Origin: a virus
DNA length: 64,000 bases
Virus record (IMG/VR): IMGVR_UViG_3300045988_174371
Span: 128,001 to 192,000 of that record
Direction: 5' to 3' (one strand)
Shown here: one piece after another, positions 1 to 64,000 of the stretch
How the letters are laid out: the number at the start of each line of letters is the position of its first letter
How positions within the stretch are numbered: position 1 is the stretch's first letter
The notes under the pieces: model-generated
What the model saw: the letters and a program-made list of their open reading frames with translations, nothing else
Database searches by the model: none
What the model was told of the DNA's origin: nothing
Made by a program: the position numbers and the translations under genes

Positions 1-41
1 GCCCCTCTAGAACCTGGGAAGTAGTCAGGTTCTAGAGGGGC
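1..41. terminator. GC-rich hairpin (14-bp stem)
   Basis: gcccctctagaacc (1-14) pairs with ggttctagaggggc (28-41). It lies downstream of minus gene 162..641. Confidence 0.5.
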
Positions 42-161
42 GCACCTTGTGCATCTTGCGACGCACTATTTGCAATGAAGATGCTACCAGTTTAGCAGTG
101 TCACGACTAGTATGCAAGCCATCCAGCGAGTGACCTTAAACACGTCCATATTTCTTCTCTG

Positions 162-641
162 CTAGAGGGTGCCTGCGATAGCGTCTGCCTGCTTGAACTT
201 CTTGCCTCGAAGCGTGAAGTAGGTAGCGGCTCGGTCAATAAATGCCTGGTCGCCCTTATTGCGTGAATCTAGCACCTCTCCAAGCTCTCGCAGGTGTACG
301 TCATAGTGAGCCTCAACGCTAACGTATTCGCGCTTGAGTGCTTCGAAGTCGCAATTATGACTTGCCAGCTTTTGGGCGAAGTAGCGGCGAGTGTTAGTCA
401 GGTTGTGCTCCGCATCTGACATGACTTCATCAATAGCCCATACCACATCCCACACACTCCGGGGTTCGGGGTTTTTAACACCATTAACATGCGGGGTGAG
501 CTTCTTCTCAGCTCGTTTATCGCTATTCAGAGCGTCCACCATATTGTCCACTCGAACATAGAGTCTATCCATCTGGGCATAGAGGCTCTTCAGCCTGTCC
601 TTGATGCGCTCCGGGGTCAGGTGGCTGTAGTATGTGGTCAT
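162..641 (-). CDS. hypothetical helical protein (159 aa)
   Basis: ORF 162..737 trimmed to the ATG at 641, which sits behind a GAAAGG SD. Cassette promoter at 708-737. Confidence 0.6.
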   Translation of the reverse strand: MTTYYSHLTPERIKDRLKSLYAQMDRLYVRVDNMVDALNSDKRAEKKLTPHVNGVKNPEPRSVWDVVWAIDEVMSDAEHNLTNTRRYFAQKLASHNCDFEALKREYVSVEAHYDVHLRELGEVLDSRNKGDQAFIDRAATYFTLRGKKFKQADAIAGTL

Positions 642-707
642 GATAAACGCCCTTTCGGTAAGAGAGTGATTTCCGCCTTTCCGGTGCCTCCGGCGGCTTA
701 TATGAAT

Positions 708-737
708 ATCGTACCACAGAATTACCCCTCCACGCAA
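708..737 (-). promoter_or_regulatory. cassette-family promoter
   Basis: Minus-strand read: TTGCGT, 18 nt, (TGTGG)TACGAT. Confidence 0.55.
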
Positions 738-787
738 GCCGGTTTTGTATGTGCTGGCTCACATAGAGGGGTAACGGGCATGGCTCA

Positions 788-1183
788 CTACGAAAGCGGC
801 GACCCTGCGCGGTAAGGGAAGCGGGCAACTTCTACCGTGATAGATTCGCCGTCGGTTGAGATAGATTCGACCTCACCGACTGCATCGAAGTTTCGCATTG
901 CCCAAAATGCGACGTGCTGTTCGCTCTCCACGTCATACACGCTATCGTCAAGCTTTCCGTAGAGCATATCATTGTCGCCTTCTACAGGCTCTACAGCTGA
1001 GCCGTCGCCCATATAGAAGTAGAGTTCCAGGTTCTCAGTTCCGGGGAAACTGGGCTCAATATAGAGCTCTTCGTATTCGATACGCTCTACAAGCTCTTCC
1101 AGGTCTACGCCTTCAAGGTCAGGGGTGACGGTAAACGCAATGCTTTCACCAGGGGTAAAGGGCGAGGGCTTAAGTCCATACAT
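788..1183 (-). CDS. small acidic protein (131 aa)
   Basis: ORF trimmed to the ATG at 1183 behind GAAAGGA. The protein is D/E-rich. Confidence 0.6.
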   Translation of the reverse strand: MYGLKPSPFTPGESIAFTVTPDLEGVDLEELVERIEYEELYIEPSFPGTENLELYFYMGDGSAVEPVEGDNDMLYGKLDDSVYDVESEQHVAFWAMRNFDAVGEVESISTDGESITVEVARFPYRAGSPLS

Positions 1184-1290
1184 CGTTAGGTGTTCCTTTC
1201 GGGGGGGGGTGGGCAACTATTGTTTGGTGTTGCCGGTGGTGGGATAGGTTGCCGCGCGTCTAGGGGCGGGTTTCTCTCGGTGTGAGAGTT

Positions 1291-1329
1291 CCCCCTCACC
1301 CCGCCAAAAACACCGGCGGGGTGAGGGGG
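1291..1329 (-). terminator. hairpin terminator of 1342..1713
   Basis: ccccctcaccccgcc pairs with ggcggggtgaggggg (15-bp stem). Confidence 0.6.
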
Positions 1330-1341
1330 TGGGTAAGGGTG

Positions 1342-1713
1342 TTAGTTCATCTGTCCACGCTTTGCCTCCATGCCCTCGTTGAAAATCTTAATTTCGCTTG
1401 CTACCGCGTCCTGCCAGTACTTGATGTTCACATCGCGCTTGATGAGTTCTTCATCTGCGATACCTTCTTCCTTCTGCCATTCGCGGGACTCTTCGCGGTG
1501 CTCGATGCAGTCAGTTTCGTTGTATGCGAAGTTTTCGTATGCCTTATCCAGTGCGACTTCCTGCTCATTGGTCATGGAGCGCTGGTTCTTCTTGATGTAC
1601 TTGAAGACTTCGCTCTTTTCCTTCTGGGCGGCTTCGAGAATGGTCTTGAATGCCTTACGGATAGCACCGTGGGTCTTGAGGTCTGCAACATTGATAGTGG
1701 AAACGGTCTGCAT
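1342..1713 (-). CDS. hypothetical helical protein (123 aa)
   Basis: ATG at 1713 lies 9 nt after GAAAGG. The track ORF began at an upstream TTG. Confidence 0.65.
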   Translation of the reverse strand: MQTVSTINVADLKTHGAIRKAFKTILEAAQKEKSEVFKYIKKNQRSMTNEQEVALDKAYENFAYNETDCIEHREESREWQKEEGIADEELIKRDVNIKYWQDAVASEIKIFNEGMEAKRGQMN

Positions 1714-1743
1714 GATTGGCAACCTTTCGGTAGATGATTTACT

Positions 1744-1762
1744 GTAGCATTCCTTGGCTACA
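1744..1762 (-). promoter_or_regulatory. 5' leader stem-loop (short variant)
   Basis: TGTAGC-CAAGGAAT-GCTACA starts about 7 nt after the -10 element. Confidence 0.45.
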
Positions 1763-1767
1763 TTTAT

Positions 1768-1797
1768 AGTATGCCACAGATTCTATCATGCGTGCAA
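1768..1797 (-). promoter_or_regulatory. cassette-family promoter
   Basis: TTGCAC, 18 nt, (TGTGG)CATACT. Confidence 0.55.
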
Positions 1798-1874
1798 GTC
1801 GATACGGCATGGGGTGCATCACATGCTTAATTAGGGGAACATCTTTCATGGCATTTGCCTATGAGGTCACATAA

Positions 1875-1926
1875 AAGCCACCTATCCCGCCGTGCTGTAT
1901 TTGCGCAGGTAGGGTAGGTGGCTTTC
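1875..1926 (-). terminator. hairpin terminator of 1995..2426
   Basis: aagccacctatccc pairs with gggtaggtggctt. Confidence 0.45.
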
Positions 1927-1994
1927 TTGATGCAGGCGCAGGCGGCAACGTAGGCAACCGTCAAAGGCACTACAGATTGCCACCATGCCACATG

Positions 1995-2426
1995 CTACTT
2001 CTTAGGAATGCGCACGCCATTCTTAATCTCATAGAGGGTGAACTGAGCCTCTTTGTCTGCCGGGTCACTAAGGGTTAGTTTCCAGTCGGTTGCGTAGCCA
2101 TCTCGCCATGAAGCGCCTTCGAATAGGTGGCGGTTGCCGTCACCGGGGTTGAGGAACTTAATTCTGCCGACCTTCTCACCCGTCTCAGAGTAGATGGTTA
2201 GACCGCATTCAGTAGTCCATTCCTCGCTGGTGTATTCATAGCCGGAGTATGGGGCAGTATGTTCAGTTTTCTTAATCCAGTCGTCACTGTAGACCTTGGC
2301 GTACTTGCCTTTGCGGTTGATGCGCCCTACAGCTTGAGCGAGGGTCTTCTCACCCTTATGCAGGGGCACTTCGACCTTGAGGTCGAGCCCATCGTTACCG
2401 AATCTAATTGACAGGTTTTCCGTCAT
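1995..2426 (-). CDS. hypothetical protein (143 aa)
   Basis: Full ORF with ATG behind GGAAAGGTGAAGGA. Confidence 0.65.
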   Translation of the reverse strand: MTENLSIRFGNDGLDLKVEVPLHKGEKTLAQAVGRINRKGKYAKVYSDDWIKKTEHTAPYSGYEYTSEEWTTECGLTIYSETGEKVGRIKFLNPGDGNRHLFEGASWRDGYATDWKLTLSDPADKEAQFTLYEIKNGVRIPKK

Positions 2427-2568
2427 TATTCCTTCACCTTTCCTTTAAGGCGCGCTTAGGTTTCACGGGTTAAAAGTGCGCCTCGTCGCGCGCGTTTAAA
2501 ACAAATAGCCCTAAGGGGCTTTCCAGGGGCACAATCCCTCCAGAAGCCCCTTAGTGCTATTGTATAGC

Positions 2569-2862
2569 TTATTCAGCGTTGATGATGAGCTTTCCAGCCT
2601 CCCAATCGACAGAGTGAACCATTTCGTCCACCTCAACGCCTTCAACGATACCATTACCGAGGCGGCGCATTACAGCGTCTTCATCGGCAGTATCGACATC
2701 AAGGTCTACAGTAACAGGTGCTACGTAGGTGTCGATAGATACATCCATGACGACCATTCCCTCTAGCGCGTAATAGATGGTGGAGATGACAACCTCAGTA
2801 CCTTCTTCGATAGCTTCGAGAATTTCAGTGTTAGGGTCGAAGGTGAGTTCTACGTGTGCCAT
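2569..2862 (-). CDS. small acidic protein (97 aa)
   Basis: Trimmed to the ATG at 2862 behind GAAAGG. The upstream part of the track ORF is the translated leader. Confidence 0.6.
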   Translation of the reverse strand: MAHVELTFDPNTEILEAIEEGTEVVISTIYYALEGMVVMDVSIDTYVAPVTVDLDVDTADEDAVMRRLGNGIVEGVEVDEMVHSVDWEAGKLIINAE

Positions 2863-2895
2863 GATGTGAACCTTTCGGTCGAGAGTGGGTATCTT

Positions 2896-2925
2896 TATAG
2901 CCTTCAGGGAGTTCCCCTCGCTACA
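2896..2925 (-). promoter_or_regulatory. 5' leader stem-loop
   Basis: Outer stem TGTAGC/GCTATA, inner stem AGGG/CCCT. Confidence 0.5.
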
Positions 2926-2930
2926 TTTCC

Positions 2931-2960
2931 AGTATGCCACAGATTAAGCCCACTACACAA
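2931..2960 (-). promoter_or_regulatory. cassette-family promoter
   Basis: TTGTGT, 18 nt, (TGTGG)CATACT. Confidence 0.55.
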
Positions 2961-3021
2961 CTCAGACTTGTGTTAAGTGAGTCACACAATAGAGCGCAAG
3001 TATAGCGCCCTAGCACAGGGC

Positions 3022-3390
3022 CTATTTCTCAACCTTCTTGAAAGATGCTCTAACCGCGTACATGAGAGCCACCATAAAGCAGGAAGCAATGGAGTTCAAG
3101 ACGAGTGAAGCAATTACTGCAATAACGATAGGGAACCCGCCGTTAATGCCAGCCCTAGTGCAAACGTCTGTGGTAAGACTGCCCAGGAAGCATAGCCAGA
3201 AAACATAGGTGAATAAGGTTATGATACTAGCCGCAGGTGCGTCATCATCATCTTCAAAGAACGCAATGAGGCAGTACAAGGCAAGCAGGATAGCGCCCGC
3301 AATAATGCCAGGGACGAAGAACAGCAGGAAGAGCGGAGCTTCGGCAAAGAACTTATACGGGTCGAGGGAATTGAAGAAATCAACAAGCAT
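3022..3390 (-). CDS. small polytopic membrane protein, paralogue 4 of 4 (122 aa)
   Basis: N-terminal motif DPYKFFAEAPLFLLFFVPG is shared with three upstream neighbours. About 4 hydrophobic helices. Confidence 0.65.
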   Translation of the reverse strand: MLVDFFNSLDPYKFFAEAPLFLLFFVPGIIAGAILLALYCLIAFFEDDDDAPAASIITLFTYVFWLCFLGSLTTDVCTRAGINGGFPIVIAVIASLVLNSIASCFMVALMYAVRASFKKVEK

Positions 3391-3432
3391 ATATGCTTCC
3401 TTTTACTAGTATTGAATCGGTGGCTTGCGTAG

Positions 3433-3843
3433 CTACTTACTCTCGCGGCTACCGCCTACCGCCTCTTGTACTTGGCTACTAGGGAACAGGAAGCCGCCTA
3501 CGCTAAACACTGCACGTGCCGCAATGAGTGCCGTAACCACATTGGAGATTGTGCCTACGGCAACCGCTAGAACCAGTGGGTATCCGTCCATGACACCTGC
3601 ACGCAAAAACACCTCAGTTAGAGTGCTTAGCATCCAAACGGTTCCACCAATGGTAGATAGAACGCCAAGCGCGAGTGTTAGCCCCTCAGCCGCCCCACTG
3701 CGACCAAGAACCACTCTAAGCAAAGCGTAGATGGCGGATAGGGTGATAATGTAGGTAATTCCAGGGGCAACGAATGACACCCACAGGGGCGCATCAATGA
3801 GGAACCTTACGGGGTCGAAGGCGTTAAACAAATCAATGAGCAA
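3433..3843 (-). CDS. small polytopic membrane protein, paralogue 3 (136 aa)
   Basis: TTG start behind GAAAGGA. Motif DAPLWVSFVAPG. Confidence 0.6.
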   Translation of the reverse strand: MLIDLFNAFDPVRFLIDAPLWVSFVAPGITYIITLSAIYALLRVVLGRSGAAEGLTLALGVLSTIGGTVWMLSTLTEVFLRAGVMDGYPLVLAVAVGTISNVVTALIAARAVFSVGGFLFPSSQVQEAVGGSRESK

Positions 3844-3864
3844 CGAGGTTTTTCCTTTCGGTAG

Positions 3865-4260
3865 TTAGTTATCCGTGGCGGCTTCTACCCTACGTAGAAG
3901 CTTTGGGATGTTGGTGAAGGTGATGGCGACTGTAAAGAATGTGAGAGGTAGGGCGGCAACATTGGTGACAATAGATAGTAGGTGCGGGACTACCCACGTT
4001 TCATCAATGAGCCCCTTAGATTGAAACACGGGAGGGAGGCTACAAAGTGTCGCAATGAGGGCGAAGAAAATAGCGATGCCTGCGAGCGCTTGCGCCCCGC
4101 TATCCTTGAAGTTATTGCTTTCGTTTGCGCCAGCAAATACGGCGCAAATAGCACAGAGCAGAATGCCTGCAACTACTCCAGGCGCGACAAACAACACCCA
4201 GAGAGGCGCGTCAGCGAATACATGCTGGAGCATATCGGCAATACTTGCGGTGAAGAGCAC
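3865..4260 (-). CDS. small polytopic membrane protein, paralogue 2 (131 aa)
   Basis: GTG start behind GAAAGGA. Motif DAPLWVLFVAPG. Confidence 0.6.
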   Translation of the reverse strand: MLFTASIADMLQHVFADAPLWVLFVAPGVVAGILLCAICAVFAGANESNNFKDSGAQALAGIAIFFALIATLCSLPPVFQSKGLIDETWVVPHLLSIVTNVAALPLTFFTVAITFTNIPKLLRRVEAATDN

Positions 4261-4286
4261 GTTAGGGGTTTCCTTTCTGTGGGTGG

Positions 4287-4649
4287 CTACTTATCGCTAG
4301 TAGCATCTACTTTGTGTAGTAGCTGGATGATGTGAGGGGCGGTCATCTCAAGTAGGGCGAATAGGGGGAGTGAAAGAACTAGGCTTGCAACGAGTACGCC
4401 CAGACTCATGTTTAGAACTTCTGTCCCTTCGAATCCCTTTTTCTCAAACACGCTAGGGGCAATTATGAGAACTGCCGCGATGCCTGGGATAAAGGTAAGT
4501 AGGCAAGCCACCTCCTCATCCATGACATTAGAAAGCCTGTAGCCAATTGAGATTAGGGCGGCGAACATGAACCCAGGGGCGATGAATACCATCCATGTAG
4601 GTGCGGTAACTAGCACCTGCGGAACTGCAATTGTTGCGACCGTGAGCAT
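4287..4649 (-). CDS. small polytopic membrane protein, paralogue 1 (120 aa)
   Basis: ATG behind GGAAAGGA. Motif APTWMVFIAPG. Confidence 0.6.
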   Translation of the reverse strand: MLTVATIAVPQVLVTAPTWMVFIAPGFMFAALISIGYRLSNVMDEEVACLLTFIPGIAAVLIIAPSVFEKKGFEGTEVLNMSLGVLVASLVLSLPLFALLEMTAPHIIQLLHKVDATSDK

Positions 4650-4739
4650 TGGGGAATCCTTTCCTAGAGAGCGGTTATAGTGAAGTGCATACTGGACGCA
4701 CTCTTTTTAGGGGCTTACCCCCTTATTGTTGCAATCCCC

Positions 4740-4768
4740 ATTATACCCCATAATCCGTTTTGGCAATT
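4740..4768 (-). promoter_or_regulatory. possible promoter of the 4-gene membrane operon
   Basis: Minus-strand TATAAT at 4740-4745 preceded by TATGGGG. The -35 element is poor. Confidence 0.35.
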
Positions 4769-4829
4769 GGTGGCAAGCTCGAAGACTTCCTCTTACATTG
4801 CCTTGTGGCACACCTCACGCAAATCCAAC

Positions 4830-4859
4830 TTGCATACAGTTTTAAATCTGTGATAGACT
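4830..4859 (+). promoter_or_regulatory. cassette-family promoter (only plus-strand copy)
   Basis: TTGCAT (4830-4835), 18 nt, (TGTGA)TAGACT (4854-4859). Confidence 0.6.
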
Positions 4860-4927
4860 ATAGATATAAGGCGAGGGAATGAAGCCCTAGCTACTAAACC
4901 ACAAACCAACCGAAAGGTCTATCAATT

Positions 4928-5308
4928 ATGGGTCACATGCCTAACGGAATTGCTCTCGCTTTCCCCGATGACGAGCCCATTGTTTCCGAGTTCACCCCTG
5001 ATGCAATTGAGGGTGTTACCTTCCAGGAAATCCTCAAGGAAATTCAGGAAACCACCACCGAGTTAGCTATCGACACCCGAAGCGGCAGTGATGAACTGTT
5101 CCTCATGCCGCGAACCAGCGACGGTCCCGTCGAGATGGGCGGCAAGTTCATCATCGGCAAGGTGACCCTCCCCAATGAGGATAATAACTCTATTCTCCAG
5201 TTCGCCGCCAACTACATGGTGTTTGATTTCTCCCCTGAGATTGAGGAAAACCCCGACATTCCCGGTAGTATCCTGTTCACCGTAGACGCTCTCCGGTGGG
5301 GAATGTAA
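4928..5308 (+). CDS. small acidic protein (126 aa)
   Basis: ATG behind CCGAAAGG. It has its own promoter and a shared bidirectional terminator. Confidence 0.65.
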   Translation: MGHMPNGIALAFPDDEPIVSEFTPDAIEGVTFQEILKEIQETTTELAIDTRSGSDELFLMPRTSDGPVEMGGKFIIGKVTLPNEDNNSILQFAANYMVFDFSPEIEENPDIPGSILFTVDALRWGM

Positions 5309-5319
5309 CTGTAGACCAT

Positions 5320-5365
5320 AAGGAGCCGCCCCTCACATTGCACTTAATGTGAGGGGCGGCTCCTT
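5320..5365. terminator. bidirectional hairpin terminator
   Basis: 20-bp stem: aaggagccgcccctcacatt pairs with aatgtgaggggcggctcctt. It lies between convergent genes. Confidence 0.7.
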
Positions 5366-5492
5366 GTTGCGCCGTATTATGCTAAATGGTGTGCCATACC
5401 TACACCTCGCCTGTGAGAGACACGGCGGGGTGTTTACTCTATCCAGGATAGCGTATTCCACTTATACGCAGAGATGGCTCTCGGTCAGAAGC

Positions 5493-6629
5493 CTACAGGT
5501 ACGGGAAAGGTTTGTACGTCTCATATTGCGGGTCGTCAGGCATTACCTGGAAATGGGTGGGCGCACAATCGCACCTATCGCGTTCTTCCTGCCTCCAGAT
5601 GGCTACTTCGCTCATGTGGTAGCGAACCTCAGATTCGCCGCCACATACAATGTAGCCGCCATCGTCAATTCTGGGGTATTCATCGAAGTGGTAGACATCC
5701 GTCATGTATTCATCTTTCGGGTTGCCAATCACCACTACAGTAAAGCCCAGCGTTCTGCCGGGCTCTGCGCAAATCTTGGGTAGAACCTCAAGCTTATTGA
5801 TGGTGTGGACGCACTGGTTTCCGCCCAGCAGGGGGTAGTAAGCCCCAAAGCTGAGCTTGCCGCCATCAACCATGATGACACCCTCTTTGCCATTAGGGAG
5901 CTTGACGTTGATACCACTAGCGCCTGCGGCTGAGTCTACCACCACGTCCACGTCGGCTATGGGTGCGCCTGCAAGGGCTAGGCGCACACGCTCACCCTTA
6001 TGGAAGCCTATAAGCAGGTTATTGTTGGTGGGGTTGGTGAGCTTGAGGAAGTTGCGCTGTTCGCGAGGTTGCTTTGAATGGTATGCCTTTGAAACTTGGT
6101 TCATCATTAGGTGCTGAAGGCTTCCAATGATTCCAGTAAGCGCGGCAGTCGCCTTTTCAGAACCAAGGTTACAGACTTCGCTAGTTTGAGCTCTGTTGAT
6201 GATGTGGTTGAGCTGTTCCTTGGATAGTTCGTGTGGCTCGCGGGCGGCGATACGGCAGAGTGCTGAGATGTCCGTTGCCGTAAAGTCGATACCTTCAAGA
6301 TGCTTCATGATGTCGTTGAGGGCACAAGCAACGCTTTTGTCGTGCTCATACGTCGCTTGGGTGGCGCTGAACACTGTCTCCCACTTAAAAGCAGGCACAC
6401 CATCGCCTAGCGCGTCGCCAGACATTGCTACCGGGTATTCCCAGACTGAGCCGCCCAGCTCCCAGGTAATTCGCTTACCATCTACGGGCTTCGTGGTGAC
6501 ATACCTCATGTCGCCGTCAATGTCTCGATACTCTACGTCGTATTCTTCGTAGGTTGGTGAGTTTTTACGGCGGGCAACGAACATGGCGCAGGGGCTTGTG
6601 AGCAGGTGGTTTTCGTTGAGTGCAAGCAT
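5493..6629 (-). CDS. hypothetical protein (378 aa)
   Basis: Long ORF with ATG behind AGAAAGAAAC. Promoter at 6682-6711. Confidence 0.65.
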   Translation of the reverse strand: MLALNENHLLTSPCAMFVARRKNSPTYEEYDVEYRDIDGDMRYVTTKPVDGKRITWELGGSVWEYPVAMSGDALGDGVPAFKWETVFSATQATYEHDKSVACALNDIMKHLEGIDFTATDISALCRIAAREPHELSKEQLNHIINRAQTSEVCNLGSEKATAALTGIIGSLQHLMMNQVSKAYHSKQPREQRNFLKLTNPTNNNLLIGFHKGERVRLALAGAPIADVDVVVDSAAGASGINVKLPNGKEGVIMVDGGKLSFGAYYPLLGGNQCVHTINKLEVLPKICAEPGRTLGFTVVVIGNPKDEYMTDVYHFDEYPRIDDGGYIVCGGESEVRYHMSEVAIWRQEERDRCDCAPTHFQVMPDDPQYETYKPFPYL

Positions 6630-6681
6630 TGATTACGGGTTTCTTTCTGTAGCTGTTTGCGTAACGTAACGGTCGCATTCA

Positions 6682-6711
6682 AGTGTAGCACAGATTAGTG
6701 GTAGTGCAGTG
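6682..6711 (-). promoter_or_regulatory. cassette-family promoter (weak -35)
   Basis: AATCTGTGC-TACACT. Confidence 0.45.
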
Positions 6712-6747
6712 TATTCGCCTAGGATTTTCAGGGATAGGGTATAGATA

Positions 6748-6794
6748 AAGCCCCGCCGGGTAGTGGGAGATGTATCCCAGCCCGGCGGGGCTTT
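6748..6794 (-). terminator. hairpin terminator
   Basis: aaagccccgccggg pairs with cccggcggggcttt. Confidence 0.6.
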
Positions 6795-6818
6795 ATTCCT
6801 CAAATGACAACAAAATCA

Positions 6819-6847
6819 ATTATACCCATAACCGCGCCAGATTGCAA
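6819..6847 (-). promoter_or_regulatory. near-consensus promoter feeding directly into the 6748-6794 hairpin
   Basis: TTGCAA (6842-6847), 17 nt, TATAAT (6819-6824) on the minus strand. Confidence 0.45.
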
Positions 6848-6916
6848 CCCAGCTACCGGGTAGCTTGTTGCTGGTCTGGCTTCCTTTTCGTTCGTGCTGG
6901 GCTATTGGGTGTGTGG

Positions 6917-7864
6917 TTATTGGCGGTTGATGTGTAGCACCGGCTCTTCCCTGTCTGTCCAAATGAAGTACCTGGGTTCGTTGGTCATTGCTGGGTATTT
7001 CAGCTCTACAATGCCCCAGGCATTCGATTTCCTGTATTCGTCCTTGGATAGCCCGTGGAGCTTATGCATGTGGTGTTCTGCCGTGCCTCGTTTGGTGAAC
7101 TTTTCGCCTGCAACCATGTCCGCATACTCTAGTAGGGAGGTGTCGCCTTCAGGGATGGTTAGGATGAGCGGGACACATGGGTTCTGCTTGTTGATGTATG
7201 CTAGTCCTTCGCCGTTTATTGTCGCTGACTCTTCAGATGGGGTGATGGTGAGGTCGCCTATGAGGGTGGAGCCGCCGCCTACCTGAATGTCACCTGCGAT
7301 AGTTACGTTACCCTCCAGGACTGACAGTTCGCCTATTTGAGCGCCTGCGGCGACGTGGCAGGTGCCTGTGATGGTTGAGAAGCCGGAAATGATGGTGTCA
7401 CTGTTGCCGCCGCCAGTGACTCGCGCTGAGTCGGTTACCGCCGCCGATTCAATTAGCACGCGCCCGCCCTGTGAATCGTGGGTTAGCGGGTCGCCTACAC
7501 GCGCCATGCCGCTTACAGCAGAGCACCCGCTCACAATGGCGGTTTCATCCACGAAAGCACCATCACGCACCTGTGCATCATCGGTTACTTTGCCTAGTAC
7601 TACGGCATCGCCTTCAACCCAGCAGTCGCCGTCTTGGGATAGGCATTGTTCGCTTGAGATGTATCCGCCAAGCGCTCCTGGCTGGACGACGGGGAAGCGA
7701 AGCCCTCTGTAGATTGGGCGGAGTGCTTGGATGCGGTATACCGTGTACCCGCCTGGGTATGTGCGAGTATGCGCCGCATCGCGTAGGATGCGGTATTTCT
7801 TCTTCCCTGCCAGCATGTTTGCGGCAACGACTGGAACGGTGGTAATGGGGGTTGCAGAACTCAT
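6917..7864 (-). CDS. YdcK-like left-handed beta-helix repeat protein (315 aa)
   Basis: YRIQAL..PGALGGYISSEQCLSQDGDCWV resembles the E. coli YdcK N-terminal pattern (YQIIAL..GDLGGW..NLSQ.GNCWI). Hexapeptide-like repeats follow. Confidence 0.65.
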   Translation of the reverse strand: MSSATPITTVPVVAANMLAGKKKYRILRDAAHTRTYPGGYTVYRIQALRPIYRGLRFPVVQPGALGGYISSEQCLSQDGDCWVEGDAVVLGKVTDDAQVRDGAFVDETAIVSGCSAVSGMARVGDPLTHDSQGGRVLIESAAVTDSARVTGGGNSDTIISGFSTITGTCHVAAGAQIGELSVLEGNVTIAGDIQVGGGSTLIGDLTITPSEESATINGEGLAYINKQNPCVPLILTIPEGDTSLLEYADMVAGEKFTKRGTAEHHMHKLHGLSKDEYRKSNAWGIVELKYPAMTNEPRYFIWTDREEPVLHINRQ

Positions 7865-7936
7865 GCGGGGTTCCTTTCAAGAGTGTGAGCGGTACCCAGC
7901 AATGATGCGTGGGCGCTCTGATGCTCATATGACTCC

Positions 7937-7966
7937 ATTTTAGCATGTGGTGAGTTGCATGTCTCC
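7937..7966 (-). promoter_or_regulatory. extended -10 promoter
   Basis: Minus strand ATGC-TAAAAT. The -35 element is poor. Confidence 0.4.
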
Positions 7967-8020
7967 TGCTGACCGCTGACAAGGTTTGTGTTTTGGGTGG
8001 GTGATGCCTGCGGGAATGCG

Positions 8021-8058
8021 AGCGCCCCGCCAGGCTTCTAGGGCTCTGGCGGGGCGCT
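8021..8058 (-). terminator. hairpin terminator of 8068..8394
   Basis: agcgccccgccag pairs with ctggcggggcgct. Confidence 0.6.
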
Positions 8059-8067
8059 TCAGGGGCT

Positions 8068-8394
8068 TTAGGCGGTTACGGTGAAGGTGACCGAGTTTTC
8101 TACCTCATCGTACTTCATATTCTCAACCTTGAGGAACTTGTCCTCTGCCTTGGTGAGGAAGCTCTTCTCTTCTTCATCGTTGGTGATGCCGGAGAACATT
8201 GCCGCCCATTCGGGGGTGATGCGCTTTCCAGCGGGGTAGAAGACAGCATCCCAAGCCAGGTCGCCATCTACTTCCTCGGTGTGGATGTAAACGCTCTTAT
8301 CAGAAAGCGTCTCGAAGCCGTTCGGGACTGCGTTGATTGCCTTGAAGCCGTGGATGTTGCCTGCGAGGTTGCCGGTGAACTCGAACTTTGCCAT
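8068..8394 (-). CDS. small acidic protein (108 aa)
   Basis: Trimmed to the ATG at 8394 behind CCGAAAGG. Confidence 0.65.
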   Translation of the reverse strand: MAKFEFTGNLAGNIHGFKAINAVPNGFETLSDKSVYIHTEEVDGDLAWDAVFYPAGKRITPEWAAMFSGITNDEEEKSFLTKAEDKFLKVENMKYDEVENSVTFTVTA

Positions 8395-8430
8395 GATTGA
8401 TAACCTTTCGGTTGATGGGAAACTGTGGCT

Positions 8431-8466
8431 TATAGCTTTGCGGAAGTTTTCCTCTTCCTCGCTACA
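8431..8466 (-). promoter_or_regulatory. 5' leader stem-loop
   Basis: Outer stem TGTAGC/GCTATA, inner stem GGAAG/CTTCC. Confidence 0.5.
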
Positions 8467-8471
8467 TTTAT

Positions 8472-8501
8472 AGTCTAACACATATTTCAAACTGTATGCA
8501 A
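8472..8501 (-). promoter_or_regulatory. cassette-family promoter
   Basis: TTGCAT, 18 nt, (TGTGT)TAGACT. Confidence 0.6.
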
Positions 8502-8577
8502 GTCGATTTGTGGTGAGGTGTGTCACATTGCCCGCAGCCCTTCTTCCCTGCCTGCATGGTACCAATAGCGTAGGCGC

Positions 8578-8618
8578 GGCAAACCCCCACCTCACGATGT
8601 AGCAGGCGGGGGTTTGCC
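8578..8618 (-). terminator. hairpin terminator of 8691..9611
   Basis: ggcaaaccccc pairs with gggggtttgcc. Confidence 0.55.
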
Positions 8619-8690
8619 GTAATCGTTATGGGGTTCTTCTAGCCCTCACGGGGTAGCGGCTCCAGGTAGCCACTACGTCAATAGCCTACC

Positions 8691-9611
8691 CTAGCTGGAT
8701 AGGTGGCGAAGCTCCTTGGCTACCGCGTCAAGCAGAGCGGAAGCTTCTTCAACGTCAAGCGCCATACGTCCAGCGTAATACGGCATCACGACACGTTCAA
8801 CAATACCGCGAGCAGTGAACTTGTCGCCCGCTTCCTTTTCGGCATAATCCACAAGGGACTCACATTCAGCAGGAACATTGAGCACTAGCGGGACGTGGTG
8901 GTGTTCCTTATTCCAGTAGGTGACAGCTTCGTTATGCATCTTTGCTGACCCTTCGGGACACGCTACCAGTAGGTCGCCTTCCAGCTCTGACGCGCCGCTA
9001 ATCTCAACGTCGCCAATGACCTGAACCCTGCCATGTAGCCTTGACGCGCCGCGAACCTTAACGCCAGCAGAGATGTTAGACGCGCCGCTAAGGGTAGAGA
9101 ACTCAGAAACCACCGTTTCCATACCGTCGCCACCCAGTACGCGGCAAGAGTCAGTAACCATAGCTGAGTCAATCAGCACGCTACCACTGCCCAGCAACCC
9201 ATCATTCGACAGCGAGCCGCCAATATACGCCATACCAGAGACGGAAGCGTAACCGCTCACGACAGCGTTGCCTGCAACATAGGCGCTACCGCTGACTTCT
9301 GCGTCACCCTCAACGCGCCCGGTTACGATTGCATCATCCGCAACCCAGCAGGCACCTTCCTGCGAGAGACACCCTTCATGTAGTACGTAGCCGCCAATCT
9401 CACCAGGCATAATGTCCGGCTGAGCGCCAATACGCTCGATACGCCTTAGTGCCTGAATACGGTGAACTGCCTGACCGTCTACGGTAGAGCGGGCGTACTT
9501 CTCATCCTTGAGTACGCGGAACTTCTTGTCGTCGCCCTTGAGCTTGTTCGCAACAATGGCAGGCGCGGCGGCGATACTAGTGATAGCGGGAGCCTCGGAA
9601 ATAAACGGCAT
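8691..9611 (-). CDS. YdcK-like beta-helix repeat protein (306 aa)
   Basis: HRIQAL..PGEIGGYVLHEGCLSQEGACWV plus repeats. Trimmed to the ATG at 9611 behind CCGAAAGGG. Confidence 0.65.
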   Translation of the reverse strand: MPFISEAPAITSIAAAPAIVANKLKGDDKKFRVLKDEKYARSTVDGQAVHRIQALRRIERIGAQPDIMPGEIGGYVLHEGCLSQEGACWVADDAIVTGRVEGDAEVSGSAYVAGNAVVSGYASVSGMAYIGGSLSNDGLLGSGSVLIDSAMVTDSCRVLGGDGMETVVSEFSTLSGASNISAGVKVRGASRLHGRVQVIGDVEISGASELEGDLLVACPEGSAKMHNEAVTYWNKEHHHVPLVLNVPAECESLVDYAEKEAGDKFTARGIVERVVMPYYAGRMALDVEEASALLDAVAKELRHLSS

Positions 9612-9638
9612 GAGCACAGCCCTTTCGGTTGGGTAAAG

Positions 9639-9670
9639 CTTGAGGGGCGGCAAAACAGCCGCCCCTCAAG
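9639..9670 (-). terminator. terminator-like hairpin inside the leader of 8691..9611
   Basis: 13-bp stem cttgaggggcggc/gccgcccctcaag. It lies between the promoter (9727-9756) and the RBS. Confidence 0.5.
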
Positions 9671-9726
9671 GGATTTAATGTATGCAGGTGAGGCGCTTAT
9701 GCGGGGAGCCACAACCTTACGTGTTC

Positions 9727-9756
9727 ACTATATCACACCGCTTGGCAGGTGTTCAA
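9727..9756 (-). promoter_or_regulatory. cassette-family promoter
   Basis: TTGAAC, 18 nt, (TGTGA)TATAGT. Confidence 0.55.
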
Positions 9757-9785
9757 TTGACCTGTAGCGGCTATCGGTGGTGCGC

Positions 9786-11054
9786 TTATGCGTCTTCTGC
9801 CTCGGTTGCAGGGGTGCTAACCTCAGTATCGCCGGGCTCTTCGTCAGCCTTAGCAGGCGTGGGAGGCGGGACAATGGCGGGAGTGTCTGCATTGTCAGCA
9901 GTGTCTACGATATGCTTATCCTCTTCCTTGGCGCGCTCCAACCGCTTCTTATCCCATATCGCCTCCTGCCTCATTGCCAGGTGGTCCATGAACTCTTCGT
10001 ACTCGTCCTTATCGGGGCGCTCTAGGTATTCGATGCCGGTTACAGGGGAGGTCTGCACGTTACGCGGGTAGCCTCCCTCCTTGTCGAAGGATGACGCATA
10101 CGCGCCGGGTCCAGCATCCCCAATTTCCAGCTTTACACCGTAGATGTCGGCAATTTCCTGAGCCGCCTCAAGGACGCGGGGGTAACCAATCTTCCAGTGA
10201 GGGAGCACTGAGCCGTACTCTTCGTAACCGAATGCCTCGGCTGAGTGTGCCCAGTCGTCGTTTGCTCGTAGAAGAAGGGTGGTGGGGAACCCCCACATGT
10301 TCATTGGCTCGTCAATGACTTCACCTGATAGGTCGGTGAAGCCGCGTTCACTCACTAGCACAACTCCGCCGGTAACGATGGAACCCTTACGTAGCTGTAC
10401 GTGCCCAGCAACGACAGCAGAACCACTCACGCGGCTAAAGCGGATGACCAATGCGCCATCTGAGACGCGGGCGCGACCAGAAACCCAGGAATGGTTATCT
10501 ATGGTGGTTTGGCGGCGGTCGAAGATGAGGTCTTTATCCACCCCCACGAAGTTACGACCAACAACCTGCGCGTAGTCGGTCACCATAGACTCGGTTACTT
10601 CTGCGCCGTCAATCACTTGTGCGAAGTCAGAGATGAGCGACCGACCGTTTACCTTGGATGGATACCCTACATGGGCGTGACCAGTTACCTGGCTATCATC
10701 TGACACATAGCCGGAGATAAGTGCGTCGTCTGCTACCCAGCATGACCCGCGATGGCTGAGGGTTATGCCGTGGCTAGGGTTGGTGGCGATGTAGCCGCCC
10801 AGGTCGCCAGGTTCAACCGGCGGTAGCCCAAAGGGGCGTTCAATGCGGCGTAGCGCGCGGATGCGCTGATAGGTGGTGTCGCCTATGGTGATGGTGTGCT
10901 TGTCGCCACTCAGCACCTCGTATTTACTGTTCTGCCAGTCGTGTATTGCTGAATTGAGTACAGTTTCGTTGCTGTACGTCTCGCGGATACCGGCGCGAGC
11001 GCGCAAAGCAAGTTCTTTGGCGTTGCGGGTGAGGTTGCTAATGTTGCTAGGCAT
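9786..11054 (-). CDS. YdcK-like beta-helix protein with C-terminal extension (422 aa)
   Basis: QRIRAL..PGDLGGYIA...GSCWV plus repeats, followed by about 170 aa more with an acidic P/T/E tail. Confidence 0.65.
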   Translation of the reverse strand: MPSNISNLTRNAKELALRARAGIRETYSNETVLNSAIHDWQNSKYEVLSGDKHTITIGDTTYQRIRALRRIERPFGLPPVEPGDLGGYIATNPSHGITLSHRGSCWVADDALISGYVSDDSQVTGHAHVGYPSKVNGRSLISDFAQVIDGAEVTESMVTDYAQVVGRNFVGVDKDLIFDRRQTTIDNHSWVSGRARVSDGALVIRFSRVSGSAVVAGHVQLRKGSIVTGGVVLVSERGFTDLSGEVIDEPMNMWGFPTTLLLRANDDWAHSAEAFGYEEYGSVLPHWKIGYPRVLEAAQEIADIYGVKLEIGDAGPGAYASSFDKEGGYPRNVQTSPVTGIEYLERPDKDEYEEFMDHLAMRQEAIWDKKRLERAKEEDKHIVDTADNADTPAIVPPPTPAKADEEPGDTEVSTPATEAEDA

Positions 11055-11353
11055 GTTTGATTGCCTTTCTCTATGTGTTTCATCCTGCTTTGCCTGCTTC
11101 GGCTTACGGTTAGAGCTTTAGCGGGGGTGCAGGGAATGGTATTGCGCATGTGGTGAAAGTTATGCGCTTTACATATATAGCCCGTAGGTCGCCCTATGCG
11201 TCACAAGGGTTATTAAAAGCCCCTGGAGGCGATTCTAGGGCTTCCATGTCGCCCTGTGTGGAATTTATCGACCATTGGGCGCTTATCGCCTCTGCGGGGC
11301 GCTCAGGGGCTTTCAGGATATACTAGAGCCCGCCTTACTGAGTGTAGACATAA

Positions 11354-11390
11354 GGAAGCCCCCTACAGAGGCTCTGTAGGGGGGGTTCCT
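11354..11390 (-). terminator. hairpin terminator of 11401..11724
   Basis: ggaagccccctacagag pairs with ctctgtagggggggttcc. Confidence 0.6.
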
Positions 11391-11400
11391 CAACTAGGGG

Positions 11401-11724
11401 CTAAATGCCTTCAAAGTATTCAATAAGCTCTCGAACTTCGTCGGTTGCTACCACATCGAGGGTGAGTTCTTCCTCCGGGTCATAAGCAGAAATCTCTACG
11501 AAGTCCTTACCCAGAGTGATAGATGCTTCAATGCCACCATCAAGCTCGACATACATGATGTCATCCTGAATGTCCTTCGGGCGGGTAACGATGGAGCCGT
11601 CTGCCGCGCGATGGTAGTTGTGGATAAGGGTAGTCAGTTCCTCCATATCCTTAATGGAATCCTTGGTAACTTCAACCTTTGCGGAGGTGGTCACGTAGTA
11701 CGCGGTGGTGTAGGTGGTCTGCAT
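11401..11724 (-). CDS. small acidic protein (107 aa)
   Basis: Full ORF with a GAAAGG SD. Confidence 0.65.
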   Translation of the reverse strand: MQTTYTTAYYVTTSAKVEVTKDSIKDMEELTTLIHNYHRAADGSIVTRPKDIQDDIMYVELDGGIEASITLGKDFVEISAYDPEEELTLDVVATDEVRELIEYFEGI

Positions 11725-11757
11725 GATTCGCGCCTTTCGACTGATGAGGTAACTGCT

Positions 11758-11792
11758 TGTAGCTTCTTTCTGGAGTGTATCCCCTCGCTACA
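11758..11792 (-). promoter_or_regulatory. 5' leader stem-loop
   Basis: Outer stem TGTAGC/GCTACA, inner stem GGGG/CUCC. Confidence 0.5.
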
Positions 11793-11797
11793 TTTAT

Positions 11798-11827
11798 AGT
11801 CTAGCACAGATTTAACCCCCTATACAA
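11798..11827 (-). promoter_or_regulatory. cassette-family promoter
   Basis: TTGTAT, 18 nt, (TGTGC)TAGACT. Confidence 0.6.
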
Positions 11828-11894
11828 CTCAGTTTCGCATTAAGCGAGTTGCATAGGGGGTGTCGTATGCGGAGGGGACACGGCATCCACCGTC

Positions 11895-12143
11895 TTAATG
11901 CCGCAGTGACACTGCCACCGCTATTGCGGCAACGACTAGGGCAATGTCAATGGCGGTAAGCGCCACTAACGCCAGCCTACGCTTACCAGGTGAAAGGTCT
12001 ATCATAATAAACTTTGCCACGTAGCAAGCTAGGGCGATAGTGGCGGCAAAGCCTAGAAGGAAGAGGATGGTATGCATTGCAAGTGCAACCACAGCCAGAA
12101 CAACTAGGAATAAGTTTTCTAGCTCAGCAAAATAAAAATCCAT
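11895..12143 (-). CDS. small membrane protein (82 aa)
   Basis: Three hydrophobic segments. There is no own promoter and the SD is weak. It sits 24 nt after the 12167-12207 hairpin. Confidence 0.45.
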   Translation of the reverse strand: MDFYFAELENLFLVVLAVVALAMHTILFLLGFAATIALACYVAKFIMIDLSPGKRRLALVALTAIDIALVVAAIAVAVSLRH

Positions 12144-12166
12144 ATCAACACCATAAACCAGACATT

Positions 12167-12207
12167 GCGTTGTCCCTCAGCCTAAACGTATGACTGAGGG
12201 ACAACGC
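12167..12207 (-). terminator. hairpin terminator of 12215..12988
   Basis: gcgttgtccctcag pairs with ctgagggacaacgc. Confidence 0.55.
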
Positions 12208-12214
12208 CATATCG

Positions 12215-12988
12215 CTAGATAGAAAGCTTATCCACTACTTCCCAGCAGGCGGGGTCGAACTCGCGCCCCAGCTCATCATAGAAGGTGTTGAGCTCACTAT
12301 GCGCCCACTGCACATAGTTAATGCTCTTGTCAATGTCGAACGTCATTTCGAGGGTGACCTCCATCAGTCGAGCGGCGCACTCTTCATAGGTCTTACCGTA
12401 AATGTTATATTCCTCAGCAGGAGAGGGGAGGCAGAGGGGCTTACCTTTCTCGAAGCTGAACATTTCGGCGTAGACCATACCCAGCACTACACTCAGAGGC
12501 TTATCAGGCGCTTCTGCCTGATAGTCAGCATAACGCTCGGCAAAAGCGTCTAGGCATTCGTGACGCTTTTCCAGCACCCAGCCCCGCGCCTGAGTAAGAG
12601 CGTCCTTAGCGTCAAGCAGGAGGCTGGACAAGGTGTTGGCGGGATTACGGTCGGTTAGCGACAAGCTTAGGTGGTGTCGAGGAATGTCGCTACGTTGGCG
12701 ATAGTGATAGTATGCCGCCGCTTCGTCTTCACTGCTGGCAAAGATGGCGCGGTCGAGCTGGCGAAGACGGTATTCGCGGTCAAACCACATTCGAACATCG
12801 TATTCAGGTGCTTCTTCTTGCAGTACGACGAGTTCATCTTCCCGCATGGGGTAGTCTTCGTAGTATTCACCGTCGGGGAAGATGCCGGACACGGAGAGAG
12901 ATTCGCCATTTAGGGTCTTTTCTGACTTTACGGCGTGAACGTAGAAGGGGGAGTTGATGTTAATGATGTCGCGGGGTGAGACGGGCAT
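12215..12988 (-). CDS. mosaic-family protein, short member (257 aa)
   Basis: Shares MPVSPRDI, WFDREYRL and ECLDAFAERYADYQ with 13233..14312. Its C-terminus (GKPLCLPSP...FDIDKSINYVQW) matches 21011..22090. Confidence 0.65.
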   Translation of the reverse strand: MPVSPRDIININSPFYVHAVKSEKTLNGESLSVSGIFPDGEYYEDYPMREDELVVLQEEAPEYDVRMWFDREYRLRQLDRAIFASSEDEAAAYYHYRQRSDIPRHHLSLSLTDRNPANTLSSLLLDAKDALTQARGWVLEKRHECLDAFAERYADYQAEAPDKPLSVVLGMVYAEMFSFEKGKPLCLPSPAEEYNIYGKTYEECAARLMEVTLEMTFDIDKSINYVQWAHSELNTFYDELGREFDPACWEVVDKLSI

Positions 12989-13044
12989 GTCTAGAACCTT
13001 TCGGCAGGTAGTCATTGCGGGTATGGTATTTACTAAACATTTAC

Positions 13045-13074
13045 AGTGTATCACATATTTCTAGAGGGTGTCAG
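13045..13074 (-). promoter_or_regulatory. cassette-family promoter
   Basis: CTGACA, 18 nt, (TGTGA)TACACT. Confidence 0.55.
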
Positions 13075-13144
13075 GCTCTCTGTTTGGAATACGCCCAGCC
13101 CACGCTAACGCCTAGCTCTTCTAGCTAGTTGGTGTGACCATAGG

Positions 13145-13190
13145 TGAACGCCCTGCGGTAGACCTTGTGTGCCTTACCGCAGGGCGTTCA
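13145..13190 (-). terminator. hairpin terminator of 13233..14312
   Basis: tgaacgccctgcggta pairs with taccgcagggcgttca. Confidence 0.6.
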
Positions 13191-13232
13191 AGCTTTTCGT
13201 TATGCATCACCCCAGCATGGGCGCGCGGGGCT

Positions 13233-14312
13233 TTACAGCCCTGCTTCGTCGTAAATCGCCGCCAGTCGAGAGCGCAACTCACGAACCGCAGTGACCTCAC
13301 CCCTAATGCCCACGATAACGCCATCCACTAGTTGCAACATCTTATTGCGTCGGAAAGCATAGTTATCGCGCTCATAGATAGGCACGTCACCCACACCCTT
13401 TAGTAGCGACTTGAGGCAATCAGAGCCGTCACGGATAGAGCCAGTGAACACATCCCTAAAGATGCCCTCTAGTGAATTGCCTAGGCGGTCGTAGTACCGA
13501 GTTAGCTTGAGGTAGTCGTCAATATCTTTAAGGGAGCCGATAGGTAGAAGCTTTACGGAGGCGGCAAGGATACGGAAAGTATCGTCGCCGGACACTAGCA
13601 ACAAGTGGTTAGGGTTATTAGAGGTGGAGGAAATTACGCCACGGCGTACATCATTCCCACCAATACGGAAGTTCGCCCTAGCTTTCCCATCCACAGTTCC
13701 TAGAACCTTCATGTAACCATCCTGATTACCTTCATAGTAACCAGCGGAGGTCATTTCATAAATACCGCCGCCACGGAGCAATATACCCGGTAGTGCAACA
13801 CAGTCGCTAGTGAACTCAGGGGTAGACACGACAATCTGCTGTCGTGCCTGGTAGTCAGCGTGACACTCTTCAAACGCTTTCAAACATTCGATGCGCCTAC
13901 CCTCAAACCATTCACTTTCATGCAAGAGGATACGCTCTGCTTCATTCAGGAAGTCAAAGGCGGCTTTGGCAGAGTCACGACTCACCACAGACACCCCTAG
14001 CGGGCGCATCCGCGAATCCCCATACCTGGAGTTATTCACGAACGATAGCATCCGACTAAGCAAGGCGCGCATCTCACCAATAATGAGGTTTAGGCGGCTT
14101 TCACGGTCGAACCACTCCTGAGCATCACCCCTGGACACGTTCGTCGCAACCTTCTTAACCTCATCACCCTCATGCAGGGCGCAGGTCACCATCTGGTCGG
14201 TAGCGCGTACCCCCTCAATGGTCACATTGCCGAACTTGTCGGGATTAGAGATGGAATGTACATAAATCAAGCCGCCGCTTACATGCACAACGTCACGCGG
14301 GGAAATATTCAT
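13233..14312 (-). CDS. mosaic-family protein (359 aa)
   Basis: Paralogue of 21011..22090. Shared blocks: WFDRESRLN, EWFEGRRIECLKAFEE, GGIYEM, VKLLPIGSLKDIDDYL. Confidence 0.7.
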   Translation of the reverse strand: MNISPRDVVHVSGGLIYVHSISNPDKFGNVTIEGVRATDQMVTCALHEGDEVKKVATNVSRGDAQEWFDRESRLNLIIGEMRALLSRMLSFVNNSRYGDSRMRPLGVSVVSRDSAKAAFDFLNEAERILLHESEWFEGRRIECLKAFEECHADYQARQQIVVSTPEFTSDCVALPGILLRGGGIYEMTSAGYYEGNQDGYMKVLGTVDGKARANFRIGGNDVRRGVISSTSNNPNHLLLVSGDDTFRILAASVKLLPIGSLKDIDDYLKLTRYYDRLGNSLEGIFRDVFTGSIRDGSDCLKSLLKGVGDVPIYERDNYAFRRNKMLQLVDGVIVGIRGEVTAVRELRSRLAAIYDEAGL

Positions 14313-14388
14313 GAGTAAGACCTTTCAGTAGATTTGAAGCTTGAATGAGTGGCTGGCGTGCCATGTACCCCACTCATGTTATATACAT

Positions 14389-14418
14389 AGTGTATCACAT
14401 ATTATGGATTTACGGCTT
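14389..14418 (-). promoter_or_regulatory. cassette-family promoter (weak -35)
   Basis: AATATGTGA-TACACT. Confidence 0.45.
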
Positions 14419-14868
14419 TCACTGGAATGAGCATTAGGGATTAGCCATAAAGCGTATGAGGAGCCCATAACCGCATCAGTACGGTTATGGACTCCTCATG
14501 TAGCATGGTAATCATGCCGAGCCATAGCCCCTATATGAGAGGGCTAGAAGCCACCGCTAGATGTAAAAACTGAATACTTCCCATTATGCCACTATTCCGT
14601 GTCGTCCGCATCATCCCACACAGGGAGCCAGTCAGGAATGAGCATAAGAACGGCAGACAGCAATATTTGGCGAGTGCAGGTATAGAGGTAGCCCCTTACG
14701 AGATGAGGTTAATACTTTATCTCGCAAGGGGCTACCACCTGAAAGAAGAATATGGAAAGCATTATACCTGCACCCTGGCAGGAAAGCAACTCACCCCTAA
14801 TTCGTGGCGGCAATGCTTGATGGTTGCCGCCTGCGTGTCGCCGTGAGGGTATCAAATGTGAGCCGCAT

Positions 14869-14919
14869 ACAGTAGAGCCGCCTGCATATCCTTAGTGATA
14901 CGCGGGCGGCTCTACTGTA
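14869..14919 (-). terminator. hairpin terminator of 14931..15326
   Basis: acagtagagccgcc pairs with ggcggctctactgt. Confidence 0.6.
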
Positions 14920-14930
14920 CTAGATGTTAG

Positions 14931-15326
14931 CTAGATTCCAAGCTGGTTGGGTACAGCATACTCGATAGAAACGTCAATGAAGTTGATGCCCTGGAAGATG
15001 GATACCTCTTCACCCAGCAGACCCAACGCACCCATGAGCTGTAGGATAAGCTTGTCGGTGTAGTTGATGCGGCTCAGGTCTACGGTTGCGGTAATCTCGG
15101 CAACGGCGTTACCTTCTTCGTCTTCAGCCTCAACGGAGCGCTGTTCTTCATCGAAGAAGTAGAGGGTTGCCTCCGTGTCACCTTCACCGCAGGCAATGGA
15201 GATGGTGCGTGCCTTCTCGCCAAGGGTTTCTGCAAGGCTGTCGGCAGTAAAACCGTCGATAGGGTCGATGTGTGCGGTGAAGCTCTGGGTTTCGCCCTGG
15301 AAGTTGAGGATGGATTCGGGGTACAT
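14931..15326 (-). CDS. small acidic protein (131 aa)
   Basis: Trimmed to the ATG at 15326 behind CCGAAAGG. Confidence 0.65.
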   Translation of the reverse strand: MYPESILNFQGETQSFTAHIDPIDGFTADSLAETLGEKARTISIACGEGDTEATLYFFDEEQRSVEAEDEEGNAVAEITATVDLSRINYTDKLILQLMGALGLLGEEVSIFQGINFIDVSIEYAVPNQLGI

Positions 15327-15358
15327 GCTAGACAGCCTTTCGGTAGCGGTAGATGGTG

Positions 15359-15398
15359 TGTAGCTTTTTCTTTGGAAGCTTTTCTCTTCCTTGCTACA
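15359..15398 (-). promoter_or_regulatory. 5' leader stem-loop
   Basis: Outer stem TGTAGC/GCTACA, inner stem GGAAG/CTTCC. Confidence 0.5.
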
Positions 15399-15403
15399 TT
15401 TAT

Positions 15404-15433
15404 AGTCTAACACATATTTCGGAACGTGTGCAA
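15404..15433 (-). promoter_or_regulatory. cassette-family promoter
   Basis: TTGCAC, 18 nt, (TGTGT)TAGACT. Confidence 0.6.
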
Positions 15434-15533
15434 GTCGAATATGTGTGAAGTGAAACACAGGGCTATTGCGCCTATCTACAGCAGGCGGCAAAGCATCCAT
15501 AGGGCTAGGTAACCCGCCAGGCAAAATGAGCAT

Positions 15534-15584
15534 GGGTAGAGCCCCTTACGCCTAAGGGGTACTTAGGCGTAAGGGGCTCTACCC
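15534..15584 (-). terminator. hairpin terminator of 15603..15995
   Basis: 23-bp stem: gggtagagccccttacgcctaag pairs with cttaggcgtaaggggctctaccc. Confidence 0.65.
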
Positions 15585-15602
15585 ATATGGGGTTTGTTGC
15601 TA

Positions 15603-15995
15603 CTATCCGTAGCGCTCAACACTTTCCTTGATGCCCTCAAGAGTAGACTCAAGGTTTCCAGCCAGGCTCTCAGCCTCACTATTCACGAGGCTAACCTGGA
15701 AGCCATACTCACTATCCTCCAGGGTGCGAAACTGGGTGAGGTTCTTCAGGGCTCGAATACGGGCTTCCATTGCGTCAGATGCGATAACGCGGAGGCGGTG
15801 AATGCTCTTTGCCTTGCTTTGTGCGCGGGCGAAAACTACCGGCGCTACAGATGCGTTTGCAAAGAATAGTTCGGTCTGTGCGTCAAGGTCGCATTCCTTG
15901 GTCAGCTTAGAGGCGGCTTCCAGCGCGTCACTTTCAATCTGAGCCAGGTTCTTCAAGATGTTCTTTGCGCGTTCGTTGATTTCAGCAGTAGACAT
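15603..15995 (-). CDS. helical protein, paralogue of 19501..19902 (130 aa)
   Basis: DLDAQTELFFANASVAPVVFARAQSKAKSIHRLRVIASDAMEARIRAL aligns with the 19501 protein. Confidence 0.65.
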   Translation of the reverse strand: MSTAEINERAKNILKNLAQIESDALEAASKLTKECDLDAQTELFFANASVAPVVFARAQSKAKSIHRLRVIASDAMEARIRALKNLTQFRTLEDSEYGFQVSLVNSEAESLAGNLESTLEGIKESVERYG

Positions 15996-16027
15996 TAGAT
16001 GCTCCTTGCATGTTTAGAGAAACTGTC

Positions 16028-16063
16028 TGTAGCTTTTCTCTGGAAGCTCTCTTCCTCGCTACA
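16028..16063 (-). promoter_or_regulatory. 5' leader stem-loop
   Basis: Sequence identical to the 18422-18457 copy. Confidence 0.5.
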
Positions 16064-16068
16064 CTTAC

Positions 16069-16098
16069 AGTCTAACACATATTTCAGACAGTACGCAA
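16069..16098 (-). promoter_or_regulatory. cassette-family promoter
   Basis: TTGCGT, 18 nt, (TGTGT)TAGACT. Confidence 0.6.
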
Positions 16099-16130
16099 GC
16101 CGAATATGTGTTAAGTGGGACACAAAGACG

Positions 16131-16170
16131 AAAGCCCCTTAGCTGATGTGTTTCAGCTAAGGGGCTTCCC
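16131..16170 (-). terminator. hairpin terminator of 16257..17525
   Basis: gaaagccccttagctga pairs with tcagctaaggggcttcc. Confidence 0.6.
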
Positions 16171-16256
16171 TGTAAGTATACGCGGGCGCTCGCTAAGTGT
16201 CACCCATACACTCATACTGTTAGCAGTGAGGTACTTACCGAGCTACCTGCAACAAC

Positions 16257-17525
16257 CTATTGCTCATTGAGTTCTGCCACCGCTTCGAGAGCTTCACGCA
16301 TCTCATTTAGGTACTTATTGCCTTCGTATCGGGCGTTTCCAACCCTGATGCCCACAATCCGCATTACGGTGTCCTTGAGGTACTGTAAACGCAGGACGCT
16401 ACGGCTCTTCTTAGCGTCGAGCGTCATAGAGCTGAGTTCTTCCAACAGTTCAAGCCAGCGGGGAGTCTTTCGATTTGCAGGCTTTGCCTTCTCTACCTCA
16501 ATTTCATCCTCAAGAAGGCTAATAAACCTGTTGAGGGGTTCCTCCTGTGCTTCGTAGAGCGCATGAATCTCACTCACCGCGTCAGGGTTTCGAGTAGGCA
16601 GAACAGCAAAGCTATTCACGTACACAGGCTCCACAGAGCCGCCCGCCTTCACTAGATGTAGAGCCAGGTCATACTTCACCTCTTCGTCATCGTACCAGTC
16701 TTCAACGTGGACAGCCTTAACGCGAAGGGTACCCACTTCATTGGCAGTAAGGTTCTGCACCTGAAGCTCAGAGTCAGAGCCGCCGGTCACCTGCAAGTAC
16801 TGCACGCCCGAAGCAGTCTCGACAGTCACAATGTCTCCAACGAAGCAACCAATGACAGAGCCGCCGCCCAGCGCGGCACTCCTTAGCTGAATAAACTTTG
16901 CCTCGCTGAGGTCTACTCCTTCAGCCGCGCCGTCCGCGTACTTCTGAACAGCTTCACGCTCATCACGGCTCAACAGACAAATAGCACTAGCCACCGACTC
17001 ACTATGCATATCGAGTGAAGTAACCCAGTGGTGATGTTCACCAGTAATGTAAAGATAGATGCGCTCAGCGTCGCCTAGGCGAATGACATGCGGGTTATTT
17101 CGACCTTCATTTAGGGGTGCAACATCGCACCAATCGCTGAAAGCAGACACACCCTTAGGTAGAGCCAAAGACTTACGAGCACGCACAAGCGCCGCGAAAT
17201 AATCCTTCGTCTCATACACAGCGCCATCCGGGAAAGCACGCACAATCTCAACAACCGCCTCAGGCTTGAAAGACTCACCATCCCTCTCACACGGCGACAG
17301 CTCACCCCAGGTAACGACCTGGCTAAGCGTGAAGCGCGGCGCGCCCGCTTCACCCTCGCAGGCAGTCAGTACACAGCGGGCGCGTGAAAAACCGGCAGGC
17401 TTCAAGATTGCGATACCAGCGCCATCATCCATAGAAAGTACCGTGTACAGACCATACTCACCGCCTTCAACCTCGGTAGTGATGATGACATCGCGAACCT
17501 TGAGGTCAGCAATAGTGATAGTCAT
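16257..17525 (-). CDS. hypothetical protein (422 aa)
   Basis: Long ORF trimmed to the ATG at 17525. The SD is weak. The C-terminus looks like a coiled coil. Confidence 0.6.
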   Translation of the reverse strand: MTITIADLKVRDVIITTEVEGGEYGLYTVLSMDDGAGIAILKPAGFSRARCVLTACEGEAGAPRFTLSQVVTWGELSPCERDGESFKPEAVVEIVRAFPDGAVYETKDYFAALVRARKSLALPKGVSAFSDWCDVAPLNEGRNNPHVIRLGDAERIYLYITGEHHHWVTSLDMHSESVASAICLLSRDEREAVQKYADGAAEGVDLSEAKFIQLRSAALGGGSVIGCFVGDIVTVETASGVQYLQVTGGSDSELQVQNLTANEVGTLRVKAVHVEDWYDDEEVKYDLALHLVKAGGSVEPVYVNSFAVLPTRNPDAVSEIHALYEAQEEPLNRFISLLEDEIEVEKAKPANRKTPRWLELLEELSSMTLDAKKSRSVLRLQYLKDTVMRIVGIRVGNARYEGNKYLNEMREALEAVAELNEQ

Positions 17526-17574
17526 AATGGGGGTACACCCTTTTCTGGAAATCATAGTAGTAAATAATAGGTCT

Positions 17575-17604
17575 AGTGTACCACATTATCGGCGGCAGGC
17601 AGGG
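17575..17604 (-). promoter_or_regulatory. cassette-family promoter (weak -35)
   Basis: AATGTGG-TACACT. Confidence 0.4.
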
Positions 17605-17983
17605 GCACCCCTAGCCAGCAAGCGCGAACAAGGCGACCTAAAGAGTGATAATGAGCAATGGCAGGTGGTAAGCATACAGTAACAGCTCACCGCCTATCAG
17701 CGCTCGCATACCCCCCCCAGCAGTGAGTAGTAGGTGTGCATCATGCAGTGAAAGTCCCATTGGGCGGCGGCTCAGCCTGGCAATAGCCGCGCTACAGCTA
17801 GACTCTAAGGCGACAGTAGGAAGCTACCACCGCATCCCTGGCAGGCAGTCAGCACCCCTAGCAAGGGGTGGCATGTGACAATCATCCAGCAGGCGGCAGA
17901 GTCGCTAGGGCAGGGCGTAGATAGAGACACACCCGCTCACCTCTTCCACCGCTGGCAGTGAAGTGTTTTTCAGGGCGCAAAGA

Positions 17984-18006
17984 AGCCCCTGCTACATGCA
18001 GGGGCT
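17984..18006 (-). terminator. short hairpin terminator of 18041..18388
   Basis: agcccctgc pairs with gcaggggct. Confidence 0.45.
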
Positions 18007-18040
18007 TTCATCTAGGGGTACTTGTTATGCGGTAACCATG

Positions 18041-18388
18041 TTAGAGGTTCTTAGTCAGCTCCTTACCAAGCTTGATGGTGTCGATAATCAGCTTTTCGTT
18101 ATCGAATACATACTTGAGTTGCCAGGGCGAAATCTCGAAGCCGTACTCAGTATGGGGGCGCAAAGTGTCGGAAAGAAGCGCTTGCACCTGGTAACCCTTA
18201 TAGGTGTTGTATGCCTTGAGTCGGATTGCCAGCGGCTTGTTCGGGTCGTTGATGTACTCAGCCTTAGCGGGCATGATGGGTTCTTTCACCTTTGCCTGGT
18301 AAGCGTCGGACTCCATGAAGGAGTTAATCTCCTTGAGGTACTGCTGAAGCTTTGCAACTGCTTCGTCGTAGTTCTTGTTGAAGTCCAT
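18041..18388 (-). CDS. small helical protein (115 aa)
   Basis: Trimmed to the ATG at 18388 behind CCGAAAGG. Confidence 0.65.
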   Translation of the reverse strand: MDFNKNYDEAVAKLQQYLKEINSFMESDAYQAKVKEPIMPAKAEYINDPNKPLAIRLKAYNTYKGYQVQALLSDTLRPHTEYGFEISPWQLKYVFDNEKLIIDTIKLGKELTKNL

Positions 18389-18421
18389 GATGGCAACCTT
18401 TCGGTCTAGGGAGAAACGGTC

Positions 18422-18457
18422 TGTAGCTTTTCTCTGGAAGCTCTCTTCCTCGCTACA
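18422..18457 (-). promoter_or_regulatory. 5' leader stem-loop
   Basis: Outer stem TGTAGC/GCTACA, inner GGAAG-AGAG-CTTCC. Confidence 0.5.
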
Positions 18458-18462
18458 TTTAT

Positions 18463-18492
18463 AGTCTAACACATATTTCAGACCGTCTGCAA
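18463..18492 (-). promoter_or_regulatory. cassette-family promoter
   Basis: TTGCAG, 18 nt, (TGTGT)TAGACT. Confidence 0.6.
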
Positions 18493-18776
18493 ATCGAATA
18501 TGGGTGAAGTACATCACATCCCATCAATGCACCCCACCCACACCTCATGACAGTAAAGGGCAAGAGCGCTACCCTAGCGCTCGCAAACCTATACAGCAAG
18601 GTAAGCAACCAGTAGTCACTGTAAGCCAGCGGCTCGCTACGGCAACTAACCTGCGGATAGCAAGCGCCCGCCATGCCGCCCAATAACCATTCCTGCACAC
18701 ATAAGCAAAGCGGGCGGGCAATCAGTGGAACACTCCATCTGATTACCCGCCCGGCTATTACCAAGCGCGTTACATG

Positions 18777-19163
18777 CTACATCCCAAAGTCGAAAGGCAT
18801 ACTGAGGGCAAACTCATACGTAGCCGTACCATTAAATACCTCAGGGGCACCAATAGGCTTATCACCCATTGCTCGAACAATTGCATCACTGATGCACAGA
18901 GCCACCTGACGCACAGCAGGGGAGTACAGAACGAACTCCACAGAAGGCTTAACGTCACCCTCCACCTGCACACCCTCGCCATCATCAACAGCGGGTGACT
19001 CTTCAATGGAGAACTTTACAACCCAGCTACCATACTCATTCGGAGCTTCAACCTGTTCTACCTGAACATCCTTAACGCTGAACTTGCTACCCTTCCAGAA
19101 GTTGCTAGACTCAGCGGGAAGGTCAGTAACAGACTTGAACTTGTGCCAAGAGGTGAGAAACAT
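18777..19163 (-). CDS. small acidic protein (128 aa)
   Basis: Trimmed to the ATG at 19163 behind AAGGAG. Confidence 0.6.
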   Translation of the reverse strand: MFLTSWHKFKSVTDLPAESSNFWKGSKFSVKDVQVEQVEAPNEYGSWVVKFSIEESPAVDDGEGVQVEGDVKPSVEFVLYSPAVRQVALCISDAIVRAMGDKPIGAPEVFNGTATYEFALSMPFDFGM

Positions 19164-19219
19164 GAAAAGCTCCTTAGGTGAACAAGCGGGCGATAGTACC
19201 CAAAAACGATTACACGTAT

Positions 19220-19249
19220 AGTCTAGCACATATTTCAGACCGTATGCAA
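19220..19249 (-). promoter_or_regulatory. cassette-family promoter
   Basis: TTGCAT, 18 nt, (TGTGC)TAGACT. Confidence 0.6.
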
Positions 19250-19500
19250 GTCGAATAGGGGTGAGGTGGGACACACTCGTATTCTATCCGCACATGGCGC
19301 TCGCATATAGCCGCCGCACACACGCGCTCACATGTCCCTCACCAGCAACCGGAAGCACCTCAATAAGCCACCCCTTAGCTCACGCGATAGTAGCCGCCGC
19401 GCAGGTAAGCCACCCTACACTCCAGCCATTGCGCATATTGCACAGCTGGACATAAAAGAGAGGGGGTAGAGGCTTGTGACACCCCTACCCCTCAATGGGA

Positions 19501-19902
19501 TTACTTGCCGAACTGTTCGTTATCGGCTTCAATGTCCTTACGACACTCTTCCAGTCGTCGCGTCAGACTATCGCTCTTATCGACAGTGTGCAAGGCGAAA
19601 GCGAACTCCTTTGCGCTAACGTCAGCGGCACGCATCTCATTAAGCAGATGCAGAGCATACACACGAGCACTCATCGCCTCAGAAGCAAGAACATGCAGGT
19701 ATGCAACGCGGTCAGCCTTACGGTCATTGCGGGCAAACACAATCGGCTCTACCGGCTCATACGACTCAGCAAGAAACAGCTTAACCTGAGAGTCGAGGTC
19801 AGCCTCAGCCGCCAGCTCATCAGCAAGGGCGCGAGCCTCACGCTCAACAGTGGCGAAAGTATTCAGAACTTCCTCTGCACGTTCCATAAGTTCACGAAGC
19901 AT
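19501..19902 (-). CDS. helical protein, paralogue of 15603..15995 (133 aa)
   Basis: Trimmed to the ATG at 19902 behind CCGAAAGG. Confidence 0.65.
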   Translation of the reverse strand: MLRELMERAEEVLNTFATVEREARALADELAAEADLDSQVKLFLAESYEPVEPIVFARNDRKADRVAYLHVLASEAMSARVYALHLLNEMRAADVSAKEFAFALHTVDKSDSLTRRLEECRKDIEADNEQFGK

Positions 19903-19935
19903 TGCAGGCAACCTTTCGGTAGTAAGTAAATGGTC

Positions 19936-19968
19936 TGTAGCTCTTCCAGAGGCTCCCCTCTCGCTACA
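19936..19968 (-). promoter_or_regulatory. 5' leader stem-loop (covarying inner stem)
   Basis: Outer stem TGTAGC/GCTACA. Inner stem AGAGG/CCTCT replaces GGAAG/CTTCC. Confidence 0.5.
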
Positions 19969-19973
19969 CTTAT

Positions 19974-20003
19974 AGTCTATCACAGATTTTAAATGCCATA
20001 TAA
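19974..20003 (-). promoter_or_regulatory. cassette-family promoter
   Basis: TTATAT, 18 nt, (TGTGA)TAGACT. Confidence 0.5.
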
Positions 20004-20228
20004 GCTGAATATGTGTGAGGTGAGACACATGGCGGCTAATCAGTTGCCCGCCAGGTGGCACTCACCCAATCAAGAGTAAGAAGAACGCAAGCATCACTAC
20101 CAGCATACCCAGTAGCAACCACCCCAGAATTAGCGCTCGCAAACCACCCACTAAACAGCCACAGCCAGCCCAGCGAACAGCACCCACAGACACACACTCA
20201 CAGGTCACATAGAGACACAAGGTAGACA

Positions 20229-20280
20229 GCTAAAGCCGCAAAGCAACCCCCTGCATGAGGGCTACCCTACGGCTTTAGCT
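20229..20280 (-). terminator. hairpin terminator of 20295..20693
   Basis: agctaaagccg pairs with cggctttagct, with an inner stem. Confidence 0.5.
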
Positions 20281-20294
20281 CAGAGCACTTCACT

Positions 20295-20693
20295 CTAGAC
20301 AGTAGCGAACGTCACGGTCTGCTTAAAGACTGGAACCCCGCCCTCAAACTCCACAAGAGCCTGACCCTGCGCTACGCGGTTACGCATCACGACCTTAAAC
20401 TCATCCACCATACGGCGCATAAGAACCTCACTCAGAGCAACATCACCCTCAACATCGACACTCATGGTCACACGACCAATCAGCCAACCATCATCACCAG
20501 GCTCCTTAGTCGAGTCAGTTGCCACCACCCCGTAAGTAACATGAGCCTCTTCACCTGAATCCCAGGAGACAAACTCAAGGCTCATCTTAGAAGAAGCCCA
20601 AGCCTCAATGTCGCCCATGTGGGCGGTACTGGTAGCGGTAAAGGGAAGGTTAGTGTAAGTGTAGGGCTTCATCACCTTAACAGTGCAGGACAT
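20295..20693 (-). CDS. hypothetical protein (132 aa), G/V-enriched
   Basis: Trimmed to the ATG at 20693 behind GAGGAG. It lies in the A/C-rich (plus-strand) zone. Confidence 0.55.
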   Translation of the reverse strand: MSCTVKVMKPYTYTNLPFTATSTAHMGDIEAWASSKMSLEFVSWDSGEEAHVTYGVVATDSTKEPGDDGWLIGRVTMSVDVEGDVALSEVLMRRMVDEFKVVMRNRVAQGQALVEFEGGVPVFKQTVTFATV

Positions 20694-20761
20694 TGTGCAA
20701 CTCCTCAAATCCTCAAACATGCGTATTAGCTTTGCGGGGAACATCCCCGATTGAACAATTT

Positions 20762-20791
20762 AATTATACCACAGATTCAGACAGGGGCGCA
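20762..20791 (-). promoter_or_regulatory. cassette-family promoter
   Basis: TTGCGC, 18 nt, (TGTGG)TATAAT. Confidence 0.6.
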
Positions 20792-21010
20792 AGCTATAGT
20801 GTGTGGCTTGCCCCAACAGAAACAAAAGATGGGCATGGGCGCCCTTCAAGCACTCACACCCATCACCACATTTAGCGAAGCAACCAACAAGCAACCACCA
20901 CTAAGACATAGCCACCCAAGAGAGCGCTCGCCATCAACTACAAGAGGAGTCACCCAAACCTAGTAGCCGGAGGCTCCCATACGCTACCCCATAGGCGGCA
21001 AACCTCACCC

Positions 21011-22090
21011 CTAGATAGTGAACCCCAGCTCACGATAGAAGCCCACCAACTGCTCACGCAACCACCGAACATACCCGACACTCTTCTCAATATCGAACAG
21101 CAGGTCAGCAGTAGCCGCCATCAGCACACCACGACACCTAGCATAATCATCAGCCCAACAGTAACGGTTACCATCAAGTTCCTCACGAGCAGGCAGGCAC
21201 TCAGGCTTACCCTCACCAGCACAGAACATGTCAAGGAAAATCTCTTGCAACGCATCAGGAAGAGAAACACCCTCATACTTGCTCGACTCAAGGTAAGAGT
21301 CAATATCCTCAAAAGAGCTAACAGGTAGAAGCTTCACAGTATCCGCATCAATCCAAAGGTCATCGTCACCAACCATAACCCGCAGATAAACACAGCCCCT
21401 GTCAGTATCATAAATAAGCCCCTCACGGTCACTCACACCACCAGAGCCACCATAAAGAACAACCCCAGTCTTATGCTTATTATCAACAACCTTAAAATAG
21501 CCATGCCCCTCATATTTACGCTGGAACTGATAGATACCACCAACTACAAGCTTAACACCAGCCCACTTGCGGTACTCACGGTACTCGTCCAAATCAGGCT
21601 CAACCCAAGACCTGTCCTGATACTTCAACCAGCCCGCGTAAAAATCCTCAAAAGCCCGCAGACACTCCATACGCTTACCCTCAACCCACGCGCTCGCCTC
21701 AACCAAAGAAGCCTCAACCTCACCCAGCCACCTAACAACAGCATCAACAGGCTCACGGTCAGTTAGTGACAACGCACCCACGCCCTTTGGGTAAGCAAAC
21801 CTACTCAAAGCCCTAGCACTATCACCCGGCGAAAACACAGCCGCACTCAAACGCTTTAGGCGACTCTCACGGTTAAACCACACCAACGCCTCAGCGTCAG
21901 ACGCATCAACCCCCAAGGGAACAACACCAGCCGAAACAGGGACACCCACACGTACCTCACCATCACCAGCAACACCAGACACAGCGAAAGACTCACCCTC
22001 ACGCGAACGCTCCACAATAACCGACTCCACATGCAGAACACCCACAGCGGTAGACACAACATCACCAGGAGAAACAGACACAACAGACAT
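21011..22090 (-). CDS. mosaic-family protein, skew-zone member (359 aa)
   Basis: Same length as 13233..14312. Shared blocks: WFNRESRLK, AWVEGKRMECLRAFED, GGIYQF, VKLLPVSSFEDIDSYL. The rest is strongly G/V/A/S-enriched. Confidence 0.7.
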   Translation of the reverse strand: MSVVSVSPGDVVSTAVGVLHVESVIVERSREGESFAVSGVAGDGEVRVGVPVSAGVVPLGVDASDAEALVWFNRESRLKRLSAAVFSPGDSARALSRFAYPKGVGALSLTDREPVDAVVRWLGEVEASLVEASAWVEGKRMECLRAFEDFYAGWLKYQDRSWVEPDLDEYREYRKWAGVKLVVGGIYQFQRKYEGHGYFKVVDNKHKTGVVLYGGSGGVSDREGLIYDTDRGCVYLRVMVGDDDLWIDADTVKLLPVSSFEDIDSYLESSKYEGVSLPDALQEIFLDMFCAGEGKPECLPAREELDGNRYCWADDYARCRGVLMAATADLLFDIEKSVGYVRWLREQLVGFYRELGFTI

Positions 22091-22289
22091 AACGAAAAAC
22101 CTCTTTCAAAAACTCAACAAGACAAGCAGGCAGAACACCCACCCACAGAACACAGAACGCAGGGCGCTCGCACAGACATAAGGCGCTCACCAAAGCAAGC
22201 ACCCACCCACCTAAGCAAGCAGACAGGTAGGAAAAAGGAAGGACGGAAACCCCTAATAGGAACCCGCCACTCCCGCAAGACACCACTAA

Positions 22290-22424
22290 CTAACCAAACA
22301 CGCGCTCACGCGCATAAGATACCACCTCTTCCACAGCGTTCAAAATCTCCAGAGCCAGCGCCTCATCATCCTTAGCAACAACCTCAGCCCAATCAGAGGC
22401 AAAAGAAGACGCAAGGTCACGCAA
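22290..22424 (-). CDS. possible small ORF (44 aa, TTG start)
   Basis: Hand translation gives MRDLASSFASDWAEVVAKDDEALALEILNAVEEVVSYARERVFG. It abuts the stop of 22426..22635 and is below the track cutoff. Confidence 0.3.
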   Translation of the reverse strand: MRDLASSFASDWAEVVAKDDEALALEILNAVEEVVSYARERVFG

Positions 22425-22425
22425 C

Positions 22426-22635
22426 TCAGCCTATCGCCCTAGACAAGTCATACACCTTCTTGTCCAGCGCGATAGGCTGAGCGGACGTAGCGCTCGCATC
22501 AAACGCCGCCAAATCCAAAACAGCCGCCTTCACGAAACTACCAGTGCCAAACAAGGCACCAACCTCAGACAAAGAATATACCAACAAAGCGTAAGTGTTC
22601 TTAGCCTTAACCTGAGTCTCAACACTAAAAGCCAT
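22426..22635 (-). CDS. small protein (69 aa)
   Basis: Trimmed to the ATG at 22635 behind GGAGGG. Confidence 0.5.
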   Translation of the reverse strand: MAFSVETQVKAKNTYALLVYSLSEVGALFGTGSFVKAAVLDLAAFDASATSAQPIALDKKVYDLSRAIG

Positions 22636-22711
22636 AACTAACAATCCCTCCAAAGGAACAAAATAAGAAACGACAGCAGGTAACGATTACCCACCAGATG
22701 ATTACCCTATA

Positions 22712-22741
22712 ACTATACCACAGAAAACAGGTGGTGTACAG
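22712..22741 (-). promoter_or_regulatory. cassette-family promoter (weak -35)
   Basis: TTTCTGTGG-TATAGT. Confidence 0.45.
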
Positions 22742-22935
22742 ACCGTCCACCAATACCACACCAGAAACAGAGACCCACGCCCCAACAACAGGGACACATA
22801 GACGAATAGACGATAGGAATAACAACCACACCCCATGAACCATCCACAGAAGGCAACTCACCACCCCCACACCCGACCATCAACCCACCAAAACGCGCTC
22901 GCACCCACACCACAACCCCAAAAACAACCCCTAGA

Positions 22936-22950
22936 GGTTGATTTTCAACC
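22936..22950. repeat. palindrome GGTTGA-TTT-TCAACC (copy 1)
   Basis: Perfect 6-bp arms. It is a G/T-containing island in otherwise A/C-only sequence. Confidence 0.8.
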
Positions 22951-23182
22951 CCTAAAAACAGAAACTTGCACCAAAGTGCATAACGCACTGACAAGGACAA
23001 ACATTGCCTTCCCCCACATACCGAAACACCCCGAAACCCACCCCACACCAAACACACCCCGCACCACCCCCAAAAACCCCGAAAAACAGCCATATGCACC
23101 CCGCACCAGCCCACCCAGGCACCCAAAACGCCGACACAGACCCCAAAACAGCACTAAACCCACCCCAAAAACAACCCCTAGA

Positions 23183-23197
23183 GGTTGATTTTCAACC
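23183..23197. repeat. palindrome GGTTGA-TTT-TCAACC (copy 2)
   Basis: Identical to copy 1, 247 bp downstream. Confidence 0.8.
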
Positions 23198-23305
23198 CAC
23201 AAACAGCCACCCACCCCGAAAAACACAAAACGCACCGACAAGGGCAAACATTACCCTCCCCCACATACCCAAACACCCCGAAACCCACCCCGCACCAAAC
23301 ACACC

Positions 23306-23346
23306 GAAAAGAAAACGAAAAAAGGAGAGCGGAAAAGAAAAAAGAA
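23306..23346 (+). other. polypurine tract (39 of 41 nt purine)
   Basis: gaaaagaaaacgaaaaaaggagagcggaaaagaaaaaagaa. Confidence 0.8.
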
Positions 23347-23399
23347 CACCCCACCGCGTGAGCAACGTGACCCGCACCACACCCGGCACCCCGCCCACC

Positions 23400-23575
23400 A
23401 CCTCGCCGCCTACCACTACCCATCCCTACACTTACCACCTCTAGCCCTACTGCCCTACTACTACCCGTATCCCCGTGCATCATTATGTTACCCGTCTAGT
23501 TAGTTAGTGTCCCTACCGTCCCTCTAGCTTGTTGGTGTATCTAGCCTTATCCCTTTGCCTTTACCTTTATTGCTT
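23400..23575. other. pyrimidine-rich switch tract with CCCTAC x4 and CTAG x4
   Basis: CCCTAC at 23424, 23445, 23453 and 23511. CTAG at 23441, 23496, 23524 and 23541. Composition changes A/C, then C/T, then G/T. Confidence 0.75.
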
Positions 23576-24129
23576 GGTGTGTGGTTCCCCTTGTTTCTAG
23601 CTTGTGTGTCTCTTATGGTGGTGTGTCTGTGTGTTGTCTCTGTTGTGCCTCTCTCTTTCTCTCTGTATGTGGTCTGTTGGTTACTGCGTTCTTCTGTCTT
23701 GGGTGTGTGTGTTCCTGGTGTCTTTCTTCTATGTGTGTCTCTGCGTGTGCCGTGTATGTCTTATGTGTCTTGTTTGTCTGTGTTGGTTGGTATTGTTGCC
23801 CTGGGTGTCTGTGTCTGCTTTCTTTGCTGGGTGTGTTCCTGGTGTTTAGCTTGTTGGTGGTCTGTGTGTCTCTTGTGTCTGTGTCTTAGGTCTGTGTTAG
23901 TGTGTTTTGTTTTTCTTCTTTTCTGTTTTTCTTTTGTGTTGTTGTGTGTGAGCCCAGGTTCTGTGTGTGGTTCTGGGTTTGTGGCGGTTTGTTTTTGGGG
24001 GTTTGCTTGGGTGGGCTGGGGTTTGGGGTTGTTGGTTTTTGGGTTTGGGGTGGGGGTTTTGTTTTGTGGGGTGGTTGTTGGTGGTGTTGTTTTTTTGGGG
24101 GTGTTCTGGGTGGGTGGTGGTTTGTGGGC

Positions 24130-24135
24130 TATACT
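24130..24135 (+). promoter_or_regulatory. possible -10 (TATACT) for the Gly/Val-rich ORF
   Basis: The only four A residues in 24061-24213 are at 24131, 24133 and 24139 (in or beside TATACT) and at 24171 (in GGAG). Confidence 0.35.
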
Positions 24136-24179
24136 GTTATTGTTGTTCTTGTTGTTGTTTTTCTGTTTGGAGTGTGGTT

Positions 24180-25889
24180 TTGGTGGTTGTTGGGCGTGGT
24201 GTTGTTGTTGGTGAGGGTGTTTCTTTTTCGTCTTCTGGTGTTGGGGGGTTGTTGTCTTCTGGTGTGTCTGGGTCGGTGTGTGGTGTTTGGGTTCCTGGTG
24301 GTGTTGGTGTTGATGTGGTGTCTTCTGGTGTGTTTGCGGGTTTGTTGGGTGCTGGTGGTGTGGGTGCTTCTTCTTTGGGGGGTGGGGTTGGTGTGTCTGT
24401 TGGTTGGGGTTCTGGTTCGGGGTTTGTGGATGGTGGGGGTTTTGGGTCTGTTGGTGTTGGTGGTGGGTTTGTTGAGGGGTTTTGGGGTTCTGGTTCGGGG
24501 TTTGTGGAGCCTTCACCTGTGGGTGCGGGTGTTGGTGGTGTGCCTGTGGCGGAGGGTGTGCCTTCTTTGGGGTCTGACGGGGCTTCTGCGGGGGTTTTAG
24601 ATGTTTCTGGTATGGTTTTGCCTTCTTCTGGTTTTGGTGGCTCTGAGGGGCGTTTTGGGGTTGTGGGTGGTTCTGGTGTGAGGTTTGGTTCGTCGCCTGG
24701 GTTTGGTGGTTCTTTTGGTGGGGTTGATGGGTTGTTGGGGGTGTTGGGGTGTTCGCCTGTGGGGTTCTTTCCTGTGTCGGGGGTGTGTGGTGTTGGCGGT
24801 GTTGTGGATGGTGGTTGGGTTGGTGGTGTTGATTTTTCGGGGGTTGGTGTGTCTGGGTTTGGGGGTGTTGGGGTTGGGTCTGGTGATTTTGTGGGTGGTT
24901 CTGGTGTGAGTGTTTCTGTGCCGTGGTTGGTGTCTGGTTTGTCGGGGTTGGATGTTTTGGGGTCTGTGGGGTTTGGTGTGTCTGGGTTTGGGGTTGGTGT
25001 GTCTGCCGTGGTTGGTGTGTTTGGTTTGCCGGTGGGGGTTGGTGTGTCTGATGTTGGTGGGTTGGGTGGTTGGTGGGGGTTGTCGTCTGCTGGGTTGGGT
25101 GTTTTGGGTGGTGGGGGTTTTGGGTCTGGTTTGGGGCGTGTTTTGGGGGTTGGCGGTTTGGGTTCTGGTGGTTTTGTGCCTGGTGTTTCGGGGTTGGGTG
25201 ATGGTGGTGGGGTTGTTGGGTCTGGTGTTGGGGCTGTGGTTGATGTGGATGGGTGGTTGTGGCGTTCGCTTGTTTTTGGGGCGGGGTTGGTTCCTGCTGG
25301 GTTTGAGGGTGTTTCTGGGGTTGGTGTTGGTGCTGTTGGTGGTGTGTCTGGTGGTGCTGTTGAGGGTGGCTTGTGTGGTGTGGGTGGTGTTTCTGGTGTT
25401 TTTGGTGGTGGGGCTGTTTATGGTGGGTGTCCTGTTGGGTTGAGGGTTGGTGTTTTGGGTTCTGCTGGGTCTGTGGGTGATGTGGTTGATGGTTTGTCTG
25501 GTGTTGGTGGTGTTTTGGGGTTGAGGGGTGTTTGTCCGGTGTTTGGGCGTGTTGCTGGGTTGGGGTCTGGTGTGTTGTGGGAGTTGTTGCGTGGTGGTTT
25601 GGTTGGTGTTTTGGGTTCTGTTGGTGGGCGTGTTTTGTCTGGTGTGGTTGGTTCGGTGTTGTCTGGGCGTGGTGGTGTTGATGGTGGTTTGGGTTTGGGG
25701 TTTGTGGCTGGTAGTGAGGGGTTTGGTTCGCCGGTGGGTGAGGTTGTTGGTGGTGGTGGTTCTGCTGGGTTGCTTGGTCGTTCTGGTTGGGGTGGTGTTT
25801 GTGGTGGTTGGGTTGATGTGCCGGTTGGTTCGCCGGTGTTGGGGTTGGGTGTTTCGGTGAGTGAGGTGGTGGCTGTTTTGGGTGGGTAG
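24180..25889 (+). CDS. possible Gly/Val/Ser/Leu-rich low-complexity protein (about 569 aa; start uncertain)
   Basis: Frame open for 1.9 kb. It shows codon phase (G-rich position 1, T-rich position 3) and the rare A sits mostly in GAT/GAG codons. GGAG at 24169-24172 lies 7-10 nt before TTG 24180 or GTG 24183. A hairpin follows the stop. Caveat: A-poor DNA is stop-poor in every frame. Confidence 0.4.
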   Translation: MVVVGRGVVVGEGVSFSSSGVGGLLSSGVSGSVCGVWVPGGVGVDVVSSGVFAGLLGAGGVGASSLGGGVGVSVGWGSGSGFVDGGGFGSVGVGGGFVEGFWGSGSGFVEPSPVGAGVGGVPVAEGVPSLGSDGASAGVLDVSGMVLPSSGFGGSEGRFGVVGGSGVRFGSSPGFGGSFGGVDGLLGVLGCSPVGFFPVSGVCGVGGVVDGGWVGGVDFSGVGVSGFGGVGVGSGDFVGGSGVSVSVPWLVSGLSGLDVLGSVGFGVSGFGVGVSAVVGVFGLPVGVGVSDVGGLGGWWGLSSAGLGVLGGGGFGSGLGRVLGVGGLGSGGFVPGVSGLGDGGGVVGSGVGAVVDVDGWLWRSLVFGAGLVPAGFEGVSGVGVGAVGGVSGGAVEGGLCGVGGVSGVFGGGAVYGGCPVGLRVGVLGSAGSVGDVVDGLSGVGGVLGLRGVCPVFGRVAGLGSGVLWELLRGGLVGVLGSVGGRVLSGVVGSVLSGRGGVDGGLGLGFVAGSEGFGSPVGEVVGGGGSAGLLGRSGWGGVCGGWVDVPVGSPVLGLGVSVSEVVAVLGG

Positions 25890-25908
25890 TGTGTTGTGGG
25901 TGGTGTAG

Positions 25909-25963
25909 GAAGAAGGAGCCTCTGGTTTCCCGTGTTTGTGCGGGTTGCCAGGGGCTCCTTCTT
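25909..25963. terminator. bidirectional hairpin between convergent ORFs
   Basis: gaagaaggagcctctgg pairs with ccaggggctccttctt. Confidence 0.55.
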
Positions 25964-25978
25964 GTGTTTGGGGGGGGG

Positions 25979-26803
25979 TTATTCTTCGTAGTCGGGGTGG
26001 TTGGTGATGGTGTTGATGTGGTGGTGGGTTTGGTTGGCTAGGTTGGTGTGTCCTTCTTTGGTTGCGATGTCGTGTACGGTGGTGAGGTAGTCTTTGGTGC
26101 GCCAGAGGATTTCGCTGTCGGATACCCAGTGCATTTCGCCTTCGATTGCGTAGTAGTCGGAGATGTTTTGCCAGAGGGAGGTTAGTTCTTCTTCGAGGGT
26201 TTCTTGGTGTTTGGGGTTGTTTAGGAGGGTGTGGTATTCGGGGTGGGTGAGGGTTTCGTGGAGTGCTAGTGCGGTTTCGGGGGTGAGGGGTGCGGTTTCG
26301 CTTTCGGGGATGTTGAAGGTTTCGGGTAGGGGGTTGGTGTAGGTGAGGGTTGCGTTGAGGACTGCCCAGATGTTGTAGCCGTCTAGGAGGGTGGTGTATT
26401 CGTTGGGTTCGTCGGGGATTGCGCGGGTTGCGTCTCCGTTGAGGGTGTGGGCGATGCTGATGTCGTGGTAGTGTTCGGTGCTGTGCCAGATGGTGATGTC
26501 GCCGTCGTTTTCGATGGCATAGTAGATGGGGGTGGGGGTGTCTTTGCGGGTGCCGATGTTTACGGCTTTGAGCTCTTCGAGGTCGGGGGTGGTGAGTTGT
26601 CCGTTGGTGCGGGTGATGTTGATGGTGTGGGGTGCGTTGAAGCTTGCATGGCGGAGGGTTGCGGTGGCGTGGTTGGTGTCGGTTACCTGGTCGATGGCGT
26701 AGATTGCCATGCGGTCGTCGGTCTCTTCGTTGGTGGGGGTGAAGAGGATTCCGTCGTTGGTGTTGAGGGTTTCCCAGTAGAGGAAGGGGGTGATGGTTCG
26801 CAT
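25979..26803 (-). CDS. hypothetical T/N/H/P/E-rich protein (274 aa)
   Basis: ATG behind GAAAGAGAG. Promoter at 26907-26936. It is encoded on the A/C-rich strand. Confidence 0.6.
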   Translation of the reverse strand: MRTITPFLYWETLNTNDGILFTPTNEETDDRMAIYAIDQVTDTNHATATLRHASFNAPHTINITRTNGQLTTPDLEELKAVNIGTRKDTPTPIYYAIENDGDITIWHSTEHYHDISIAHTLNGDATRAIPDEPNEYTTLLDGYNIWAVLNATLTYTNPLPETFNIPESETAPLTPETALALHETLTHPEYHTLLNNPKHQETLEEELTSLWQNISDYYAIEGEMHWVSDSEILWRTKDYLTTVHDIATKEGHTNLANQTHHHINTITNHPDYEE

Positions 26804-26906
26804 TGTTGGTGCTCTCTTTCTGTGTTTAATGATTGGGGGGTAAGCCTTGTGGGGCTTGTTGGGTTAGGTGGTGGGTTGAGGTTTTCTCTCAACTCCTTAT
26901 GTTTAG

Positions 26907-26936
26907 ATTGTACCACATATTTGTGATGTATGCACC
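26907..26936 (-). promoter_or_regulatory. cassette-family promoter
   Basis: GTGCAT, 17 nt, (TGTGG)TACAAT. Confidence 0.5.
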
Positions 26937-27050
26937 TTATGGGGTGTGTTTTAGCTCTCTCTTCTATAGGGGGGGGTGGGGCTTTGCTTCTGCGGTGGCA
27001 TGGTGTAGTGTTGGTGGTGTTATTTCCTTTTGTTTTTGGAGGTTTTCCTG

Positions 27051-28052
27051 ATGATTTACGATGTTTTTTCGGCGCGACCTGGGTTTAAGTTTTTTGGGGT
27101 TGATGATGTTCTTCGTTTGCGGTCTTTGGGGGTTTCTAAGTCGTGGGATGAGGTGTGGGACGCTAAGTGTGTTGATGTTGCTGTTGAGGTGTTGGGGGTT
27201 GATGAGGGGTTTTGTTATGGGCGGCTTGAGGATGCTTTTGGTGAGGGGCGTGATGACTGGGAGTATGAGTGTGATGTACTGGATGGTTTCACGTTGGCTG
27301 ACCTTGAGGCTGAGGGGTTGCCTGCTGGTGAGGTGATGAGGTTGTGGGAGTCTGGTCGCCTTGTTGGGGATGATTTTGGTGGCGAGTTGAGGTTTACTCG
27401 GGCTCAGTTCTGGGGTGGGGTTGGTGTGTCTGAGCTGGTGGTGCATGAGGAGTTTTTTGAGGTGTTGGGAGTGTTCCGGCGTTTGGGTGTTCCGGCGGCG
27501 GATGCGGGTGTTTTCCTGTTTGAGCCTAGGGATAATTATGGCTTCCTGGCTCCAGCTGAGTTGTTGCTGTCTGGGGTTGATGAGTTGCGTGATTTGGTAG
27601 TTGCGGATGCTCATGGGTGTGCTATTGAGCGTAGGGGTGTTGGTGTTGTTGATGAGTGGGTGCGTGCGTCTGTGGGTACTGTTCCTGCGCCGGGTGTGGT
27701 GGTTGGCTTGGTTGGTAAGGGCGTTGATTTTGGTGCTGTTTTTGGTGGGGGTTTTGGTGAGTTCCCTTATGAGGTGGTAGGTAGGGTTGCTGAGGGTTTG
27801 GGTATTCCGGTGAGTGTGTTGATGTGTCGTGTGAAGGGTATGCGTTATGGGTTGGGTCGTCGTAGGGAGGGTACGGGCGGGCTTATGGATGAGTTGGAGG
27901 GTTTTGGTTGGTCTGATGGCTCGATTGCGGAGTTTTTGAGGGTTCCGTCGCCGTGGTTTGGTGTGGTTCCTCCGTTGGAGTATGCGCGCCTTGGTGATGA
28001 GTATGTGGGTGCTGTTGTGGCGGTTGCGAAGTTTATTGATAGCCGCCGGTAG
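27051..28052 (+). CDS. hypothetical G/V/F/E-rich protein (333 aa)
   Basis: ATG at 27051 lies 8 nt after GGAGG. The C-terminal FLRVPSPWFGVVPPLEYARLGDEYVGAVVAV weakly resembles DUF2384-type antitoxin C-domains. That similarity is not verified. Confidence 0.55.
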   Translation: MIYDVFSARPGFKFFGVDDVLRLRSLGVSKSWDEVWDAKCVDVAVEVLGVDEGFCYGRLEDAFGEGRDDWEYECDVLDGFTLADLEAEGLPAGEVMRLWESGRLVGDDFGGELRFTRAQFWGGVGVSELVVHEEFFEVLGVFRRLGVPAADAGVFLFEPRDNYGFLAPAELLLSGVDELRDLVVADAHGCAIERRGVGVVDEWVRASVGTVPAPGVVVGLVGKGVDFGAVFGGGFGEFPYEVVGRVAEGLGIPVSVLMCRVKGMRYGLGRRREGTGGLMDELEGFGWSDGSIAEFLRVPSPWFGVVPPLEYARLGDEYVGAVVAVAKFIDSRR

Positions 28053-28186
28053 ACGATGGCTATTTGTGGGGCTGGTGTATGGTTCTAGGAGCCGTGCGCC
28101 AGCCTTCCTTTTGTGCTTTATGCGGGTGTGATTAGTCCCCCGGTGTGCCTGCGTGTGCTGGTTGCCGGGGGACTATTTTGGTGGTG

Positions 28187-28849
28187 TTATTGGGTTTTAG
28201 CGGTGTTGATGATTTCTATGTTCGGTTCATTGGTGGTGGCTTTCTGGATGAGTAGGGTGCGGTTGAGGGCTTTGAGGAAGTGTTTGTGTTCTGGTTGGGT
28301 GATGGCTTGTGTGATGGGTGTTTTGTGGTTGGTGGGTGTGATGGTTATTTCGGTGTGTAGGTTGGTTTCTATGGGGTGGGTGATGGTGATGGAGTGGTCG
28401 GATTGGGGGTTGGTGTGAATGTATCCTCTTGTTAGGCTTGTGGGTTTGGTGTTGGGGCTGGTTGCAGGGGTGTGGTAGGTGTTTTCATGGATGGTGGCGG
28501 TCTTGTGGTGTTGTTGGGCGAGGTGGGCTACTGTTTCGAAGTTGGCGTTGGTGTGGTAGCAGGAGAGGGTTAGGGAGTAGGGTGCTCCGTCGAGGTCAAG
28601 GTTTAGGCTCCAATGGCTCATGTCGAATCCGAGTTGGTGGAGCTTATATTTGAGGGTGAGTCCTTTGATGCCCATGCGTTTAAACGCCTGGTTGTTGCGT
28701 TTCTTGAGTGTGGCGGGGTGTTCGATGATGTCGCCGTGTGGGGTGACTGCGAAGGTGTCGGGGGTTAGTTCGAGGGGGTCTCCTATGTTCATGTAGGCTA
28801 CTGCTATTTTGTCGCCCTTTTCTAGTTTGGTGTTGGGGTTGGCGTTCAT
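28187..28849 (-). CDS. hypothetical protein, paralogue of 29643..30350 (220 aa)
   Basis: Shares the R(N)N..(F/L)KR(M/L)GIKGL.LK.KL..LGFDMS.W core with its paralogue. The C-terminal half is T/H/N/P-rich. Confidence 0.6.
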   Translation of the reverse strand: MNANPNTKLEKGDKIAVAYMNIGDPLELTPDTFAVTPHGDIIEHPATLKKRNNQAFKRMGIKGLTLKYKLHQLGFDMSHWSLNLDLDGAPYSLTLSCYHTNANFETVAHLAQQHHKTATIHENTYHTPATSPNTKPTSLTRGYIHTNPQSDHSITITHPIETNLHTEITITPTNHKTPITQAITQPEHKHFLKALNRTLLIQKATTNEPNIEIINTAKTQ

Positions 28850-28908
28850 TTGAGTATTCCTTTCTTAGGGGCTGGTTAGGTGTTTGCCGTTTGGGGTATC
28901 TATGTGTA

Positions 28909-29592
28909 CTAGAAGCAGTCGGAGATGTCGTAGGGGTCTTCCCCTGCCGCGTTTTCCAGGTACACGCCCTGAGAGATTAGTGCCTTTGCCTCTCTAATGT
29001 TTTCGCTATCCTTTCCGAATAGGTGTTCTAGCACGTCTGAGCTGTTGCTAATAATTGTGACTGGCACTGGTTCTAGTAGGCTCTCTGCGCCGTGCCTGCG
29101 GATGAGTGTGGGGAGCTCTTGCCATGAGATGCGGTCGCCGTTGAAGTAGATATGTGGTTCTACGTTCAAGTGTTCAGACCATTCTAGCGTATCGGCGTTA
29201 GGGGTCTTGGTTAGGTGTTTGCTGATTGCATAGCACCTGTTTTCAGTGGGTGCTTCGGTTTGCGTACACCACTGGGTGACGTTCTGGTAGACCTTTTGGT
29301 TCGCGGGGATGCCGTTGATGCGAACCTCTGAGTCTGGGTGTGTAGTGAAGAATGCTATGGGGTGCCATTCGCTATCTGCGGGGGTCTGAATGTGTATCCG
29401 TTTCTGCCACCCATTTTCGGATTGTTCGCAGGCATGGATACGTTCCATTAGCTCCTTGATGGTGAGGGTAGGTTCGGTGGCTTGGGCTACTGCGCGTCGC
29501 CATAGGCGCTGTCTGTAGTCTTTCGGGCGTGGCTTCAGCATGAGGTTGATGAGCGGGTTTGACGGGGTGTATTTGTATTCGGGGTATTGCAT
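28909..29592 (-). CDS. hypothetical protein (227 aa)
   Basis: ATG behind AAGGAGAAA. Confidence 0.6.
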   Translation of the reverse strand: MQYPEYKYTPSNPLINLMLKPRPKDYRQRLWRRAVAQATEPTLTIKELMERIHACEQSENGWQKRIHIQTPADSEWHPIAFFTTHPDSEVRINGIPANQKVYQNVTQWCTQTEAPTENRCYAISKHLTKTPNADTLEWSEHLNVEPHIYFNGDRISWQELPTLIRRHGAESLLEPVPVTIISNSSDVLEHLFGKDSENIREAKALISQGVYLENAAGEDPYDISDCF

Positions 29593-29642
29593 CTGTTTTT
29601 CTCCTTAGCGGCGTGTAGGGCGGGGCGATATGGGTGGGGTAG

Positions 29643-30350
29643 TTATCTTTCGTTGATGATGACCCAGCTGTCTTCGTATGGGGGTTCTGGGTCGGTTATT
29701 TTCTGGATGTTTGCGTGTTCTTTGAGGTTGGCGTTTAGGTCTTTGAGAAACCTTTGGTGGTCTTCCTGTTTGAGGGCTGTTTCGAGGGTTGAGTGTGGTG
29801 CTGTGGGTTTGACGACTATCTCGTTAAACAGGCGTGCTCCAGGGGTAAAGGTGATAGTGAGGGATGGTTCGCCGTGCGTGTGGGTGCGAATCTGGTGTTC
29901 GGTGTGGGTTGAGTTGTTGTATGAGGTGTAGGTGTCCTCATAGATTTCTGGGTTTGTGTAGTGCAGGTGGGCGAGGGTGTCTATGATTCCTGCTGTGGTT
30001 TGGGTCGTGTTGGTGTTGAGAATGAGGGCGCAGGGGTGATTGTCGGTATCGAGTTCGATGCGCCAGCGGCTCATGTCGAACCCTAGTTTGCGGAGTTTAT
30101 GCTTGAGGATGAGCCCTTTGATGCCTAGGCGTTTGAGGATGCGGTTATTGCGCGCATTGATAGAGTTAGGCATGACAGGGTGTAGGGGTTCGTCAATTGC
30201 GGTGCCGTTAGGGGCATAGTGTCGTTTGCCGATGCCGTCGAAATAGTAGTCAATGGGGTGTTTCTTGGCGTATTCTACGGCAGTGCCTTTGACATTTACG
30301 TAGATTACTTTCACAGTCTCTTCAGTGTTGGTGTTTTTACGGGGAATCAT
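29643..30350 (-). CDS. hypothetical protein, paralogue of 28187..28849 (235 aa)
   Basis: ATG behind GGAAAGGAA. Confidence 0.6.
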   Translation of the reverse strand: MIPRKNTNTEETVKVIYVNVKGTAVEYAKKHPIDYYFDGIGKRHYAPNGTAIDEPLHPVMPNSINARNNRILKRLGIKGLILKHKLRKLGFDMSRWRIELDTDNHPCALILNTNTTQTTAGIIDTLAHLHYTNPEIYEDTYTSYNNSTHTEHQIRTHTHGEPSLTITFTPGARLFNEIVVKPTAPHSTLETALKQEDHQRFLKDLNANLKEHANIQKITDPEPPYEDSWVIINER

Positions 30351-30390
30351 GGCGTGGACGGTTCCTTTCCTTGGCGGGCTTGTTGGTTCT

Positions 30391-30420
30391 ATTGTAGCAT
30401 TTAGGTAGGCTTTTGGCGGA
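30391..30420 (-). promoter_or_regulatory. possible extended -10 promoter of the 30350-to-28187 operon
   Basis: Minus strand AAATGC-TACAAT. Confidence 0.4.
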
Positions 30421-30499
30421 GGTTCTGTAGGGGTGTTCTGTGATATTCTTATGGTACTTACTTTCCTTGTATTTCCTGGTTGTTGTGGAGGTTTTTCTA

Positions 30500-32143
30500 G
30501 TGGCTGATAGTTCAGTTGCGGCTGGTGTTGGTCGTGTTGGTCGGTCTGTTGTGGAGGGGTTGGCTCCGGGGGTGTTTTCGGGTTCTGGGTCTATTGGTGA
30601 GCTGGAGGATGCGGGGTTCAGTGTTGGGCATTTGGTAGATGGTTTCGTGTTGGCTTCTGGCGTGCCGGTTGAGGGTGGGTCGGTGTTGGAGCGTGCGCGT
30701 GGTGTGCGTGATTTTTCGCAGGTTCCTGTTGCTTTCAGGTCTTTTGTGGCTGAGTGTGCTGGGTATGTCTGGGATGGTTCGGTTGTTTCTTCTGTTGGTG
30801 GGGTGTTCCTGCATGGTGGGTTTTCGTTTGGTGTGACTCCTCGGGCTAGGTGGTCTTTTGGTGGTGTCTCGGGCGTTGATTTTGAGGCTGTTCAGGAGGG
30901 GTTTGTTGTTCCAGCTTCGGGGGTTGGTGTTGGTGAGCTTGCTTCGGCGGTCGGTGTTGAGCTGGGTGGGTTAGTTGCTCCGCCTGGCAGGTTAGGGCTT
31001 GGTGCTGGTATTGGTGAGTTGTCTTCGTTTAGGTTTGATTATGATGGGCGAGGTTCGCGTATGAGTTCGACTGAGGTTTCTAATGCTTTGGCTTTGGAGC
31101 AGGCTTCTTATTGGCTGTCTCGTGTCGGGGAGGTTGATGTTGTTTCTCCGCCGCTGGTTGGGGAGTCGCCGGATGTTGTTGCTGAGCGTTTGAAGCGTGT
31201 TAGGCGTGCTTCTAAGGGGGAGAATGGTGTTGCTCCGCGCCTGATGGGTTCACGTCGTGAGGTTGAGATTATGGGGTTCATTGGACTATTTGGCTGGGTG
31301 GACGTTCGCGCTGTAATGCTGTTGCTGGGTGTTTCTACTAGAGTTACTGCGTTGAAGTATTTGAAGGGTTTGCAGGGGCGCGGGTGCCTGGATGCAGTGG
31401 ATGTGCCTGGGCTCGGGCATAGGGTTTGGGTTGGTACCCGTGTCGGGTTGGATGAGTTCGGAATTGGCGGCGCTACGGTTTCTCGTAAGACTTTGGGCAA
31501 CAGCGAGTTTAAGCATAGGGTGTTGGTGAACTATGTGGGCGCTATGCTGGTGAACGGTTCGGTTGATGTTTTGGGCTTGGGTGGGCTTGTCTCTGGTGGT
31601 CGTCTGGTTGGCGGGCAGGTTTCGCGTGGCTTTTCTGTTATTCCTGACCGCGTGATTGACAGTGCAATTCAGGGCATGTTTAGAGGGCGTGCTGGGTATG
31701 ATGTGCGTGATGTGCTACTTGCCCGACGTGGTGAGGTGTTGCGCGAGTGGCGTGTTGCTGGTGGCGAAGGTGTTTCGCCTGAATGTTATGGCGGCAATGA
31801 GTGGATGTGGGCTGTTATGAGCGGCGCTTCGGAGGGCAAGTACCATGTGCCAGATATTGTGTGCATGATTCCTCGTGGTGAGAATGGTGAGCCGCGCAGT
31901 GTTGCCGTTGAGGTGGAGCGCGGGTTTGGCAAGAAGCCCGGCAACCTGGAGAAGATTCTGAGCCAGTATAAGGATGATAGGAGCGTTTTTGGGATGGTGG
32001 TGTGGTTGTGCACTGATGACCGTATGGTGATGAGAGTGAATGAGTGGGCGGAGGCGAACGGGTGTGCTGAGCGTATTCGCGCTGTTCGTTTGTGTCGCCC
32101 TGATGGGTCGGTGTTTGAGGGTATCTCGTCGTTTGAGTTTTAG
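30500..32143 (+). CDS. replication-relaxation (Replic_Relax-like) family protein; candidate relaxase/Rep (547 aa)
   Basis: wHTH-like segment EIMGFIGLFGWVDVRAVMLLLGVSTRVTALKYLKGLQGRGCL, FKHRVLVNY, and KYHVPDIV...SVAVEVERG...LEKILSQY. Recognised from memory, not searched. Start moved to GTG 30500, 8 nt after GGAGG. The N-terminal about 200 aa are a G/V/S-rich low-complexity region. Confidence 0.55.
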   Translation: MADSSVAAGVGRVGRSVVEGLAPGVFSGSGSIGELEDAGFSVGHLVDGFVLASGVPVEGGSVLERARGVRDFSQVPVAFRSFVAECAGYVWDGSVVSSVGGVFLHGGFSFGVTPRARWSFGGVSGVDFEAVQEGFVVPASGVGVGELASAVGVELGGLVAPPGRLGLGAGIGELSSFRFDYDGRGSRMSSTEVSNALALEQASYWLSRVGEVDVVSPPLVGESPDVVAERLKRVRRASKGENGVAPRLMGSRREVEIMGFIGLFGWVDVRAVMLLLGVSTRVTALKYLKGLQGRGCLDAVDVPGLGHRVWVGTRVGLDEFGIGGATVSRKTLGNSEFKHRVLVNYVGAMLVNGSVDVLGLGGLVSGGRLVGGQVSRGFSVIPDRVIDSAIQGMFRGRAGYDVRDVLLARRGEVLREWRVAGGEGVSPECYGGNEWMWAVMSGASEGKYHVPDIVCMIPRGENGEPRSVAVEVERGFGKKPGNLEKILSQYKDDRSVFGMVVWLCTDDRMVMRVNEWAEANGCAERIRAVRLCRPDGSVFEGISSFEF

Positions 32144-32158
32144 TGTGTCGAGGTAAAC

Positions 32159-32209
32159 AAAAAAGCGAAGCCCTGAACCATTGATGAAGGTTCAGGGCTT
32201 CGCTTTTTT
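32159..32209. terminator. bidirectional intrinsic terminator with A/T tracts
   Basis: aaaaaagcgaagccctgaacc pairs with ggttcagggcttcgctttttt. Confidence 0.75.
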
Positions 32210-32368
32210 GTTTTGGGTGCAATGCCTCAATGTCCTTAGGGTTTGGCGCTCGAATCCTTACCCATTGGGAGCCTGCCTAGTGGCGCTGGTGAGGTTTTAA
32301 TTGTCTTTGTTGGTATATCAGAGGTTACTGAATTTCAAGGCGGCTTAGAGGGGTGTTTTGGGGCGCGT

Positions 32369-32419
32369 GTAAAGGTGGTATCCATACCAAATTTTGGTTA
32401 GAGTGGATACCACCTTTAC
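32369..32419 (-). terminator. hairpin terminator of 32430..33989
   Basis: gtaaaggtggtatcca pairs with tggataccacctttac. Confidence 0.6.
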
Positions 32420-32429
32420 TTATGAGGTG

Positions 32430-33989
32430 CTAGATTTTCTCTAGCTCCTCCGGCGGGTAGTTGAACTGCTCACCGTTTGCCTCTGCTGTGCGAATGAGGG
32501 TCATGAACCTGTGGGGGTCAGGGGCGTGCTCTAGGGCATCCTTGACGTAGCAGGGACCTGTTTCTGCGCGGCAAAGTTCCATTAGGATAGAGCACATGTC
32601 TTTACCTACAGATTGTAGGTCTCGGCGGATGTACTCGAAGTTTCCAGTCTTAATTGCTTCGATGAGCTCCCTGTCGGATTGTAGAATTTCCAGCACTTCG
32701 TGGGCGGGAATCATTCCGCCGTCCATGCGCTTCACCAAGGCTTGCGTCATGAAGACTCGTCCCACGGACGCGATGGATGAGAGTGAGTTCATTCGGAGTG
32801 TACCGTCGTCGTTGGTAGCGAGACGTTCCACAATACCTGCGCAGTCCTGAGCGTGAACGGTGGTTAGGGTGAGGTGCCCGGTTTCAGCCGCACGAATGGA
32901 TGCTTGAATTTCCTGCTCGGTACGAACCTCACCAATAAGGATGATGTTAGGGTTCTGGCGCATTGCGGACTTAATGCCATTAAGGAATGAGAAGGTGTCG
33001 GTATTTACCTCACGCTGAATGAAAAGGGTTCCGTTGCCGCGCGGGTTGTTACTATCGAAAAGGTATTCGATAGGCTGTTCGATGGTTACGATGGTCATAC
33101 CCATAGGTTCGCCGGTTACAGGGTGCGGCGTTGTAATGTGAAGCTGTATATGCAGGAGGCAAGCCGCCATTGTGGTTGATTTACCACTGCCGGTTACACC
33201 CCCGATGACGAGCATACCTGACTTCTGCCTAAGCGCCGCGATGAACGCTTCGGGGATGTTGTAGTTCTCAGGCTCCAAGATGTCTGTTGCCAGGAGACGG
33301 AAAACCAAGTTGATGCTGTCGCCAGGAGACACGTAGGTTACGCTGAGGCGGCAACGTCTGCCGGTGTACTTTCCTTTGGGGATGGTGTACGAGATGTCTA
33401 GTTCTCGGTCTGCCATGAACGTAGTCTTGGATGCGGTGATGGTTGCCGCCGTGAGGATTCTACCGAGGTCGCTACGGCTAGGTTCTGGTAGCTGTCGGTA
33501 AGGCATAAGTCCGTTATTGATTTTAAATCGGATAGCGGTCTCTGGCTGAATGTATACGTCACTAGCACCCATGTCGTATGCGTCGCTGAGGATACTACTA
33601 AGCGGGAAGCCGGGAGCTTCTTCATGGCTAACGGGTATGGACTTGCGAAGGTTGCTACGTTCCCCTTCACGCTCAACTGCCCCATATTTATCAATGGTTG
33701 CGGCGGCGATGTCTTTACTGGTTACGACGCTTACCTTCGCCTGAGATGAGGTTTCCTGCTTTACTTTCTGGAGGATTTCTTCAAGGAGCGCTTCGTGGTC
33801 GATGGGAGTGGCGACCACCTCCGCGCTTTCGGCAGAGCTAGGCTCTTCGGCAGGCGGAGGGGTGGGGTCTTCAGCGTATTGGGAGATAGTGGAGCTGAGG
33901 TTTTTAAGGCGTGCTTCCTCAGCGTTTGCGTCTCTTGAAGGGTTGAGATTATTCTGCTTGAGCGCAGATAGGGAGATGGGGGCAGGCAT
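32430..33989 (-). CDS. PilT/VirB11-family secretion ATPase (519 aa)
   Basis: Walker A GGVTGSGKSTT, IEQPIEY, Walker B PNIILIGEVR, His-box TGHLTLTTVHA. N-terminal extension of about 150 aa. Confidence 0.85.
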   Translation of the reverse strand: MPAPISLSALKQNNLNPSRDANAEEARLKNLSSTISQYAEDPTPPPAEEPSSAESAEVVATPIDHEALLEEILQKVKQETSSQAKVSVVTSKDIAAATIDKYGAVEREGERSNLRKSIPVSHEEAPGFPLSSILSDAYDMGASDVYIQPETAIRFKINNGLMPYRQLPEPSRSDLGRILTAATITASKTTFMADRELDISYTIPKGKYTGRRCRLSVTYVSPGDSINLVFRLLATDILEPENYNIPEAFIAALRQKSGMLVIGGVTGSGKSTTMAACLLHIQLHITTPHPVTGEPMGMTIVTIEQPIEYLFDSNNPRGNGTLFIQREVNTDTFSFLNGIKSAMRQNPNIILIGEVRTEQEIQASIRAAETGHLTLTTVHAQDCAGIVERLATNDDGTLRMNSLSSIASVGRVFMTQALVKRMDGGMIPAHEVLEILQSDRELIEAIKTGNFEYIRRDLQSVGKDMCSILMELCRAETGPCYVKDALEHAPDPHRFMTLIRTAEANGEQFNYPPEELEKI

Positions 33990-34116
33990 TGTCTGGCGTG
34001 TCCTTTCAGGCGGTGTGCAGGTGGTTAGTTTTCAGACCTACATAACGTATATCTGAACACTCTTTTTTGCTATGGCTTCCATGTAGGTTTCCGTCTAGTT
34101 TTGGGGGCGTTTCGGC

Positions 34117-34590
34117 ATGTTGAGCAGGTTTTTGGGGCTTTGGTGGGTGCGTTCTAGCGCCCTATTTTTTGTGCCTAAAGAGGGCGAGAAGTGGGGTACT
34201 TTCTGTGGGAGGGTAGGACTTATTGCAGGGCTAGGATTAAGTGTTGCTCTTGGGGGTTTGGGGAAGCTGTTGGGGATGTCTGGCTGGGTTGATGCTTGGG
34301 ACTTCTTGGGCGGCTGGAGTGTGGTATTTTTCGCTGTCGCTGTCGGGTTAATTGGCATTGGGGCGCTATTTAGCCCCGCTGAGGAAGCTATTGTTCCTTC
34401 TAGCGGGGCTAAATCTGCGGGCAATACTGCGCGGAAGCGTAAGAAGAGCCGCAAAGTTCCGCCTCAGCAAGCACAAGTTGTTCCTCCGCACAGCATTGCT
34501 GATGACGAACCTACTATTCCGCTAATGTATGGCGAGGTGGATGCAACTATCCCTCTTCCTGCGAACTATAGGTTTGACATGCTGAAATAG
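34117..34590 (+). CDS. possible membrane protein (157 aa)
   Basis: Two hydrophobic helices and a basic K/R patch. It is the only plus-strand ORF in this block and overlaps the convergent 3' end of 34566..36311 by 25 nt. Confidence 0.35.
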   Translation: MLSRFLGLWWVRSSALFFVPKEGEKWGTFCGRVGLIAGLGLSVALGGLGKLLGMSGWVDAWDFLGGWSVVFFAVAVGLIGIGALFSPAEEAIVPSSGAKSAGNTARKRKKSRKVPPQQAQVVPPHSIADDEPTIPLMYGEVDATIPLPANYRFDMLK

Positions 34591-36311
34591 TCTTCCAGCT
34601 CTTTAGTGGTTTCTGGGCTGAATAGGTTGTACCCTGTCCCCCGTACAATGTCGTATGCGAGGATGGACATGCCCTCAGAGTAGCCCTTATTATTCAGCAG
34701 GTAATTGAATCCACCGGGTAGGCTGACGTTCACAGCGTCGAGGGCGGCTTCATGCAGGTAGGGCACGCCTGTGAGCACGGGGATTCCGTTGATACTGTAG
34801 TCGGCTACCTGCCAGAATCCGAGCGCAGAGCCTTTCTTGACGATATGGTCTGGCTCTATCTTGTTCACGAAGATTCTTATACGGCGCGGGTTCATGCCAC
34901 CACCGCCACGTTTTACCGACCCTAACCCATAGGTGAACTGCCTTTTCATGGTGTCCAGCGGGATAGGGTATGGTTCTGCAACATAGAACAGCTTATGCGT
35001 GAGTGGGTATGCGCACAGCGTCATGTAAGGGTCTGCAAGTTGCACTGACGTGTCAATGATGACTACATCATAATGCTCTCTGAGGATGCTGATGATGGCG
35101 CGGTAGAAGTTTGGGTCTAGGTCGTTGAGGTCGCGAGGGTCTTCAGGAGCGAGTAGCGTATCATACCCTACTCGCTCATTCTGAACGATGTACTTCTCAA
35201 TGATGCGCCAGTCCTTCTCCTTATCTTCCCCTAGAGCCCTATGCTCACCGTTCATAGTCGCTTCGTACAGCTCATTGAAGATGCCCACTACTGTCTTGCT
35301 TTGGTCACTAGTATTGAAGCCTACCTGACCGTCTTGCAGGTCGAGGTCTACTACGATAACTTTCAATGCGTGTTTAGCGTATCCGTAAGCTTCCGCTTCT
35401 TTACCCCATGTGGTGAGGGCGTGGGCGATACCTAGCGATGTGGTAGTTTTACCTGTACCACCCTTCTTAGATGTTACGGTGATGACTCGCCCAAGATAGG
35501 GGGAACCGTCGATGTGCGTCTCATCAGGGTCTATTTCGTCCTGGATAGCCGCCAAGTCTGGATTGGTACGGGACTCTAGGATGCCTCGGAACGCTAGTAC
35601 GGGGTCTGCGTAAGAGGGCGGGTTTGCGAGAAACAGCTGAAGCATCTCGTAGAATTGCATTGCGATGTAGCTCTCAGGGACGCTCTCCCAGGGTGCTTCA
35701 GGGTTACCGGGAACCATGCGCGTCATTTCGATGTTGTACGTGGTGTAGGGTAGACCTTCGTTGTACAGCATGTTCTTCACGGCAGTGTTGATGGCGTAAA
35801 GCTGGCTGTGTTCGTTTGCGTCGCTAGGCTCTTCAAGCACGAATATTGGTGTTTCTACCATGATGTCTGCCATGATGCGTAGAACATTAGGCACCTGCTG
35901 AGGGTTGCGGAGACTGTTTCGGCGTAGTTCGATGTAGTAATCCGAATGCACAACAATAGCGTCCATAGTGTTAGAGATTGACGGCAATTCGGAGTGAATA
36001 TCGTTCCAGAGGTATTCAATGGTAGGGCATACACCAATGATTTCAGGGAACAGCAACTTATCCACGTCTTCAGGAGTTACCCCATAGAGGCTTGGTGAGT
36101 CTTTCAAGGGCGCTAGAGGTCCTTCGCCAGGGACAACCGGAGGCATTAGGAGCTTCAGCGTCTCACGGTAGAAAGCGGCATCTAGAACTTCGTCGGAGGC
36201 TTCAGAATCTAGCGGCTTGCGTGGGTTCTTGAGCTTGCTAAACTGTTCCGTACCAGAGATGTAGACAATGTTTGGCTTCTGGTAAAGCTTACGATTGGTG
36301 TTCGTCGCCAT
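34566..36311 (-). CDS. ParA/MinD-superfamily ATPase, TadZ/CpaE-like (581 aa)
   Basis: Deviant Walker A SKKGGTGKTTTS, VVDLDLQDG and VIIDTS. N-terminal domain of about 270 aa is unknown. SD AGGAGAA. Confidence 0.75.
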   Translation of the reverse strand: MATNTNRKLYQKPNIVYISGTEQFSKLKNPRKPLDSEASDEVLDAAFYRETLKLLMPPVVPGEGPLAPLKDSPSLYGVTPEDVDKLLFPEIIGVCPTIEYLWNDIHSELPSISNTMDAIVVHSDYYIELRRNSLRNPQQVPNVLRIMADIMVETPIFVLEEPSDANEHSQLYAINTAVKNMLYNEGLPYTTYNIEMTRMVPGNPEAPWESVPESYIAMQFYEMLQLFLANPPSYADPVLAFRGILESRTNPDLAAIQDEIDPDETHIDGSPYLGRVITVTSKKGGTGKTTTSLGIAHALTTWGKEAEAYGYAKHALKVIVVDLDLQDGQVGFNTSDQSKTVVGIFNELYEATMNGEHRALGEDKEKDWRIIEKYIVQNERVGYDTLLAPEDPRDLNDLDPNFYRAIISILREHYDVVIIDTSVQLADPYMTLCAYPLTHKLFYVAEPYPIPLDTMKRQFTYGLGSVKRGGGGMNPRRIRIFVNKIEPDHIVKKGSALGFWQVADYSINGIPVLTGVPYLHEAALDAVNVSLPGGFNYLLNNKGYSEGMSILAYDIVRGTGYNLFSPETTKELEDYFSMSNL

Positions 36312-36335
36312 GTGGTTCTCCTGAAATGGTTAGTT

Positions 36336-37610
36336 CTAGGTAATCTGTTGCTGGTGGGCTTCGTCGTAGGGGTTGGAGCTGAATGCCTTCACTAGGCTTG
36401 GTAGCCAGACTACGATTTGGACGTATCCACGCCGCTTTCTCATATCCTGCATGATGCAACTGCCTTTACCTGGCAAGTTTGCTATCGCATCGATGACTTG
36501 GCGGGCATCGTCGCTCAGCTCCTTCCCGTCAGTTTTGAGACCCATAGCTCTTGCGCCTACCTTTGCGTCGTCGCGCGAGTTTGCGAACGCGAAGTGGGTG
36601 CTAATGAGGGATACGTCGAGTCCGGTTGAGGCATTGAAGATATGGGCGTAGCTCTGAGTTCCAAGGACTAGCGCTAGGTTATTGGAACGCCCGAGAAGTG
36701 CCGTTGATTTGATGAGGTTAGCCCCCGACTGATTGGCAATAATTGACCACGCCTCATCGATTGCTACAACCTTCTTGATGTTCTTGGGCATCCTTGACAT
36801 GCTTTGCCTGACCAGTAGGGTAATCATGGTTAGGATTGCCTGCCCCACTGCCTTGCTTGGGTCTTTGAGGTCTACAATGGTTTTCGGAAGCTCATTGAGG
36901 CGAGAGAGGTCGATGACGGTGACACCGGGAGCGAACTTGAAGTATCGGGCAGGCTTACGGTCTGGCTCTGAAAGCAGGGTAACTCCTGCGCCTTCACTCA
37001 GAGTGTTGATGAGGGTTAGCGCGATGCCTTTCAGTTGCTCGTTGCCCGTGTCACTTGCAACCTTAATGAGCATGTTCAAGAAGACATCCATGCTTTTATC
37101 GTGCGGGCGTGACTTAATTACGTCTGTTATGGTTGCTTCTACCCAAGGGCGAACCGCATTGTCAGAGAGAGCATCTGGGACAATTGCGTGCATCATTGCG
37201 TGGACTGCGTTGCGTATGTCTGCTTTTGCATCCTCGGGTTTTTCTGCATTGTCGAAGATGACGAATGGGTCTAGGATGCCGACATTATTGGGGTCACTAG
37301 GGTCAATAGTCTTGATATTGCATGGCACGCCTAGGGTGTCTTCAATATTGATAATCTTGAGTAGGTCACCCTTCCAGTCGATGCCCACCACAGCGGCTCC
37401 TTGCAGGGCGGCAAGTGAAAGTATCCAAAGCATCCCGAAGGTTTTACCGCTACCTGGCTGTCCCGTGAATAGAGTTACGGGCGGCTTGTCGTTCAGGTTG
37501 GCGGCGTGTAGGTCGAAGAACACTGGGATGTCAGCTCTGAGGTTTGCACCAATTGCGTTAGGCTGTCCATACTTGTAGCTGTTGGTGCTCGCTTCTTCGT
37601 TGGTGCTCAT
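36336..37610 (-). CDS. VirB4/TrsE (AAA_10)-like conjugation ATPase, short form (424 aa)
   Basis: Walker A GQPGSGKT and Walker B VVAIDEAW. ATGA overlap with the upstream gene. Confidence 0.7.
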   Translation of the reverse strand: MSTNEEASTNSYKYGQPNAIGANLRADIPVFFDLHAANLNDKPPVTLFTGQPGSGKTFGMLWILSLAALQGAAVVGIDWKGDLLKIINIEDTLGVPCNIKTIDPSDPNNVGILDPFVIFDNAEKPEDAKADIRNAVHAMMHAIVPDALSDNAVRPWVEATITDVIKSRPHDKSMDVFLNMLIKVASDTGNEQLKGIALTLINTLSEGAGVTLLSEPDRKPARYFKFAPGVTVIDLSRLNELPKTIVDLKDPSKAVGQAILTMITLLVRQSMSRMPKNIKKVVAIDEAWSIIANQSGANLIKSTALLGRSNNLALVLGTQSYAHIFNASTGLDVSLISTHFAFANSRDDAKVGARAMGLKTDGKELSDDARQVIDAIANLPGKGSCIMQDMRKRRGYVQIVVWLPSLVKAFSSNPYDEAHQQQIT

Positions 37611-38116
37611 TTTTTGGGCTCCCCCTTATTCTTCCGTGGTTGCGCCTTCTTCTTAGGCTTATATTTCTTCTCGGTCTGCTGTAGCTCGTAAAGAGCGTCG
37701 TATGAGCGGTTAGATACCTGAACCATGCTTGAGATGCGGTATACTCGCTTCGCGTTGGGGTCGTATTCAATGCCGTCTAGGTAGCCGCGCGCTTGCTTCT
37801 TCCATTGGCGCTTAGCAAGCAGGTATTTACCTGCTGTCATGCCGTCAAACTTTTCGGAAGTGTCACCTAGCTTCTTGCCTGCGTAGATACCAATTACTAG
37901 CGCGGGTGCCCATGCCCAGAGTAGGGTGATGATGATAGCTATCCCGAAGAGGATGAGTAGAAGAACTGCGAGTCCTACATATATGCCGAGTGCCAAACAT
38001 GCAATCCAAATGAACTGCGTCTGAGAGATGGGCTTACTGAACGTGTAGCCGCCAAATTCCCAGAACTGGTTGTCGCGCGCGAACACTTCGGTCGCGTTAT
38101 CGATTCGAATACTCAC
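37607..38116 (-). CDS. 2-TM membrane protein in VirB3/TcpE-like position (169 aa)
   Basis: Hydrophobic hairpin LGIYVGLAVLLLILFGIAIIITLLWAWAPALVIGIY. Translationally coupled to the VirB4-like ATPase. Confidence 0.55.
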   Translation of the reverse strand: MSIRIDNATEVFARDNQFWEFGGYTFSKPISQTQFIWIACLALGIYVGLAVLLLILFGIAIIITLLWAWAPALVIGIYAGKKLGDTSEKFDGMTAGKYLLAKRQWKKQARGYLDGIEYDPNAKRVYRISSMVQVSNRSYDALYELQQTEKKYKPKKKAQPRKNKGEPKK

Positions 38117-38199
38117 AAGAGCGCCCCCTCAGGCATGTAGTACGGATGATTATAAAGGCATCACATATTACATAGCTGAGAGGGCGCTCTTTAAGAGGT

Positions 38200-38919
38200 C
38201 TACCACTTGAGCTCTACTGGCTCTGGTGTGGGGTCGTCTGGTGATGGGATGTGCACTTCTAGCGGGTAATCTGGCTCTTGTTCTGCTGTCGGGAGCAGTT
38301 TTGCGGCGGCGGTTTTAGCTTTCTTCGCCTCTGCTTTGCGCTCTTCACGGGCGATAAGCTTATAGTATTGGGTTACGCCGTCGTTGGGGTCGGTCTTACC
38401 GTCCTGGGGAACGATAGGGATTTTGTGGTCGGGGTCGATTTGCCATTGCTCGGCAATTTCTTCCAGCTCAGGTCGTTCTACTGCCTTGGTGATGTATCCT
38501 GCGGGGTCTACTTCGGTTATGGTGAGGTGGAAGCGGCGGTATCGGGTGAGGGCTCCGGGCGGGTTCTTCCACACCCCTCCGTAGGCGAAGGTGGTCTCTA
38601 CTAGGTGTTTCGCATCGTCGTCTTCCCACCAGCGCCCGGTGAAGCCGTCGAGTATTGGCTTTAGTACAGGGGCGTAGTTTGCGGGGTCTAGGTGCGTACC
38701 GCCACCCATGCCTAGTACCTCGAATCGGGCGGTATAGTGTTTCAGCGGCGTGAAGTCTGGGTGTTTCTCTAGGTACTGTGAGGCATGGTTAGAAGCGATA
38801 CCTCGTAATGCTTTGAATGCGGCGGCACGGACGAATGGGGAGATGCGCGCGTTCTCTGTAATAACCATGTGCGTTGGTATGTCGAGTACCATGTCGATTA
38901 CTTGTGGCTTGCGAGGCAT
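38200..38919 (-). CDS. RusA-like resolvase domain protein (239 aa)
   Basis: LDPANYAPVLKPILDGFTGRWWEDDD resembles the RusA D(P)xN..K...DG...(D)DD motif. C-terminal extension. Confidence 0.5.
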   Translation of the reverse strand: MPRKPQVIDMVLDIPTHMVITENARISPFVRAAAFKALRGIASNHASQYLEKHPDFTPLKHYTARFEVLGMGGGTHLDPANYAPVLKPILDGFTGRWWEDDDAKHLVETTFAYGGVWKNPPGALTRYRRFHLTITEVDPAGYITKAVERPELEEIAEQWQIDPDHKIPIVPQDGKTDPNDGVTQYYKLIAREERKAEAKKAKTAAAKLLPTAEQEPDYPLEVHIPSPDDPTPEPVELKW

Positions 38920-38985
38920 TTCACTCCTTAATATGAGAGGGAGGTGAGAAGCATTAGGTAACAGCTTCCCACCTCCCTGTTGTGG

Positions 38986-39627
38986 CTATAGCGCGTCAAG
39001 CGATACAGCGGAAATTGGCTTGTAGTTGTAGTCGTTGATGTCCTGCGAAAACTCTTCGTAATGCTGAGCGTTTTCGCCAGTATAGTACCCTTCAGGGGGT
39101 TGCGGCACCCCGGCGATAGTGTAGATGAAGTTCTGCGCTATTCTACGAAGAGCAGTGTTTGCGCGAGACTTAATGTCTTGCACCCATGAGTCGATGGCTT
39201 GCGAGTCGCCATCTTCAATATGTGGCTTAATGATGTCGTAAGTTAGCGGGTGGAATAGTTCTTGGGTCTGCCTTACGACATGTTGGATGCGCATACTGGA
39301 TGCGGAGTTCTTGAGATTACGTAGTTGCGCTTCATCTAGGGGCAGGGTAACACGCTGGTTGATGTAGAACATGTAGCCCAGCTGAAGTTCAGCGATAACT
39401 CGGATAAACTCGTTGGTCATATGGTAGACGGTAGAGTCCGGGAAGTTATCAATGGTTTTCAGGTCGTCGGGTAGCAATTCGAAGACCTTCCGTTCAAGGT
39501 CACTTCCGGTATATAGGGCAGTGGATGCGTGACCGGCGGCGGCGTTCCATGTGTCGTCGCGGTTGAATACAGAGTAGACGGGTGCTTCGTATTCTTTCAT
39601 GAAGGGTTTATGCATTAGGTTCCCCAT
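38986..39627 (-). CDS. hypothetical protein (213 aa)
   Basis: ORF in an operon context. The start is uncertain (ATG 39627 or 39615). Confidence 0.55.
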   Translation of the reverse strand: MGNLMHKPFMKEYEAPVYSVFNRDDTWNAAAGHASTALYTGSDLERKVFELLPDDLKTIDNFPDSTVYHMTNEFIRVIAELQLGYMFYINQRVTLPLDEAQLRNLKNSASSMRIQHVVRQTQELFHPLTYDIIKPHIEDGDSQAIDSWVQDIKSRANTALRRIAQNFIYTIAGVPQPPEGYYTGENAQHYEEFSQDINDYNYKPISAVSLDAL

Positions 39628-39656
39628 GTTCTATAGGTGGGTTATTACCCCATAAT

Positions 39657-39690
39657 GATAGCACACCAGATACGTATCTGGTGTGCTATC
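39657..39690 (-). terminator. perfect 17-bp hairpin
   Basis: gatagcacaccagatac pairs with gtatctggtgtgctatc. Confidence 0.6.
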
Positions 39691-39707
39691 ATTTGCCGTT
39701 TAGAGGC

Positions 39708-39842
39708 TTATACGTTAGTGTTTCCCAGTACGGCGAGAAGGCTTTGGAGGAAGTCGTGCCCTGGGGGAGTAATTAGAAGTACCGCCACTATCACCACCAG
39801 CACGAATCCGAAGATGATAACGTTCATCAGTTCGTCGTTCAT
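39708..39842 (-). CDS. possible 44-aa single-TM peptide
   Basis: Hand translation gives MNDELMNVIIFGFVLVVIVAVLLITPPGHDFLQSLLAVLGNTNV. It starts 6 nt after the stop of 39848..40462 and is followed by the hairpin. Confidence 0.4.
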   Translation of the reverse strand: MNDELMNVIIFGFVLVVIVAVLLITPPGHDFLQSLLAVLGNTNV

Positions 39843-39847
39843 TTGTG

Positions 39848-40462
39848 TTATGCCTCCTGGTATGCCTTACCTGTTTTACGAGCCTTCTCAGCCTTTGCGA
39901 TGGTTGCCTTACCATCTTTAGCCTTGCTCTCCATCCTTAGCCAGTGCTTATACTCCTCGTTATCGAGTGCTTCTAGCTCTGCCTGACTCATCTTTGCGGC
40001 GGCTTCCTGCTCCGCTCTCTGTTCTTCCTGGAACGCGGCAAGCTCCTCAGGGGTGTACGACTCTTGCAGGTGAGCTAGGTAGATGGATGCGGCGGCTTCC
40101 AACCCGCCTTCAGCAATAAGGTTCGTGCTAATGGTGACATTGCTGTGCCCGGTACTGCGCACCTTTGATGCTGAGATGGGGATTTCGATACGGTTCTTGC
40201 GGGTGTTGTAGAGGACGGGTGCCCCTGCTTTCAAGAGTCTGAGTAGGTTGTCTACTGCTTCTTGGTTTAGCGCCTGGGTTCGTTTGAATCGGCGGATAGC
40301 GTTGAGTTTCGCCAGCTTTGAGAGACTTGAGAACTCTACCAGGTCGGGGTTTCTTTCAAGGGCGGCTTCTACGTCGGATTGGTCGATGTAGTCGCTGTAA
40401 TAAGCGCGCTGTGGCGGTTTTTTACTCGCCTTTCCTGCTTGTCGTTTCGTTGATTGAGCCAT
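39848..40462 (-). CDS. hypothetical basic/coiled-coil protein (204 aa)
   Basis: ORF in an operon context. Confidence 0.55.
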   Translation of the reverse strand: MAQSTKRQAGKASKKPPQRAYYSDYIDQSDVEAALERNPDLVEFSSLSKLAKLNAIRRFKRTQALNQEAVDNLLRLLKAGAPVLYNTRKNRIEIPISASKVRSTGHSNVTISTNLIAEGGLEAAASIYLAHLQESYTPEELAAFQEEQRAEQEAAAKMSQAELEALDNEEYKHWLRMESKAKDGKATIAKAEKARKTGKAYQEA

Positions 40463-40484
40463 AGGTTGTTGCCCCTTTTTCTGG

Positions 40485-40985
40485 TTAGTATTTCTGGGTG
40501 ATGAACGGCTGTGGAAGATGCTCTACGACCTTACCTAGGATAGGGTCGTTACTTAGGATTAGAGTCATTTGGTCGCGGCGTTCTACGACTTCCCGCAATT
40601 CCCTCAGTGTTGGCTCAAGCTTCTCCTCGAACCAACGGCGGGTTTCGAAGTCCAGACCTTCAGAGGTGAAGCCCCATACGGCTTCCTCCACGGAGCTTCT
40701 AAGTACCTCATACCCATTTGATAGCGTTGCTCCACTGAACTTTTCTGAGTAAAGAGGGCATTCGTCGCTTTGGTACCATTTCGGGCGCTCTCCCTCATTG
40801 ACCGCTGGCAGGTTAGAGTGAGCATCAGCGAAGATTTTGCAGAGTTTAGCAACAATCTCGTTGTCTTTCTGCGAAATCATTCGTAGGGTAGTATTAAGCC
40901 TCTGTATCTTTGCGTAGGTAATGTATAGAGCCGCTAGGGATGCTACCACGATAGCGATTAGAATTACTCCACTGAAGAGGTTCAT
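40485..40985 (-). CDS. N-terminally anchored membrane protein (166 aa)
   Basis: MNLFSG-VILIAIVVASLAALYI is a signal-anchor or prepilin-like N-terminus without Glu5. Confidence 0.55.
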   Translation of the reverse strand: MNLFSGVILIAIVVASLAALYITYAKIQRLNTTLRMISQKDNEIVAKLCKIFADAHSNLPAVNEGERPKWYQSDECPLYSEKFSGATLSNGYEVLRSSVEEAVWGFTSEGLDFETRRWFEEKLEPTLRELREVVERRDQMTLILSNDPILGKVVEHLPQPFITQKY

Positions 40986-40994
40986 AATGTCTCC

Positions 40995-41909
40995 TTATAG
41001 TCGTTGCAGTAGTATGAGTGATGAGATGACGATGACAGCTACACTCCCCCATAGAACTCCACTGTTCAGGGCTTCGCTTTTAGCCTCAAAGGTCGCAAAG
41101 CGGTAGGTGTACCACAGCTTACCTTTTCGAGGGATGATTGGGGAGAAGAGGGGGACTCCAGCTTTGGTAAATGCGTCACCGATGATGTGGACTACCGCAC
41201 CAATACCTAGGCTATATCCTAGCCAAGTGTACTGCCCCGCCGGGATAGCGTTAAAGAATAGCAGTGTCACGGCAACTGATACGAGGAACATTAGCGTGGA
41301 GCCGATGTTCTTAACGCCCTTAACGGCTTTCAATGCTCCTACATTTAGACCTGACATGGCGATATGCATAGCCGCTAAACATAGTGTGGCGGCTATGAGT
41401 GCCCCCAGGTTGCTGATGCCTACGAACCCGAACGGCAATAGTACTGCCGTTGTGAGGGGGTTGCTGGTTAGGAAGTTCACGATGAGAGCGAGCGCACCAG
41501 CGCCAACTAGGGAATGCCAGAATCCGCGATGCACTACGTCATGTGCTTTAGCGCGGGACTTCGCATCTTGCTTAGTGTGAATGGTCTGGACAAGCCGTGA
41601 GCTTTCACGGAACGCAAAGGTGATGGGCTCACCGAAGATACCCATTGACGACTTTGCGGTTGATGAGGTGTTATCGAAGTCGGGGATAAGCGCGCCTGCC
41701 ACAAACGCAACAGCAGAGAGAACATATAGCCCCATACTTGGGCTGTTGCCCAGTACGAAGTTAATGGAGCTACTTCCGGCGAAGGCGAGAAACGCGAGGA
41801 AAGCCGCAAGACCTGTGGATGCGTGAGCTTGCCCCATGAGCGCGTCATCTTGTTCACCTATGGTATGGGTTATGCCGTGAGTCCAGCAGACGTGTTGCGG
41901 TGGTGCCAA
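40995..41909 (-). CDS. membrane-bound metal-dependent hydrolase, YdjM/DUF457-like (304 aa)
   Basis: N-terminal WTHGITH, HRGFWHS and several TM helices. TTG start behind AGGAGA. Confidence 0.6.
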   Translation of the reverse strand: MAPPQHVCWTHGITHTIGEQDDALMGQAHASTGLAAFLAFLAFAGSSSINFVLGNSPSMGLYVLSAVAFVAGALIPDFDNTSSTAKSSMGIFGEPITFAFRESSRLVQTIHTKQDAKSRAKAHDVVHRGFWHSLVGAGALALIVNFLTSNPLTTAVLLPFGFVGISNLGALIAATLCLAAMHIAMSGLNVGALKAVKGVKNIGSTLMFLVSVAVTLLFFNAIPAGQYTWLGYSLGIGAVVHIIGDAFTKAGVPLFSPIIPRKGKLWYTYRFATFEAKSEALNSGVLWGSVAVIVISSLILLQRL

Positions 41910-41967
41910 TGTGGTGGTTCTCCTGTGTAGATAAGCGGGTAAGTATCAATCTATACATTAGATATAG

Positions 41968-42015
41968 CGAGAGCGTGTGAGTCCCTAGATACTCTAAGGT
42001 TTCACACGCTCTCGC
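41968..42015 (-). terminator. hairpin terminator of 42026..42724
   Basis: gcgagagcgtgtga pairs with tcacacgctctcgc. Confidence 0.6.
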
Positions 42016-42025
42016 AGGTATTCAG

Positions 42026-42724
42026 CTATTCTGCTTCAGGTTCACTTTCAGGCTTTACGCCTAGCAGTCTATCCCTGAAGGAGGGTTTCGATGCGGCGGC
42101 TTTGCGCGCCTCTTCTTTCCGTTCAGCTACATTCGCTGAGTACGCCTCTTTCCGTTCGTCATACTTGCGTGTACGCCCATCACGCACACCAAATTCCTCT
42201 GCTTCCTTCTCTTCTTCCGTCTTATGTAGGAAGGGTAGGGAAGCGAAGAGGAACGCTATCGTGGCGTATGTAATGAATGAGCCTGCGAACATGTTTGATG
42301 ATGACATTAGTGTCACCAAAGCAACGACAAAAACGTTGGTCAGACATACAGCCCAGATGCGCACCTTGCGACTGAAAAACTCACGGTCTTTAATGGGAAC
42401 CCATGTCCCGCCGCTCTTCTCGGTAAGGTACTCCCCTGCGGCGTATGATGCCATATACATAAGCGAAGCACCAGTATAGACAGCGGGAATGCCAGCTATA
42501 AGCCATTTCGCGGTAGTCCAGAGCCGCGTATGCGGTAGCAGGAAGTCCGCGAGGGTGGTTACGACAATAGCGGCGACTAGCACAGCACCCCAGGTGAAGA
42601 TGCGTTTCTTGTCACGCGAGTTCCATGTTGCACGGATGAGGCTCACGTGGGTTCTTCCGTGGTCGTCGGCGTTGGCTCCCAGGTAATTAAGGAAGTCCTT
42701 TACTTGTATTAGCGCTTTGCCCAT
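42026..42724 (-). CDS. polytopic membrane protein (232 aa)
   Basis: 4 hydrophobic helices and a charged C-terminal tail. Confidence 0.6.
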   Translation of the reverse strand: MGKALIQVKDFLNYLGANADDHGRTHVSLIRATWNSRDKKRIFTWGAVLVAAIVVTTLADFLLPHTRLWTTAKWLIAGIPAVYTGASLMYMASYAAGEYLTEKSGGTWVPIKDREFFSRKVRIWAVCLTNVFVVALVTLMSSSNMFAGSFITYATIAFLFASLPFLHKTEEEKEAEEFGVRDGRTRKYDERKEAYSANVAERKEEARKAAASKPSFRDRLLGVKPESEPEAE

Positions 42725-42751
42725 GAGGGCTCCTTTCGTGATGTGCTACAC

Positions 42752-45475
42752 CTATTGCATATCGTCAAAGAACTTTCGTGCGTCTTGCAAGGCAACATTA
42801 TTATATTTCGGGTCACTAATGATGCTCTCTGCATGGCTAATCGCACTGGAGATAATGTGTCGATGCTTACTAAGGCGCAGGAACCTGTTGCGGGTGATGC
42901 CATGCTGGTTACTGGTAAGGACATCACCTTCACCGCGTGTCATAGTGTCTGCCTCAGCGATTGCGAAGCCGTCATCATGCGCCACGAGTGCTTCCATGCG
43001 CGCTTGAGCACTCGGGGTTTCTGCCGGGCTAACAAGCCAGCACTTAGCGTGCAGTTCATTGCGTCCAACACGCCCTCGGAGCTGGTGGAGAGAGGATGCA
43101 CCTAGACGCTCAGCACCCATAATGACGATTCGGGTCGCATTAGGAATGTCTACACCCACTTCTACGATGGTAGATGCTACGAGGACATCAGTTTCACCGT
43201 CGCGGAATGCGCGCATGGCTTCTTCCTGCTCTTTAGCCTTCATTTTGCCATGTAGCACCCCAATTCGAGCTTCGGTGAGCACATGAGTCAGGTCTTTCGC
43301 AAGTTCCTTCACGCTTGGCGCTTCAAGGTCGCTGTTCTCTTCAACTAGAGGGGCAACGATGAATGCCTGGTGTCCAGCTTTAATTTCCTTATGGAGGTCA
43401 TGCCAGACAGCGTGTTTGGGGTGGTTAAGTAGGTGGTCGTATTTCGCTTCCACCCACTCAGTTTCAACAGGCTTACGTCCAGCAGGTTTTTCCTTCATTT
43501 GAATAAAATCAACTTCGCCGTATTCAATCTGGGCGATGGTTCGAGGGATGGGGGTTGCGGTTGCCAGCAGGAAGTCTGGGGTGGCGTTATCCTTTCGGAT
43601 GCCCAATAGTCGTGAGCGCTGTTCAACGCCGAATTTCTGTTGCTCGTCAAAGCAGACAAACCCAAGGTCGTTAAATTCGGTAGCGTTCAAGAGTGTGTGG
43701 GTTCCGATGATGAGCTTTGCGGCACCTTCCTTAATGGATTTGGTGGTAGCGCTTCGCTCTGCCGCTTTCATAGAGCCAGACATGTACGTAGGCTCCAAGT
43801 CCACGTCTTTTAGCGCGGTCTGCGCGGCACTGTAAATTTGGCGTGCCAAGATTTCCGTGGGCGCTACAATTACCGCCTGCCTACCTGAGTCAATGGCTGT
43901 AAGGGCGGCTAGAATTTGGACAATGGTCTTTCCTGCACCCACATCTGCCGATAGAAGCGCATCCATAGGCTTACGCCCACTCATGCGCTTCTTAATGGTC
44001 TTGTACGCAGTCTGCTGGTCGCCAGTTAGCGTGTATGGAAGTGAATCGATAACCTTCTTCACGTAATCGGTCGCATCTCCCTTGTTCTGCACGCCCTTTG
44101 CATCTTTTCCCGCTACCTGCGAGTCTTTGATGAGAACCTGCATAAGTACTAGCTCATACCAGGCTAGAGACTCTACCGCTTTCTCAACGTCTTCCGGCTT
44201 AGTAGGGAAGTGTAGGTAGATTAGCGCCTCCTGTAGCGTGAGGATGCCTTCAGGTAGAGCTTCTTCCGTCCAGTACTCATTCTGCTTAATGCCTGGGTTG
44301 CCTTCTACGGTGAGGCGGGTCAGGGCTTCTCGAACAAGGTTAGAGATAATGTTCGTCATGATGCCGCGCGACGGAGACTGCGCATAAATGGGCACGTAGG
44401 GGTTATCCGTTGAGGAGACATCTAGCGTGTCGATAAAATCGGCAGTGAGGGTGAGCCCATTGTAGAACGTAACTTTACCGCCAACGATAACTTCAGTACC
44501 CACGGGGTACTTTTTCTCGCGCCACTGGTAGGGTCCCCAGAACGCAGTTTTAAGGCTACGCTCGGAGGTTTTGATGGTGCACCATGCGCCTTTATTCCCC
44601 TTCATAGGGTGCCAGTTACTTACTCTGCCTACGATGTAGGCGGTTTCGCCTGCATCAAGACCGTGGAGGGATGACACGGGGTTGCTGAGGTCAAGGTATC
44701 GACGCGGCATATTGTAGAGCACATCGAAAATGCTCTTGTACCCGAATCCTGCAAGGCTTTCAGCGAGCGTCTTACCCTTCTCACGCTTACTGTTCTGAGG
44801 TCGAGTGTCATACTTAGCGAAATGCAGTTCACTGATAGGAGTGTCTTTAAGGCTAAGGACTTCCCCGTCGAATGGCTCACCGATAGGCTCCACTAGGATG
44901 TTCGCTAGGGAGCGGGTGATGGCGATACCACGGTCGCCTGGGGTGTTACTCTGAATGAACTTGAATAGCTTGTTCATGGGGACGCGCCAGGTGTTGTCGT
45001 CCGCAGACTTCCAGCCACCTAGATGCCGCAGGTATTTAAACGTCTCATCATTCACACCCCAGGGGTTCAGGGGAGCGATTTTGAAGAAGCTTGCGCCATT
45101 CTTATTGCCTGTGGACGGCATGTAGTATGCGGCGGCTTTCCACGGCATCACGTTAAACAGCGCTTTCGAATCGCCTGTAAGTCGGATAGCGGGGATTGAT
45201 AGCGTGTAGCTCAGAAGCTCTGCCAGTGCGTGCATGGTCGGCGCGTGGGTCGCTGTAGTGGATAGCCTGATGATGCTTCCAGTGGTGGACACTTGCATAG
45301 TGTCGGGGGTGTAGGCGCGACGGTATAGGGCGCGTAGAAAATCCGCGCCCGTATAGTTGGTCTCTGAGGATGCGGTGAAGTGTATGTCTGACCCGTCTAC
45401 AACGACATAGACATCATAAGGTGCAAGTGTTGCAGGGTTTACGGCAGGTAGGTTCTTAGGAGATTCTGAGGTCAT
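42752..45475 (-). CDS. recG: RecG-like SF2 DNA helicase with long N-terminal extension (907 aa)
   Basis: Motif I SADVGAGKT, motif II FDEQQKFG, motif III ATATPIPRT. Also STIVEVGVDIPNATRIVIMGAERLGASSLHQLRGRVGR, as in RecG. Confidence 0.85.
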   Translation of the reverse strand: MTSESPKNLPAVNPATLAPYDVYVVVDGSDIHFTASSETNYTGADFLRALYRRAYTPDTMQVSTTGSIIRLSTTATHAPTMHALAELLSYTLSIPAIRLTGDSKALFNVMPWKAAAYYMPSTGNKNGASFFKIAPLNPWGVNDETFKYLRHLGGWKSADDNTWRVPMNKLFKFIQSNTPGDRGIAITRSLANILVEPIGEPFDGEVLSLKDTPISELHFAKYDTRPQNSKREKGKTLAESLAGFGYKSIFDVLYNMPRRYLDLSNPVSSLHGLDAGETAYIVGRVSNWHPMKGNKGAWCTIKTSERSLKTAFWGPYQWREKKYPVGTEVIVGGKVTFYNGLTLTADFIDTLDVSSTDNPYVPIYAQSPSRGIMTNIISNLVREALTRLTVEGNPGIKQNEYWTEEALPEGILTLQEALIYLHFPTKPEDVEKAVESLAWYELVLMQVLIKDSQVAGKDAKGVQNKGDATDYVKKVIDSLPYTLTGDQQTAYKTIKKRMSGRKPMDALLSADVGAGKTIVQILAALTAIDSGRQAVIVAPTEILARQIYSAAQTALKDVDLEPTYMSGSMKAAERSATTKSIKEGAAKLIIGTHTLLNATEFNDLGFVCFDEQQKFGVEQRSRLLGIRKDNATPDFLLATATPIPRTIAQIEYGEVDFIQMKEKPAGRKPVETEWVEAKYDHLLNHPKHAVWHDLHKEIKAGHQAFIVAPLVEENSDLEAPSVKELAKDLTHVLTEARIGVLHGKMKAKEQEEAMRAFRDGETDVLVASTIVEVGVDIPNATRIVIMGAERLGASSLHQLRGRVGRNELHAKCWLVSPAETPSAQARMEALVAHDDGFAIAEADTMTRGEGDVLTSNQHGITRNRFLRLSKHRHIISSAISHAESIISDPKYNNVALQDARKFFDDMQ

Positions 45476-45536
45476 AGCTTTTCGTTTCAGGTAGAGGGTA
45501 TTTTGTATTGCTGGTTATCCTATCTATTGTAGCAAA

Positions 45537-45583
45537 AATTGGGGGTAACAGCCAAGTTTCGTCATGGCTGTTACCCCCAATTT
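45537..45583 (-). terminator. hairpin terminator of 45594..46613
   Basis: aaattgggggtaacagcc pairs with ggctgttacccccaattt. Confidence 0.65.
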
Positions 45584-45593
45584 CAGGCGGGTT

Positions 45594-46613
45594 TTATGGG
45601 ATGAGGTTGTTGATAAGTTCAGCTACGCCAAATACGGTGGCTGGGGTGCTTGCGAGGGTGGTTGCGAGTGCTTCCACGATGTCCTCGGTCGCGGTTTCAT
45701 CCGTGATGGCTTCTACCCCAAGTACGGTTGCAAGGTTTCGCAGTGCGTCATCTTCGTATTTGAAGAGAAGCATTGTGTAGCGGACGGCGGCTTTAGTGCT
45801 GTCTGAGGTGTCCACAGTGGCAAGCTGTACTACCGTTTCCAGCAAGTCCTTAGTCTGTGCGGTGTCATTTACGATACCGCTAATGACTTCTGCAATGGAG
45901 CTGTCAGTATGGTTGCCAAGTAGCACCTTCAGCGATTCCATGTCGTCTTCGTTAAGCGGATGAATTGCCTCATAGAGGCTGATTACCAGCTCAACTGAAC
46001 TTGTGTCCATTGCGGCAGTTTGCGTGGCGCTAACAGCCTCATATGAGGTCTCAGAGGTGCCACGCGGAGCGCTCTCTACTTCAATTTTTGCCTCTTCCGC
46101 TTCTACCGCGTACTCGTCATAGCCTTCTTCCTCGAACTCTTCATCTTCGGGAACTTCGCTAGGCTCTTCAGAGGGCGACGTTACTTCCTCGTCTTCAAGC
46201 CCTTCTTCATCTGCCTCTTCAAACGGCTCAGGCGCACTGTAGCTGACTTCTTCGCCCTCTTCAACGAATCCAGGGTCGTACCCATATTCAATGGGAACTT
46301 CTTCGGGTGCTTCTTCCTGAACGGGTTCATCATCGTCATCTTCTTCCTCCTCATCGGGTTCCACTACGGCAGGTGCTACTGATGCGGTGTTCAGCTTGCT
46401 TTGTAGCGCCGCCAAAATTTCGTCTTGGCTTGCTTCCTGAGCAGGTTCAGCAGTTACGTCAGCAGAGGCAGTCTCGACGGGTTCTAGAAGCTCCTGCACC
46501 TCTTCAACCGCATCTTCAACAGAGGCTTCACTCTCCGCGTATGACCCCATGTTGTTGAATAGGGCTCCATAGCGTCCGGCGGGCTTATCGCCGCCAAATT
46601 TCATTCGTGGCAT
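45594..46613 (-). CDS. highly acidic protein (339 aa)
   Basis: Long E/D-rich central region. Confidence 0.6.
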   Translation of the reverse strand: MPRMKFGGDKPAGRYGALFNNMGSYAESEASVEDAVEEVQELLEPVETASADVTAEPAQEASQDEILAALQSKLNTASVAPAVVEPDEEEEDDDDEPVQEEAPEEVPIEYGYDPGFVEEGEEVSYSAPEPFEEADEEGLEDEEVTSPSEEPSEVPEDEEFEEEGYDEYAVEAEEAKIEVESAPRGTSETSYEAVSATQTAAMDTSSVELVISLYEAIHPLNEDDMESLKVLLGNHTDSSIAEVISGIVNDTAQTKDLLETVVQLATVDTSDSTKAAVRYTMLLFKYEDDALRNLATVLGVEAITDETATEDIVEALATTLASTPATVFGVAELINNLIP

Positions 46614-46629
46614 GGTTATGTGGCTCTCC

Positions 46630-47532
46630 TTAGTTGCTCATAGTGTTACGTAGGATACTATTTCCATAGCGTGACTCGATAGCTACAAGAATGTCGTGGA
46701 CTTTCTGCTCCAGCTCTGAAAGCTCCGCATGAGTTTTGTTGATTCGTTCCTGAGGGATGACTTCCAACGCTTCCTCTGCATCTGGCAGGGTGCTTGCCTT
46801 ACTGAGCGTAGTGTAAAGGTTTCGGAGGGTCGTTGCTTTGCGTTCTGTGACCTCTTCCAGCGCGTAGTCGTCTTCCTCGTCTAGCGAGTATTCGTATTCA
46901 GGCTCACTGCTGGGCTCTTCCATGCCCTCTACCGTGTACATGCCATGCTCAGCTTCGGCTTGGCGGATAATCTCGGTAGCGGCATCTTCGTACATCTGCT
47001 GTTCGGTTTCGAGCTTCTTCTGCTCTTCTGCCTTTTTAGCCTTTTCTGCTTCCTTCTGAGCGTTAATCTCTTCCAGCTTCTCATCTACGGTTTCGCGGAT
47101 GATTTCTTCGGCTTCTTCGGGGCTTTTACCGGCAGTTCGTTCAGCCACAACTGTAGCAACTTCCTCAATGACCTTCTTTAGGTCACGCGCCTGTGCCTGA
47201 GTGATGTGGATGTCCACGCCTTCGGGTGCGGCTTGGGTGATGCCTTCAATGACTGCGCCCTGTGTGACTAGTGCGTTGGCGGCGGAGCGAGAGATGCTGA
47301 AGTTCTTGTCGATGTAGTCTTTCCAGGTCTTAAACCCTTGTTTCTTGTAAACCTCGGTACTGTGAGCAATATATAGGAGTTTCCATAGCGCCTCTGAGGT
47401 TGCTGAGATGGCTTTGGTGAGTTTAGCTCCGTCGTCAGCGGTGAGCTCCTTCCCCTTGTAATAGAGCTCTACTGCGTCACTGTTTTCGCCGTTGCTGACG
47501 ACTTCAATTTCCTCGGTGGGCACTTCAACCAT
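46630..47532 (-). CDS. putative DNA-binding / coiled-coil protein (300 aa)
   Basis: HTH-like WKDYIDKNFSISRSAANALV plus an E/K-rich coiled coil. Possibly ParB/KorB-like (low certainty). Confidence 0.5.
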   Translation of the reverse strand: MVEVPTEEIEVVSNGENSDAVELYYKGKELTADDGAKLTKAISATSEALWKLLYIAHSTEVYKKQGFKTWKDYIDKNFSISRSAANALVTQGAVIEGITQAAPEGVDIHITQAQARDLKKVIEEVATVVAERTAGKSPEEAEEIIRETVDEKLEEINAQKEAEKAKKAEEQKKLETEQQMYEDAATEIIRQAEAEHGMYTVEGMEEPSSEPEYEYSLDEEDDYALEEVTERKATTLRNLYTTLSKASTLPDAEEALEVIPQERINKTHAELSELEQKVHDILVAIESRYGNSILRNTMSN

Positions 47533-47554
47533 GCGTCGTTCGTCCTTAGTGTGG

Positions 47555-48217
47555 TTAGCGGATATACATTTCTCCCATAGCAGGGAGGACGGCGTATAGG
47601 GCAGGCACCAAGAGGAATGGAGCTAGTGCGATAGGAATGAGCGGCACCTTGATAGGCTTCTTACTGGAGGTTAGAACCGCTGTGGTAATGGCTGTGACTA
47701 GGACGAAAACCATAGAGCCAATGAAGGCTGTTGATGCTTCCGGGTGTGCTATCTGTATGGGTGTGACACATGATACGGCGACGCATAGGGCTGTGGCATC
47801 TCCTGCCCACCAGCGGCGCGTTACGGCGGTTAGGACCAGTATTACGAGAGCCGCCGCCACAACCTGTGTATCGTTATTCATGGCGGCGGAGAGGACAAAT
47901 AGAGCCCACCCATACATAAGGTGTGGCTCGCTGGCTTTCCTGTACTGCAAATCCGTGTAGGACGCTTGTGTGTATACGTAGGTGAGCATCGTTGCTCCTG
48001 TCAATGCGACCACCTGACCTGAATACCAGGGGTGAGTGAGGAGCAGGACGCTGATAAGTGAGGCTATAACGACGGCGATAATGTGGCTTTGCACCCAGAC
48101 TTTGCGGGCGTGTCGCTTCGGTTTAACCCACTCCGGCGGCTGGGTTATTGCTATTGCACTCAAACAAAAAAGACACCAAGGGAAGATGATGGGTAGATAA
48201 GGGGTTATCTCATGCAT
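47555..48217 (-). CDS. polytopic membrane protein, prepilin-peptidase (A24/TadV)-like (220 aa)
   Basis: 6-7 TM helices. SYTDLQYRK and WWAGDATAL resemble the two catalytic Asp motifs. The start codon lies in the loop of the 48170-48236 hairpin. Confidence 0.45.
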   Translation of the reverse strand: MHEITPYLPIIFPWCLFCLSAIAITQPPEWVKPKRHARKVWVQSHIIAVVIASLISVLLLTHPWYSGQVVALTGATMLTYVYTQASYTDLQYRKASEPHLMYGWALFVLSAAMNNDTQVVAAALVILVLTAVTRRWWAGDATALCVAVSCVTPIQIAHPEASTAFIGSMVFVLVTAITTAVLTSSKKPIKVPLIPIALAPFLLVPALYAVLPAMGEMYIR

Positions 48218-48236
48218 CGTCTTCCCTTGGTGTCTT
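48170..48236 (-). terminator. 17-bp hairpin plus T-tract
   Basis: aagacaccaagggaaga pairs with tcttcccttggtgtctt, followed on the minus strand by TTTTTTGTTTG. Confidence 0.55.
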
Positions 48237-48255
48237 AGGTACTAGATGTACTTCT

Positions 48256-49482
48256 TTAGAGGTCTGCAACCTCGTGGCACTGGCACACTACGAAGAGTGA
48301 GCCGCCACCATCAGTAGAGGTGTGGATAGCCAAGTCCTTGATGTCTTCAATCTCGGAAATGGGCTGGAAACCGATAGTTGCAGTCCTGCTCGTCCTTGCG
48401 GTAACAAACTGGGTAAACGCTCGGTAGTCCACTCGGGCAGTAATACTCTTGGGGTTCTTGTCCTGGTTGGTTGCGGTCAGCTCGGTAACCCAGCCGCCTA
48501 GATTAACTAGGACTTTCCCAGTCTCCAGCATGTCAATGTCAGCTTCGGTTACGTCGCTATTGACGGAGGACATGGTGAGCAGGGTCTCTTTGAGGTTTAC
48601 CATGTCGATTTCAAGCTTGCGGGAAAGCTCGATAGCGCTTAGGTTCGTGAAGAAGCTTCGGAAGGACTTGATAGCTTCCGGCTTCACATCGCGGTCGGTA
48701 TAGAGTGCGATAGCGCCGGTGTTGGTATCCCGGAACCCGAAGGCGGTGAAGTTGCCGCTTTCGCCACGGATGAGCTCGGTGTGCTCGGCGGTGAAGTGGT
48801 GAAGTTCCGGGGTGATGGAGATGCCGGTTTTCAGGCTGTTGAACGCGAAGCGGCTTTCTTCGTCCATGTCTAGCTGACTGATGAACGGAGCAGTGTAGAT
48901 GAGCGCCACTGCGTTCATGGGCACACTCGCTGAGGTCATAACTTCCAGCTGGTTAGAGTCATTGAGCTTGAAGATGACATAGCGCCCGGATGGGTCGTCC
49001 CTATGGTTAATTGAACGCGCGATACGGATACCGTTGTTAATATTCTCGCTTGGGACGCTACCGATAGTGGAGATATTCGGCTTTGCGGAGCGTGAGAGCT
49101 TGGAAGTGTCGAGAATTGCGTTGTTTGCACCGGCGGTCATGCGGACAGACTGCACAGAGCCAGTGTCGCTTAGGGTGACGGTGATAGTGCAGGTCTTATC
49201 GGCGGTCTTCTCGATGTCTGCCAGTTTCAGTGCTTTACTGAGCTGGTCGGGGCTGTCAAGGTATACGGAGACCTTGCGGGGACCCTTGGTGCCTTCGCAG
49301 ATGATGGGGTGCTCACGGTAGCCGGGGATAAGCTCACCCATCTTGCTACTATGGCGAAACTCAGCCGTATTGTTTTCCGGGTCGATGGTGAGGGTTACAC
49401 TGGTAGCCTTCATGTCCAGAATCCATTTGAGGGCTACTGAGACGTTCTTAACGGTTGCGGTGAGTGAAATTTTCTGAGACAC
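48256..49482 (-). CDS. sliding-clamp (DnaN)-like protein (408 aa)
   Basis: Size and threefold segment pattern fit a clamp. RYVIFKLNDSNQLEVMTSAS resembles the clamp domain-II motif. Weak similarity, not searched. Confidence 0.45.
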   Translation of the reverse strand: MSQKISLTATVKNVSVALKWILDMKATSVTLTIDPENNTAEFRHSSKMGELIPGYREHPIICEGTKGPRKVSVYLDSPDQLSKALKLADIEKTADKTCTITVTLSDTGSVQSVRMTAGANNAILDTSKLSRSAKPNISTIGSVPSENINNGIRIARSINHRDDPSGRYVIFKLNDSNQLEVMTSASVPMNAVALIYTAPFISQLDMDEESRFAFNSLKTGISITPELHHFTAEHTELIRGESGNFTAFGFRDTNTGAIALYTDRDVKPEAIKSFRSFFTNLSAIELSRKLEIDMVNLKETLLTMSSVNSDVTEADIDMLETGKVLVNLGGWVTELTATNQDKNPKSITARVDYRAFTQFVTARTSRTATIGFQPISEIEDIKDLAIHTSTDGGGSLFVVCQCHEVADL

Positions 49483-49508
49483 TGGTCTGTCCTCCTATTG
49501 GTTAATAG

Positions 49509-50357
49509 CTATAGCCCAGCGAGGTACCTGTGGTTCGCTTGCTGGTCGGGTGTTGCGGAGCGGGCACCCCTGCGAGTGGGTGTTTTGCGTGGTGGTTCAA
49601 TAATGTTTCCCTCAAAGAGGGTTGCAATCATGGGCTGAACCTCACGCGGGAGTCGTTTGAGCCATAGTTCAAACGGTCTGGGTGAAACAAGGATGACAGC
49701 TGTCTCATTCTCCGCCCAATGCCTAAAGAGCATAGCTAGAGTAGCTGATTCGGTGGGGCTATATGCGTCCACATCGGCGGCAGAGAAAAGAACTACGTCG
49801 CTTTTAGTTGCACCAAGGTTGGCGTTCTCCTGAGTACCTGTAAAGCCTGAGCGGTTCTTGGTTAGAAGCTCGCTCTCATCTACCTTTACGAAGCGGGAGG
49901 CGATAAGTAGCCCTCGCGTAATGTATCGCATAACGACAGCCCATGCGTGTACGTTTGCGTCTACCATCACATCGGGGGTATGGATGAATAGGGGTACCCG
50001 TTTGTTGGGGTTTCTGTCGAGGGCTTCCATAAGTTTCTTAGCAAGCCCTGAAACGCCGGGGTTATCGCTGTTTGCCAGTAGGGGCATCTTGCTCTTGCCT
50101 CGGTAGAGCTTGGGGATAATCTCCGTCTCAAACTTACGCAGTGTTGCCTCAATAAGCTCTTGGTTATTCACCTCAATGCGTTTGCCGCCGCGCTCCCCCA
50201 TCTCAGTGACGACACTATTTAGCGCGTCATAGTCGATGGTGTTGTGCTTGTAGATGGGCTTCCCTAGAGCTTCGGGTTGCTGAGCTGAGTTCTTCAGCCC
50301 GGATGCCAGCGAGTCTGTCAGCTCTTGCAGGCTGAGTTTAGGTTTCCCAATCGCCAT
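49509..50357 (-). CDS. hypothetical protein, possibly a degenerate AAA+ loader-like protein (282 aa)
   Basis: NPGVSGLAKKL (degenerate P-loop) and VVLFSAADVD. Lies near dnaB. Confidence 0.45.
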   Translation of the reverse strand: MAIGKPKLSLQELTDSLASGLKNSAQQPEALGKPIYKHNTIDYDALNSVVTEMGERGGKRIEVNNQELIEATLRKFETEIIPKLYRGKSKMPLLANSDNPGVSGLAKKLMEALDRNPNKRVPLFIHTPDVMVDANVHAWAVVMRYITRGLLIASRFVKVDESELLTKNRSGFTGTQENANLGATKSDVVLFSAADVDAYSPTESATLAMLFRHWAENETAVILVSPRPFELWLKRLPREVQPMIATLFEGNIIEPPRKTPTRRGARSATPDQQANHRYLAGL

Positions 50358-50697
50358 ATGTCACCTCCCTCTCACGTTTCTTCAAGTAGTCGTCTTGGAA
50401 CTTCTTGTAGGTGTGTTCGGTGACGAGCACACCTTTTTCGTACATGCTTTTAAGGATAGCGCAAAAGTCTTCAGGATTCACCTCATTTTGAGGCAGTATT
50501 TCCTTTTCGAAGATACGAAATACCGTTCCGAAGACACGCCCATGCCCCCACCTGTTGAAGTATGCAGGATGCTCTGCTTGGGGTCTAATCCTATCCGCAT
50601 AGACGGTTTTGAAAATAGCTAGGCGCTGTTCAGGGGTACGATACTTAGGGTCATCCAGCTCTTTAATGGGCTGGTAATCCAAGCCGGGCACTAGCAT
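50338..50697 (-). CDS. hypothetical protein (119 aa)
   Basis: ORF in an operon, with a 20-nt overlap with the downstream gene. Confidence 0.55.
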   Translation of the reverse strand: MLVPGLDYQPIKELDDPKYRTPEQRLAIFKTVYADRIRPQAEHPAYFNRWGHGRVFGTVFRIFEKEILPQNEVNPEDFCAILKSMYEKGVLVTEHTYKKFQDDYLKKREREVTYGDWET

Positions 50698-50719
50698 TAC
50701 GTCGCTCCTTTCCTAATCG

Positions 50720-52156
50720 TTAGTAGTCGTTAATGCTGTATGACATTGACGGTTCGATAGCCGCCGGGTTAGCAATGTCTTCACGCCGCTGAGCCGCCAG
50801 AATCTCATTCATATCTTCAGCGAAGAAACAAATATTGAGAGCAGTATCTACAGGGATAGTGATGTCTGCGGGGCCTGAACGGTTCTTAAGGATGAGCATG
50901 TCGGTAGTGTCCGGCATTTCTTCACGGTCGCGGTGGAGCGCGATGAGGTGGTTAGCCGCCTGAAAGATAGCGTCAGAACCTCGGATGCTGGAAGCTGTGG
51001 GTGGCATCTCCCTTTCATTGGTTGTAGGACGTGCCAGCTGGCAGGTTGCCACGACGGGTACACCAAGCTCCATAGCTAGGAATTTCAGCTGATAGGTGAC
51101 GTAAGCCAAGTTATCCTGCGTAGTGCCGTTATCCTTGTCAGGCTTCACAATCTGGATGTAGTCTACAACGATAACATCTAGACCATCTTCGGACTCAGCC
51201 AGCTCTTTAGCTTTCTGGCTAATCTCCGCAACATTGATACCACTTTTCTCAACGGTGCGGAATTTCCAGTGCGAAATTTTAGGCTTGGCGGCATCAAAGA
51301 CTTCCTGCATTTGAGGGGTCAAGCCTTCTTCCTTATGGAAGTCAGGGCGGGGGATGCCGTACCTACATGAGAGGATGTTCTTCATAATTTCGGTGGAACC
51401 CATCTCGATTGAGAAGAACTGTACGCTGAGACCCGCCTCGCATAGTGGCGCGATGATGTTACAGCAGAACGTCGTCTTGCCGATTGCTGGTCGGGCGGCG
51501 ACCACCGTTAGGTTACCCGGCTGTAGACCGCCAATGTATTTGCTTAGACGAGGGAAGTTTCTAAGCGGGATACCTAGTTGCTTCTCCCCATTCTTAATGT
51601 CGTCCAGCTCTTTGGAGAGTTGTTCCATAATCTCTGCCGCCGTGTGGGTGTAATCATCCACGTTTGAGGAGTATGACACTCTGAGGTCTTGGAGCCCCTG
51701 AATAGCGTTCTCTGCGTAGTTCTGAAGTTCACTGTACGGCACAGATTCGACAGTGTTGTAGAAGCGGCTAGAGAACTCCTGCATCGCTGAATGGAACGCG
51801 GCGGCATTAAGCGTCTCATGGATGATAGAAATGTTGTTATGTTCGACAATCGCTTCTTCCCCCATGTCCACAAGGTGAGCGATGCCTTCTTCGCCACCAA
51901 CAGCTTTATACCCTTCAGCATCATTGTTCTGTAGCCAAAGAGCGATGTCTGAGCCTGTAGGGGGGTTTCCGCCATCCTCAAGAATCTGTTTAATCGCGGC
52001 ACTAATAGGCTTTAGGGAGGGCTCCTGTATGGCTTTGGGGTGAACAATGTTCACTAGTGCCCGCGCATGGTTCTCAGGGTCAGCTAGGGTGACTCCAATA
52101 ACCCAGTGCTGGAGCTCCACGTACCTTTTCTGTAGGTCATTACCTTGGCTACGCAT
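50720..52156 (-). CDS. dnaB: replicative DNA helicase DnaB (478 aa)
   Basis: GLQPGNLTVVAARPAIGKTTF, FSIEMGSTEI, VIVVDYIQIV, ATCQLAR, IRGSDAIFQAANHLIALHRD. Confidence 0.9.
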   Translation of the reverse strand: MRSQGNDLQKRYVELQHWVIGVTLADPENHARALVNIVHPKAIQEPSLKPISAAIKQILEDGGNPPTGSDIALWLQNNDAEGYKAVGGEEGIAHLVDMGEEAIVEHNNISIIHETLNAAAFHSAMQEFSSRFYNTVESVPYSELQNYAENAIQGLQDLRVSYSSNVDDYTHTAAEIMEQLSKELDDIKNGEKQLGIPLRNFPRLSKYIGGLQPGNLTVVAARPAIGKTTFCCNIIAPLCEAGLSVQFFSIEMGSTEIMKNILSCRYGIPRPDFHKEEGLTPQMQEVFDAAKPKISHWKFRTVEKSGINVAEISQKAKELAESEDGLDVIVVDYIQIVKPDKDNGTTQDNLAYVTYQLKFLAMELGVPVVATCQLARPTTNEREMPPTASSIRGSDAIFQAANHLIALHRDREEMPDTTDMLILKNRSGPADITIPVDTALNICFFAEDMNEILAAQRREDIANPAAIEPSMSYSINDY

Positions 52157-52242
52157 CTTATCCTTTAGCGGTCGGTCGTATCTTATCTAGCAGAGACAAG
52201 TCTAGCACATGACTTATGGTGCCATGTGCTAGATTTGGGGTA

Positions 52243-53175
52243 CTAATTTGGGAGCTCAATACTTGGCATTTCGAACCCGTTGCCGCCTTCTTCAGCTATC
52301 TTGTAGAGTTCATGTAGCTCTGCTACCGTGGTGACGTGACCAATTTCAATGCCTCCGTAGTTGTATCGGGAGGGGTTTGTGTACCAGTACCAGGGAAGCT
52401 TCTTGCCGTATTTCTTCGCGTACTTTCGCGTGTTCAAAAGTAGTAGGAGTTGTTGTGCGGCAAGCTGGGTGTTGTACCTGTGTTCTACCTCGGTGACGGA
52501 TGTTTCGAGGGGGTTTTCCTCGGCATCTAGCGTCTCGGGGAAGAAGATTGAGGCGAAGTCTCGGTATTTGACGGTATCCTCGGTGACGGGGCCGATAGCT
52601 TCAAGTACTCTGTTAATTGTGATGCGGAGCGCTTGAATGTCTTCAGTGTCCCCTCTACCATCCCAGGGGAGGTTCCTCCAAGTGTGGGGGGACAATGCCA
52701 TGAAGAGGTTATGTGCCGTGCAAGGGGGGTTCTTATCTGCGGGCAGGTCAGCCATATACTCCAGTACACTGATGGATTTCTTTGTGAGCTTCTTGAGCGC
52801 TCGGCGGGAATGTTTCAGCCTTTGGTGGAATAGTCTGCGGTCTGACTCTAGGATGTATTCGACAAGGTGGGTGTCGCCGTAGCTACCTACTGCGCCGTTG
52901 ATGAGCTTAACCTTGAACTGACGGGCGGGGGTATGGATAGGGAAGAGGTGGAGGATGGGTTGGATGTTATTGTCATCATCGAGTATCCAGTCGCCTTTTT
53001 CCAGGTCGCCTACGGTGACGACTTCGGTGGACTTATGAATCTCATACTTTTGGGGTAGCTTATTCAGCTCTTCCCAGGTGATGCGTGGCGGCTTACTTGC
53101 GTCGCTATTCTCTGTAGCGGAGGGCTCTTCAGGGGTGGCGGTAGTGGTGGTTGGGTTAGTGTTTTCGTGGCTCAT
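52243..53175 (-). CDS. hypothetical protein with a possible Hint-like N-terminal segment (310 aa)
   Basis: VTVGDLEKGDWILDDDNNIQPI...GDTHLV resembles intein/Hint blocks. Low certainty. Confidence 0.5.
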   Translation of the reverse strand: MSHENTNPTTTTATPEEPSATENSDASKPPRITWEELNKLPQKYEIHKSTEVVTVGDLEKGDWILDDDNNIQPILHLFPIHTPARQFKVKLINGAVGSYGDTHLVEYILESDRRLFHQRLKHSRRALKKLTKKSISVLEYMADLPADKNPPCTAHNLFMALSPHTWRNLPWDGRGDTEDIQALRITINRVLEAIGPVTEDTVKYRDFASIFFPETLDAEENPLETSVTEVEHRYNTQLAAQQLLLLLNTRKYAKKYGKKLPWYWYTNPSRYNYGGIEIGHVTTVAELHELYKIAEEGGNGFEMPSIELPN

Positions 53176-53193
53176 CGTGTGACTTCCCTGTGG

Positions 53194-54240
53194 TTAGTAG
53201 TCGCCGGTGTTGATGGTGGACAAGAAACTGTCCCACACCTCACGGTTATGGTTCTTCGTCTCTTGAATTTGCAGTGCTTTGAGTGAGATGCCGTGCCCTT
53301 TGCGGGTGTAGAGGGATGCGAGCTGGAAGGTTCCTTTTTTCTGGCTCCACACCGGCTCGTACCCTAGTGGGTATCTTCCTGCGATGGTGTCAATGACACG
53401 CACTGGTTTGCCTGTCGAGTCTTGCACTAGCGCGTCCATAACCTCGTGTATGTACGCCTTATTGCTTTCGCCTAGGAATATTGCGCGTGAGAGCATCTTC
53501 ACGAAGGTATCGGCTTTACGGGCTTCCCCTAGCACGATAAAGATGACTGGTAGGTGCATTGTACCACCATTGTCAGCGACATACTCGACTAGTTCGGGGT
53601 GATGTACGGCTAGGTTCTCCGCCTGCTCGTCTGTTAGCCAGATGAGCATGAGGTCATAATGCCTATTGATAGGGGCTGTAGCGCCTTGTGCCCGGCTCCT
53701 ATCAGCTATCTGGCGTATTGCATGGGCGATGTGCTTTAGCACGTCCACTTCTCGGTTTGCGGCTTCGGTATAGTAGGTGTTGCTGACTATTGGGCGAGGA
53801 AAATCTCTGCGTTTAAACTCGCCAGTTGGGGTGCAATCAACGATTCGCACAGGTGCTTGCCAGACACTAGCGCCATGCCTTGCGTCAGTGTCATAGGTAA
53901 GGTTCCCCATCATTTCCAGCAGTTGCTCTTCCTCGCCATCAATGAAGATGCCATAGTGAGGGTCAATGCTTGGGGTGAAGATGCTTGCTCCACCCCAAGA
54001 GGACTTTGCCACTTCTACCCCAAACCCGGCAGGCGCGACTTTCCCGGTGTTGATGCGCAGGTCAAGGTCTAGCGCACTGCCGGGGATGTGGGTGTACTTC
54101 TTCGGTGGTTTAGGCTTGCGGCGTTGTTTCACCGTGAAGGTGCGGTTGCCGATAGTGATTACTTCACCCGGCTTCACCTTCTTCTTCGGGTTGCCCCTGT
54201 GACCATTTGGGTTGGGGACGTTCTGGGTTATCTGGGTCAT
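53194..54240 (-). CDS. FtsK/TraB-like ATPase, C-terminal part (348 aa)
   Basis: ATG at 54240 lies 8 nt after GGAGAA. YDLMLIWLTDEQAENL is Walker-B-like. There is no Walker A of its own. Confidence 0.55.
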   Translation of the reverse strand: MTQITQNVPNPNGHRGNPKKKVKPGEVITIGNRTFTVKQRRKPKPPKKYTHIPGSALDLDLRINTGKVAPAGFGVEVAKSSWGGASIFTPSIDPHYGIFIDGEEEQLLEMMGNLTYDTDARHGASVWQAPVRIVDCTPTGEFKRRDFPRPIVSNTYYTEAANREVDVLKHIAHAIRQIADRSRAQGATAPINRHYDLMLIWLTDEQAENLAVHHPELVEYVADNGGTMHLPVIFIVLGEARKADTFVKMLSRAIFLGESNKAYIHEVMDALVQDSTGKPVRVIDTIAGRYPLGYEPVWSQKKGTFQLASLYTRKGHGISLKALQIQETKNHNREVWDSFLSTINTGDY

Positions 54241-55351
54241 AAGGCATGTTCTCCACAATGGTCTTTACGCCGTCGATGTATACGTAGAACTGGGTGCGCT
54301 CGATGAGGTCGGTAATTGCTTGCGCCTTACCGGAACCAGTGGGACCCATAATGAGAACCATTGGCGTTGGCGGAGCAATCATGATTAGACCATGCTTACT
54401 CGCGTACTTCTCAGCTTCACCGGACACATTTACGAAGATGACCTGAACCATAGTCTCGCTACCCTCCTTAATGGGTAGCTGTGCGCCGCCAGAGTCACCC
54501 AAACCGATAGCGAATGCGCCAGACTCGATGCCGGGAGCGAAGATATAGTACGGGTCGAAAGTTGCCATGCGAGGCATGGGCGGCTTCGCGCGGACTCTGA
54601 ATATGCCGTCCTTCTGGTCGATAGGGTTCTTGCCGTCTTCGTCATCTAGGACATAGGTGCGGGTGTTAGTTAGAACCGCGTTCAAGTTCTTGAGGAGCGC
54701 CTGGTCGGTACCTTCCGTGAAGCCGGAGCTAATGTCGAAGGTTATTCTGGTTGGCTCTAGGTTCGTCTCATCATCCCAAGATATGATAGTCCAACAGGTA
54801 GGTGCCTTATCTTTAGGGATTTTAAGTTTCTTCTCAGCCGCGTCAGTAAGTTTCTGGTTCACTTTAGCTCGTTCACCCAAGAACCATTTAGGCGAGATGA
54901 GCGACACGATTACATAGATACCTAGGAAGATAAAAGATGCGACGATAAGCGGGTATGGGATTGGTGTAAGTGGCGCAACAAAAATAGCTATCGCACCGAG
55001 AAGAAAAGCCCCTAGCGTAACCATTCGTCGTTGTACTTGTGGCAACTCGAAGGTATCCTGAGGCTCTTCTTTTCCCTCTTCCTCACTATCAGGCTTAGGC
55101 ATCATCTTCTGAATCAGCGGGTGGATTTTAAAAGCGACGTGACGCTTGTCGCTATTGGCGTATTTCAGTCGCTCTTTCCACACTGGACGCACAGGCTTGT
55201 ACACCTGCTGACTGTCCTTTTTCAGGTTCTTGTTCGCAAGAAGGACCTTGTACTCACGACTAGTATCCCACCGCTTCAAGATGAAAGATACGGTGGGTAG
55301 GATTAGCAAATATATGCATACTAGAATCGTTGGTACAGTGTAATTTCCCAT
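54164..55351 (-). CDS. membrane-anchored FtsK/TraB-like ATPase, N-terminal part (395 aa)
   Basis: N-terminal TM helices, IGLGDSGG and Walker A LIMGPTGSGKA. It ends about 45 aa after the P-loop. The 3' end overlaps the next ORF by 77 nt. Confidence 0.6.
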   Translation of the reverse strand: MGNYTVPTILVCIYLLILPTVSFILKRWDTSREYKVLLANKNLKKDSQQVYKPVRPVWKERLKYANSDKRHVAFKIHPLIQKMMPKPDSEEEGKEEPQDTFELPQVQRRMVTLGAFLLGAIAIFVAPLTPIPYPLIVASFIFLGIYVIVSLISPKWFLGERAKVNQKLTDAAEKKLKIPKDKAPTCWTIISWDDETNLEPTRITFDISSGFTEGTDQALLKNLNAVLTNTRTYVLDDEDGKNPIDQKDGIFRVRAKPPMPRMATFDPYYIFAPGIESGAFAIGLGDSGGAQLPIKEGSETMVQVIFVNVSGEAEKYASKHGLIMIAPPTPMVLIMGPTGSGKAQAITDLIERTQFYVYIDGVKTIVENMPYDPDNPERPQPKWSQGQPEEEGEAG

Positions 55352-55360
55352 AGAGTAGAT

Positions 55361-55408
55361 ATAGCAAGCCCCGGCAACCAAGTTTTCTGGTTTGCCGGGG
55401 CTTGCTAT
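55361..55408 (-). terminator. hairpin terminator of ssb
   Basis: atagcaagccccggcaa pairs with ttgccggggcttgctat. Confidence 0.65.
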
Positions 55409-55434
55409 CTATGGTATCCGTCTAAACATATGGC

Positions 55435-55986
55435 TTAGAACGGAGGGGCGTCTTCACCTACAGGGGCTCCCCACTGCTCATTGTAGTTAGGCTGAGGCTG
55501 TGCCTGCTGGTAGCCACCTGCCTGCTGGTACTGAGCTTGGTTCTGGTAGCCACCTGCCCCCTGCTGATACTGACCCTGTGCCGCCTGCTGGTAGCCACCT
55601 GCCTGCTGTGCATTAAGGGCAACGTTTACAGTCTGGCGACGGTTGAGGCGGGGCGCGATGAGTGCGTTCTCAAGGTTGTAGCTTCGCCCGATAGTGCCGG
55701 GGTTCTTCTTGCTCTCGTACTCGTTAATCACCAAGTCGCCCATAAGGATAACGGAGAGACCCTTCTGGGTAAAGGTCTTGGCGACTAGTTCCGCGTCGTC
55801 GTCCCAGAAGGTTGCGGTGTAGAACTGGGATACACCCTTGTCCTTCCATACGCCGTTGTCCTTAGTGCCAGGGGTAGTTGCGACGGTGACATCCGCAACG
55901 CGCCTGCCGTCGGGAAGAGTTCGCAGTGTTGCAGGGTTCGTAGTGTTGCCGTTGATGGTGACGGAGGGTGCGCTGAAAAACTTCAT
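55435..55986 (-). CDS. ssb: single-stranded DNA-binding protein (183 aa)
   Basis: OB-fold N-terminal domain, G/Q/Y-rich tail and an acidic tip EDAPPF. Confidence 0.85.
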   Translation of the reverse strand: MKFFSAPSVTINGNTTNPATLRTLPDGRRVADVTVATTPGTKDNGVWKDKGVSQFYTATFWDDDAELVAKTFTQKGLSVILMGDLVINEYESKKNPGTIGRSYNLENALIAPRLNRRQTVNVALNAQQAGGYQQAAQGQYQQGAGGYQNQAQYQQAGGYQQAQPQPNYNEQWGAPVGEDAPPF

Positions 55987-56065
55987 CTGAAGCCTCTTTC
56001 TGTAGTCGTAATGTCCTTAACTAGTGTAGCGTATTGGTGCCGGGTGGTCTAACGAGTTTCGGCTT

Positions 56066-59000
56066 TTATTTGCTTTGCTCATCGTCGTTACCGCGCTTGG
56101 CGTTGGGGTCTAGCTTCCACCAAGGACTATAGCCGTCGCTGGTGCGAACAATGTCATTGAGCGTTTCTTCCGGGGTGCGGTTAATCTTGTACCCTAGCTC
56201 ATTCTCAATGTACTTGTGAATAGCAAGCCCCCAATGTCGGTGCATCTTTTCGAAGTTGTCACTGTCGCGAGCAACATTGAACGCATCAACGTTGAAGTAT
56301 GGCTTAAATGCTTCGGGTAGCTCATAGACGATGACGCTCTGCTGTCGCTCGTCTAGTGCGCTTCGGTGATGCCTTGCCATACTGTCTGCCGCCGCTGTGG
56401 TTAGCGCCTTGTAAGCGGTTAATGCGTCTGCTTCGCTCTTGACGTTCTCACGCTGAAGCTCAGGCTGTGCTAGAGCCATTGTGAGGTATGTGTCCTTGAT
56501 AGGCTTCATGCGCGGCTTAGCTTTCTTCTCGTCAGCCTTATTCTTGATAGGCTTAAGCAGTTCGCTATCCGGTACGAGCCCGTCTGACTTGCACCTCTGG
56601 CAGTACATGCGGTTAGTGAGCGAGTCTACAAACATGTTTATTTCACCGTGTTTGTAGGTGCGCTTACAGTTGGAGCATACTAGCAGGTCTGGTTCATCCG
56701 CAGTAGGCGTGTGTCCTTGCGGTTTGAGCAGCCTGCTGGGAGCGAACTCGTTCGCCTTATTGGATGCGCGGGTGGTGAAGCGACCGAACTTGGACTCGTT
56801 GGCAATGTCTCGCTTCTTGTCGGCGGCGGCGCTACTAGCCGCCTTGAGGAAGGAGCCACCGGCACGTTTCGCAGTCACACCGCTAACAACGGATGCGGTA
56901 CCGATACCTGTTACACGTTTGGTAGCCAACCCAATCCTGTTGAGTACACCAACAGGCTTGGACACAAGACCGCCCGCGTAGGTCTCTGCAAGAGCCAGAA
57001 CGCGGTTCTTCATCTTCCACAAAGCGAAAGACAGGAGAGCCAACACGACAACCCCCCACCAGAAACCGGAGCTTGCCATAATCTTGTAGCCCCACAGCAC
57101 GAATACGACCGATAGGGTCAGCAGTAGACCTAGTGCTATTCGTGCGAAATACAGGTAGAGTGCCATCTTCCCGTATTTCTTGGCGAAGCTAATACCTTGG
57201 TGAGTTGAGGTCATCAAGGCGATTGCGGCGAAGGGAACGATGAGGATGTACAGCTGTAGTACTACGCTAAGGATTGCGGTCAGTAGCGCGAGGATACCGG
57301 GGACAGTGAGCGCAATAAGAGCGACGATGAGGGAAGATAGACCCACTCCAATTCGTGCACCACTTGAAGCGCCTACCCAGGTGTTCCAAGACTCAAGAGG
57401 CTTGGAGTTCATGTCCTGCGCGCCGCGAGTAATCTCTACTGCTGAGCTGGAGTTACCAGTGCTCACAGCGGCGGCATGAGGGGAAAGTCCGTCTTTCTCC
57501 TTGGTTACGTCAATATTGCGTTCTTTAAGCCACGCTTGAGGGTCAGTAACGTTGTCCTGGTTACCCCAGTCGGTGCCAGGGCGGACTTCGAAGTGAAGGT
57601 GGCAACCGTATGCGTGTCCGGTGTCGCCGCTGGAGGCAATTTCTTGTCCAGCCTTAACCTCGTCGCCAACCTTGACGCGCAGAGAGCCATCTTGCATGTG
57701 CCAGTACATCGTGCTAACGCCGTCATGCTGGATAATGATACCGTTTGCCCCGTCAGATGCTTTCTGTGCAAACACAACTTTACCGTTACCAGCGGCATAG
57801 ATAGGTGCCCCGCACTGTGCACCAAAGTCTATACCCTTGTGTACGTCACCGAGCTCTGGGCGGTTTCCATAGGGTGAAGTCATTGCGGCTTCGGCAGGTC
57901 GCGCCCATTCGCCATTGGAAACATTGCTTGGCAGGTCGCGAGCTTGCGGAACCTTAATCTCAACGTCTTTCTCGTTGTAGTTGCTGAGGGCATCTACAAC
58001 GCGCCACCAGTCAGTAGAGACACCTTGGGCTTCACGTGACTTACCGGCGGTCTCGTTGCCGGTTTGCAAGTGATTGGTGGTTTGGGTAGAGAGCTGATAA
58101 ATAGCCCAGTTGTTCAGGGTGGTTTCCGCGCCCATTGGGACAGATGCGTCCCCTACCCATTTACCGTTACTGTTGCCTAGCTTCTTGCCATCTTTCGCCC
58201 ATTCGGGTATGTCTTTACCCTCAGCCCAGAGATTATTCGGGTTCGTGCCGAACTGTCCCTGTACCCAGGGGTCAAACACGAACAGTTTCGTGAAGGTACA
58301 GGATAGCTGAGAGGCTACAATTTCACTGTAGTTCTCACTGACAACTTGAGCTACCTCGTCACCGATTACCTTTACAGGGTCTTTACCATCTTCCTTGGTA
58401 GCCTTGTAGGTGCTCTTCTTATTACCAACTTCAGTTGAACACCATTCACCCATGCTGGTAAGCTCTTCCGTGGTCGCCTTGATGGTGATGCTTTGAATCC
58501 ACGCGGCGGCACGGTTTGGTAGAGGTAGAAGCTTGGGTGATAGCGCAATAAACGACACCGCAAACAAGCCGGTAAAGAGCGCAATGGAGAAGCGCTTCCA
58601 CTTCTCCCTAGCCTGGTCGCCGGTCACGATACCCTTCACTAGGAACAGTAGACCACCGAGCACGATAAGTGAAGCGAGGGGGATAAGGAAATTATCCTGA
58701 AGGAAGCGGAGGATGCCGCCTAGTGCGTCGGGGTTGTTGCCTACAAGGATGTTAGTTAGACCCATCAGCTTAGCAATGTCCTTGAAGCTGAGGACAAGTA
58801 GGGCGAGGAAGAATCCGAGTACCCAGGTGGTTGCGCCAAGGAGAATGTTGCCAATGTAGGTACCTGCGGCAGATGCGTATCGGACACCCTGACCGTTGGC
58901 GTAAATCTGAGTTCGCGGGTCGAGGCTGGAGCTTGCCCTATCCCAGGTTGCGGTGGGGTCGAGGCGAGTCTCATAATAATGGTTCGCCTTCGGGTCTTTA

Positions 59001-59542
59001 GCTTCAGGCTTATCGGCACATGCGTCAATTCGCAAGTAGTTCCACTCGCCGGTATATGCGGTGAACTGGTAGCCGCCAAGCCCGAACCTGTCAAAGAAAT
59101 TCAGCTTATTGCCTTTGTTGAACCCTGCGCCGTTGGTCGCGTCAGTGCCGCCAATGACAAGCTGTTGGTTATTCTTCTCAATATCGACACCTACAACCTT
59201 AAGCAACATGTTAGCGCCACTTTCAGGGTTGGAGCGCCCACTTGTAGCGGCTGATTTACTGTACGCCATGAATTGCAAGTCGTTGCTCTGGCTGTACTGA
59301 TAAAGGCGTGCGGGGAGGCTGTCTTTTCCGAAAGCATCGCACATCACCCATTTATTCACGTCGAGTGCGTGGGCGGGCTGAGCTTTCCCACTATTCACGC
59401 TGAACGCAGGGTACAAGCTGAATGCTAGGAGTGTTGCAGTTAGGAGAGCGATAAGGGCGCGCCACGCCCCCCTAACGCCTTTCCTGTTGGTGTTAGGGGG
59501 GTTCACTGCTGGTGTAGCTGTGAGTCTGGTTTTTGCGCGCAT
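56066..59542 (-). CDS. polytopic membrane protein with M23 peptidase domain and C-terminal Zn-ribbon (1158 aa)
   Basis: HKGIDFGA...GDTGHAYGCHLHFEV (M23 HxxxD/HxH motifs), more than 8 TM helices and CSNCKRTYKH...YCQRC. Confidence 0.85.
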   Translation of the reverse strand: MRAKTRLTATPAVNPPNTNRKGVRGAWRALIALLTATLLAFSLYPAFSVNSGKAQPAHALDVNKWVMCDAFGKDSLPARLYQYSQSNDLQFMAYSKSAATSGRSNPESGANMLLKVVGVDIEKNNQQLVIGGTDATNGAGFNKGNKLNFFDRFGLGGYQFTAYTGEWNYLRIDACADKPEAKDPKANHYYETRLDPTATWDRASSSLDPRTQIYANGQGVRYASAAGTYIGNILLGATTWVLGFFLALLVLSFKDIAKLMGLTNILVGNNPDALGGILRFLQDNFLIPLASLIVLGGLLFLVKGIVTGDQAREKWKRFSIALFTGLFAVSFIALSPKLLPLPNRAAAWIQSITIKATTEELTSMGEWCSTEVGNKKSTYKATKEDGKDPVKVIGDEVAQVVSENYSEIVASQLSCTFTKLFVFDPWVQGQFGTNPNNLWAEGKDIPEWAKDGKKLGNSNGKWVGDASVPMGAETTLNNWAIYQLSTQTTNHLQTGNETAGKSREAQGVSTDWWRVVDALSNYNEKDVEIKVPQARDLPSNVSNGEWARPAEAAMTSPYGNRPELGDVHKGIDFGAQCGAPIYAAGNGKVVFAQKASDGANGIIIQHDGVSTMYWHMQDGSLRVKVGDEVKAGQEIASSGDTGHAYGCHLHFEVRPGTDWGNQDNVTDPQAWLKERNIDVTKEKDGLSPHAAAVSTGNSSSAVEITRGAQDMNSKPLESWNTWVGASSGARIGVGLSSLIVALIALTVPGILALLTAILSVVLQLYILIVPFAAIALMTSTHQGISFAKKYGKMALYLYFARIALGLLLTLSVVFVLWGYKIMASSGFWWGVVVLALLSFALWKMKNRVLALAETYAGGLVSKPVGVLNRIGLATKRVTGIGTASVVSGVTAKRAGGSFLKAASSAAADKKRDIANESKFGRFTTRASNKANEFAPSRLLKPQGHTPTADEPDLLVCSNCKRTYKHGEINMFVDSLTNRMYCQRCKSDGLVPDSELLKPIKNKADEKKAKPRMKPIKDTYLTMALAQPELQRENVKSEADALTAYKALTTAAADSMARHHRSALDERQQSVIVYELPEAFKPYFNVDAFNVARDSDNFEKMHRHWGLAIHKYIENELGYKINRTPEETLNDIVRTSDGYSPWWKLDPNAKRGNDDEQSK

Positions 59543-59562
59543 TAGGTTGCTGTCCTTCTTCT

Positions 59563-62500
59563 TTACCTATGCATCTTATAGCTGATAAGCTTCTCCACCA
59601 TTTCGAGAAGAAGCTTGTGCTCTTCGGGCGCGTGGCTGGTGTTGTGGTTGGTCAGCCATTTCCTGATGAGTTCAAGCTCTTCAAGTGAGCGTTCGTTGAG
59701 CTGTTCCTCAGTGAGGGTAAGGGCGTTCTTCACCTCGTCCGGGATGTCGTTGAGGGTTCCGCCGTTCATTGCTTCCATTGTGCGTTCCGCTTGCATGTTG
59801 CGGAAGAATCGCTCTTGGAACCTGTTGGCGGCTTGAGCCCCCACCGACTTTGCGGCGTACTTGAGGGTGTTTTCCTTGCCTGTTACCTTATGGATTGCCC
59901 GCTCTTCTGGTGTGAATCGAACGTCATTCTGCACGTCGAAGCGTTCGGACTTTGGGATAGCTTTCTGGTTGGATTGCTTCTCCACGGTTTCCTGTACCAT
60001 GCTGTGTGCGGCTTCGGCTGAACGTTTACGCTCTTCAAGGGCGGCTTGGACGTTCGCGGCATGAGCTTCACCTTCAGGTGCTTCCCATTTGCCGCCGAGC
60101 TGTTCGACATAGTTTTTCTGTGCTTCGTAGCGTTCCTGCACGGTCGCTTCGGCATGTGCACGTTCCTTTGCTTTAGCTTCCTGTAGGGCGGTGACAGTCT
60201 TCTTAGCGCTACGGATGTCCTTGGGGCTTCGGAGCCTATCGATGCTTGTGTCGGTTGCCTTAACGCCGTGTTCTGCGGCGTTAATTTCGTTGAGGTTGCG
60301 TGCGATGTCCTTTGCTTCGTTGAACCCTTCCATGTCCTGTACGCTCTTACGGGCTGTTTCCAGACCTGTTGCATGGGCTGTAAGTACAGTTCGTACAGCA
60401 CCCTTGCGGTTGTGCGGGTTGAACTGAGGTAGCTCAGTGGCGGACTTTGCCGCTGTGATGAAGCCGCCACGCAAACCGTTCTCAGCATAGCCGGTTGCAA
60501 AGCCACGCTTTGCCTTGCTAGGTGCCATCTCCACGAAACGGACGACGCTCTTGCCAACCTTGGTCTTAGACAGGATAGCCTTACTGTCGGTCATGTTCAT
60601 CGTTCCGGCGATGCCGTGACCTGCCATGATGCGCTTCATAATCTTACGAGCACCCAAGAGTATAAGGAGCGACATGAGCGCCTGAGCGATAAACACGTAG
60701 ATGTACTCGCTCACCGAACTTGTGAGGTTGATGAGTAGCACAGACATGAGGCATAGCAGGAAGGTCAGAATTGCAGACTGAGCGTACAGACCAAGGATGT
60801 TGGTCACGTACTTGAGGGTTGCAGTCTTAGTCTTCTTACCGAGAAGCGCCATTAGCAGGATGAATGGCAATATGACGAGCATCAGTAGCAGGATTGCTTT
60901 GATGATTGCCTTGTATATTGCGAAGTACCCTACCGTGATGCCGGTGATGCCAGCGGCTATAGGGGCGAGTGCCCCTACTGATGCGCGAGACATGGGTTCG
61001 CGCCCTGCCCAGTATTTGAGGTAGCGGGAGTCTGTGCCAGCACCGTTGTCAATTCCTGCTTGAACATCTACTATTCGGTACATGTCACGGCTGGTAATTC
61101 CAGCAGGGCGGTTGGGGTTATCTGCGGTGGTGGTGCCAGTACTCATGAGGTCTAGCTGATAGAGCGCCCAGTTGTTCACCGTGATACCTGCGCCCATCTG
61201 TACGGGTGCGCGGCTCACCTGTGCACTGTTGGTGTTGGTGAGGGTGTGCGCTGTTACAGGGCGCTTAGCGTCTACAGCGTACAAGTTGTTGTATCCGGTT
61301 CCCCATTGTGCGTAGCTCCACGGGGTGAGGACGTTCATGCGCCATACCTCGCACATTAGGGTTCGGGTTGCCGGGTCTGCGTCGGTTCGCTTAGCGGCGT
61401 ATTTGATGACTCCTGTGTTGCCGGTGGCGCTACAGATTTCGTCCCCTAGCGTGTTGGTTACTAGCGCGTCAGCGATAGCGCTGTCGAGTACGTTCACGCT
61501 CCTGTCCACGAATTTAATGGTTTCGTGGGGCTTGTTGAGCATGAGCGTGGCAGTGGTGGAGATAGCTAGGATACCTACGATGAATACGGCGATTGAGCGG
61601 ATGCCGCGCTTGCCGGTCGTGATAGTTTCGCGCGTCAGCAGTAGAACGCCTACGAATGCTACAGTGATGGCAAACGGGTAGAAAGCATTATTAGTGAATA
61701 GGGTGATGAGGTCGGCAATGAGGTTGTCTATACCGAAGGTCTGTAGAATCGGTGACATGCCGATGTTGAGGGCGGCGTTGGCGAAGCGAGTGATTCCAGA
61801 TGCGGACAGGATGCCTGCATTGGCGAAATCGGTAAATACGCCGTCTGAGCTGAACAGCATAGATGCCATGTTGGATTCGTATAGCTCACGGCGGGTATCG
61901 TTCATGATGCCGTCGCCCGTGCCGTAGATGCCGCCCTTGATGGGTGCGCGGGTGTGGGCGCAGTCGGAGTTGTATTTGCCGTCTGCGTTGAACAGCTTCA
62001 TGGGCTTGCCGTTGCCGTCCAGCTTATCGGTGCCGTCTGCGTTAAGGCAGTAGTACTGGTTGGTGGGGCTGTTGAAGTTTGCGGCAATGTTCTTCCTGAG
62101 GAAGTCTTGGAAGAACCCTGGCTGGTTTAGCTGTTCTGCGAGTTTCTTCCCTGCTTCACCTTCCTTATCCTTGGTGTACTTCTGTACGGCGGTGGTGTAG
62201 GCGTTAGGGACGCAGGAGTAGAAAGCGCTGATGGTTTCATCGCGCTTAGCTTCGTCTTCGTCTACGTTACAGGTGAGGTTGTACTTTTGGGCGGATTCGA
62301 ACCATCCCTTGTTGTGTTCCTTCCAGTCTTTGATGGTCTCAGCTTGCTTGTCGGTTGCGTCCCATTGGTAGTCGGGGTGCTCCATGTTGGCGGTCTTTGC
62401 CGCTTCAGAACATGCGTTTTCGTCAGCAAGCTTAGAGATGGTGTTCTTTGAGCCGTCGGGGTTGGTGACGATACAGGTAGTGCCGCCAGCTACAGGTTGT

Positions 62501-63585
62501 GTTGGCGGGGTTTGGAGCTTCTTCAGGTCGTCAGGGAGGCGTACTTCCTCGGGGGTTTTGCCAGCGATTGCCGCCGCGAGGGTGTTGATGATTTCCTGTT
62601 CCATTTCCGCGTTGGTTGCGGCGCGGGCGTTGTACAGGGTGTTGTCGAAGCCTACGCGAGTGTACCCGCGTGTAGCCATGACGTTAGCGTCTGAGGTGTC
62701 TAGGATGGTCTCGATGGCGGCGGCGGCTGACGATTGGGTGCTGGCTGTGAATGCGGCGGCGATTGAACCTAGCGGGTTGCCTTTAGCCCATTCTGCTTTG
62801 AAGGCGGCTACAGCACCACTAGCGCCCTCGGTGATGCCGTTAAAGATTGCTGATACGCCTAGTGCAAGGGTTTGTGATGCGCCGAAGTTAGTCATTAGGC
62901 GCGCTTGGGTTTGAACCTGAATGTGGTCGAACTCGCCATTGTAGTAGGTTACTCTGAGGTTGTAGCCGTAAAGCTCCATTGCCGTGTACTTTTCGACTCG
63001 GGCGCTGGCGGTTGCGGGCACGTTTTTAACCCCGGTGGGAAGTCCCAGCCAGGGCATATCGAGCTTATTGGACTGTGCGCCGCCGCCCTGGATACCTCCT
63101 GGAGCTACGGCGCTGTATAGGTTCTGTCCAAGGTCAGCAATGTAGTTAGGCACGTCACAGTTGTGGTACGTTAGCAACCCTCGGTTGGGGTCATTCACAT
63201 CGCATGACCATTTCTTGTTGTCATGGTAGTAGCCGTCGGTGCTGGACTTTGGGTGTTCGTAGATGTAGCCAGGAGTTAGCACGCGGGTGAGGACTTTTGC
63301 GAAGGGGGTCTTTGAGCCATCTTTCTTCGCTTTGTCTAGGGTCTGGGTGAAACCTTTGTCGCCGGTTTCAGTTACGCCTAGTTCCTTTTGTGCTTTCTGG
63401 AGCTTTTCGATGGTCTTCTTGTCACCATCGTCTGCGAAAGCTAGGTTTACGCCAGTGGGGATGAAGCTGGAAACAATAATGAGGGCAAGCATGATGGAAG
63501 CAACGAGCCTCAGAAGGAGGTTATCGTTGCTTTTAGCTCGGCTTATTGAAGGGGTTTCACCCCATGTGGTGTATGTACGTGCCAT
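59563..63585 (-). CDS. giant membrane protein, T4SS channel/surface candidate (1340 aa)
   Basis: Signal anchor, ectodomain of about 560 aa, a TM cluster and a C-terminal coiled-coil region of about 330 aa. Confidence 0.7.
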   Translation of the reverse strand: MARTYTTWGETPSISRAKSNDNLLLRLVASIMLALIIVSSFIPTGVNLAFADDGDKKTIEKLQKAQKELGVTETGDKGFTQTLDKAKKDGSKTPFAKVLTRVLTPGYIYEHPKSSTDGYYHDNKKWSCDVNDPNRGLLTYHNCDVPNYIADLGQNLYSAVAPGGIQGGGAQSNKLDMPWLGLPTGVKNVPATASARVEKYTAMELYGYNLRVTYYNGEFDHIQVQTQARLMTNFGASQTLALGVSAIFNGITEGASGAVAAFKAEWAKGNPLGSIAAAFTASTQSSAAAAIETILDTSDANVMATRGYTRVGFDNTLYNARAATNAEMEQEIINTLAAAIAGKTPEEVRLPDDLKKLQTPPTQPVAGGTTCIVTNPDGSKNTISKLADENACSEAAKTANMEHPDYQWDATDKQAETIKDWKEHNKGWFESAQKYNLTCNVDEDEAKRDETISAFYSCVPNAYTTAVQKYTKDKEGEAGKKLAEQLNQPGFFQDFLRKNIAANFNSPTNQYYCLNADGTDKLDGNGKPMKLFNADGKYNSDCAHTRAPIKGGIYGTGDGIMNDTRRELYESNMASMLFSSDGVFTDFANAGILSASGITRFANAALNIGMSPILQTFGIDNLIADLITLFTNNAFYPFAITVAFVGVLLLTRETITTGKRGIRSIAVFIVGILAISTTATLMLNKPHETIKFVDRSVNVLDSAIADALVTNTLGDEICSATGNTGVIKYAAKRTDADPATRTLMCEVWRMNVLTPWSYAQWGTGYNNLYAVDAKRPVTAHTLTNTNSAQVSRAPVQMGAGITVNNWALYQLDLMSTGTTTADNPNRPAGITSRDMYRIVDVQAGIDNGAGTDSRYLKYWAGREPMSRASVGALAPIAAGITGITVGYFAIYKAIIKAILLLMLVILPFILLMALLGKKTKTATLKYVTNILGLYAQSAILTFLLCLMSVLLINLTSSVSEYIYVFIAQALMSLLILLGARKIMKRIMAGHGIAGTMNMTDSKAILSKTKVGKSVVRFVEMAPSKAKRGFATGYAENGLRGGFITAAKSATELPQFNPHNRKGAVRTVLTAHATGLETARKSVQDMEGFNEAKDIARNLNEINAAEHGVKATDTSIDRLRSPKDIRSAKKTVTALQEAKAKERAHAEATVQERYEAQKNYVEQLGGKWEAPEGEAHAANVQAALEERKRSAEAAHSMVQETVEKQSNQKAIPKSERFDVQNDVRFTPEERAIHKVTGKENTLKYAAKSVGAQAANRFQERFFRNMQAERTMEAMNGGTLNDIPDEVKNALTLTEEQLNERSLEELELIRKWLTNHNTSHAPEEHKLLLEMVEKLISYKMHR

Positions 63586-63634
63586 TGGCGTACCTGTTCA
63601 TTTCTCAGAGTATTTTTCAGCTGGATTGTATATA

Positions 63635-63675
63635 GCAGAAAAGCGGCGTGCCATTGAGACACGCCGCTTTTCTGC
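63635..63675 (-). terminator. hairpin terminator of the partial upstream gene
   Basis: gcagaaaagcggcgtg pairs with cacgccgcttttctgc. Confidence 0.6.
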
Positions 63676-63763
63676 TAGGAGAACCGGGCGATTAAGCCTG
63701 CCCTACCCACCAAAGGGGGAACTAACCACTTACTATATAGCAGAGGTTAGACGCATCTGCCGG

Positions 63764-64000
63764 TTAGCGGCTATTGAGCTTCTGTTCTGCTTGGCGACGG
63801 ATAAGCTCTTTCGGTGGCACTGGCGCGCCTGTCTTAAGGTCGTTGAGAGCTTCAGCATAGGTTCGTGCGTTACGGCGATGGGGAACCCCGGCGGCACGCT
63901 CTTCGTCGTACCGCTTGTAGTCCCAGCCTGGAGTTTTGCGGATATGGGACCCATGCTCAAAAAGCTGTACGTACCAGTTTCTTGGGGTGATTGGTAGGTC
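63764..64000 (-). CDS. 3' end of a gene truncated by the window edge (78 aa seen)
   Basis: Hand translation of the open frame from 64000 gives DLPITPRNWYVQLFEHGSHIRKTPGWDYKRYDEERAAGVPHRRNARTYAEALNDLKTGAPVPPKELIRRQAEQKLNSR, with the stop at 63764-63766. Confidence 0.5.
   Translation of the reverse strand, partial: DLPITPRNWYVQLFEHGSHIRKTPGWDYKRYDEERAAGVPHRRNARTYAEALNDLKTGAPVPPKELIRRQAEQKLNSR

Follow-up and report, generated by a model that had tools for sequence, protein, structure and literature searches.

The window analysed here is a stretch of 64,000 nucleotides belonging to an element of about 360 kb from human oral metagenomes, which carries plasmid- and conjugation-type genes. The same sequence is carried, letter for letter, by two assembly records, ENA and JGI contigs of nearly equal length, which do not necessarily represent separate samples. 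In a zone reaching from about 19 kb to 32.2 kb of the window, G and T dominate the strand running outward in 5'->3' direction, to the left as well as to the right of a switch at 23,420-23,565. The following features were distinguished in and next to this zone:

12215..13054, minus strand: third member of a paralogue family (279 aa), of background composition (32.6% G+V+F+W+L+R+C) and the best outside reference
13233..14312, minus strand: "outside" paralogue (359 aa) on the tail of the left-arm gradient
20295..20744, minus strand: 149-aa left-arm gene on the G/T-rich strand; own-strand third-position skew +0.20/-0.72
21011..22090, minus strand: "inside" paralogue (359 aa), recoded to G/T on its own strand
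22101..23419: non-coding left flank, A/C-rich on the plus strand, with a 247-bp duplication and two palindromes CAACCCCTAGAGGTTG
23420..23601, plus strand: switch segment; sign change of the AT skew near 23,420 and of the GC skew near 23,565, with a C/T-rich core between
23440, 23523, 23540 and 23596, same strand: four iteron-like TCTAGC repeats
23602..24179: non-coding G/T tract
24180..25889, plus strand: G/V-rich gene of about 569 aa, a real gene with the most extreme recoding
25979..26803, minus strand: 274-aa T/N/H-rich gene on the A/C-rich strand; own-strand third-position skew -0.89/+0.94
27051..28052, plus strand: 333-aa G/V/F-rich gene; third-position skew +0.75/-0.93
28187..28849, minus strand: 220-aa T/N/H/K-rich gene, paralogue of 29643..30350 (39% identity, E 5e-28)
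28909..29592, minus strand: 227-aa gene with a skew below that of its neighbours (four-fold G+T 0.76)
29643..30350, minus strand: 235-aa T/N/H-rich gene (dN/dS about 0.2; third-position excess of differences, p 1e-8)
30500..32143, plus strand: 547-aa rep-like gene with a GTG start (dN/dS 0.05)
22713..23126 (minus), 23004..23444 (plus), 23555..24214 (plus), 23761..24516 (minus), 23902..24600 (plus), 24910..25443 (plus), 26447..26926 (plus), 31108..31500 (minus) and 31815..32222 (minus): shadow open reading frames

On the plus strand, GC skew is -0.3 to -0.58 and AT skew +0.3 to +0.76 between about 20 and 23.4 kb; from 23.8 to 25.9 kb the values are +0.6 to +0.76 and -0.86 to -0.94, respectively. 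GC/AT skew then remains at roughly +0.5/-0.5 as far as about 32.2 kb and lies near +0.1/-0.15 beyond. A and C are depleted on the strand leaving the switch 5'->3' in both arms, whichever strand the local gene occupies. At four-fold degenerate sites the plus-strand G+T fraction along the right arm is, by distance, 0.99, 1.00, 0.92, 0.95, 0.76, 0.83, 0.90, 0.69, 0.60 and 0.53; the two innermost genes are at 99-100%, and background is reached by about 10 kb. In the left arm it is 0.10 (21011..22090), 0.35, 0.31 and 0.32 over the first 4.5 kb and 0.38-0.54 further out, to about 8 kb. Counted from the switch, the strong zone covers about 9 kb rightward and 5-8 kb leftward. A mild G/T richness of the plus strand continues for at least 40 kb rightward, not leftward, and the background skew shows no global sign flip across the switch, since four-fold GC skew on the plus strand is positive both far left and far right. 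Thus, the pattern is not that of an ordinary bidirectional chromosome-type origin.

The offset between the AT and GC switches, about 140 bp in the window, is conserved at 120-150 bp in related elements. The repeated YTCTAGC motif is also kept there, with GTTATCT in distant clades. Indels relative to related sequences are not multiples of three in the left flank or in the G/T tract, and differences in the latter are without codon-position structure. Direct reading of the sequence showed that the G/T tract keeps, close to its 3' end, a -10-like TATACT (24130-24135) and GGAG (24169-24172). A promoter-like site pointing left is found at 22740-22712. Divergent transcription or R-loops from the centre could expose the non-template strand, in line with these two promoter-like sites and with the orientation of the left-arm genes and the first right-arm gene, all of which read away from the switch. 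However, 25979..26803, 28187..28849, 28909..29592 and 29643..30350 read toward the switch, yet reach up to 100% G/T at four-fold sites. Plus- and minus-strand genes interleave in the right arm and have the same plus-strand composition at these sites, so that the skew ignores gene orientation. A transcriptional cause is therefore very unlikely.

The same skew domain recurs in relatives from many other samples, with over 60 related contigs produced in many studies and by many assemblers. It is common to all 60-odd related elements, and every long related locus carries it, even where the rep-like protein is only 27-34% identical. In the innermost genes, a G+T fraction of 0.96-1.00 is retained by each of the 17 close and 86%-clade relatives. 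An unskewed island of 3.3 kb with skewed flanks, made up of the rep-like gene and the G/V-gene orthologue, occurs in the clade of 51% identity (L015, L064-L073). A sequencing or assembly artefact, in favour of which nothing was found, has a practically negligible probability in view of the two identical records, the many contigs with the domain and the preserved reading frames.

As the G/T strand is poor in A and the A/C strand poor in T, stop codons are few in several frames. The genes might accordingly be artefacts of a stop-poor strand, or else decaying pseudogenes: composition by itself leaves, for example, 26964..27614, frame f2 of 25979..26803 and the strand opposing the G/V gene without stops, and differences versus relatives are not in excess at third positions in 25979..26803 or 28187..28849. 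Against this, skew in the zone genes is codon-periodic (third > first > second position), indels versus relatives are multiples of three only within the called genes, not between them, homologues of normal composition exist, and full-length orthologues are present in 17-55 related loci. NG86 dN/dS, which is unreliable at such composition, ranges from about 0.05, the value for the rep-like gene, to 0.8. In the shadow frames the strongest skew falls on their own first position or periodicity is absent. The minus-strand frame 26964..27614 was rejected as a gene; it is a shadow antisense to 27051..28052. Thus, the long frames that the initial annotation took as intact stand as genes where named above, several others being shadows of stop-poor sequence. 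The artefact reading holds only for the latter and is largely refuted for the named genes, for which it is highly improbable. These are not pseudogenes: the protein-coding genes of the zone are intact and purifying selection is acting on them.

In the case of the G/V gene, the surrounding open reading frame, 23967..25889, encodes 33% G, 22% V and 11% S, while I, T, N, H, Q and K are absent. A reading of this 640-aa frame as junk was rejected, as it contains a real gene with a normally composed orthologue in a sister clade (605 aa, L015:69-1886, 38% identity). The gene is present in 67 loci and has G/T at 437/443 four-fold sites; its indels are all multiples of three (3, 9, 3, 45/21), its second-position skew is weaker than that at the first and third positions, third positions carry an excess of differences (p down to 5e-7), and dN/dS is 0.33-0.43. 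For 21011..22090, own-strand skew is +0.48/-0.89 at the third versus +0.13/-0.02 at the second position; the frame contains no stop (9 and 62 in the other same-strand frames) and is full length and stop-free in 19 related loci. A third-position excess of differences was also seen for 20295..20744, and 27051..28052 has a dN/dS of 0.24-0.28 and is full length in 32 loci. In 25979..26803, where 128/128 four-fold sites are G/T on the plus strand, one 12-bp indel occurs and the gene is full length in 20 loci; its lack of a third-position excess points to fast evolution. Four-fold G+T is 0.95 and dN/dS 0.66-0.78 in 28187..28849. The mosaic identity of 28909..29592 to relatives, with indels of 96, 3, 3 and 9 bp, all multiples of three, suggests that this gene may be a recent recombinant import.

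Synonymous sites of the zone genes are 76-100% G/T (A/C for opposite-strand genes). As initially noticed, genes on the G/T-rich strand encode G/V/F/W/L/R-rich proteins, with 47-78% G+V+F+W+L+R+C (47.4% for 21011..22090, 58.3% for 27051..28052, 55.6% for 30500..32143 and 77.5% for 23967..25889) versus 33% outside (32.6% pooled over 17 outside genes, range 24.5-42.3%). Genes on the A/C-rich strand are correspondingly rich in T+N+H+P+Q+K, at 34-49% (40.5% for 25979..26803, 49.1% for 28187..28849 and 40.4% for 29643..30350) versus 26% outside (26.4%). At tolerant positions I>V, T>V/A, K>G/R, S>G, A>V and Y>F shifts prevail on the G/T strand and T, N, H, P, Q and K are enriched on the A/C strand; family-invariant residues are kept. 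The proposal that purifying selection works against directional pressure is thereby borne out, conserved residues being retained while synonymous sites and tolerant positions have shifted to the local strand composition.

The paralogy of 21011..22090 and 13233..14312 was confirmed (both 359 aa, 31% identity, E 1e-37, the blocks highlighted in the initial annotation common to both). However, 13233..14312 does not qualify as a copy outside the strong zone: it lies on the gradient tail, with a four-fold plus-strand AT skew of +0.35, G+T of 0.45 and 42% G+V+F+W+L+R+C. The third paralogue, 12215..13054, shares N- and C-terminal blocks with 21011..22090 at 36-41% identity. From the supposed drift to G/V/A/S only the gain of V remains; mostly V and W were gained and I, N and T lost, while G, A and S barely change. 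A count of directional changes between the paralogues, suggested at the outset as a check, is saturated at 31-37% identity and restates composition. It is thus no independent test of the bias, for which the polymorphism asymmetry among close relatives was used.

At four-fold sites of the G/T strand, these polymorphisms show a 3-4-fold per-site excess of C>T, A>G, C>G and A>T, a pattern of which the left arm is the mirror image. In the middle of the right arm the rates are 0.49 for C>T versus 0.16 for G>A and 0.53 for A>G versus 0.14 for T>C; the corresponding ratios drop to 1.4-1.6 outside the zone and to 0.3-0.4 in the left arm. As the excess persists among close relatives, the bias is current and not a fossil. 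The transversions C>G and A>T are part of it, and there is an about 3-fold increase in G<->T exchange. With all sites included, most recent polymorphisms lead away from G/T. We attribute this to constraint on the A and C that are left; an episodic process or fixation bias would fit as well.

In the case of fixation bias, mutations would be symmetric and A/C alleles would be removed from the outward strand, either by selection for an A/C-free strand (a single-stranded intermediate proof against damage by deaminases or nucleases, or protein binding) or by strand-biased mismatch repair or gene conversion. Apart from the net flux away from G/T, minor alleles of the G/T->A/C type occur in 1.7-2.7 of 14 sequences versus 3-5 for A/C->G/T, innermost four-fold G>A and T>C polymorphisms are 4-5 times rarer (0.04-0.06) than outside (0.18-0.21), and the domain is conserved across very divergent relatives. 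Selection would, however, be needed at essentially every synonymous and non-coding site, including the invariably or almost invariably G/T four-fold sites of the two innermost right-arm genes. The smooth decay with distance and the mirrored polarity are predictions of a processive, damage-related process, and low A/C allele frequencies are also expected from fast back-mutation and polarisation error. We therefore consider fixation bias unlikely. The "mutation pressure" of the initial annotation holds as a directional bias, although mutation and fixation bias are not strictly separated by these data.

In the family alignment, the rep-like protein consists of a conserved N-terminal half, a winged helix-turn-helix with MarR-like matches and an alpha/beta domain with invariant H-x-P-D ... 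E-x-E ... K, a PD-(D/E)xK-like motif; the AlphaFold2 model of its C-terminal 372 aa has a pLDDT of 81.8. The gene had been thought to change from low complexity to normal composition along its length. Such a gradient exists at synonymous sites (four-fold G+T 0.90 in 30500..31320 versus 0.69 in 31321..32143). The N-terminal half, being conserved family-wide, is not of low complexity, and the C-terminal part, still at 48% G+V+F+W+L+R+C, departs from normal composition. The amino-acid contrast mainly reflects a difference in constraint, as it recurs in relatives with 93-100% G/T third positions throughout the gene; position accounts for the synonymous gradient only. G+T at first and second positions is 0.62-0.71 in variable columns of the window protein versus 0.41-0.57 in the L015/L067 orthologues of normal composition, and 0.67 versus 0.66 in invariant columns. 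The label Replic_Relax-like describes at best a distant, sub-threshold relationship: the protein had no Pfam match, Replic_Relax (PF13814) did not appear even at E<=10, and 5/10 remote homologues score 16-24 bits, all below the gathering threshold of 25.3. Overall, the core of the earlier interpretation stands, and its paralogue counts, rep-gene contrast and family label need mending.

Conjugation-type genes (T2SSE ATPase, AAA_10/VirB4-like, a weak TcpE match, M23 peptidase) begin 300 bp past the rep-like gene. Together with the winged helix, the nuclease-like motif and the sub-threshold Replic_Relax scores, this location would suit a conjugative oriT with the rep-like protein as relaxase-type nickase, the skew arising from damage to the transferred single strand. 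Transfer of one strand should, however, give the whole element a single polarity, whereas the observed polarity is mirrored about the switch and confined to about 9 kb and 5-8 kb; moreover, no relaxase family match was obtained for the rep-like protein. An oriT is thus quite unlikely.

We consider it probable that intact genes are exposed to a current outward-strand bias caused by single-strand exposure close to an origin. From polarity and repeats we infer origin function, strand displacement and single-strandedness; the neighbourhood of SSB and DnaB genes is in keeping with this. The most likely source of the bias would be the displaced (lagging-template) strand, remaining single-stranded for long near the origin during strand-displacement-like synthesis over about 9 kb of the right arm and 5-8 kb of the left one, and open to deamination-type and other damage. 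The rep-like protein, with its winged helix and nuclease-like domain, is the putative initiator that would bind the repeats. Simple deamination does not explain C>G, A>T or the raised G<->T exchange, and the unskewed 3.3-kb island is not predicted by a purely distance-based model; both count against this mechanism. No deaminase or error-prone polymerase was identified within the window.

In bacteria such as Borrelia burgdorferi, Chlamydia and Lawsonia with its plasmids, codon and amino-acid usage depend on the asymmetry between replication strands (PMC2099444, PMC2031905, PMC2089121, PMC2671203). As there, the strand leaving the switch 5'->3' is G/T-rich, synonymous sites are hit hardest, transcription direction is irrelevant, and proteins gain Val, Gly and Phe on the G/T strand and Thr, Asn, His and Pro on the other. 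Unlike bacterial replichores, the window reaches 99-100% G/T at four-fold sites in a local domain, its background skew has no sign flip, and its AT and GC switches lie apart. Typical bacterial skews are below about 0.2. In animal mitochondrial DNA, the gradient is set by the single-stranded time of the H strand (PMC3269014, PMC2939890). Both systems show C>T as well as A>G on the displaced strand, a gradient away from the origin, strand-tracking amino acids and large skews; the window, in contrast, belongs to a bacterial-type element and not an organelle, its polarity is mirrored about one site, and transversions contribute.

IncQ plasmids (RSF1010/R1162) replicate by strand displacement; their origin has iterons and, on opposite strands, sites of single-strand initiation. 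The central iteron-like repeats, displaced strands of the observed polarity and two outward processes apparently starting on opposite strands about 140 bp apart resemble this arrangement. However, RepA, RepB and RepC gave no homology, and IncQ plasmids, of about 9 kb, are not known to show such skew; the comparison is a mechanistic analogy only. With the Replic_Relax proteins of Gram-positive plasmids the rep-like protein shares the order of winged helix and alpha/beta domain and the plasmid or conjugative setting, but it differs by about 200 additional conserved residues that make up its N-terminal half. Targeted mutagenesis has been engineered with error-prone Pol I at the ColE1 origin and with deaminase-polymerase or deaminase-helicase fusions, its strength fading away from a start site. 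The bias in the window is likewise anchored at a site, strand-specific and fading over kilobases; unlike these systems it is natural, and it appears as an unusually extreme natural case of mutation bias set against selection.

The skew profile was cleanest at four-fold degenerate sites. From about 20 to 23.4 kb the + strand has a GC skew of -0.3 to -0.58 and an AT skew of +0.3 to +0.76, and between 23.8 and 25.9 kb these values change to +0.6 to +0.76 and -0.86 to -0.94, respectively. After 25.9 kb and up to about 32.2 kb the GC and AT skews are about +0.5 and -0.5, and farther right they amount to about +0.1 and -0.15. From the sign of the skew on each arm it follows that the strand leaving the polarity switch 5' to 3' contains little A and C on either side. 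The strong skew is limited to about 19-32 kb and does not extend over a whole replichore. The four-fold GC skew of the + strand is positive both far left and far right, without a background sign flip across the switch.

G+T fraction of the + strand at four-fold degenerate sites, per gene
21011..22090, 359-aa protein, left arm: 0.10
24159..25889 (+), glycine/valine-rich (G/V) gene: 0.99 (437/443 sites)
25979..26803: 1.00 (128/128 sites)
27051..28052: 0.92
28187..28849: 0.95
28909..29592: 0.76
29643..30350: 0.83
30500..32143 (+), rep-like gene, 547 aa: first half 0.90, second half 0.69
32430..33989: 0.60
Background: 0.45-0.7

On the right arm, genes of both orientations are interleaved and have a common + strand composition. 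Thus, the skew ignores the direction of transcription. On this arm it forms a plateau to about 7.4 kb from the switch and then declines; 28909..29592 is off this trend, and the clade of L067, a related locus on another metagenome contig, contains an unskewed island. In intergenic DNA the GC and AT skews are about 0 on the left and +0.1 and -0.23 on the right. Left of 16 kb the intergenic skew is near zero, and in the intergenic DNA of 32144-64000 the + strand is mildly G/T-rich (GC skew +0.04 to +0.14, AT skew about -0.23). This mild richness, which reaches at least 40 kb rightward and is absent leftward, hints at replication mainly rightward from the switch.

The two skews do not reverse at the same position. 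AT skew flips first, and GC skew follows after 120-150 bp in most related loci (about 140 bp in the window), with distances of up to about 320 bp in a small number of them; the two flips are closer together in the most distant group (67-83 bp) and much farther apart, by about 1.5-1.7 kb, in a sister clade of 51% identity (L064-L073). The earlier AT flip leaves a core that is C/T-rich on the + strand (23420-23565 in the window), which points to a functional polypyrimidine/polypurine element or to a pair of start points, one on each strand. Same-strand repeated motifs are present in this core and in the adjoining 100-200 bp on its right side. TCTAGC is found on one strand at 23440, 23523, 23540 and 23596, i.e. 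four times within 160 bp where about 0.06 occurrences are expected; other clades have (T)GTCTAGC and the distant group GTTATCT at the corresponding place. At least three same-orientation direct repeats of one motif, as in iteron arrays, are thus present at the centre, and the TCTAGC repeats read as iteron-like. In spite of the local bias their A and C are retained, and this speaks for a function. As regards an adjacent A+T-rich unwinding element, the G+C content is barely reduced at 23.4-24.2 kb (0.46-0.48). No hairpin or cruciform was found at the switch, and shuffled sequence folds more strongly than the DNA there. A reading of the mirror skew as an inverted repeat or telomere was rejected, as the arms are not reverse complements beyond composition-driven matches. 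The A/C-rich flank left of the switch contains a 247-bp tandem duplication with 91% identity (22979-23058 and 23226-23305), each copy with the near-palindrome CAACCCCTAGAGGTTG (22925-22940; 23172-23187) followed by a stem-loop on the (-) strand.

Stop codons are scarce on a strand that lacks A (or T), and in this region the length of an ORF therefore says little about whether it is a gene. Several frames are open from composition alone, and about ten ORFs in the skewed zone are shadow ORFs. In the real genes the skew is periodic, with values at the third codon position far above those at the second. For 21011..22090 the own-strand skews (GC/AT) are +0.48/-0.89 at position 3 versus +0.13/-0.02 at position 2, and for 25979..26803 they reach -0.89/+0.94 at position 3. 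Relative to three relatives, all indels inside called genes are multiples of three (3, 9, 3, 45 or 21 in 24160..25889; 12, then 96, 3, 3, 9, then 3 in later genes), and those in intergenic and central non-coding DNA measure 1, 2, 4, 7, 8 nt etc. The dN/dS ratios (NG86, against the relatives L002 and L005) are below 1 wherever computable; for 25982..26803 there are zero synonymous differences to L002.

dN/dS of zone genes against L002 and L005
30500..32143, rep-like gene: 0.05-0.06
29646..30350: 0.18-0.22
27051..28049: 0.24-0.28
24159..25886, G/V gene: 0.33-0.43
28912..29592: 0.33-0.71
28190..28849: 0.66-0.78
Conjugation genes beyond the zone: 0-0.08

Differences are in excess at third positions in 24180..25886 (p down to 5e-7), 21014..22090, 29646..30350, 20298..20744 and the rep-like gene. 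This excess is absent in the non-coding G/T tract and in 25982..26803 and 28190..28849, probably because saturation suppresses synonymous change in these two genes or because they evolve fast; the coding evidence for 25979..26803 and 28187..28849 (dN/dS 0.3-0.8) is weaker. Full-length orthologues without internal stops are present in 17-55 related loci. Taken together, four independent criteria (periodic skew, indel lengths, dN/dS with third-position differences, and stop-free orthologues) indicate that the genes of the zone are intact and not pseudogenes, in agreement with the initial annotation. Searches of these genes against Pfam and PHROGs gave no informative match.

The 640-aa ORF 23967..25889, absent from the genes listed in the initial annotation, is a genuine gene as well. 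Translation probably starts at TTG (24180); upstream of it lie GGAG (24169) and a -10-like TATACT (24130) that has been retained. The ORF encodes 33% G, 22% V, 11% S and 9% L and not a single I, T, N, H, Q or K. The protein is made almost wholly of G, V, S, L, F, W, A, P, C, D, R and E and is still coding-constrained. The gene is present in 67 related loci. In the sister clade, a normal-composition orthologue of 605 aa with 38% identity (L015:69-1886) lies upstream of the rep-like gene and has the blocks GGFVPGVSG, AVVDVDGWLWR and GSP(V/I)LGLGVS in common with the G/V protein. Where the L015 protein and that of the window differ, characteristic replacements in the direction of the window are T>V, S>G, T>G, A>V and E>G. 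A PDB sequence search with the unskewed orthologue was empty.

The protein compositions described initially for the two strands were borne out by counting. In genes on the G/T-rich strand, G+V+F+W+L+R+C make up 47-58% of the residues (78% in the G/V ORF) versus 32.6% outside the zone, and in genes on the A/C-rich strand T+N+H+P+Q+K make up 34-49% versus 26.4% outside. The proteins of 21011..22090 and 13233..14312, regarded initially as an inside/outside pair, are indeed both 359 aa long, are 31% identical (E 1e-37) and have the blocks noted for them in common. However, the 'outside' copy at 13.2-14.3 kb is not outside the gradient but sits on its tail. A third member of this family is 12215..13054, and further paralogue pairs are 15603..15995 with 19501..20061 and 28187..28849 with 29643..30350.

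Directional differences at third positions of codon-aligned paralogues, from outside to inside copy
13233..14312 to 21011..22090: A>G to G>A 25:5; C>T to T>C 61:14
12215..13054 to 21011..22090: A>G to G>A 16:3; C>T to T>C 54:5
Outside to outside (control): A>G to G>A 15:8; C>T to T>C 30:22

The alignments do contain the expected excess of strand-directed transitions, but at 31-37% identity the sites are saturated, and the counts therefore restate the composition and are no independent evidence.

Among elements that are otherwise 96-99% identical (L002/L004/L006), the identity to 28151-30400 falls in blocks to 77-84%, and the 359-aa protein of 21011..22090 is only 71-78% identical to those of L016-L028. 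The accessory genes near the centre are thus hypervariable and of mosaic make-up, as recombination, diversifying selection or both would produce.

In the rep-like gene of the window clade the G+T fraction at third positions falls from 0.90 in the N-terminal half to 0.77 in the C-terminal half, parallel to the decrease at four-fold sites. A positional synonymous gradient within this gene, as initially described, is therefore real. The amino-acid contrast has a different background. At variable columns, G+T at codon positions 1 and 2 is 0.70 in the N-terminal versus 0.63 in the C-terminal half, but relatives with 0.93-1.00 G/T at the third positions of either half show this contrast too, and the unskewed L067 shows the reverse (0.44 versus 0.53). 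The contrast mainly reflects a weaker constraint on the N-terminal half. Contrary to what had been stated, this half is not of low complexity; the whole family conserves it, and its motifs include SVLERARGVRDF, ECAGYVWDGS and HGGFSFGVTPRARWSFGG.

G+T at codon positions 1 and 2 of the rep-like gene by column class (60-sequence protein alignment)
Invariant columns: window 0.67, L067 0.66
Intermediate columns: window 0.71, L067 0.57
Most variable columns: window 0.62, L067 0.41

As window and L067 are nearly equal at invariant columns and differ at the others, non-synonymous recoding is seen at tolerant columns only. Read unpolarised in the direction from L015 to the window, characteristic replacements are I>V, L>V, T>V, K>G, A>V, Y>F and S>G.

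The relationship of the rep-like protein to Replic_Relax is distant at best. Neither the window protein nor eight close homologues matched Replic_Relax (PF13814) at E<=10 or any other Pfam family. Remote homologues of the C-terminal ~330 aa numbered 249 in a profile search; of ten that were tested against Replic_Relax, five score 16.4-23.7 bits, short of its gathering threshold (25.3). AlphaFold2 gave a confident model for the C-terminal 372 aa (45 sequences; pLDDT 81.8, pTM 0.79), which predicts a MarR-like winged helix-turn-helix (wHTH) followed by an alpha/beta domain; the full-length model from 9 sequences (pLDDT 39) was unusable. MarR-like proteins were matched in Foldseek with probabilities of 0.97-1.0, and the ZitR hmm with E 1e-3. 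The predicted wHTH DNA-binding domain is a likeness to Replic_Relax, from which the protein differs by the lack of a match at or above the gathering threshold. In the alpha/beta domain, H274, P276, D277, E296, E298 and K303 are invariant in the family and resemble a PD-(D/E)xK nuclease motif. Foldseek of the C-terminal model returned the wHTH only, with no fold match for the second domain, and its putative nuclease-like character is therefore read from the motif.

The bias continues at neutral sites. In all 17 relatives examined, including a clade of 86% identity, the four-fold G+T fraction of the two innermost genes is 0.96-1.00. Polymorphism was analyzed at four-fold sites of 14 close sequences, in columns from window-anchored blastn alignments, with polarisation by in-group majority only. 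Per-site rates in the mid right arm are 0.49 for C>T, 0.16 for G>A, 0.53 for A>G and 0.14 for T>C. The resulting excess of C>T and A>G is 3.1- and 3.8-fold there, 0.3- and 0.4-fold on the left arm and 1.4- and 1.6-fold outside. Transversions are also biased in the mid right arm, with C>G 4.3 times G>C and A>T 8.4 times T>A. In a two-state calculation the predicted C/(C+T) is about 0.22 (observed 0.16) and the predicted A/(A+G) about 0.23 (observed 0.09); the base composition of the mid right arm is thus roughly at equilibrium. Counts over all sites gave more changes away from G/T, which first looked like erosion of the skew. Restriction to four-fold sites resolved this, and we attribute the all-site excess to surviving A and C being constrained sites.

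At four-fold sites of 24159-26803, G<->T polymorphism is 0.17-0.24 per site versus 0.05-0.09 outside (about 3-fold). This excess is mirrored on the left arm as C<->A and is not explained by deamination. In the innermost zone, the frequency of G>A and T>C polymorphisms is lower than outside by a factor of 4-5. Both observations fit a very high forward rate; they are also compatible with a bias in fixation instead of a bias in mutation. Residual four-fold C on the G/T strand (25979-32143) is kept in 26% of cases after a 5' G and 38% after A, and in 5% after C and 10% after T. A deaminase preferring YC would yield such a pattern, which is confounded by codon usage and is a lead only.

In the 51%-identity clade (L015, L064-L073) neither the rep-like gene nor the G/V orthologue is skewed. 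In L067 the island covers 3.3 kb (L067:8000-11500), is A/C-rich in its first 750 bp and then neutral, and is flanked by the skewed centre and by at least 10 kb of skewed DNA downstream. It could result from recent import or from local protection. Relatives at 27-34% identity are skewed; therefore, the unskewed state of L015 and L067 may be the derived one.

Positions 11,011..43,989 are 100% identical to an ENA human oral metagenome contig (360,715 bp) and to a JGI contig (360,588 bp; possibly the same sample). A scan of metagenome contigs yielded 64 related loci on contigs of up to 371 kb. Every long one, including those with a rep-like protein of 27-34% identity, has the mirror-image skew domain. 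With a G+C content of 52% versus 24-32% for Inocles, the element is not an Inocle. Megablast of 26-36 kb against plasmid and phage collections gave no match, two scans of GTDB representative genomes (rep-like alignment; VirB4-like protein) no relative, and tRNA and Rfam searches of the window no hit. Right of the zone lie genes of plasmid or conjugation type (T2SSE ATPase, AAA_31, AAA_10/VirB4-like, DEAD helicase, DnaB, SSB, a large M23 peptidase and, as a weak match in relatives, TcpE). Four family members (L080-L083, IMG/VR UViGs of 56-319 kb) are filed as viral, though the window carries conjugation-type genes.

Further features of the neighbourhood are as follows:
6917..7864, 8691..9653 and 9786..11054 (all -): tandem paralogues of 30-45% identity, all matching phrog_5070 and phrog_7964, both of unknown function
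56066..59542 and 59563..63585 (-): adjacent large proteins, one with an M23 peptidase domain (1158 aa) and one of 1340 aa, with a common region of about 320 aa (25% identity)
699-763, 1759-1823, 2922-2986, 8463-8527, 11789-11853, 15395-15459, 16060-16124, 18454-18518, 19211-19275, 19965-20029: ten copies of an element of 65-100 nt, 60-85% identical, directly upstream of successive (-) genes on the left side

On the (-) strand the ten-copy element resembles a common promoter and 5' leader (...TAGACTATAAATGTAGCGAGGAAGAG...). ORF calls that extend into it produce a spurious N-terminal 'homology' (FTHIRLA..KYVLDYKCS) among unrelated genes.

Overall, the skew has a defined polarity, is independent of gene orientation, declines with distance (partly non-monotonically) and is still being generated or maintained asymmetrically at neutral sites; the central repeats and the neighbouring rep-like gene are conserved. 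The most probable explanation is an origin-like site at the switch with synthesis proceeding outward, in which the displaced strand would stay single-stranded for long over the first 5-9 kb and would gather C>T, A>G and other damage. Iteron-like repeats and the conserved rep-like neighbour are indirect signs that the switch may be a functional origin. Against such an exposure model stand the unskewed 3.3-kb island of the L067 clade, the transversion share of the bias and the missing background sign flip. A bias in fixation or selection for strand purity, transfer from an oriT, divergent transcription and an artefact were considered as other explanations. A more far-reaching proposal, which we regard as rather improbable, is that this family of giant oral extrachromosomal elements keeps a zone of strand-specific hypermutation anchored at the origin, with an enzyme or polymerase instead of passive damage as its possible driver, and with an initiator and a 569-aa partner limited to about 12 residue types (no I, T, N, H, Q, K), and that this zone may diversify fast-evolving accessory genes by the origin.

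Literature searches found neither a local extreme skew domain nor this element family described. We consider as new the degree of the bias, with saturated neutral sites (99-100% G/T) and a reduced-alphabet protein that is still constrained, the local, apparently origin-anchored architecture, and the conservation of this architecture in an undescribed family of giant oral elements. As the same genes are normal in the sister clade and paralogues exist outside the zone, the family is a natural experiment on how far mutation bias can push a protein before function is lost, which residues a protein cannot give up, and how dN/dS and ORF calling fail at extreme composition. The skew domain is an undescribed family-wide feature of the putative origin region, and its mechanism is directly testable.

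Strand bias is known to shape codon and amino-acid usage in bacterial chromosomes and mitochondria (PMC2099444, PMC2031905, PMC2671203, PMC3269014, PMC2939890). The known tilt is slight in some bacteria and strong in mitochondria; here it saturates within a 13-kb zone of an element of bacterial type. With replication-strand asymmetry the window has in common the polarity switch at one point, the G/T-rich strand leading outward on both sides, the independence of gene orientation and the strongest effect at synonymous sites; it differs in that its skew is local and that the background does not have opposite signs across the switch. At neutral sites, C>T and A>G are both in excess on one and the same strand, as with single-strand exposure in mitochondria.

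Follow-up and report, generated by a model that had tools for sequence, protein, structure and literature searches.

A mirror-image strand-composition domain with G+T-rich outward strands on a circular conjugative element from the human mouth

In a 64,000-nt window of a metagenomic virus record (IMGVR_UViG_3300045988_174371, positions 128,001 to 192,000; all coordinates below refer to this window), the plus strand changes from 79% A+C at 23.0–23.5 kb to 92% G+T at 24.0–24.5 kb. The locus raises the question of what process could bias the two strands in opposite directions on either side of one site. The host replicon is a circular conjugative element of approximately 360 kb from human mouth metagenomes. 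Versions of 360,715 and 360,588 bp differ by exactly the k of the assembler (127) and have different start points, which together are the signature of a circle.

Strand composition of the two arms

In 500-nt bins, the skew (G+T−A−C)/N is approximately 0 before 16 kb and declines from −0.14 at 16.5 kb to −0.58 at 23.0 kb. The sign flips within 23.40–23.60 kb, and a value of +0.84 is reached at 24.0 kb, where 500 nt hold 8 A and 31 C. The skew stays at +0.74 to +0.81 up to 26 kb, at about +0.5 up to 28.5 kb, and at +0.28 to +0.58 up to 32.5 kb, followed by +0.1 to +0.2. In 200 shuffles of the window, the maximum |skew| in any 500-nt bin was 0.29. The sign change and the gradient reported in a preliminary description of this DNA are thus present, and the amplitude is, as stated there, far beyond ordinary replication skew. 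All nine of its hand counts per 60-nt line were reproduced exactly with a line start of x+1 (A+C 32, 39, 46, 54; G+T 56, 48, 45, 39, 33), as were the 1 A and 3 C of line 25,021–25,080. The polarity switch (23,400–23,500) contains the minimum of the cumulative G+T minus A+C at 23,474.

The left arm (16,500–23,400) is A+C-rich on the plus strand, the outward 5′-to-3′ minus strand being G+T-rich; in the right arm (23,570–33,000), the outward 5′-to-3′ strand is the plus strand, and it is G+T-rich as well. The purine/pyrimidine skew of the arms is approximately 0, as expected if only transitions are involved. At four-fold degenerate sites, G/T reaches 97–100%. The four-fold-site skew per kb amounts to −0.18, −0.31, −0.18, −0.36, −0.27, −0.78, and −0.62 from 16 to 23 kb in the left arm, compared with roughly +0.1 to +0.2 in the background, and to 0.97, 0.97, 1.00, 0.84, 0.82, 0.67, 0.74, 0.56, 0.40, and then 0.13 in the right arm. 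The last two values (32–33 and 33–34 kb) belong to the gene of a VirB11/TadA-type secretion ATPase (32,430–33,989, minus strand; Pfam T2SSE, E = 3.9e-32), inside which the skew is still declining.

The domain is local and its decay roughly exponential. An exponential was superior to a linear ramp in both arms (log-likelihood gain 3.0 right, 14.6 left). The fitted e-folds are 1.64 kb (right) and 2.37 kb (left), and the excess odds are about 200 at the centre for the right arm and 9.3 for the left. The e-fold of 1.6–2.4 kb replaces the decay length of approximately 8 kb suggested earlier. The mirror image is two-sided with opposite signs, but the arms are unequal, the right one being about 20 times stronger. 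Beyond approximately 20 kb, the four-fold composition is alike on both sides (KM 0.205 vs. 0.206, GC skew 0.352 vs. 0.353), which indicates that there is no long-range replichore switch at this site.

Conservation among relatives

The mirror domain was found in every relative fetched and in more than 10 independent assemblies, the profile being seen also in L011, L013, L014, L025, L028–L034, and L037/L038. It persists in relatives with no more than 64–83% identity in the 359-aa arm protein, and the switch sits at homologous conserved non-coding sequence in 11 of 11 relatives examined. Contigs of 175–360 kb from different samples and assemblers span the centre, where the sequence is unique and conserved. 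The domain is real, conserved, and heritable.

Mutational nature of the bias

The bias is mutational and independent of gene orientation, as had been proposed, because it peaks at synonymous sites, has an equal sign in genes of both orientations, and pulls the make-up of the proteins in opposite ways depending on orientation. Third and four-fold sites carry the largest skew (0.97–1.00 at 24–27 kb), and among genes under purifying selection the plus-strand skew keeps its sign whether the gene lies on the plus or the minus strand. The residues G/V/F/W/C/L make up 49–75% of the products of plus-strand genes (27% in the far field), and P/T/N/K/Q/H make up 41% in those of minus-strand genes (29% in the far field).

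In the closest pair (L011/L013), the far-field differences comprise 83 A–G, 52 C–T, and 12 G–T exchanges, compared with 3 A–G, 4 C–T, and 15 G–T in the extreme zone, where transitions are depleted about ten-fold and G–T exchanges predominate. Such a pattern would follow if any A or C newly arising on the outward strand were erased at least approximately 100 times faster than it appears; in the core, transitions toward G/T on the outward strand outpace their reversals at least approximately 100-fold. A/(A+G) drops from 0.40–0.59 to 0.07–0.10 and C/(C+T) from 0.40–0.60 to 0.15–0.18, so that the A-to-G change has gone at least as far as the C-to-T change, an outcome inconsistent with simple hydrolytic deamination. 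The C that remains varies with the preceding 5′ base (YC 0.05–0.16 vs. GC 0.23–0.27), being retained after a purine. Both properties are at odds with the C-to-T/A-to-G deamination of single-stranded DNA put forward in the preliminary description, at least in its spontaneous form.

A segment of L032 sitting 10 kb nearer to the centre showed an excess of the predicted changes (104 vs. 71, p = 0.015); with three of the four comparisons of moved segments not significant, it constitutes a weak natural experiment. The polarisation of substitutions that had been recommended as a check did not yield the expected excess by parsimony. We attribute this to homoplasy at hypermutable sites and do not regard it as positive evidence.

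The non-coding centre

The non-coding centre of approximately 1.3 kb (22,654–23,966), delimited by family alignment, is flanked by the first minus-strand gene of the left arm on one side and by a gene composed almost only of G and T on the other. Codon periodicity is absent in every frame of the centre, and the open reading frame at 23,555–24,214 has skews of 0.70/0.70/0.71 at the codon positions. A conserved structured element occurs in only two copies within the window, copy 1 at 22,906–23,058 (minus strand; direct repeats D15/D16; nhmmer E = 7e-35) and copy 2 at 23,162–23,305 (minus strand; 247 bp from copy 1; nhmmer E = 7e-15). Copy 1 contains the hairpins GGTTGA-TTT-TCAACC and TGCAC-CAAA-GTGCA as well as the near-invariant TAACGCACTGACAAGG, and its minus-strand end carries a terminator-like CAACC-N5-GGTTG with a T-run. 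It is kept even in the most divergent relatives; a test for compensatory covariation in the element detected none. The two copies are direct repeats on one side only and do not form a symmetric pair.

Direct reading of the sequence revealed an A-rich purine tract (23,297–23,348, plus strand; short direct repeats D9/D10). A pyrimidine-rich block (23,400–23,610, plus strand) harbours five TCTAG(C/T) motifs (CTAG cores starting at 23,441, 23,496, 23,524, 23,541, and 23,597), which the divergent relatives L029, L030, and L034 retain as CTGTCTAGC. The 170-bp stretch at 23,400–23,570, previously described as a pyrimidine tract, is pyrimidine-rich but not pure (71% pyrimidine). A T/G/C block (23,480–23,960, plus strand) is rich in TGTCT and GTGTC in comparison with shuffled sequences (TGTCT: 14 observed vs. 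2.8 expected). G-quadruplex motifs cluster in this region, flanking the centre on the outward strands. The repeat search detected no inverted terminal repeats spanning the centre, and no initiator, primase, or polymerase gene adjoining it was recognised among the proteins of the window.

Genes inside and beyond the arms

The gene composed almost only of G and T (23,967–25,889, plus strand) encodes a 640-aa protein with 33% Gly and 22% Val. An open frame alone is uninformative in this region (181 of 2000 shuffles were fully open). Differences between strains are distributed over the codon positions as 18/21/50 and 14/13/47, G–T exchanges number 2 at position 2 versus 38 at position 3, and indels are mostly multiples of 3; judged from these comparisons, the gene is under purifying selection. 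A hairpin between convergent genes (25,910–25,963; inverted repeat I18; terminator-like calls) is probably a bidirectional terminator. Within the extreme zone, a 274-aa gene (25,979–26,803, minus strand) has plus-strand skews of 0.26/0.38/0.90 at codon positions 1/2/3, and A or C occupies 0 of 127 four-fold sites in the 26–27 kb bin. Farther outward, a 340-aa gene under purifying selection (27,030–28,052, plus strand; codon-position differences 7/3/24 and 14/7/25) and three genes of 220, 227, and 235 aa (28,187–30,350, minus strand), of which the first and third are paralogous, were found. The gene at 29,643–30,350 (minus strand) is under purifying selection (12/8/31 and 35/28/83), and its four-fold sites are still G/T-rich on the plus strand.

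The gene at 30,440–32,143 (plus strand), under strong purifying selection (codon-position differences 12/1/59), encodes a 567-aa protein. A profile search found 249 representative clusters, and its relatives point to a distant relationship to Replic_Relax (PF13814; MOB-C relaxase/plasmid replication): five of ten distant relatives match PF13814, one of them above the gathering score. The window protein itself had no Pfam match and reached no Pfam threshold, and the link is transitive; the protein is a candidate nicking or initiator protein. Its structure model (pLDDT 39) was too poor for a structure search.

The type IV secretion components at 36,336–38,116 (minus strand) are a VirB4-like ATPase (AAA_10, E = 6.3e-32) and a PrgI/VirB3-like protein whose match is weak (E = 1.6e-4) and falls short of the curated threshold. 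They are followed by a RecG-family branch-migration helicase (42,752–45,475, minus strand; PDB sequence search, 1gm5 RecG, E = 1.3e-82, residues 238–867), an element-encoded DnaB-type replicative helicase (50,720–52,156, minus strand; Pfam DnaB_C, E = 8.7e-49), and a single-strand DNA-binding protein (55,435–55,986, minus strand; Pfam SSB, E = 5.6e-11). Enzymes of the RecG type remove R-loops and D-loops. The relatives of the element's DnaB belong to the family only from 99 to 56% identity and, after a gap, are cellular DnaB proteins at 29–35%. The far-field genes on the right are all head-on to any fork departing from the centre, and the plus strand is the template for nearly all genes within 90 kb.

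Discussion

We propose, with a probability of roughly 0.5, that the centre is a fixed site of initiation or nicking (oriV and/or oriT) with short, poorly corrected or strand-displacing synthesis running outward on both strands. We infer all three components, namely the initiation or nick role of the centre, the process using it, and the chemistry. DNA synthesis or strand opening would repeatedly begin at the centre and run outward on both strands over a stochastic length (e-fold approximately 2 kb). The domain itself records a strand-specific transition pressure built up over time, with A-to-G and C-to-T changes falling on the outward 5′-to-3′ strand to the left and right of a fixed position at approximately 23.3–23.6 kb. 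The likeliest cause would be the copying of the new outward strand with poor correction of G:T wobble mispairs, possibly by an initiating or nick-extending polymerase before the hand-off to the main replisome. Uncorrected errors of this type would enrich the new strand in G+T, and a single kind of mispair would account for both A-to-G and C-to-T. Deamination of the displaced parental strand would be an alternative cause with the same polarity. The site might be a vegetative origin, a transfer origin, or both.

The initiation or nick site is supported by the repeated motifs and the two conserved hairpin elements at the centre, by the type IV secretion, RecG, DnaB, and SSB genes nearby, and by the Replic_Relax/MOB-C-related protein in the right arm (for the family, see PMC5357655, PMC3424549). 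Error-prone Pol I at ColE1 is a known analogue, with a distance-decaying, strand-specific initiation footprint (PMC3167613). The 20-fold amplitude gap between the arms, the one-sided layout of the hairpin elements, the lack of a recognised initiator, primase, or polymerase gene by the centre, and the head-on genes of the right far field count against such a site. Because the far field shows no polarity change, the domain is no demonstration of an origin of the classical bidirectional kind for the whole replicon; from the bidirectional origin suggested previously, the two-sided, origin-type polarity stands, but the identical far-field composition speaks against a divide between two replichores.

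A bidirectional origin with delayed lagging-strand priming or persistent D-loops, at which C turns into U and A into hypoxanthine, spontaneously or enzymatically, by deamination of the displaced, single-stranded parental strand, is a possible though unlikely source of the domain. It has the right polarity in either arm, and synonymous sites show the gradient at its strongest, a combination likened to the heavy strand of animal mitochondrial DNA (PMC8565317, PMC3269015). Exponential decay would also result from stochastic D-loop length, the gene products of the element include SSB, DnaB, and a RecG-type helicase acting on D-loops/R-loops, and a sequence-selective single-strand cytosine deaminase could equally yield the 5′-base dependence of residual C. 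However, adenine is deaminated hydrolytically far more slowly than cytosine, and C-to-T saturates first in vertebrate mitochondrial DNA, whereas A-to-G is at least as complete here. The excess of at least 100-fold is larger than the approximately 100-fold single-strand effect on cytosine unless the DNA is single-stranded nearly always, no deaminase domain was found among the proteins of the window, and the polarity does not switch in the far field. It is rather doubtful that the centre acts as a transfer origin nicked on either strand, mostly the plus strand, where the first few kb of single-stranded transfer or donor re-synthesis differ per event and leave two unequal mirror arms. Unequal use of the strands would explain the 20-fold arm difference, and the element has type IV secretion genes. 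Read on the plus strand, the conserved element presents a hairpin and then the invariant 16-mer, an arrangement which we take to resemble relaxase nick regions; this candidate nick motif lies approximately 400 bp left of the switch, though, within the A+C-rich side. The MOB-C/Replic_Relax-related protein is encoded inside the right arm (PMC5357655), but 7 kb from the centre, and the restriction-endonuclease-like fold of its family (PMC3424549) makes action on both strands conceivable. The role of the plus strand as template of nearly all genes within 90 kb is the orientation expected if this strand is transferred (PMC11541004). Known leading regions are one-sided, and a survey of their composition reported only higher GC and more variable GC skew (PMC13478746). 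Transfer is also rare in comparison to vegetative replication, the excess of at least 100-fold would demand a very mutagenic step per transfer, and neither a nic site nor a coupling protein was identified.

The remaining explanations are far less probable. Strong divergent transcription from the centre, with R-loops exposing the non-template strand on each side to mutation as at immunoglobulin switch regions, is very unlikely. The polarity would fit, transcription leading away from the centre in all left-arm genes and rightward in the G/T-only gene; R-loops are favoured where the non-template strand is G-rich, the outward strands carry G-quadruplex motifs on either side of the centre, and a RecG homologue is present. 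This explanation, also listed in the preliminary description, is contradicted by the right-arm minus-strand genes beyond the hairpin terminator, whose four-fold sites are 80–100% G/T on the plus strand, that is, the template, and one of which (29,643–30,350) is clearly under purifying selection. Plus- and minus-strand genes show no systematic difference in amplitude, and transcription-associated damage is mainly C-to-T, whereas here A-to-G has gone at least as far. It is similarly hard to credit that the composition is selected, with a G+T-only or A+C-only strand avoiding hairpins and palindromic restriction sites or serving G-quadruplexes or the encoded proteins. An all-keto strand necessarily rules out every palindrome and every stop codon, G-quadruplex motifs cluster here, and the G/T-only gene is under purifying selection, but the bias peaks at four-fold sites and falls smoothly with distance, crossing genes that are unrelated and differently oriented and reaching into the gene of the secretion ATPase. 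Selection would need to act on each of hundreds of near-neutral sites, and opposite protein shifts that follow orientation are the mark of a pressure acting on the DNA rather than of selection on the proteins. That the assembly is chimeric, or that the ends of a linear protein-primed replicon were joined here, both considered earlier, is extremely improbable. Strand displacement from protein-primed ends gives the same polarity (5′-ended strands rich in G+T), and several short Logan contigs terminate within the low-complexity arms. Yet long contigs pass straight through the centre, more than 10 independent assemblies cross it with the same domain and the same conserved sequence, the k-sized length difference marks a circle, and inverted terminal repeats are absent.

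In the library searched, no description of a two-sided hypermutation zone was found for any bacterial plasmid or phage, in agreement with the initial impression that no such local two-sided gradient had been reported. What appears to be new is a local mirror-image mutational footprint in which the outward strand on each side is almost wholly G+T.

Strand composition and its decay

The plus-strand keto skew, (G+T−A−C)/N in 500-nt bins, lies between about 0 and +0.15 across most of the window. On the left side it is −0.14 at 16.5 kb and has dropped to −0.58 by 23.0 kb, the sign flips inside 23.40–23.60 kb with a cumulative minimum at 23,474, and at 24.0–24.5 kb the skew is +0.84, with 8 A and 31 C per 500 nt. 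Values of +0.74 to +0.81 are kept as far as 26 kb, and the background is reached again by about 33 kb. On both sides of the switch, the strand running 5′-to-3′ away from the centre (the outward strand) is G+T-rich. After shuffling of the window (n = 200), the skew of a 500-nt bin never exceeded 0.29. The mirror-image keto/amino domain with a polarity switch, which a preliminary description had proposed from reading the sequence, was thus recovered as a gradient with a sign flip in the windowed skew, and all nine of its hand counts per 60 nt were reproduced exactly. Its "170-bp pyrimidine tract" was not recovered, as 23,400–23,570 is only 71% pyrimidine. GC content and purine/pyrimidine balance are flat across both arms (left, 16,500–23,400; right, 23,570–33,000), which is expected from transitions alone.

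At four-fold sites the skew in the right arm, per kb from 24 kb, is 0.97, 0.97, 1.00, 0.84, 0.82, 0.67, 0.74, 0.56, 0.40, and 0.13; in the left arm it is −0.62 and −0.78 beside the centre and lies between −0.18 and −0.36 from there to 16 kb. In the most extreme stretch, none of 127 four-fold sites is A or C. The G/T odds at these sites were fitted as a baseline plus an excess decaying with distance from 23,474, giving an excess of about 200 with an e-fold distance of 1.64 kb for the right arm and an excess of 9.3 with 2.37 kb for the left arm. For both arms, the exponential form was better than a linear ramp. The last two values of the right arm (0.40, then 0.13) fall within the secretion ATPase gene, and this smooth decay inside a gene indicates that no boundary element is involved. 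At least 20 kb from the centre, where all genes are on the minus strand, the four-fold composition of the two sides is alike (KM 0.205 vs. 0.206, GC skew 0.352 vs. 0.353, TA skew 0.045 vs. 0.049). The opposite skew along two replichores is therefore absent, and the domain is purely local rather than the junction of two differently skewed replichores.

Mutational origin of the bias

The bias is mutational and acts at the DNA level. It is greatest at synonymous sites, is graded by distance from the centre, and has the same sign on the plus strand in genes of either orientation. The skew at codon positions 1/2/3 is 0.87/0.56/0.97 in the plus-strand gene at 23,967–25,889 (the G/T gene), 0.26/0.38/0.90 in the minus-strand gene at 25,979–26,803, and −0.38/−0.07/−0.70 in the minus-strand gene at 21,011–22,090. 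The encoded proteins are shifted in opposite directions: the residues G/V/F/W/C/L make up 49% in right-arm plus-strand genes and 75% in the G/T gene versus 27% in the far field, and P/T/N/K/Q/H make up 41% in right-arm minus-strand genes versus 29% in the far field. Together, the codon-position pattern, the orientation-independent sign, and the opposite protein shifts exclude selection on codons or proteins as the cause, and the earlier statement that the bias is mutational and ignores gene orientation holds. Differences between strains at codon positions 1/2/3 number 12/1/59 for 30,440–32,143 (+), 12/8/31 and 35/28/83 for 29,643–30,350 (−), and 14/7/25 for 27,030–28,052 (+); these comparisons show the arm genes of both orientations to be real genes under purifying selection.

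Transcription is an unlikely driver as well. An asymmetry caused by transcription or R-loops was expected to leave the non-template strand G/T-rich and was rejected, since in the right-arm minus-strand genes the template strand is the G/T-rich one and these genes lie beyond a hairpin terminator at 25,910–25,963.

Conservation of the domain and integrity of the assembly

The contig that holds the window has 360,715 bp and comes from a human oral metagenome; the same sequence exists in another version of 360,588 bp with a different start point. In ERZ989713 k127_64826 (Ga0557493_011585), the window occupies positions 181,232–245,231. The two contig versions differ by 127 bp. This number is the k of the assembler, and such a difference is typical of circular contigs, which suggests that the element is a closed circle of about 360.6 kb. 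The mirror profile was found in every related locus fetched, namely in three loci with 89%–96% nucleotide identity to the window (L011, L013, and L014) and in eight more distant ones (L025 and L028–L034; contigs of 44–358 kb, seven of them 175–358 kb), whose 359-aa protein is 64%–83% identical, and also in three IMG/VR contigs. In all relatives showing this profile, the switch is located at the homologous conserved non-coding sequence. More than 10 assemblies run across the centre, and an inverted repeat spanning it, including a large one, was not found. Joined ends of a linear protein-primed replicon, which the preliminary description had listed as an alternative, are for practical purposes ruled out by these crossing assemblies together with the mark of circularity and the lack of an inverted repeat, and misassembly is likewise excluded for practical purposes by the conserved profile and switch site.

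Within the arms, divergence is mosaic: 28,200–30,400 and 22,300–24,000 differ by 14%–25% between strains versus 1%–4% in the flanks, a sequence pattern indicating allelic replacement or recombination. The gene at 28,909–29,592 has a four-fold skew of 0.43, below that of the neighbouring genes. The related locus L032 lacks the segment corresponding to window 8,500–18,400, and L028 carries about 3.8 kb extra at about 18,500. Such rearrangements shift the distance of genes to the centre and could be used as natural experiments.

Substitution spectra

In the far field, the closest pair of loci (L011/L013) differs by 83 A–G, 52 C–T, 12 G–T, 10 A–C, 3 A–T, and 7 C–G exchanges (2.3% overall). The extreme zone of the same pair shows 3 A–G, 4 C–T, 15 G–T, no A–C, no A–T, and 2 C–G exchanges (1.0% overall), so that transitions are depleted about ten-fold and G–T exchanges predominate. 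This is expected if a new A or C on the outward strand reverts to G or T far faster than it arises, because each transversion then finishes as a G–T exchange. A two-state model points to a rate ratio of the order of 100 or more, in agreement with the fitted excess of about 200. When singletons were polarised by parsimony, changes toward A/C outnumbered those toward G/T and the predicted excess was not seen; since hypermutable sites undergo parallel changes, this method was not considered reliable, and the unpolarised close-pair spectra were used in its place. For a segment lying 10 kb nearer to the centre in L032, 104 predicted versus 71 opposite changes were counted (p = 0.015), and three other comparisons were null. 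The moved segment thus lends weak support to a dependence on distance. At right-arm four-fold sites, A/(A+G) is 0.07–0.10 and C/(C+T) 0.15–0.18, with baselines of 0.40–0.60. A-to-G change is hence no less complete than C-to-T change, and the residual C sits mostly after a 5′ purine.

Anatomy of the centre

The centre is a non-coding region (22,654–23,966). Its features, listed from the left, are a promoter-like site belonging to the first left-arm gene, a pair of conserved elements, an A-rich purine tract, a pyrimidine-rich block, and a T/G/C block rich in TGTCT (14 occurrences vs. 2.8 expected). The conserved element of about 145 nt is present in two direct copies 247 bp apart, each with three hairpins and a near-invariant TAACGCACTGACAAGG, and on the minus strand each copy finishes in a terminator-like hairpin followed by a T-run. 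The two copies are direct repeats on one side of the switch and not a facing pair. No further copy occurs in the window, the covariation test of the hairpins gave no compensatory pairs, and no tRNA or Rfam family was found within the window. The pyrimidine-rich block has five TCTAG(C/T) motifs, and the motif is kept as CTGTCTAGC in the most distant relatives. In L030 (reverse-complement position 6,064) and in IMGVR_UViG_3300008748_000172 (L037/L038), copies of the conserved element are 1.7–4.3 kb apart with a gene between them, and one copy in this comparison has a different 3′ hairpin; the variable spacing and the altered hairpin mark the element as modular and not as a tandem pair of fixed layout.

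On either side of the centre, the outward strand carries G-quadruplex motifs. Both minus-strand motifs of the window lie just left of the switch (23,099–23,124 and 23,268–23,291), seven of the ten plus-strand motifs are in the right arm, and 24,017–24,105 is a pure G/T run of 89 nt with telomere-like G4T-type repeats. Beside the centre, a small gene block (22,289–22,734) encodes ORFs of 44 and 69/75 aa that are fused to 117 aa in relatives. It is 96%–98% identical to L025/L031, the flanks of which are 69%–87% identical, and harbours a near-perfect 23-nt hairpin (22,425–22,481).

The stop-codon desert and the G/T gene

The region 23,600–26,000 is a stop-codon desert, in which one strand is nearly devoid of A and the other of T, so that frames are open by composition alone. 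Nearly all plus-strand stops are lost, and the minus-strand frames are open but lack start codons. Of 2,000 shuffles of the G/T region, 181 were fully open, and both strands were open. Long open frames were therefore rejected as evidence of coding, which was judged by codon-position substitution counts instead. By these counts, the frame at 23,967–25,889 (+; 640 aa) evolves like a gene under selection, its product being rich in Gly and Val, and mutational pressure may have shaped this gene or given rise to it.

Gene content of the element

The element is a circle of roughly 360 kb with 52% GC, and its relatives have 294–368 kb. The family is common in oral metagenomes, is labelled viral by IMG/VR, and is absent from the GTDB representative genomes. 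When phage and plasmid collections were searched for sequences nearly identical to the window, no match was obtained, and the sole match in a scan of GTDB genomes was an unrelated Bacteroidetes helicase. Inocle, a giant oral element, was excluded by its GC content (24%–32%). The relatives of the DnaB at 99%–56% identity all belong to the family and are followed by a gap down to cellular DnaB at 29%–35%.

The window encodes a VirB11/TadA-like (T2SSE) ATPase, a VirB4-like (AAA_10) ATPase, a weak PrgI match, and a large M23 peptidase, and these sequence matches suggest a monoderm-type conjugation system. Replication and repair are represented by SSB, DnaB, and a RecG homologue. The last of these, at 42,752–45,475, is a "DEAD helicase" of 907 aa (E = 1e-82 to PDB 1gm5), about 230 aa of which form an additional N-terminal region. 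Among some 50 window proteins, Pfam revealed no deaminase, reverse transcriptase, polymerase, primase, or classical Rep. No initiator gene recognised by Pfam adjoins the centre; a gene related to Replic_Relax is 7 kb off. Its product (30,440–32,143, +; 567 aa) is encoded in the right arm, is under strong constraint, belongs to a family of 249 representative clusters, and contains an invariant PD...ExE..K-like motif. The protein itself has no Pfam match, PDB sequence and profile searches were empty, and its AlphaFold model (pLDDT 39) was too poor for a fold search. Of ten distant relatives (profile E = 1e-35 to 1e-38), five match PF13814, one of them above the cut-off. Via these relatives, and thus transitively, the protein probably belongs to a broad family related to Replic_Relax (PF13814), a MOB-C relaxase/plasmid replication family with a PD-(D/E)XK fold (PMC5357655, PMC3424549).

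The left part of the window (1–22,100) and locus L039, which extends it by 8 kb on the left, form at least 31 kb of small same-strand genes without Pfam matches, each preceded by a spacer of 200–500 bp. Many of them belong to families of paralogues (e.g., 21,011–22,090, 13,233–14,312, and 12,215–13,054; 6,917–7,864, 8,691–9,653, and 9,786–11,054). This array resembles an accessory or anti-defence island.

Possible mechanisms

Any mechanism has to meet three constraints: the outward strand is affected from one fixed site, the effect decays exponentially over about 2 kb, and transcription is ignored. The simplest process of this kind would be DNA synthesis or strand opening that starts at a fixed site and extends away from it along both strands, over a distance that varies stochastically. 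The observed polarity would follow from either of two chemistries. Errors may be made in the new outward strand, with G:T wobble mispairs placing G or T there, or the displaced old strand may be deaminated. Errors in the new strand are favoured, because one type of mispair covers the roughly equal rise of A-to-G and C-to-T and because a 100-fold excess needs no more than a small share of uncorrected synthesis. With spontaneous deamination, adenine changes cannot reach such a level. The deamination of a displaced strand put forward in the preliminary description agrees with the gradient and its strength at synonymous sites, but C-to-T is not the more complete change, as a deamination of the mitochondrial type would have predicted from the much faster deamination of cytosine. 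An enzyme-driven deamination is possible, and the effect of the 5′ neighbour on residual C would suit it.

As to its function, the centre may be used in vegetative replication, in conjugative transfer, or in both. A replication origin fits the local polarity and the repeated motifs, as well as the RecG, DnaB, and SSB encoded by the element. The bidirectional origin suggested earlier is in accordance with the sign switch and the G+T-rich outward strands; the opposite skew that it should impose along the replichores is missing, the two sides having identical four-fold composition at least 20 kb out. A serious alternative is an oriT at which either strand is nicked. This would agree with the lack of a far-field skew switch and with the MOB-C-like gene and secretion genes close by, although a one-sided leading region does not account for a two-sided pattern. 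A bolder reading, which we consider rather improbable, is that the element possesses a built-in hypermutation zone of defined position. Starting from a nick or initiation site, error-prone synthesis or deamination would there alter the outward strand over a few kb per side, so that the genes in the zone are continually reshaped or even newly made. It would be the natural counterpart of engineered nick- or origin-targeted mutators, with the stop-codon-free desert yielding a selected Gly/Val-rich protein and the fast-diverging alleles at 22–24 kb and 28–30 kb as possible examples.

Comparison with known systems

The principle is common to several known systems, each of which fails at least one of the features tested. 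One of the closest analogues is animal mitochondrial DNA, the heavy strand of which is G+T-rich and which replicates by strand displacement. There, one strand is driven to G+T by A-to-G and C-to-T changes, mostly at synonymous sites and graded relative to the origins, with an amplitude at four-fold sites comparable to that of the domain (PMC8565317, PMC3269015, PMC3269012). Unlike the mitochondrial gradient, the domain is confined to a short stretch of the replicon (e-fold about 2 kb out of 360 kb), has a two-sided mirror switch and a more extreme core, and shows an A-to-G change no less complete than C-to-T. Error-prone DNA polymerase I at ColE1 also leaves a strand-specific mutation density that declines with distance from the initiation site over roughly a kilobase, because the polymerase that initiates is then replaced by the main replisome (PMC3167613). 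That footprint is engineered, of laboratory timescale, and one-directional, whereas the domain is a natural equilibrium composition on both sides. A ColE1-type start would be unidirectional, with a processed transcript as primer and an antisense RNA as regulator; here the footprint is two-sided, and the conserved hairpin elements are terminator-like at their minus-strand end and have neither covariation nor an Rfam match.

In the ordinary GC/keto skew of origins, the G+T-rich strand likewise runs 5′-to-3′ from the switch point (PMC3269016). Such skew usually amounts to between a few per cent and about 20% and extends along a whole replichore, whereas here it is 84% in bulk and about 100% at four-fold sites and is gone within about 10 kb. 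In IncQ plasmids (RSF1010), leading-strand synthesis proceeds outward from the origin and the non-template strand is displaced on each side. Unlike IncQ, the element has no RepA, RepB, or RepC by Pfam, and its two hairpin elements do not face each other. For chloroplast DNA, D-loop replication has been deduced with the help of deamination gradients (PMC2695485); no comparable local saturation is reported for IncQ or chloroplast D-loop origins. The element resembles conjugative oriT/leading regions of the MOB-C (Replic_Relax) type in its type IV secretion genes and MOB-C-related protein, in a non-coding centre with short repeats and hairpins, and in genes with one strand as template. Leading regions, unlike the domain, are one-sided and have mild compositional peculiarities (PMC13478746), and a near-pure G+T strand is not described for them. 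In the literature searched, a keto/amino domain of this kind, local, two-sided, and close to saturation, is not described for any bacterial element. The domain is real, conserved, and very unusual, and the most fitting class for it is that of initiation-linked strand asymmetry, in a new, extreme, and local form.

If this is true, one site in a large bacterial replicon imposes an at least 100-fold transition bias on one strand per side, fading over about 2 kb. Such domains would offer a sequence-only way to locate initiation or nick sites in uncultured mobile elements, and a natural case for comparing the fidelity of initiation-phase synthesis, or single-strand exposure, with bulk replication. 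The genes written in two letters, with protein composition split by gene orientation, illustrate how far proteins tolerate mutational rewriting, and the domain points to a large and widespread family of 300–370-kb elements in the human mouth.
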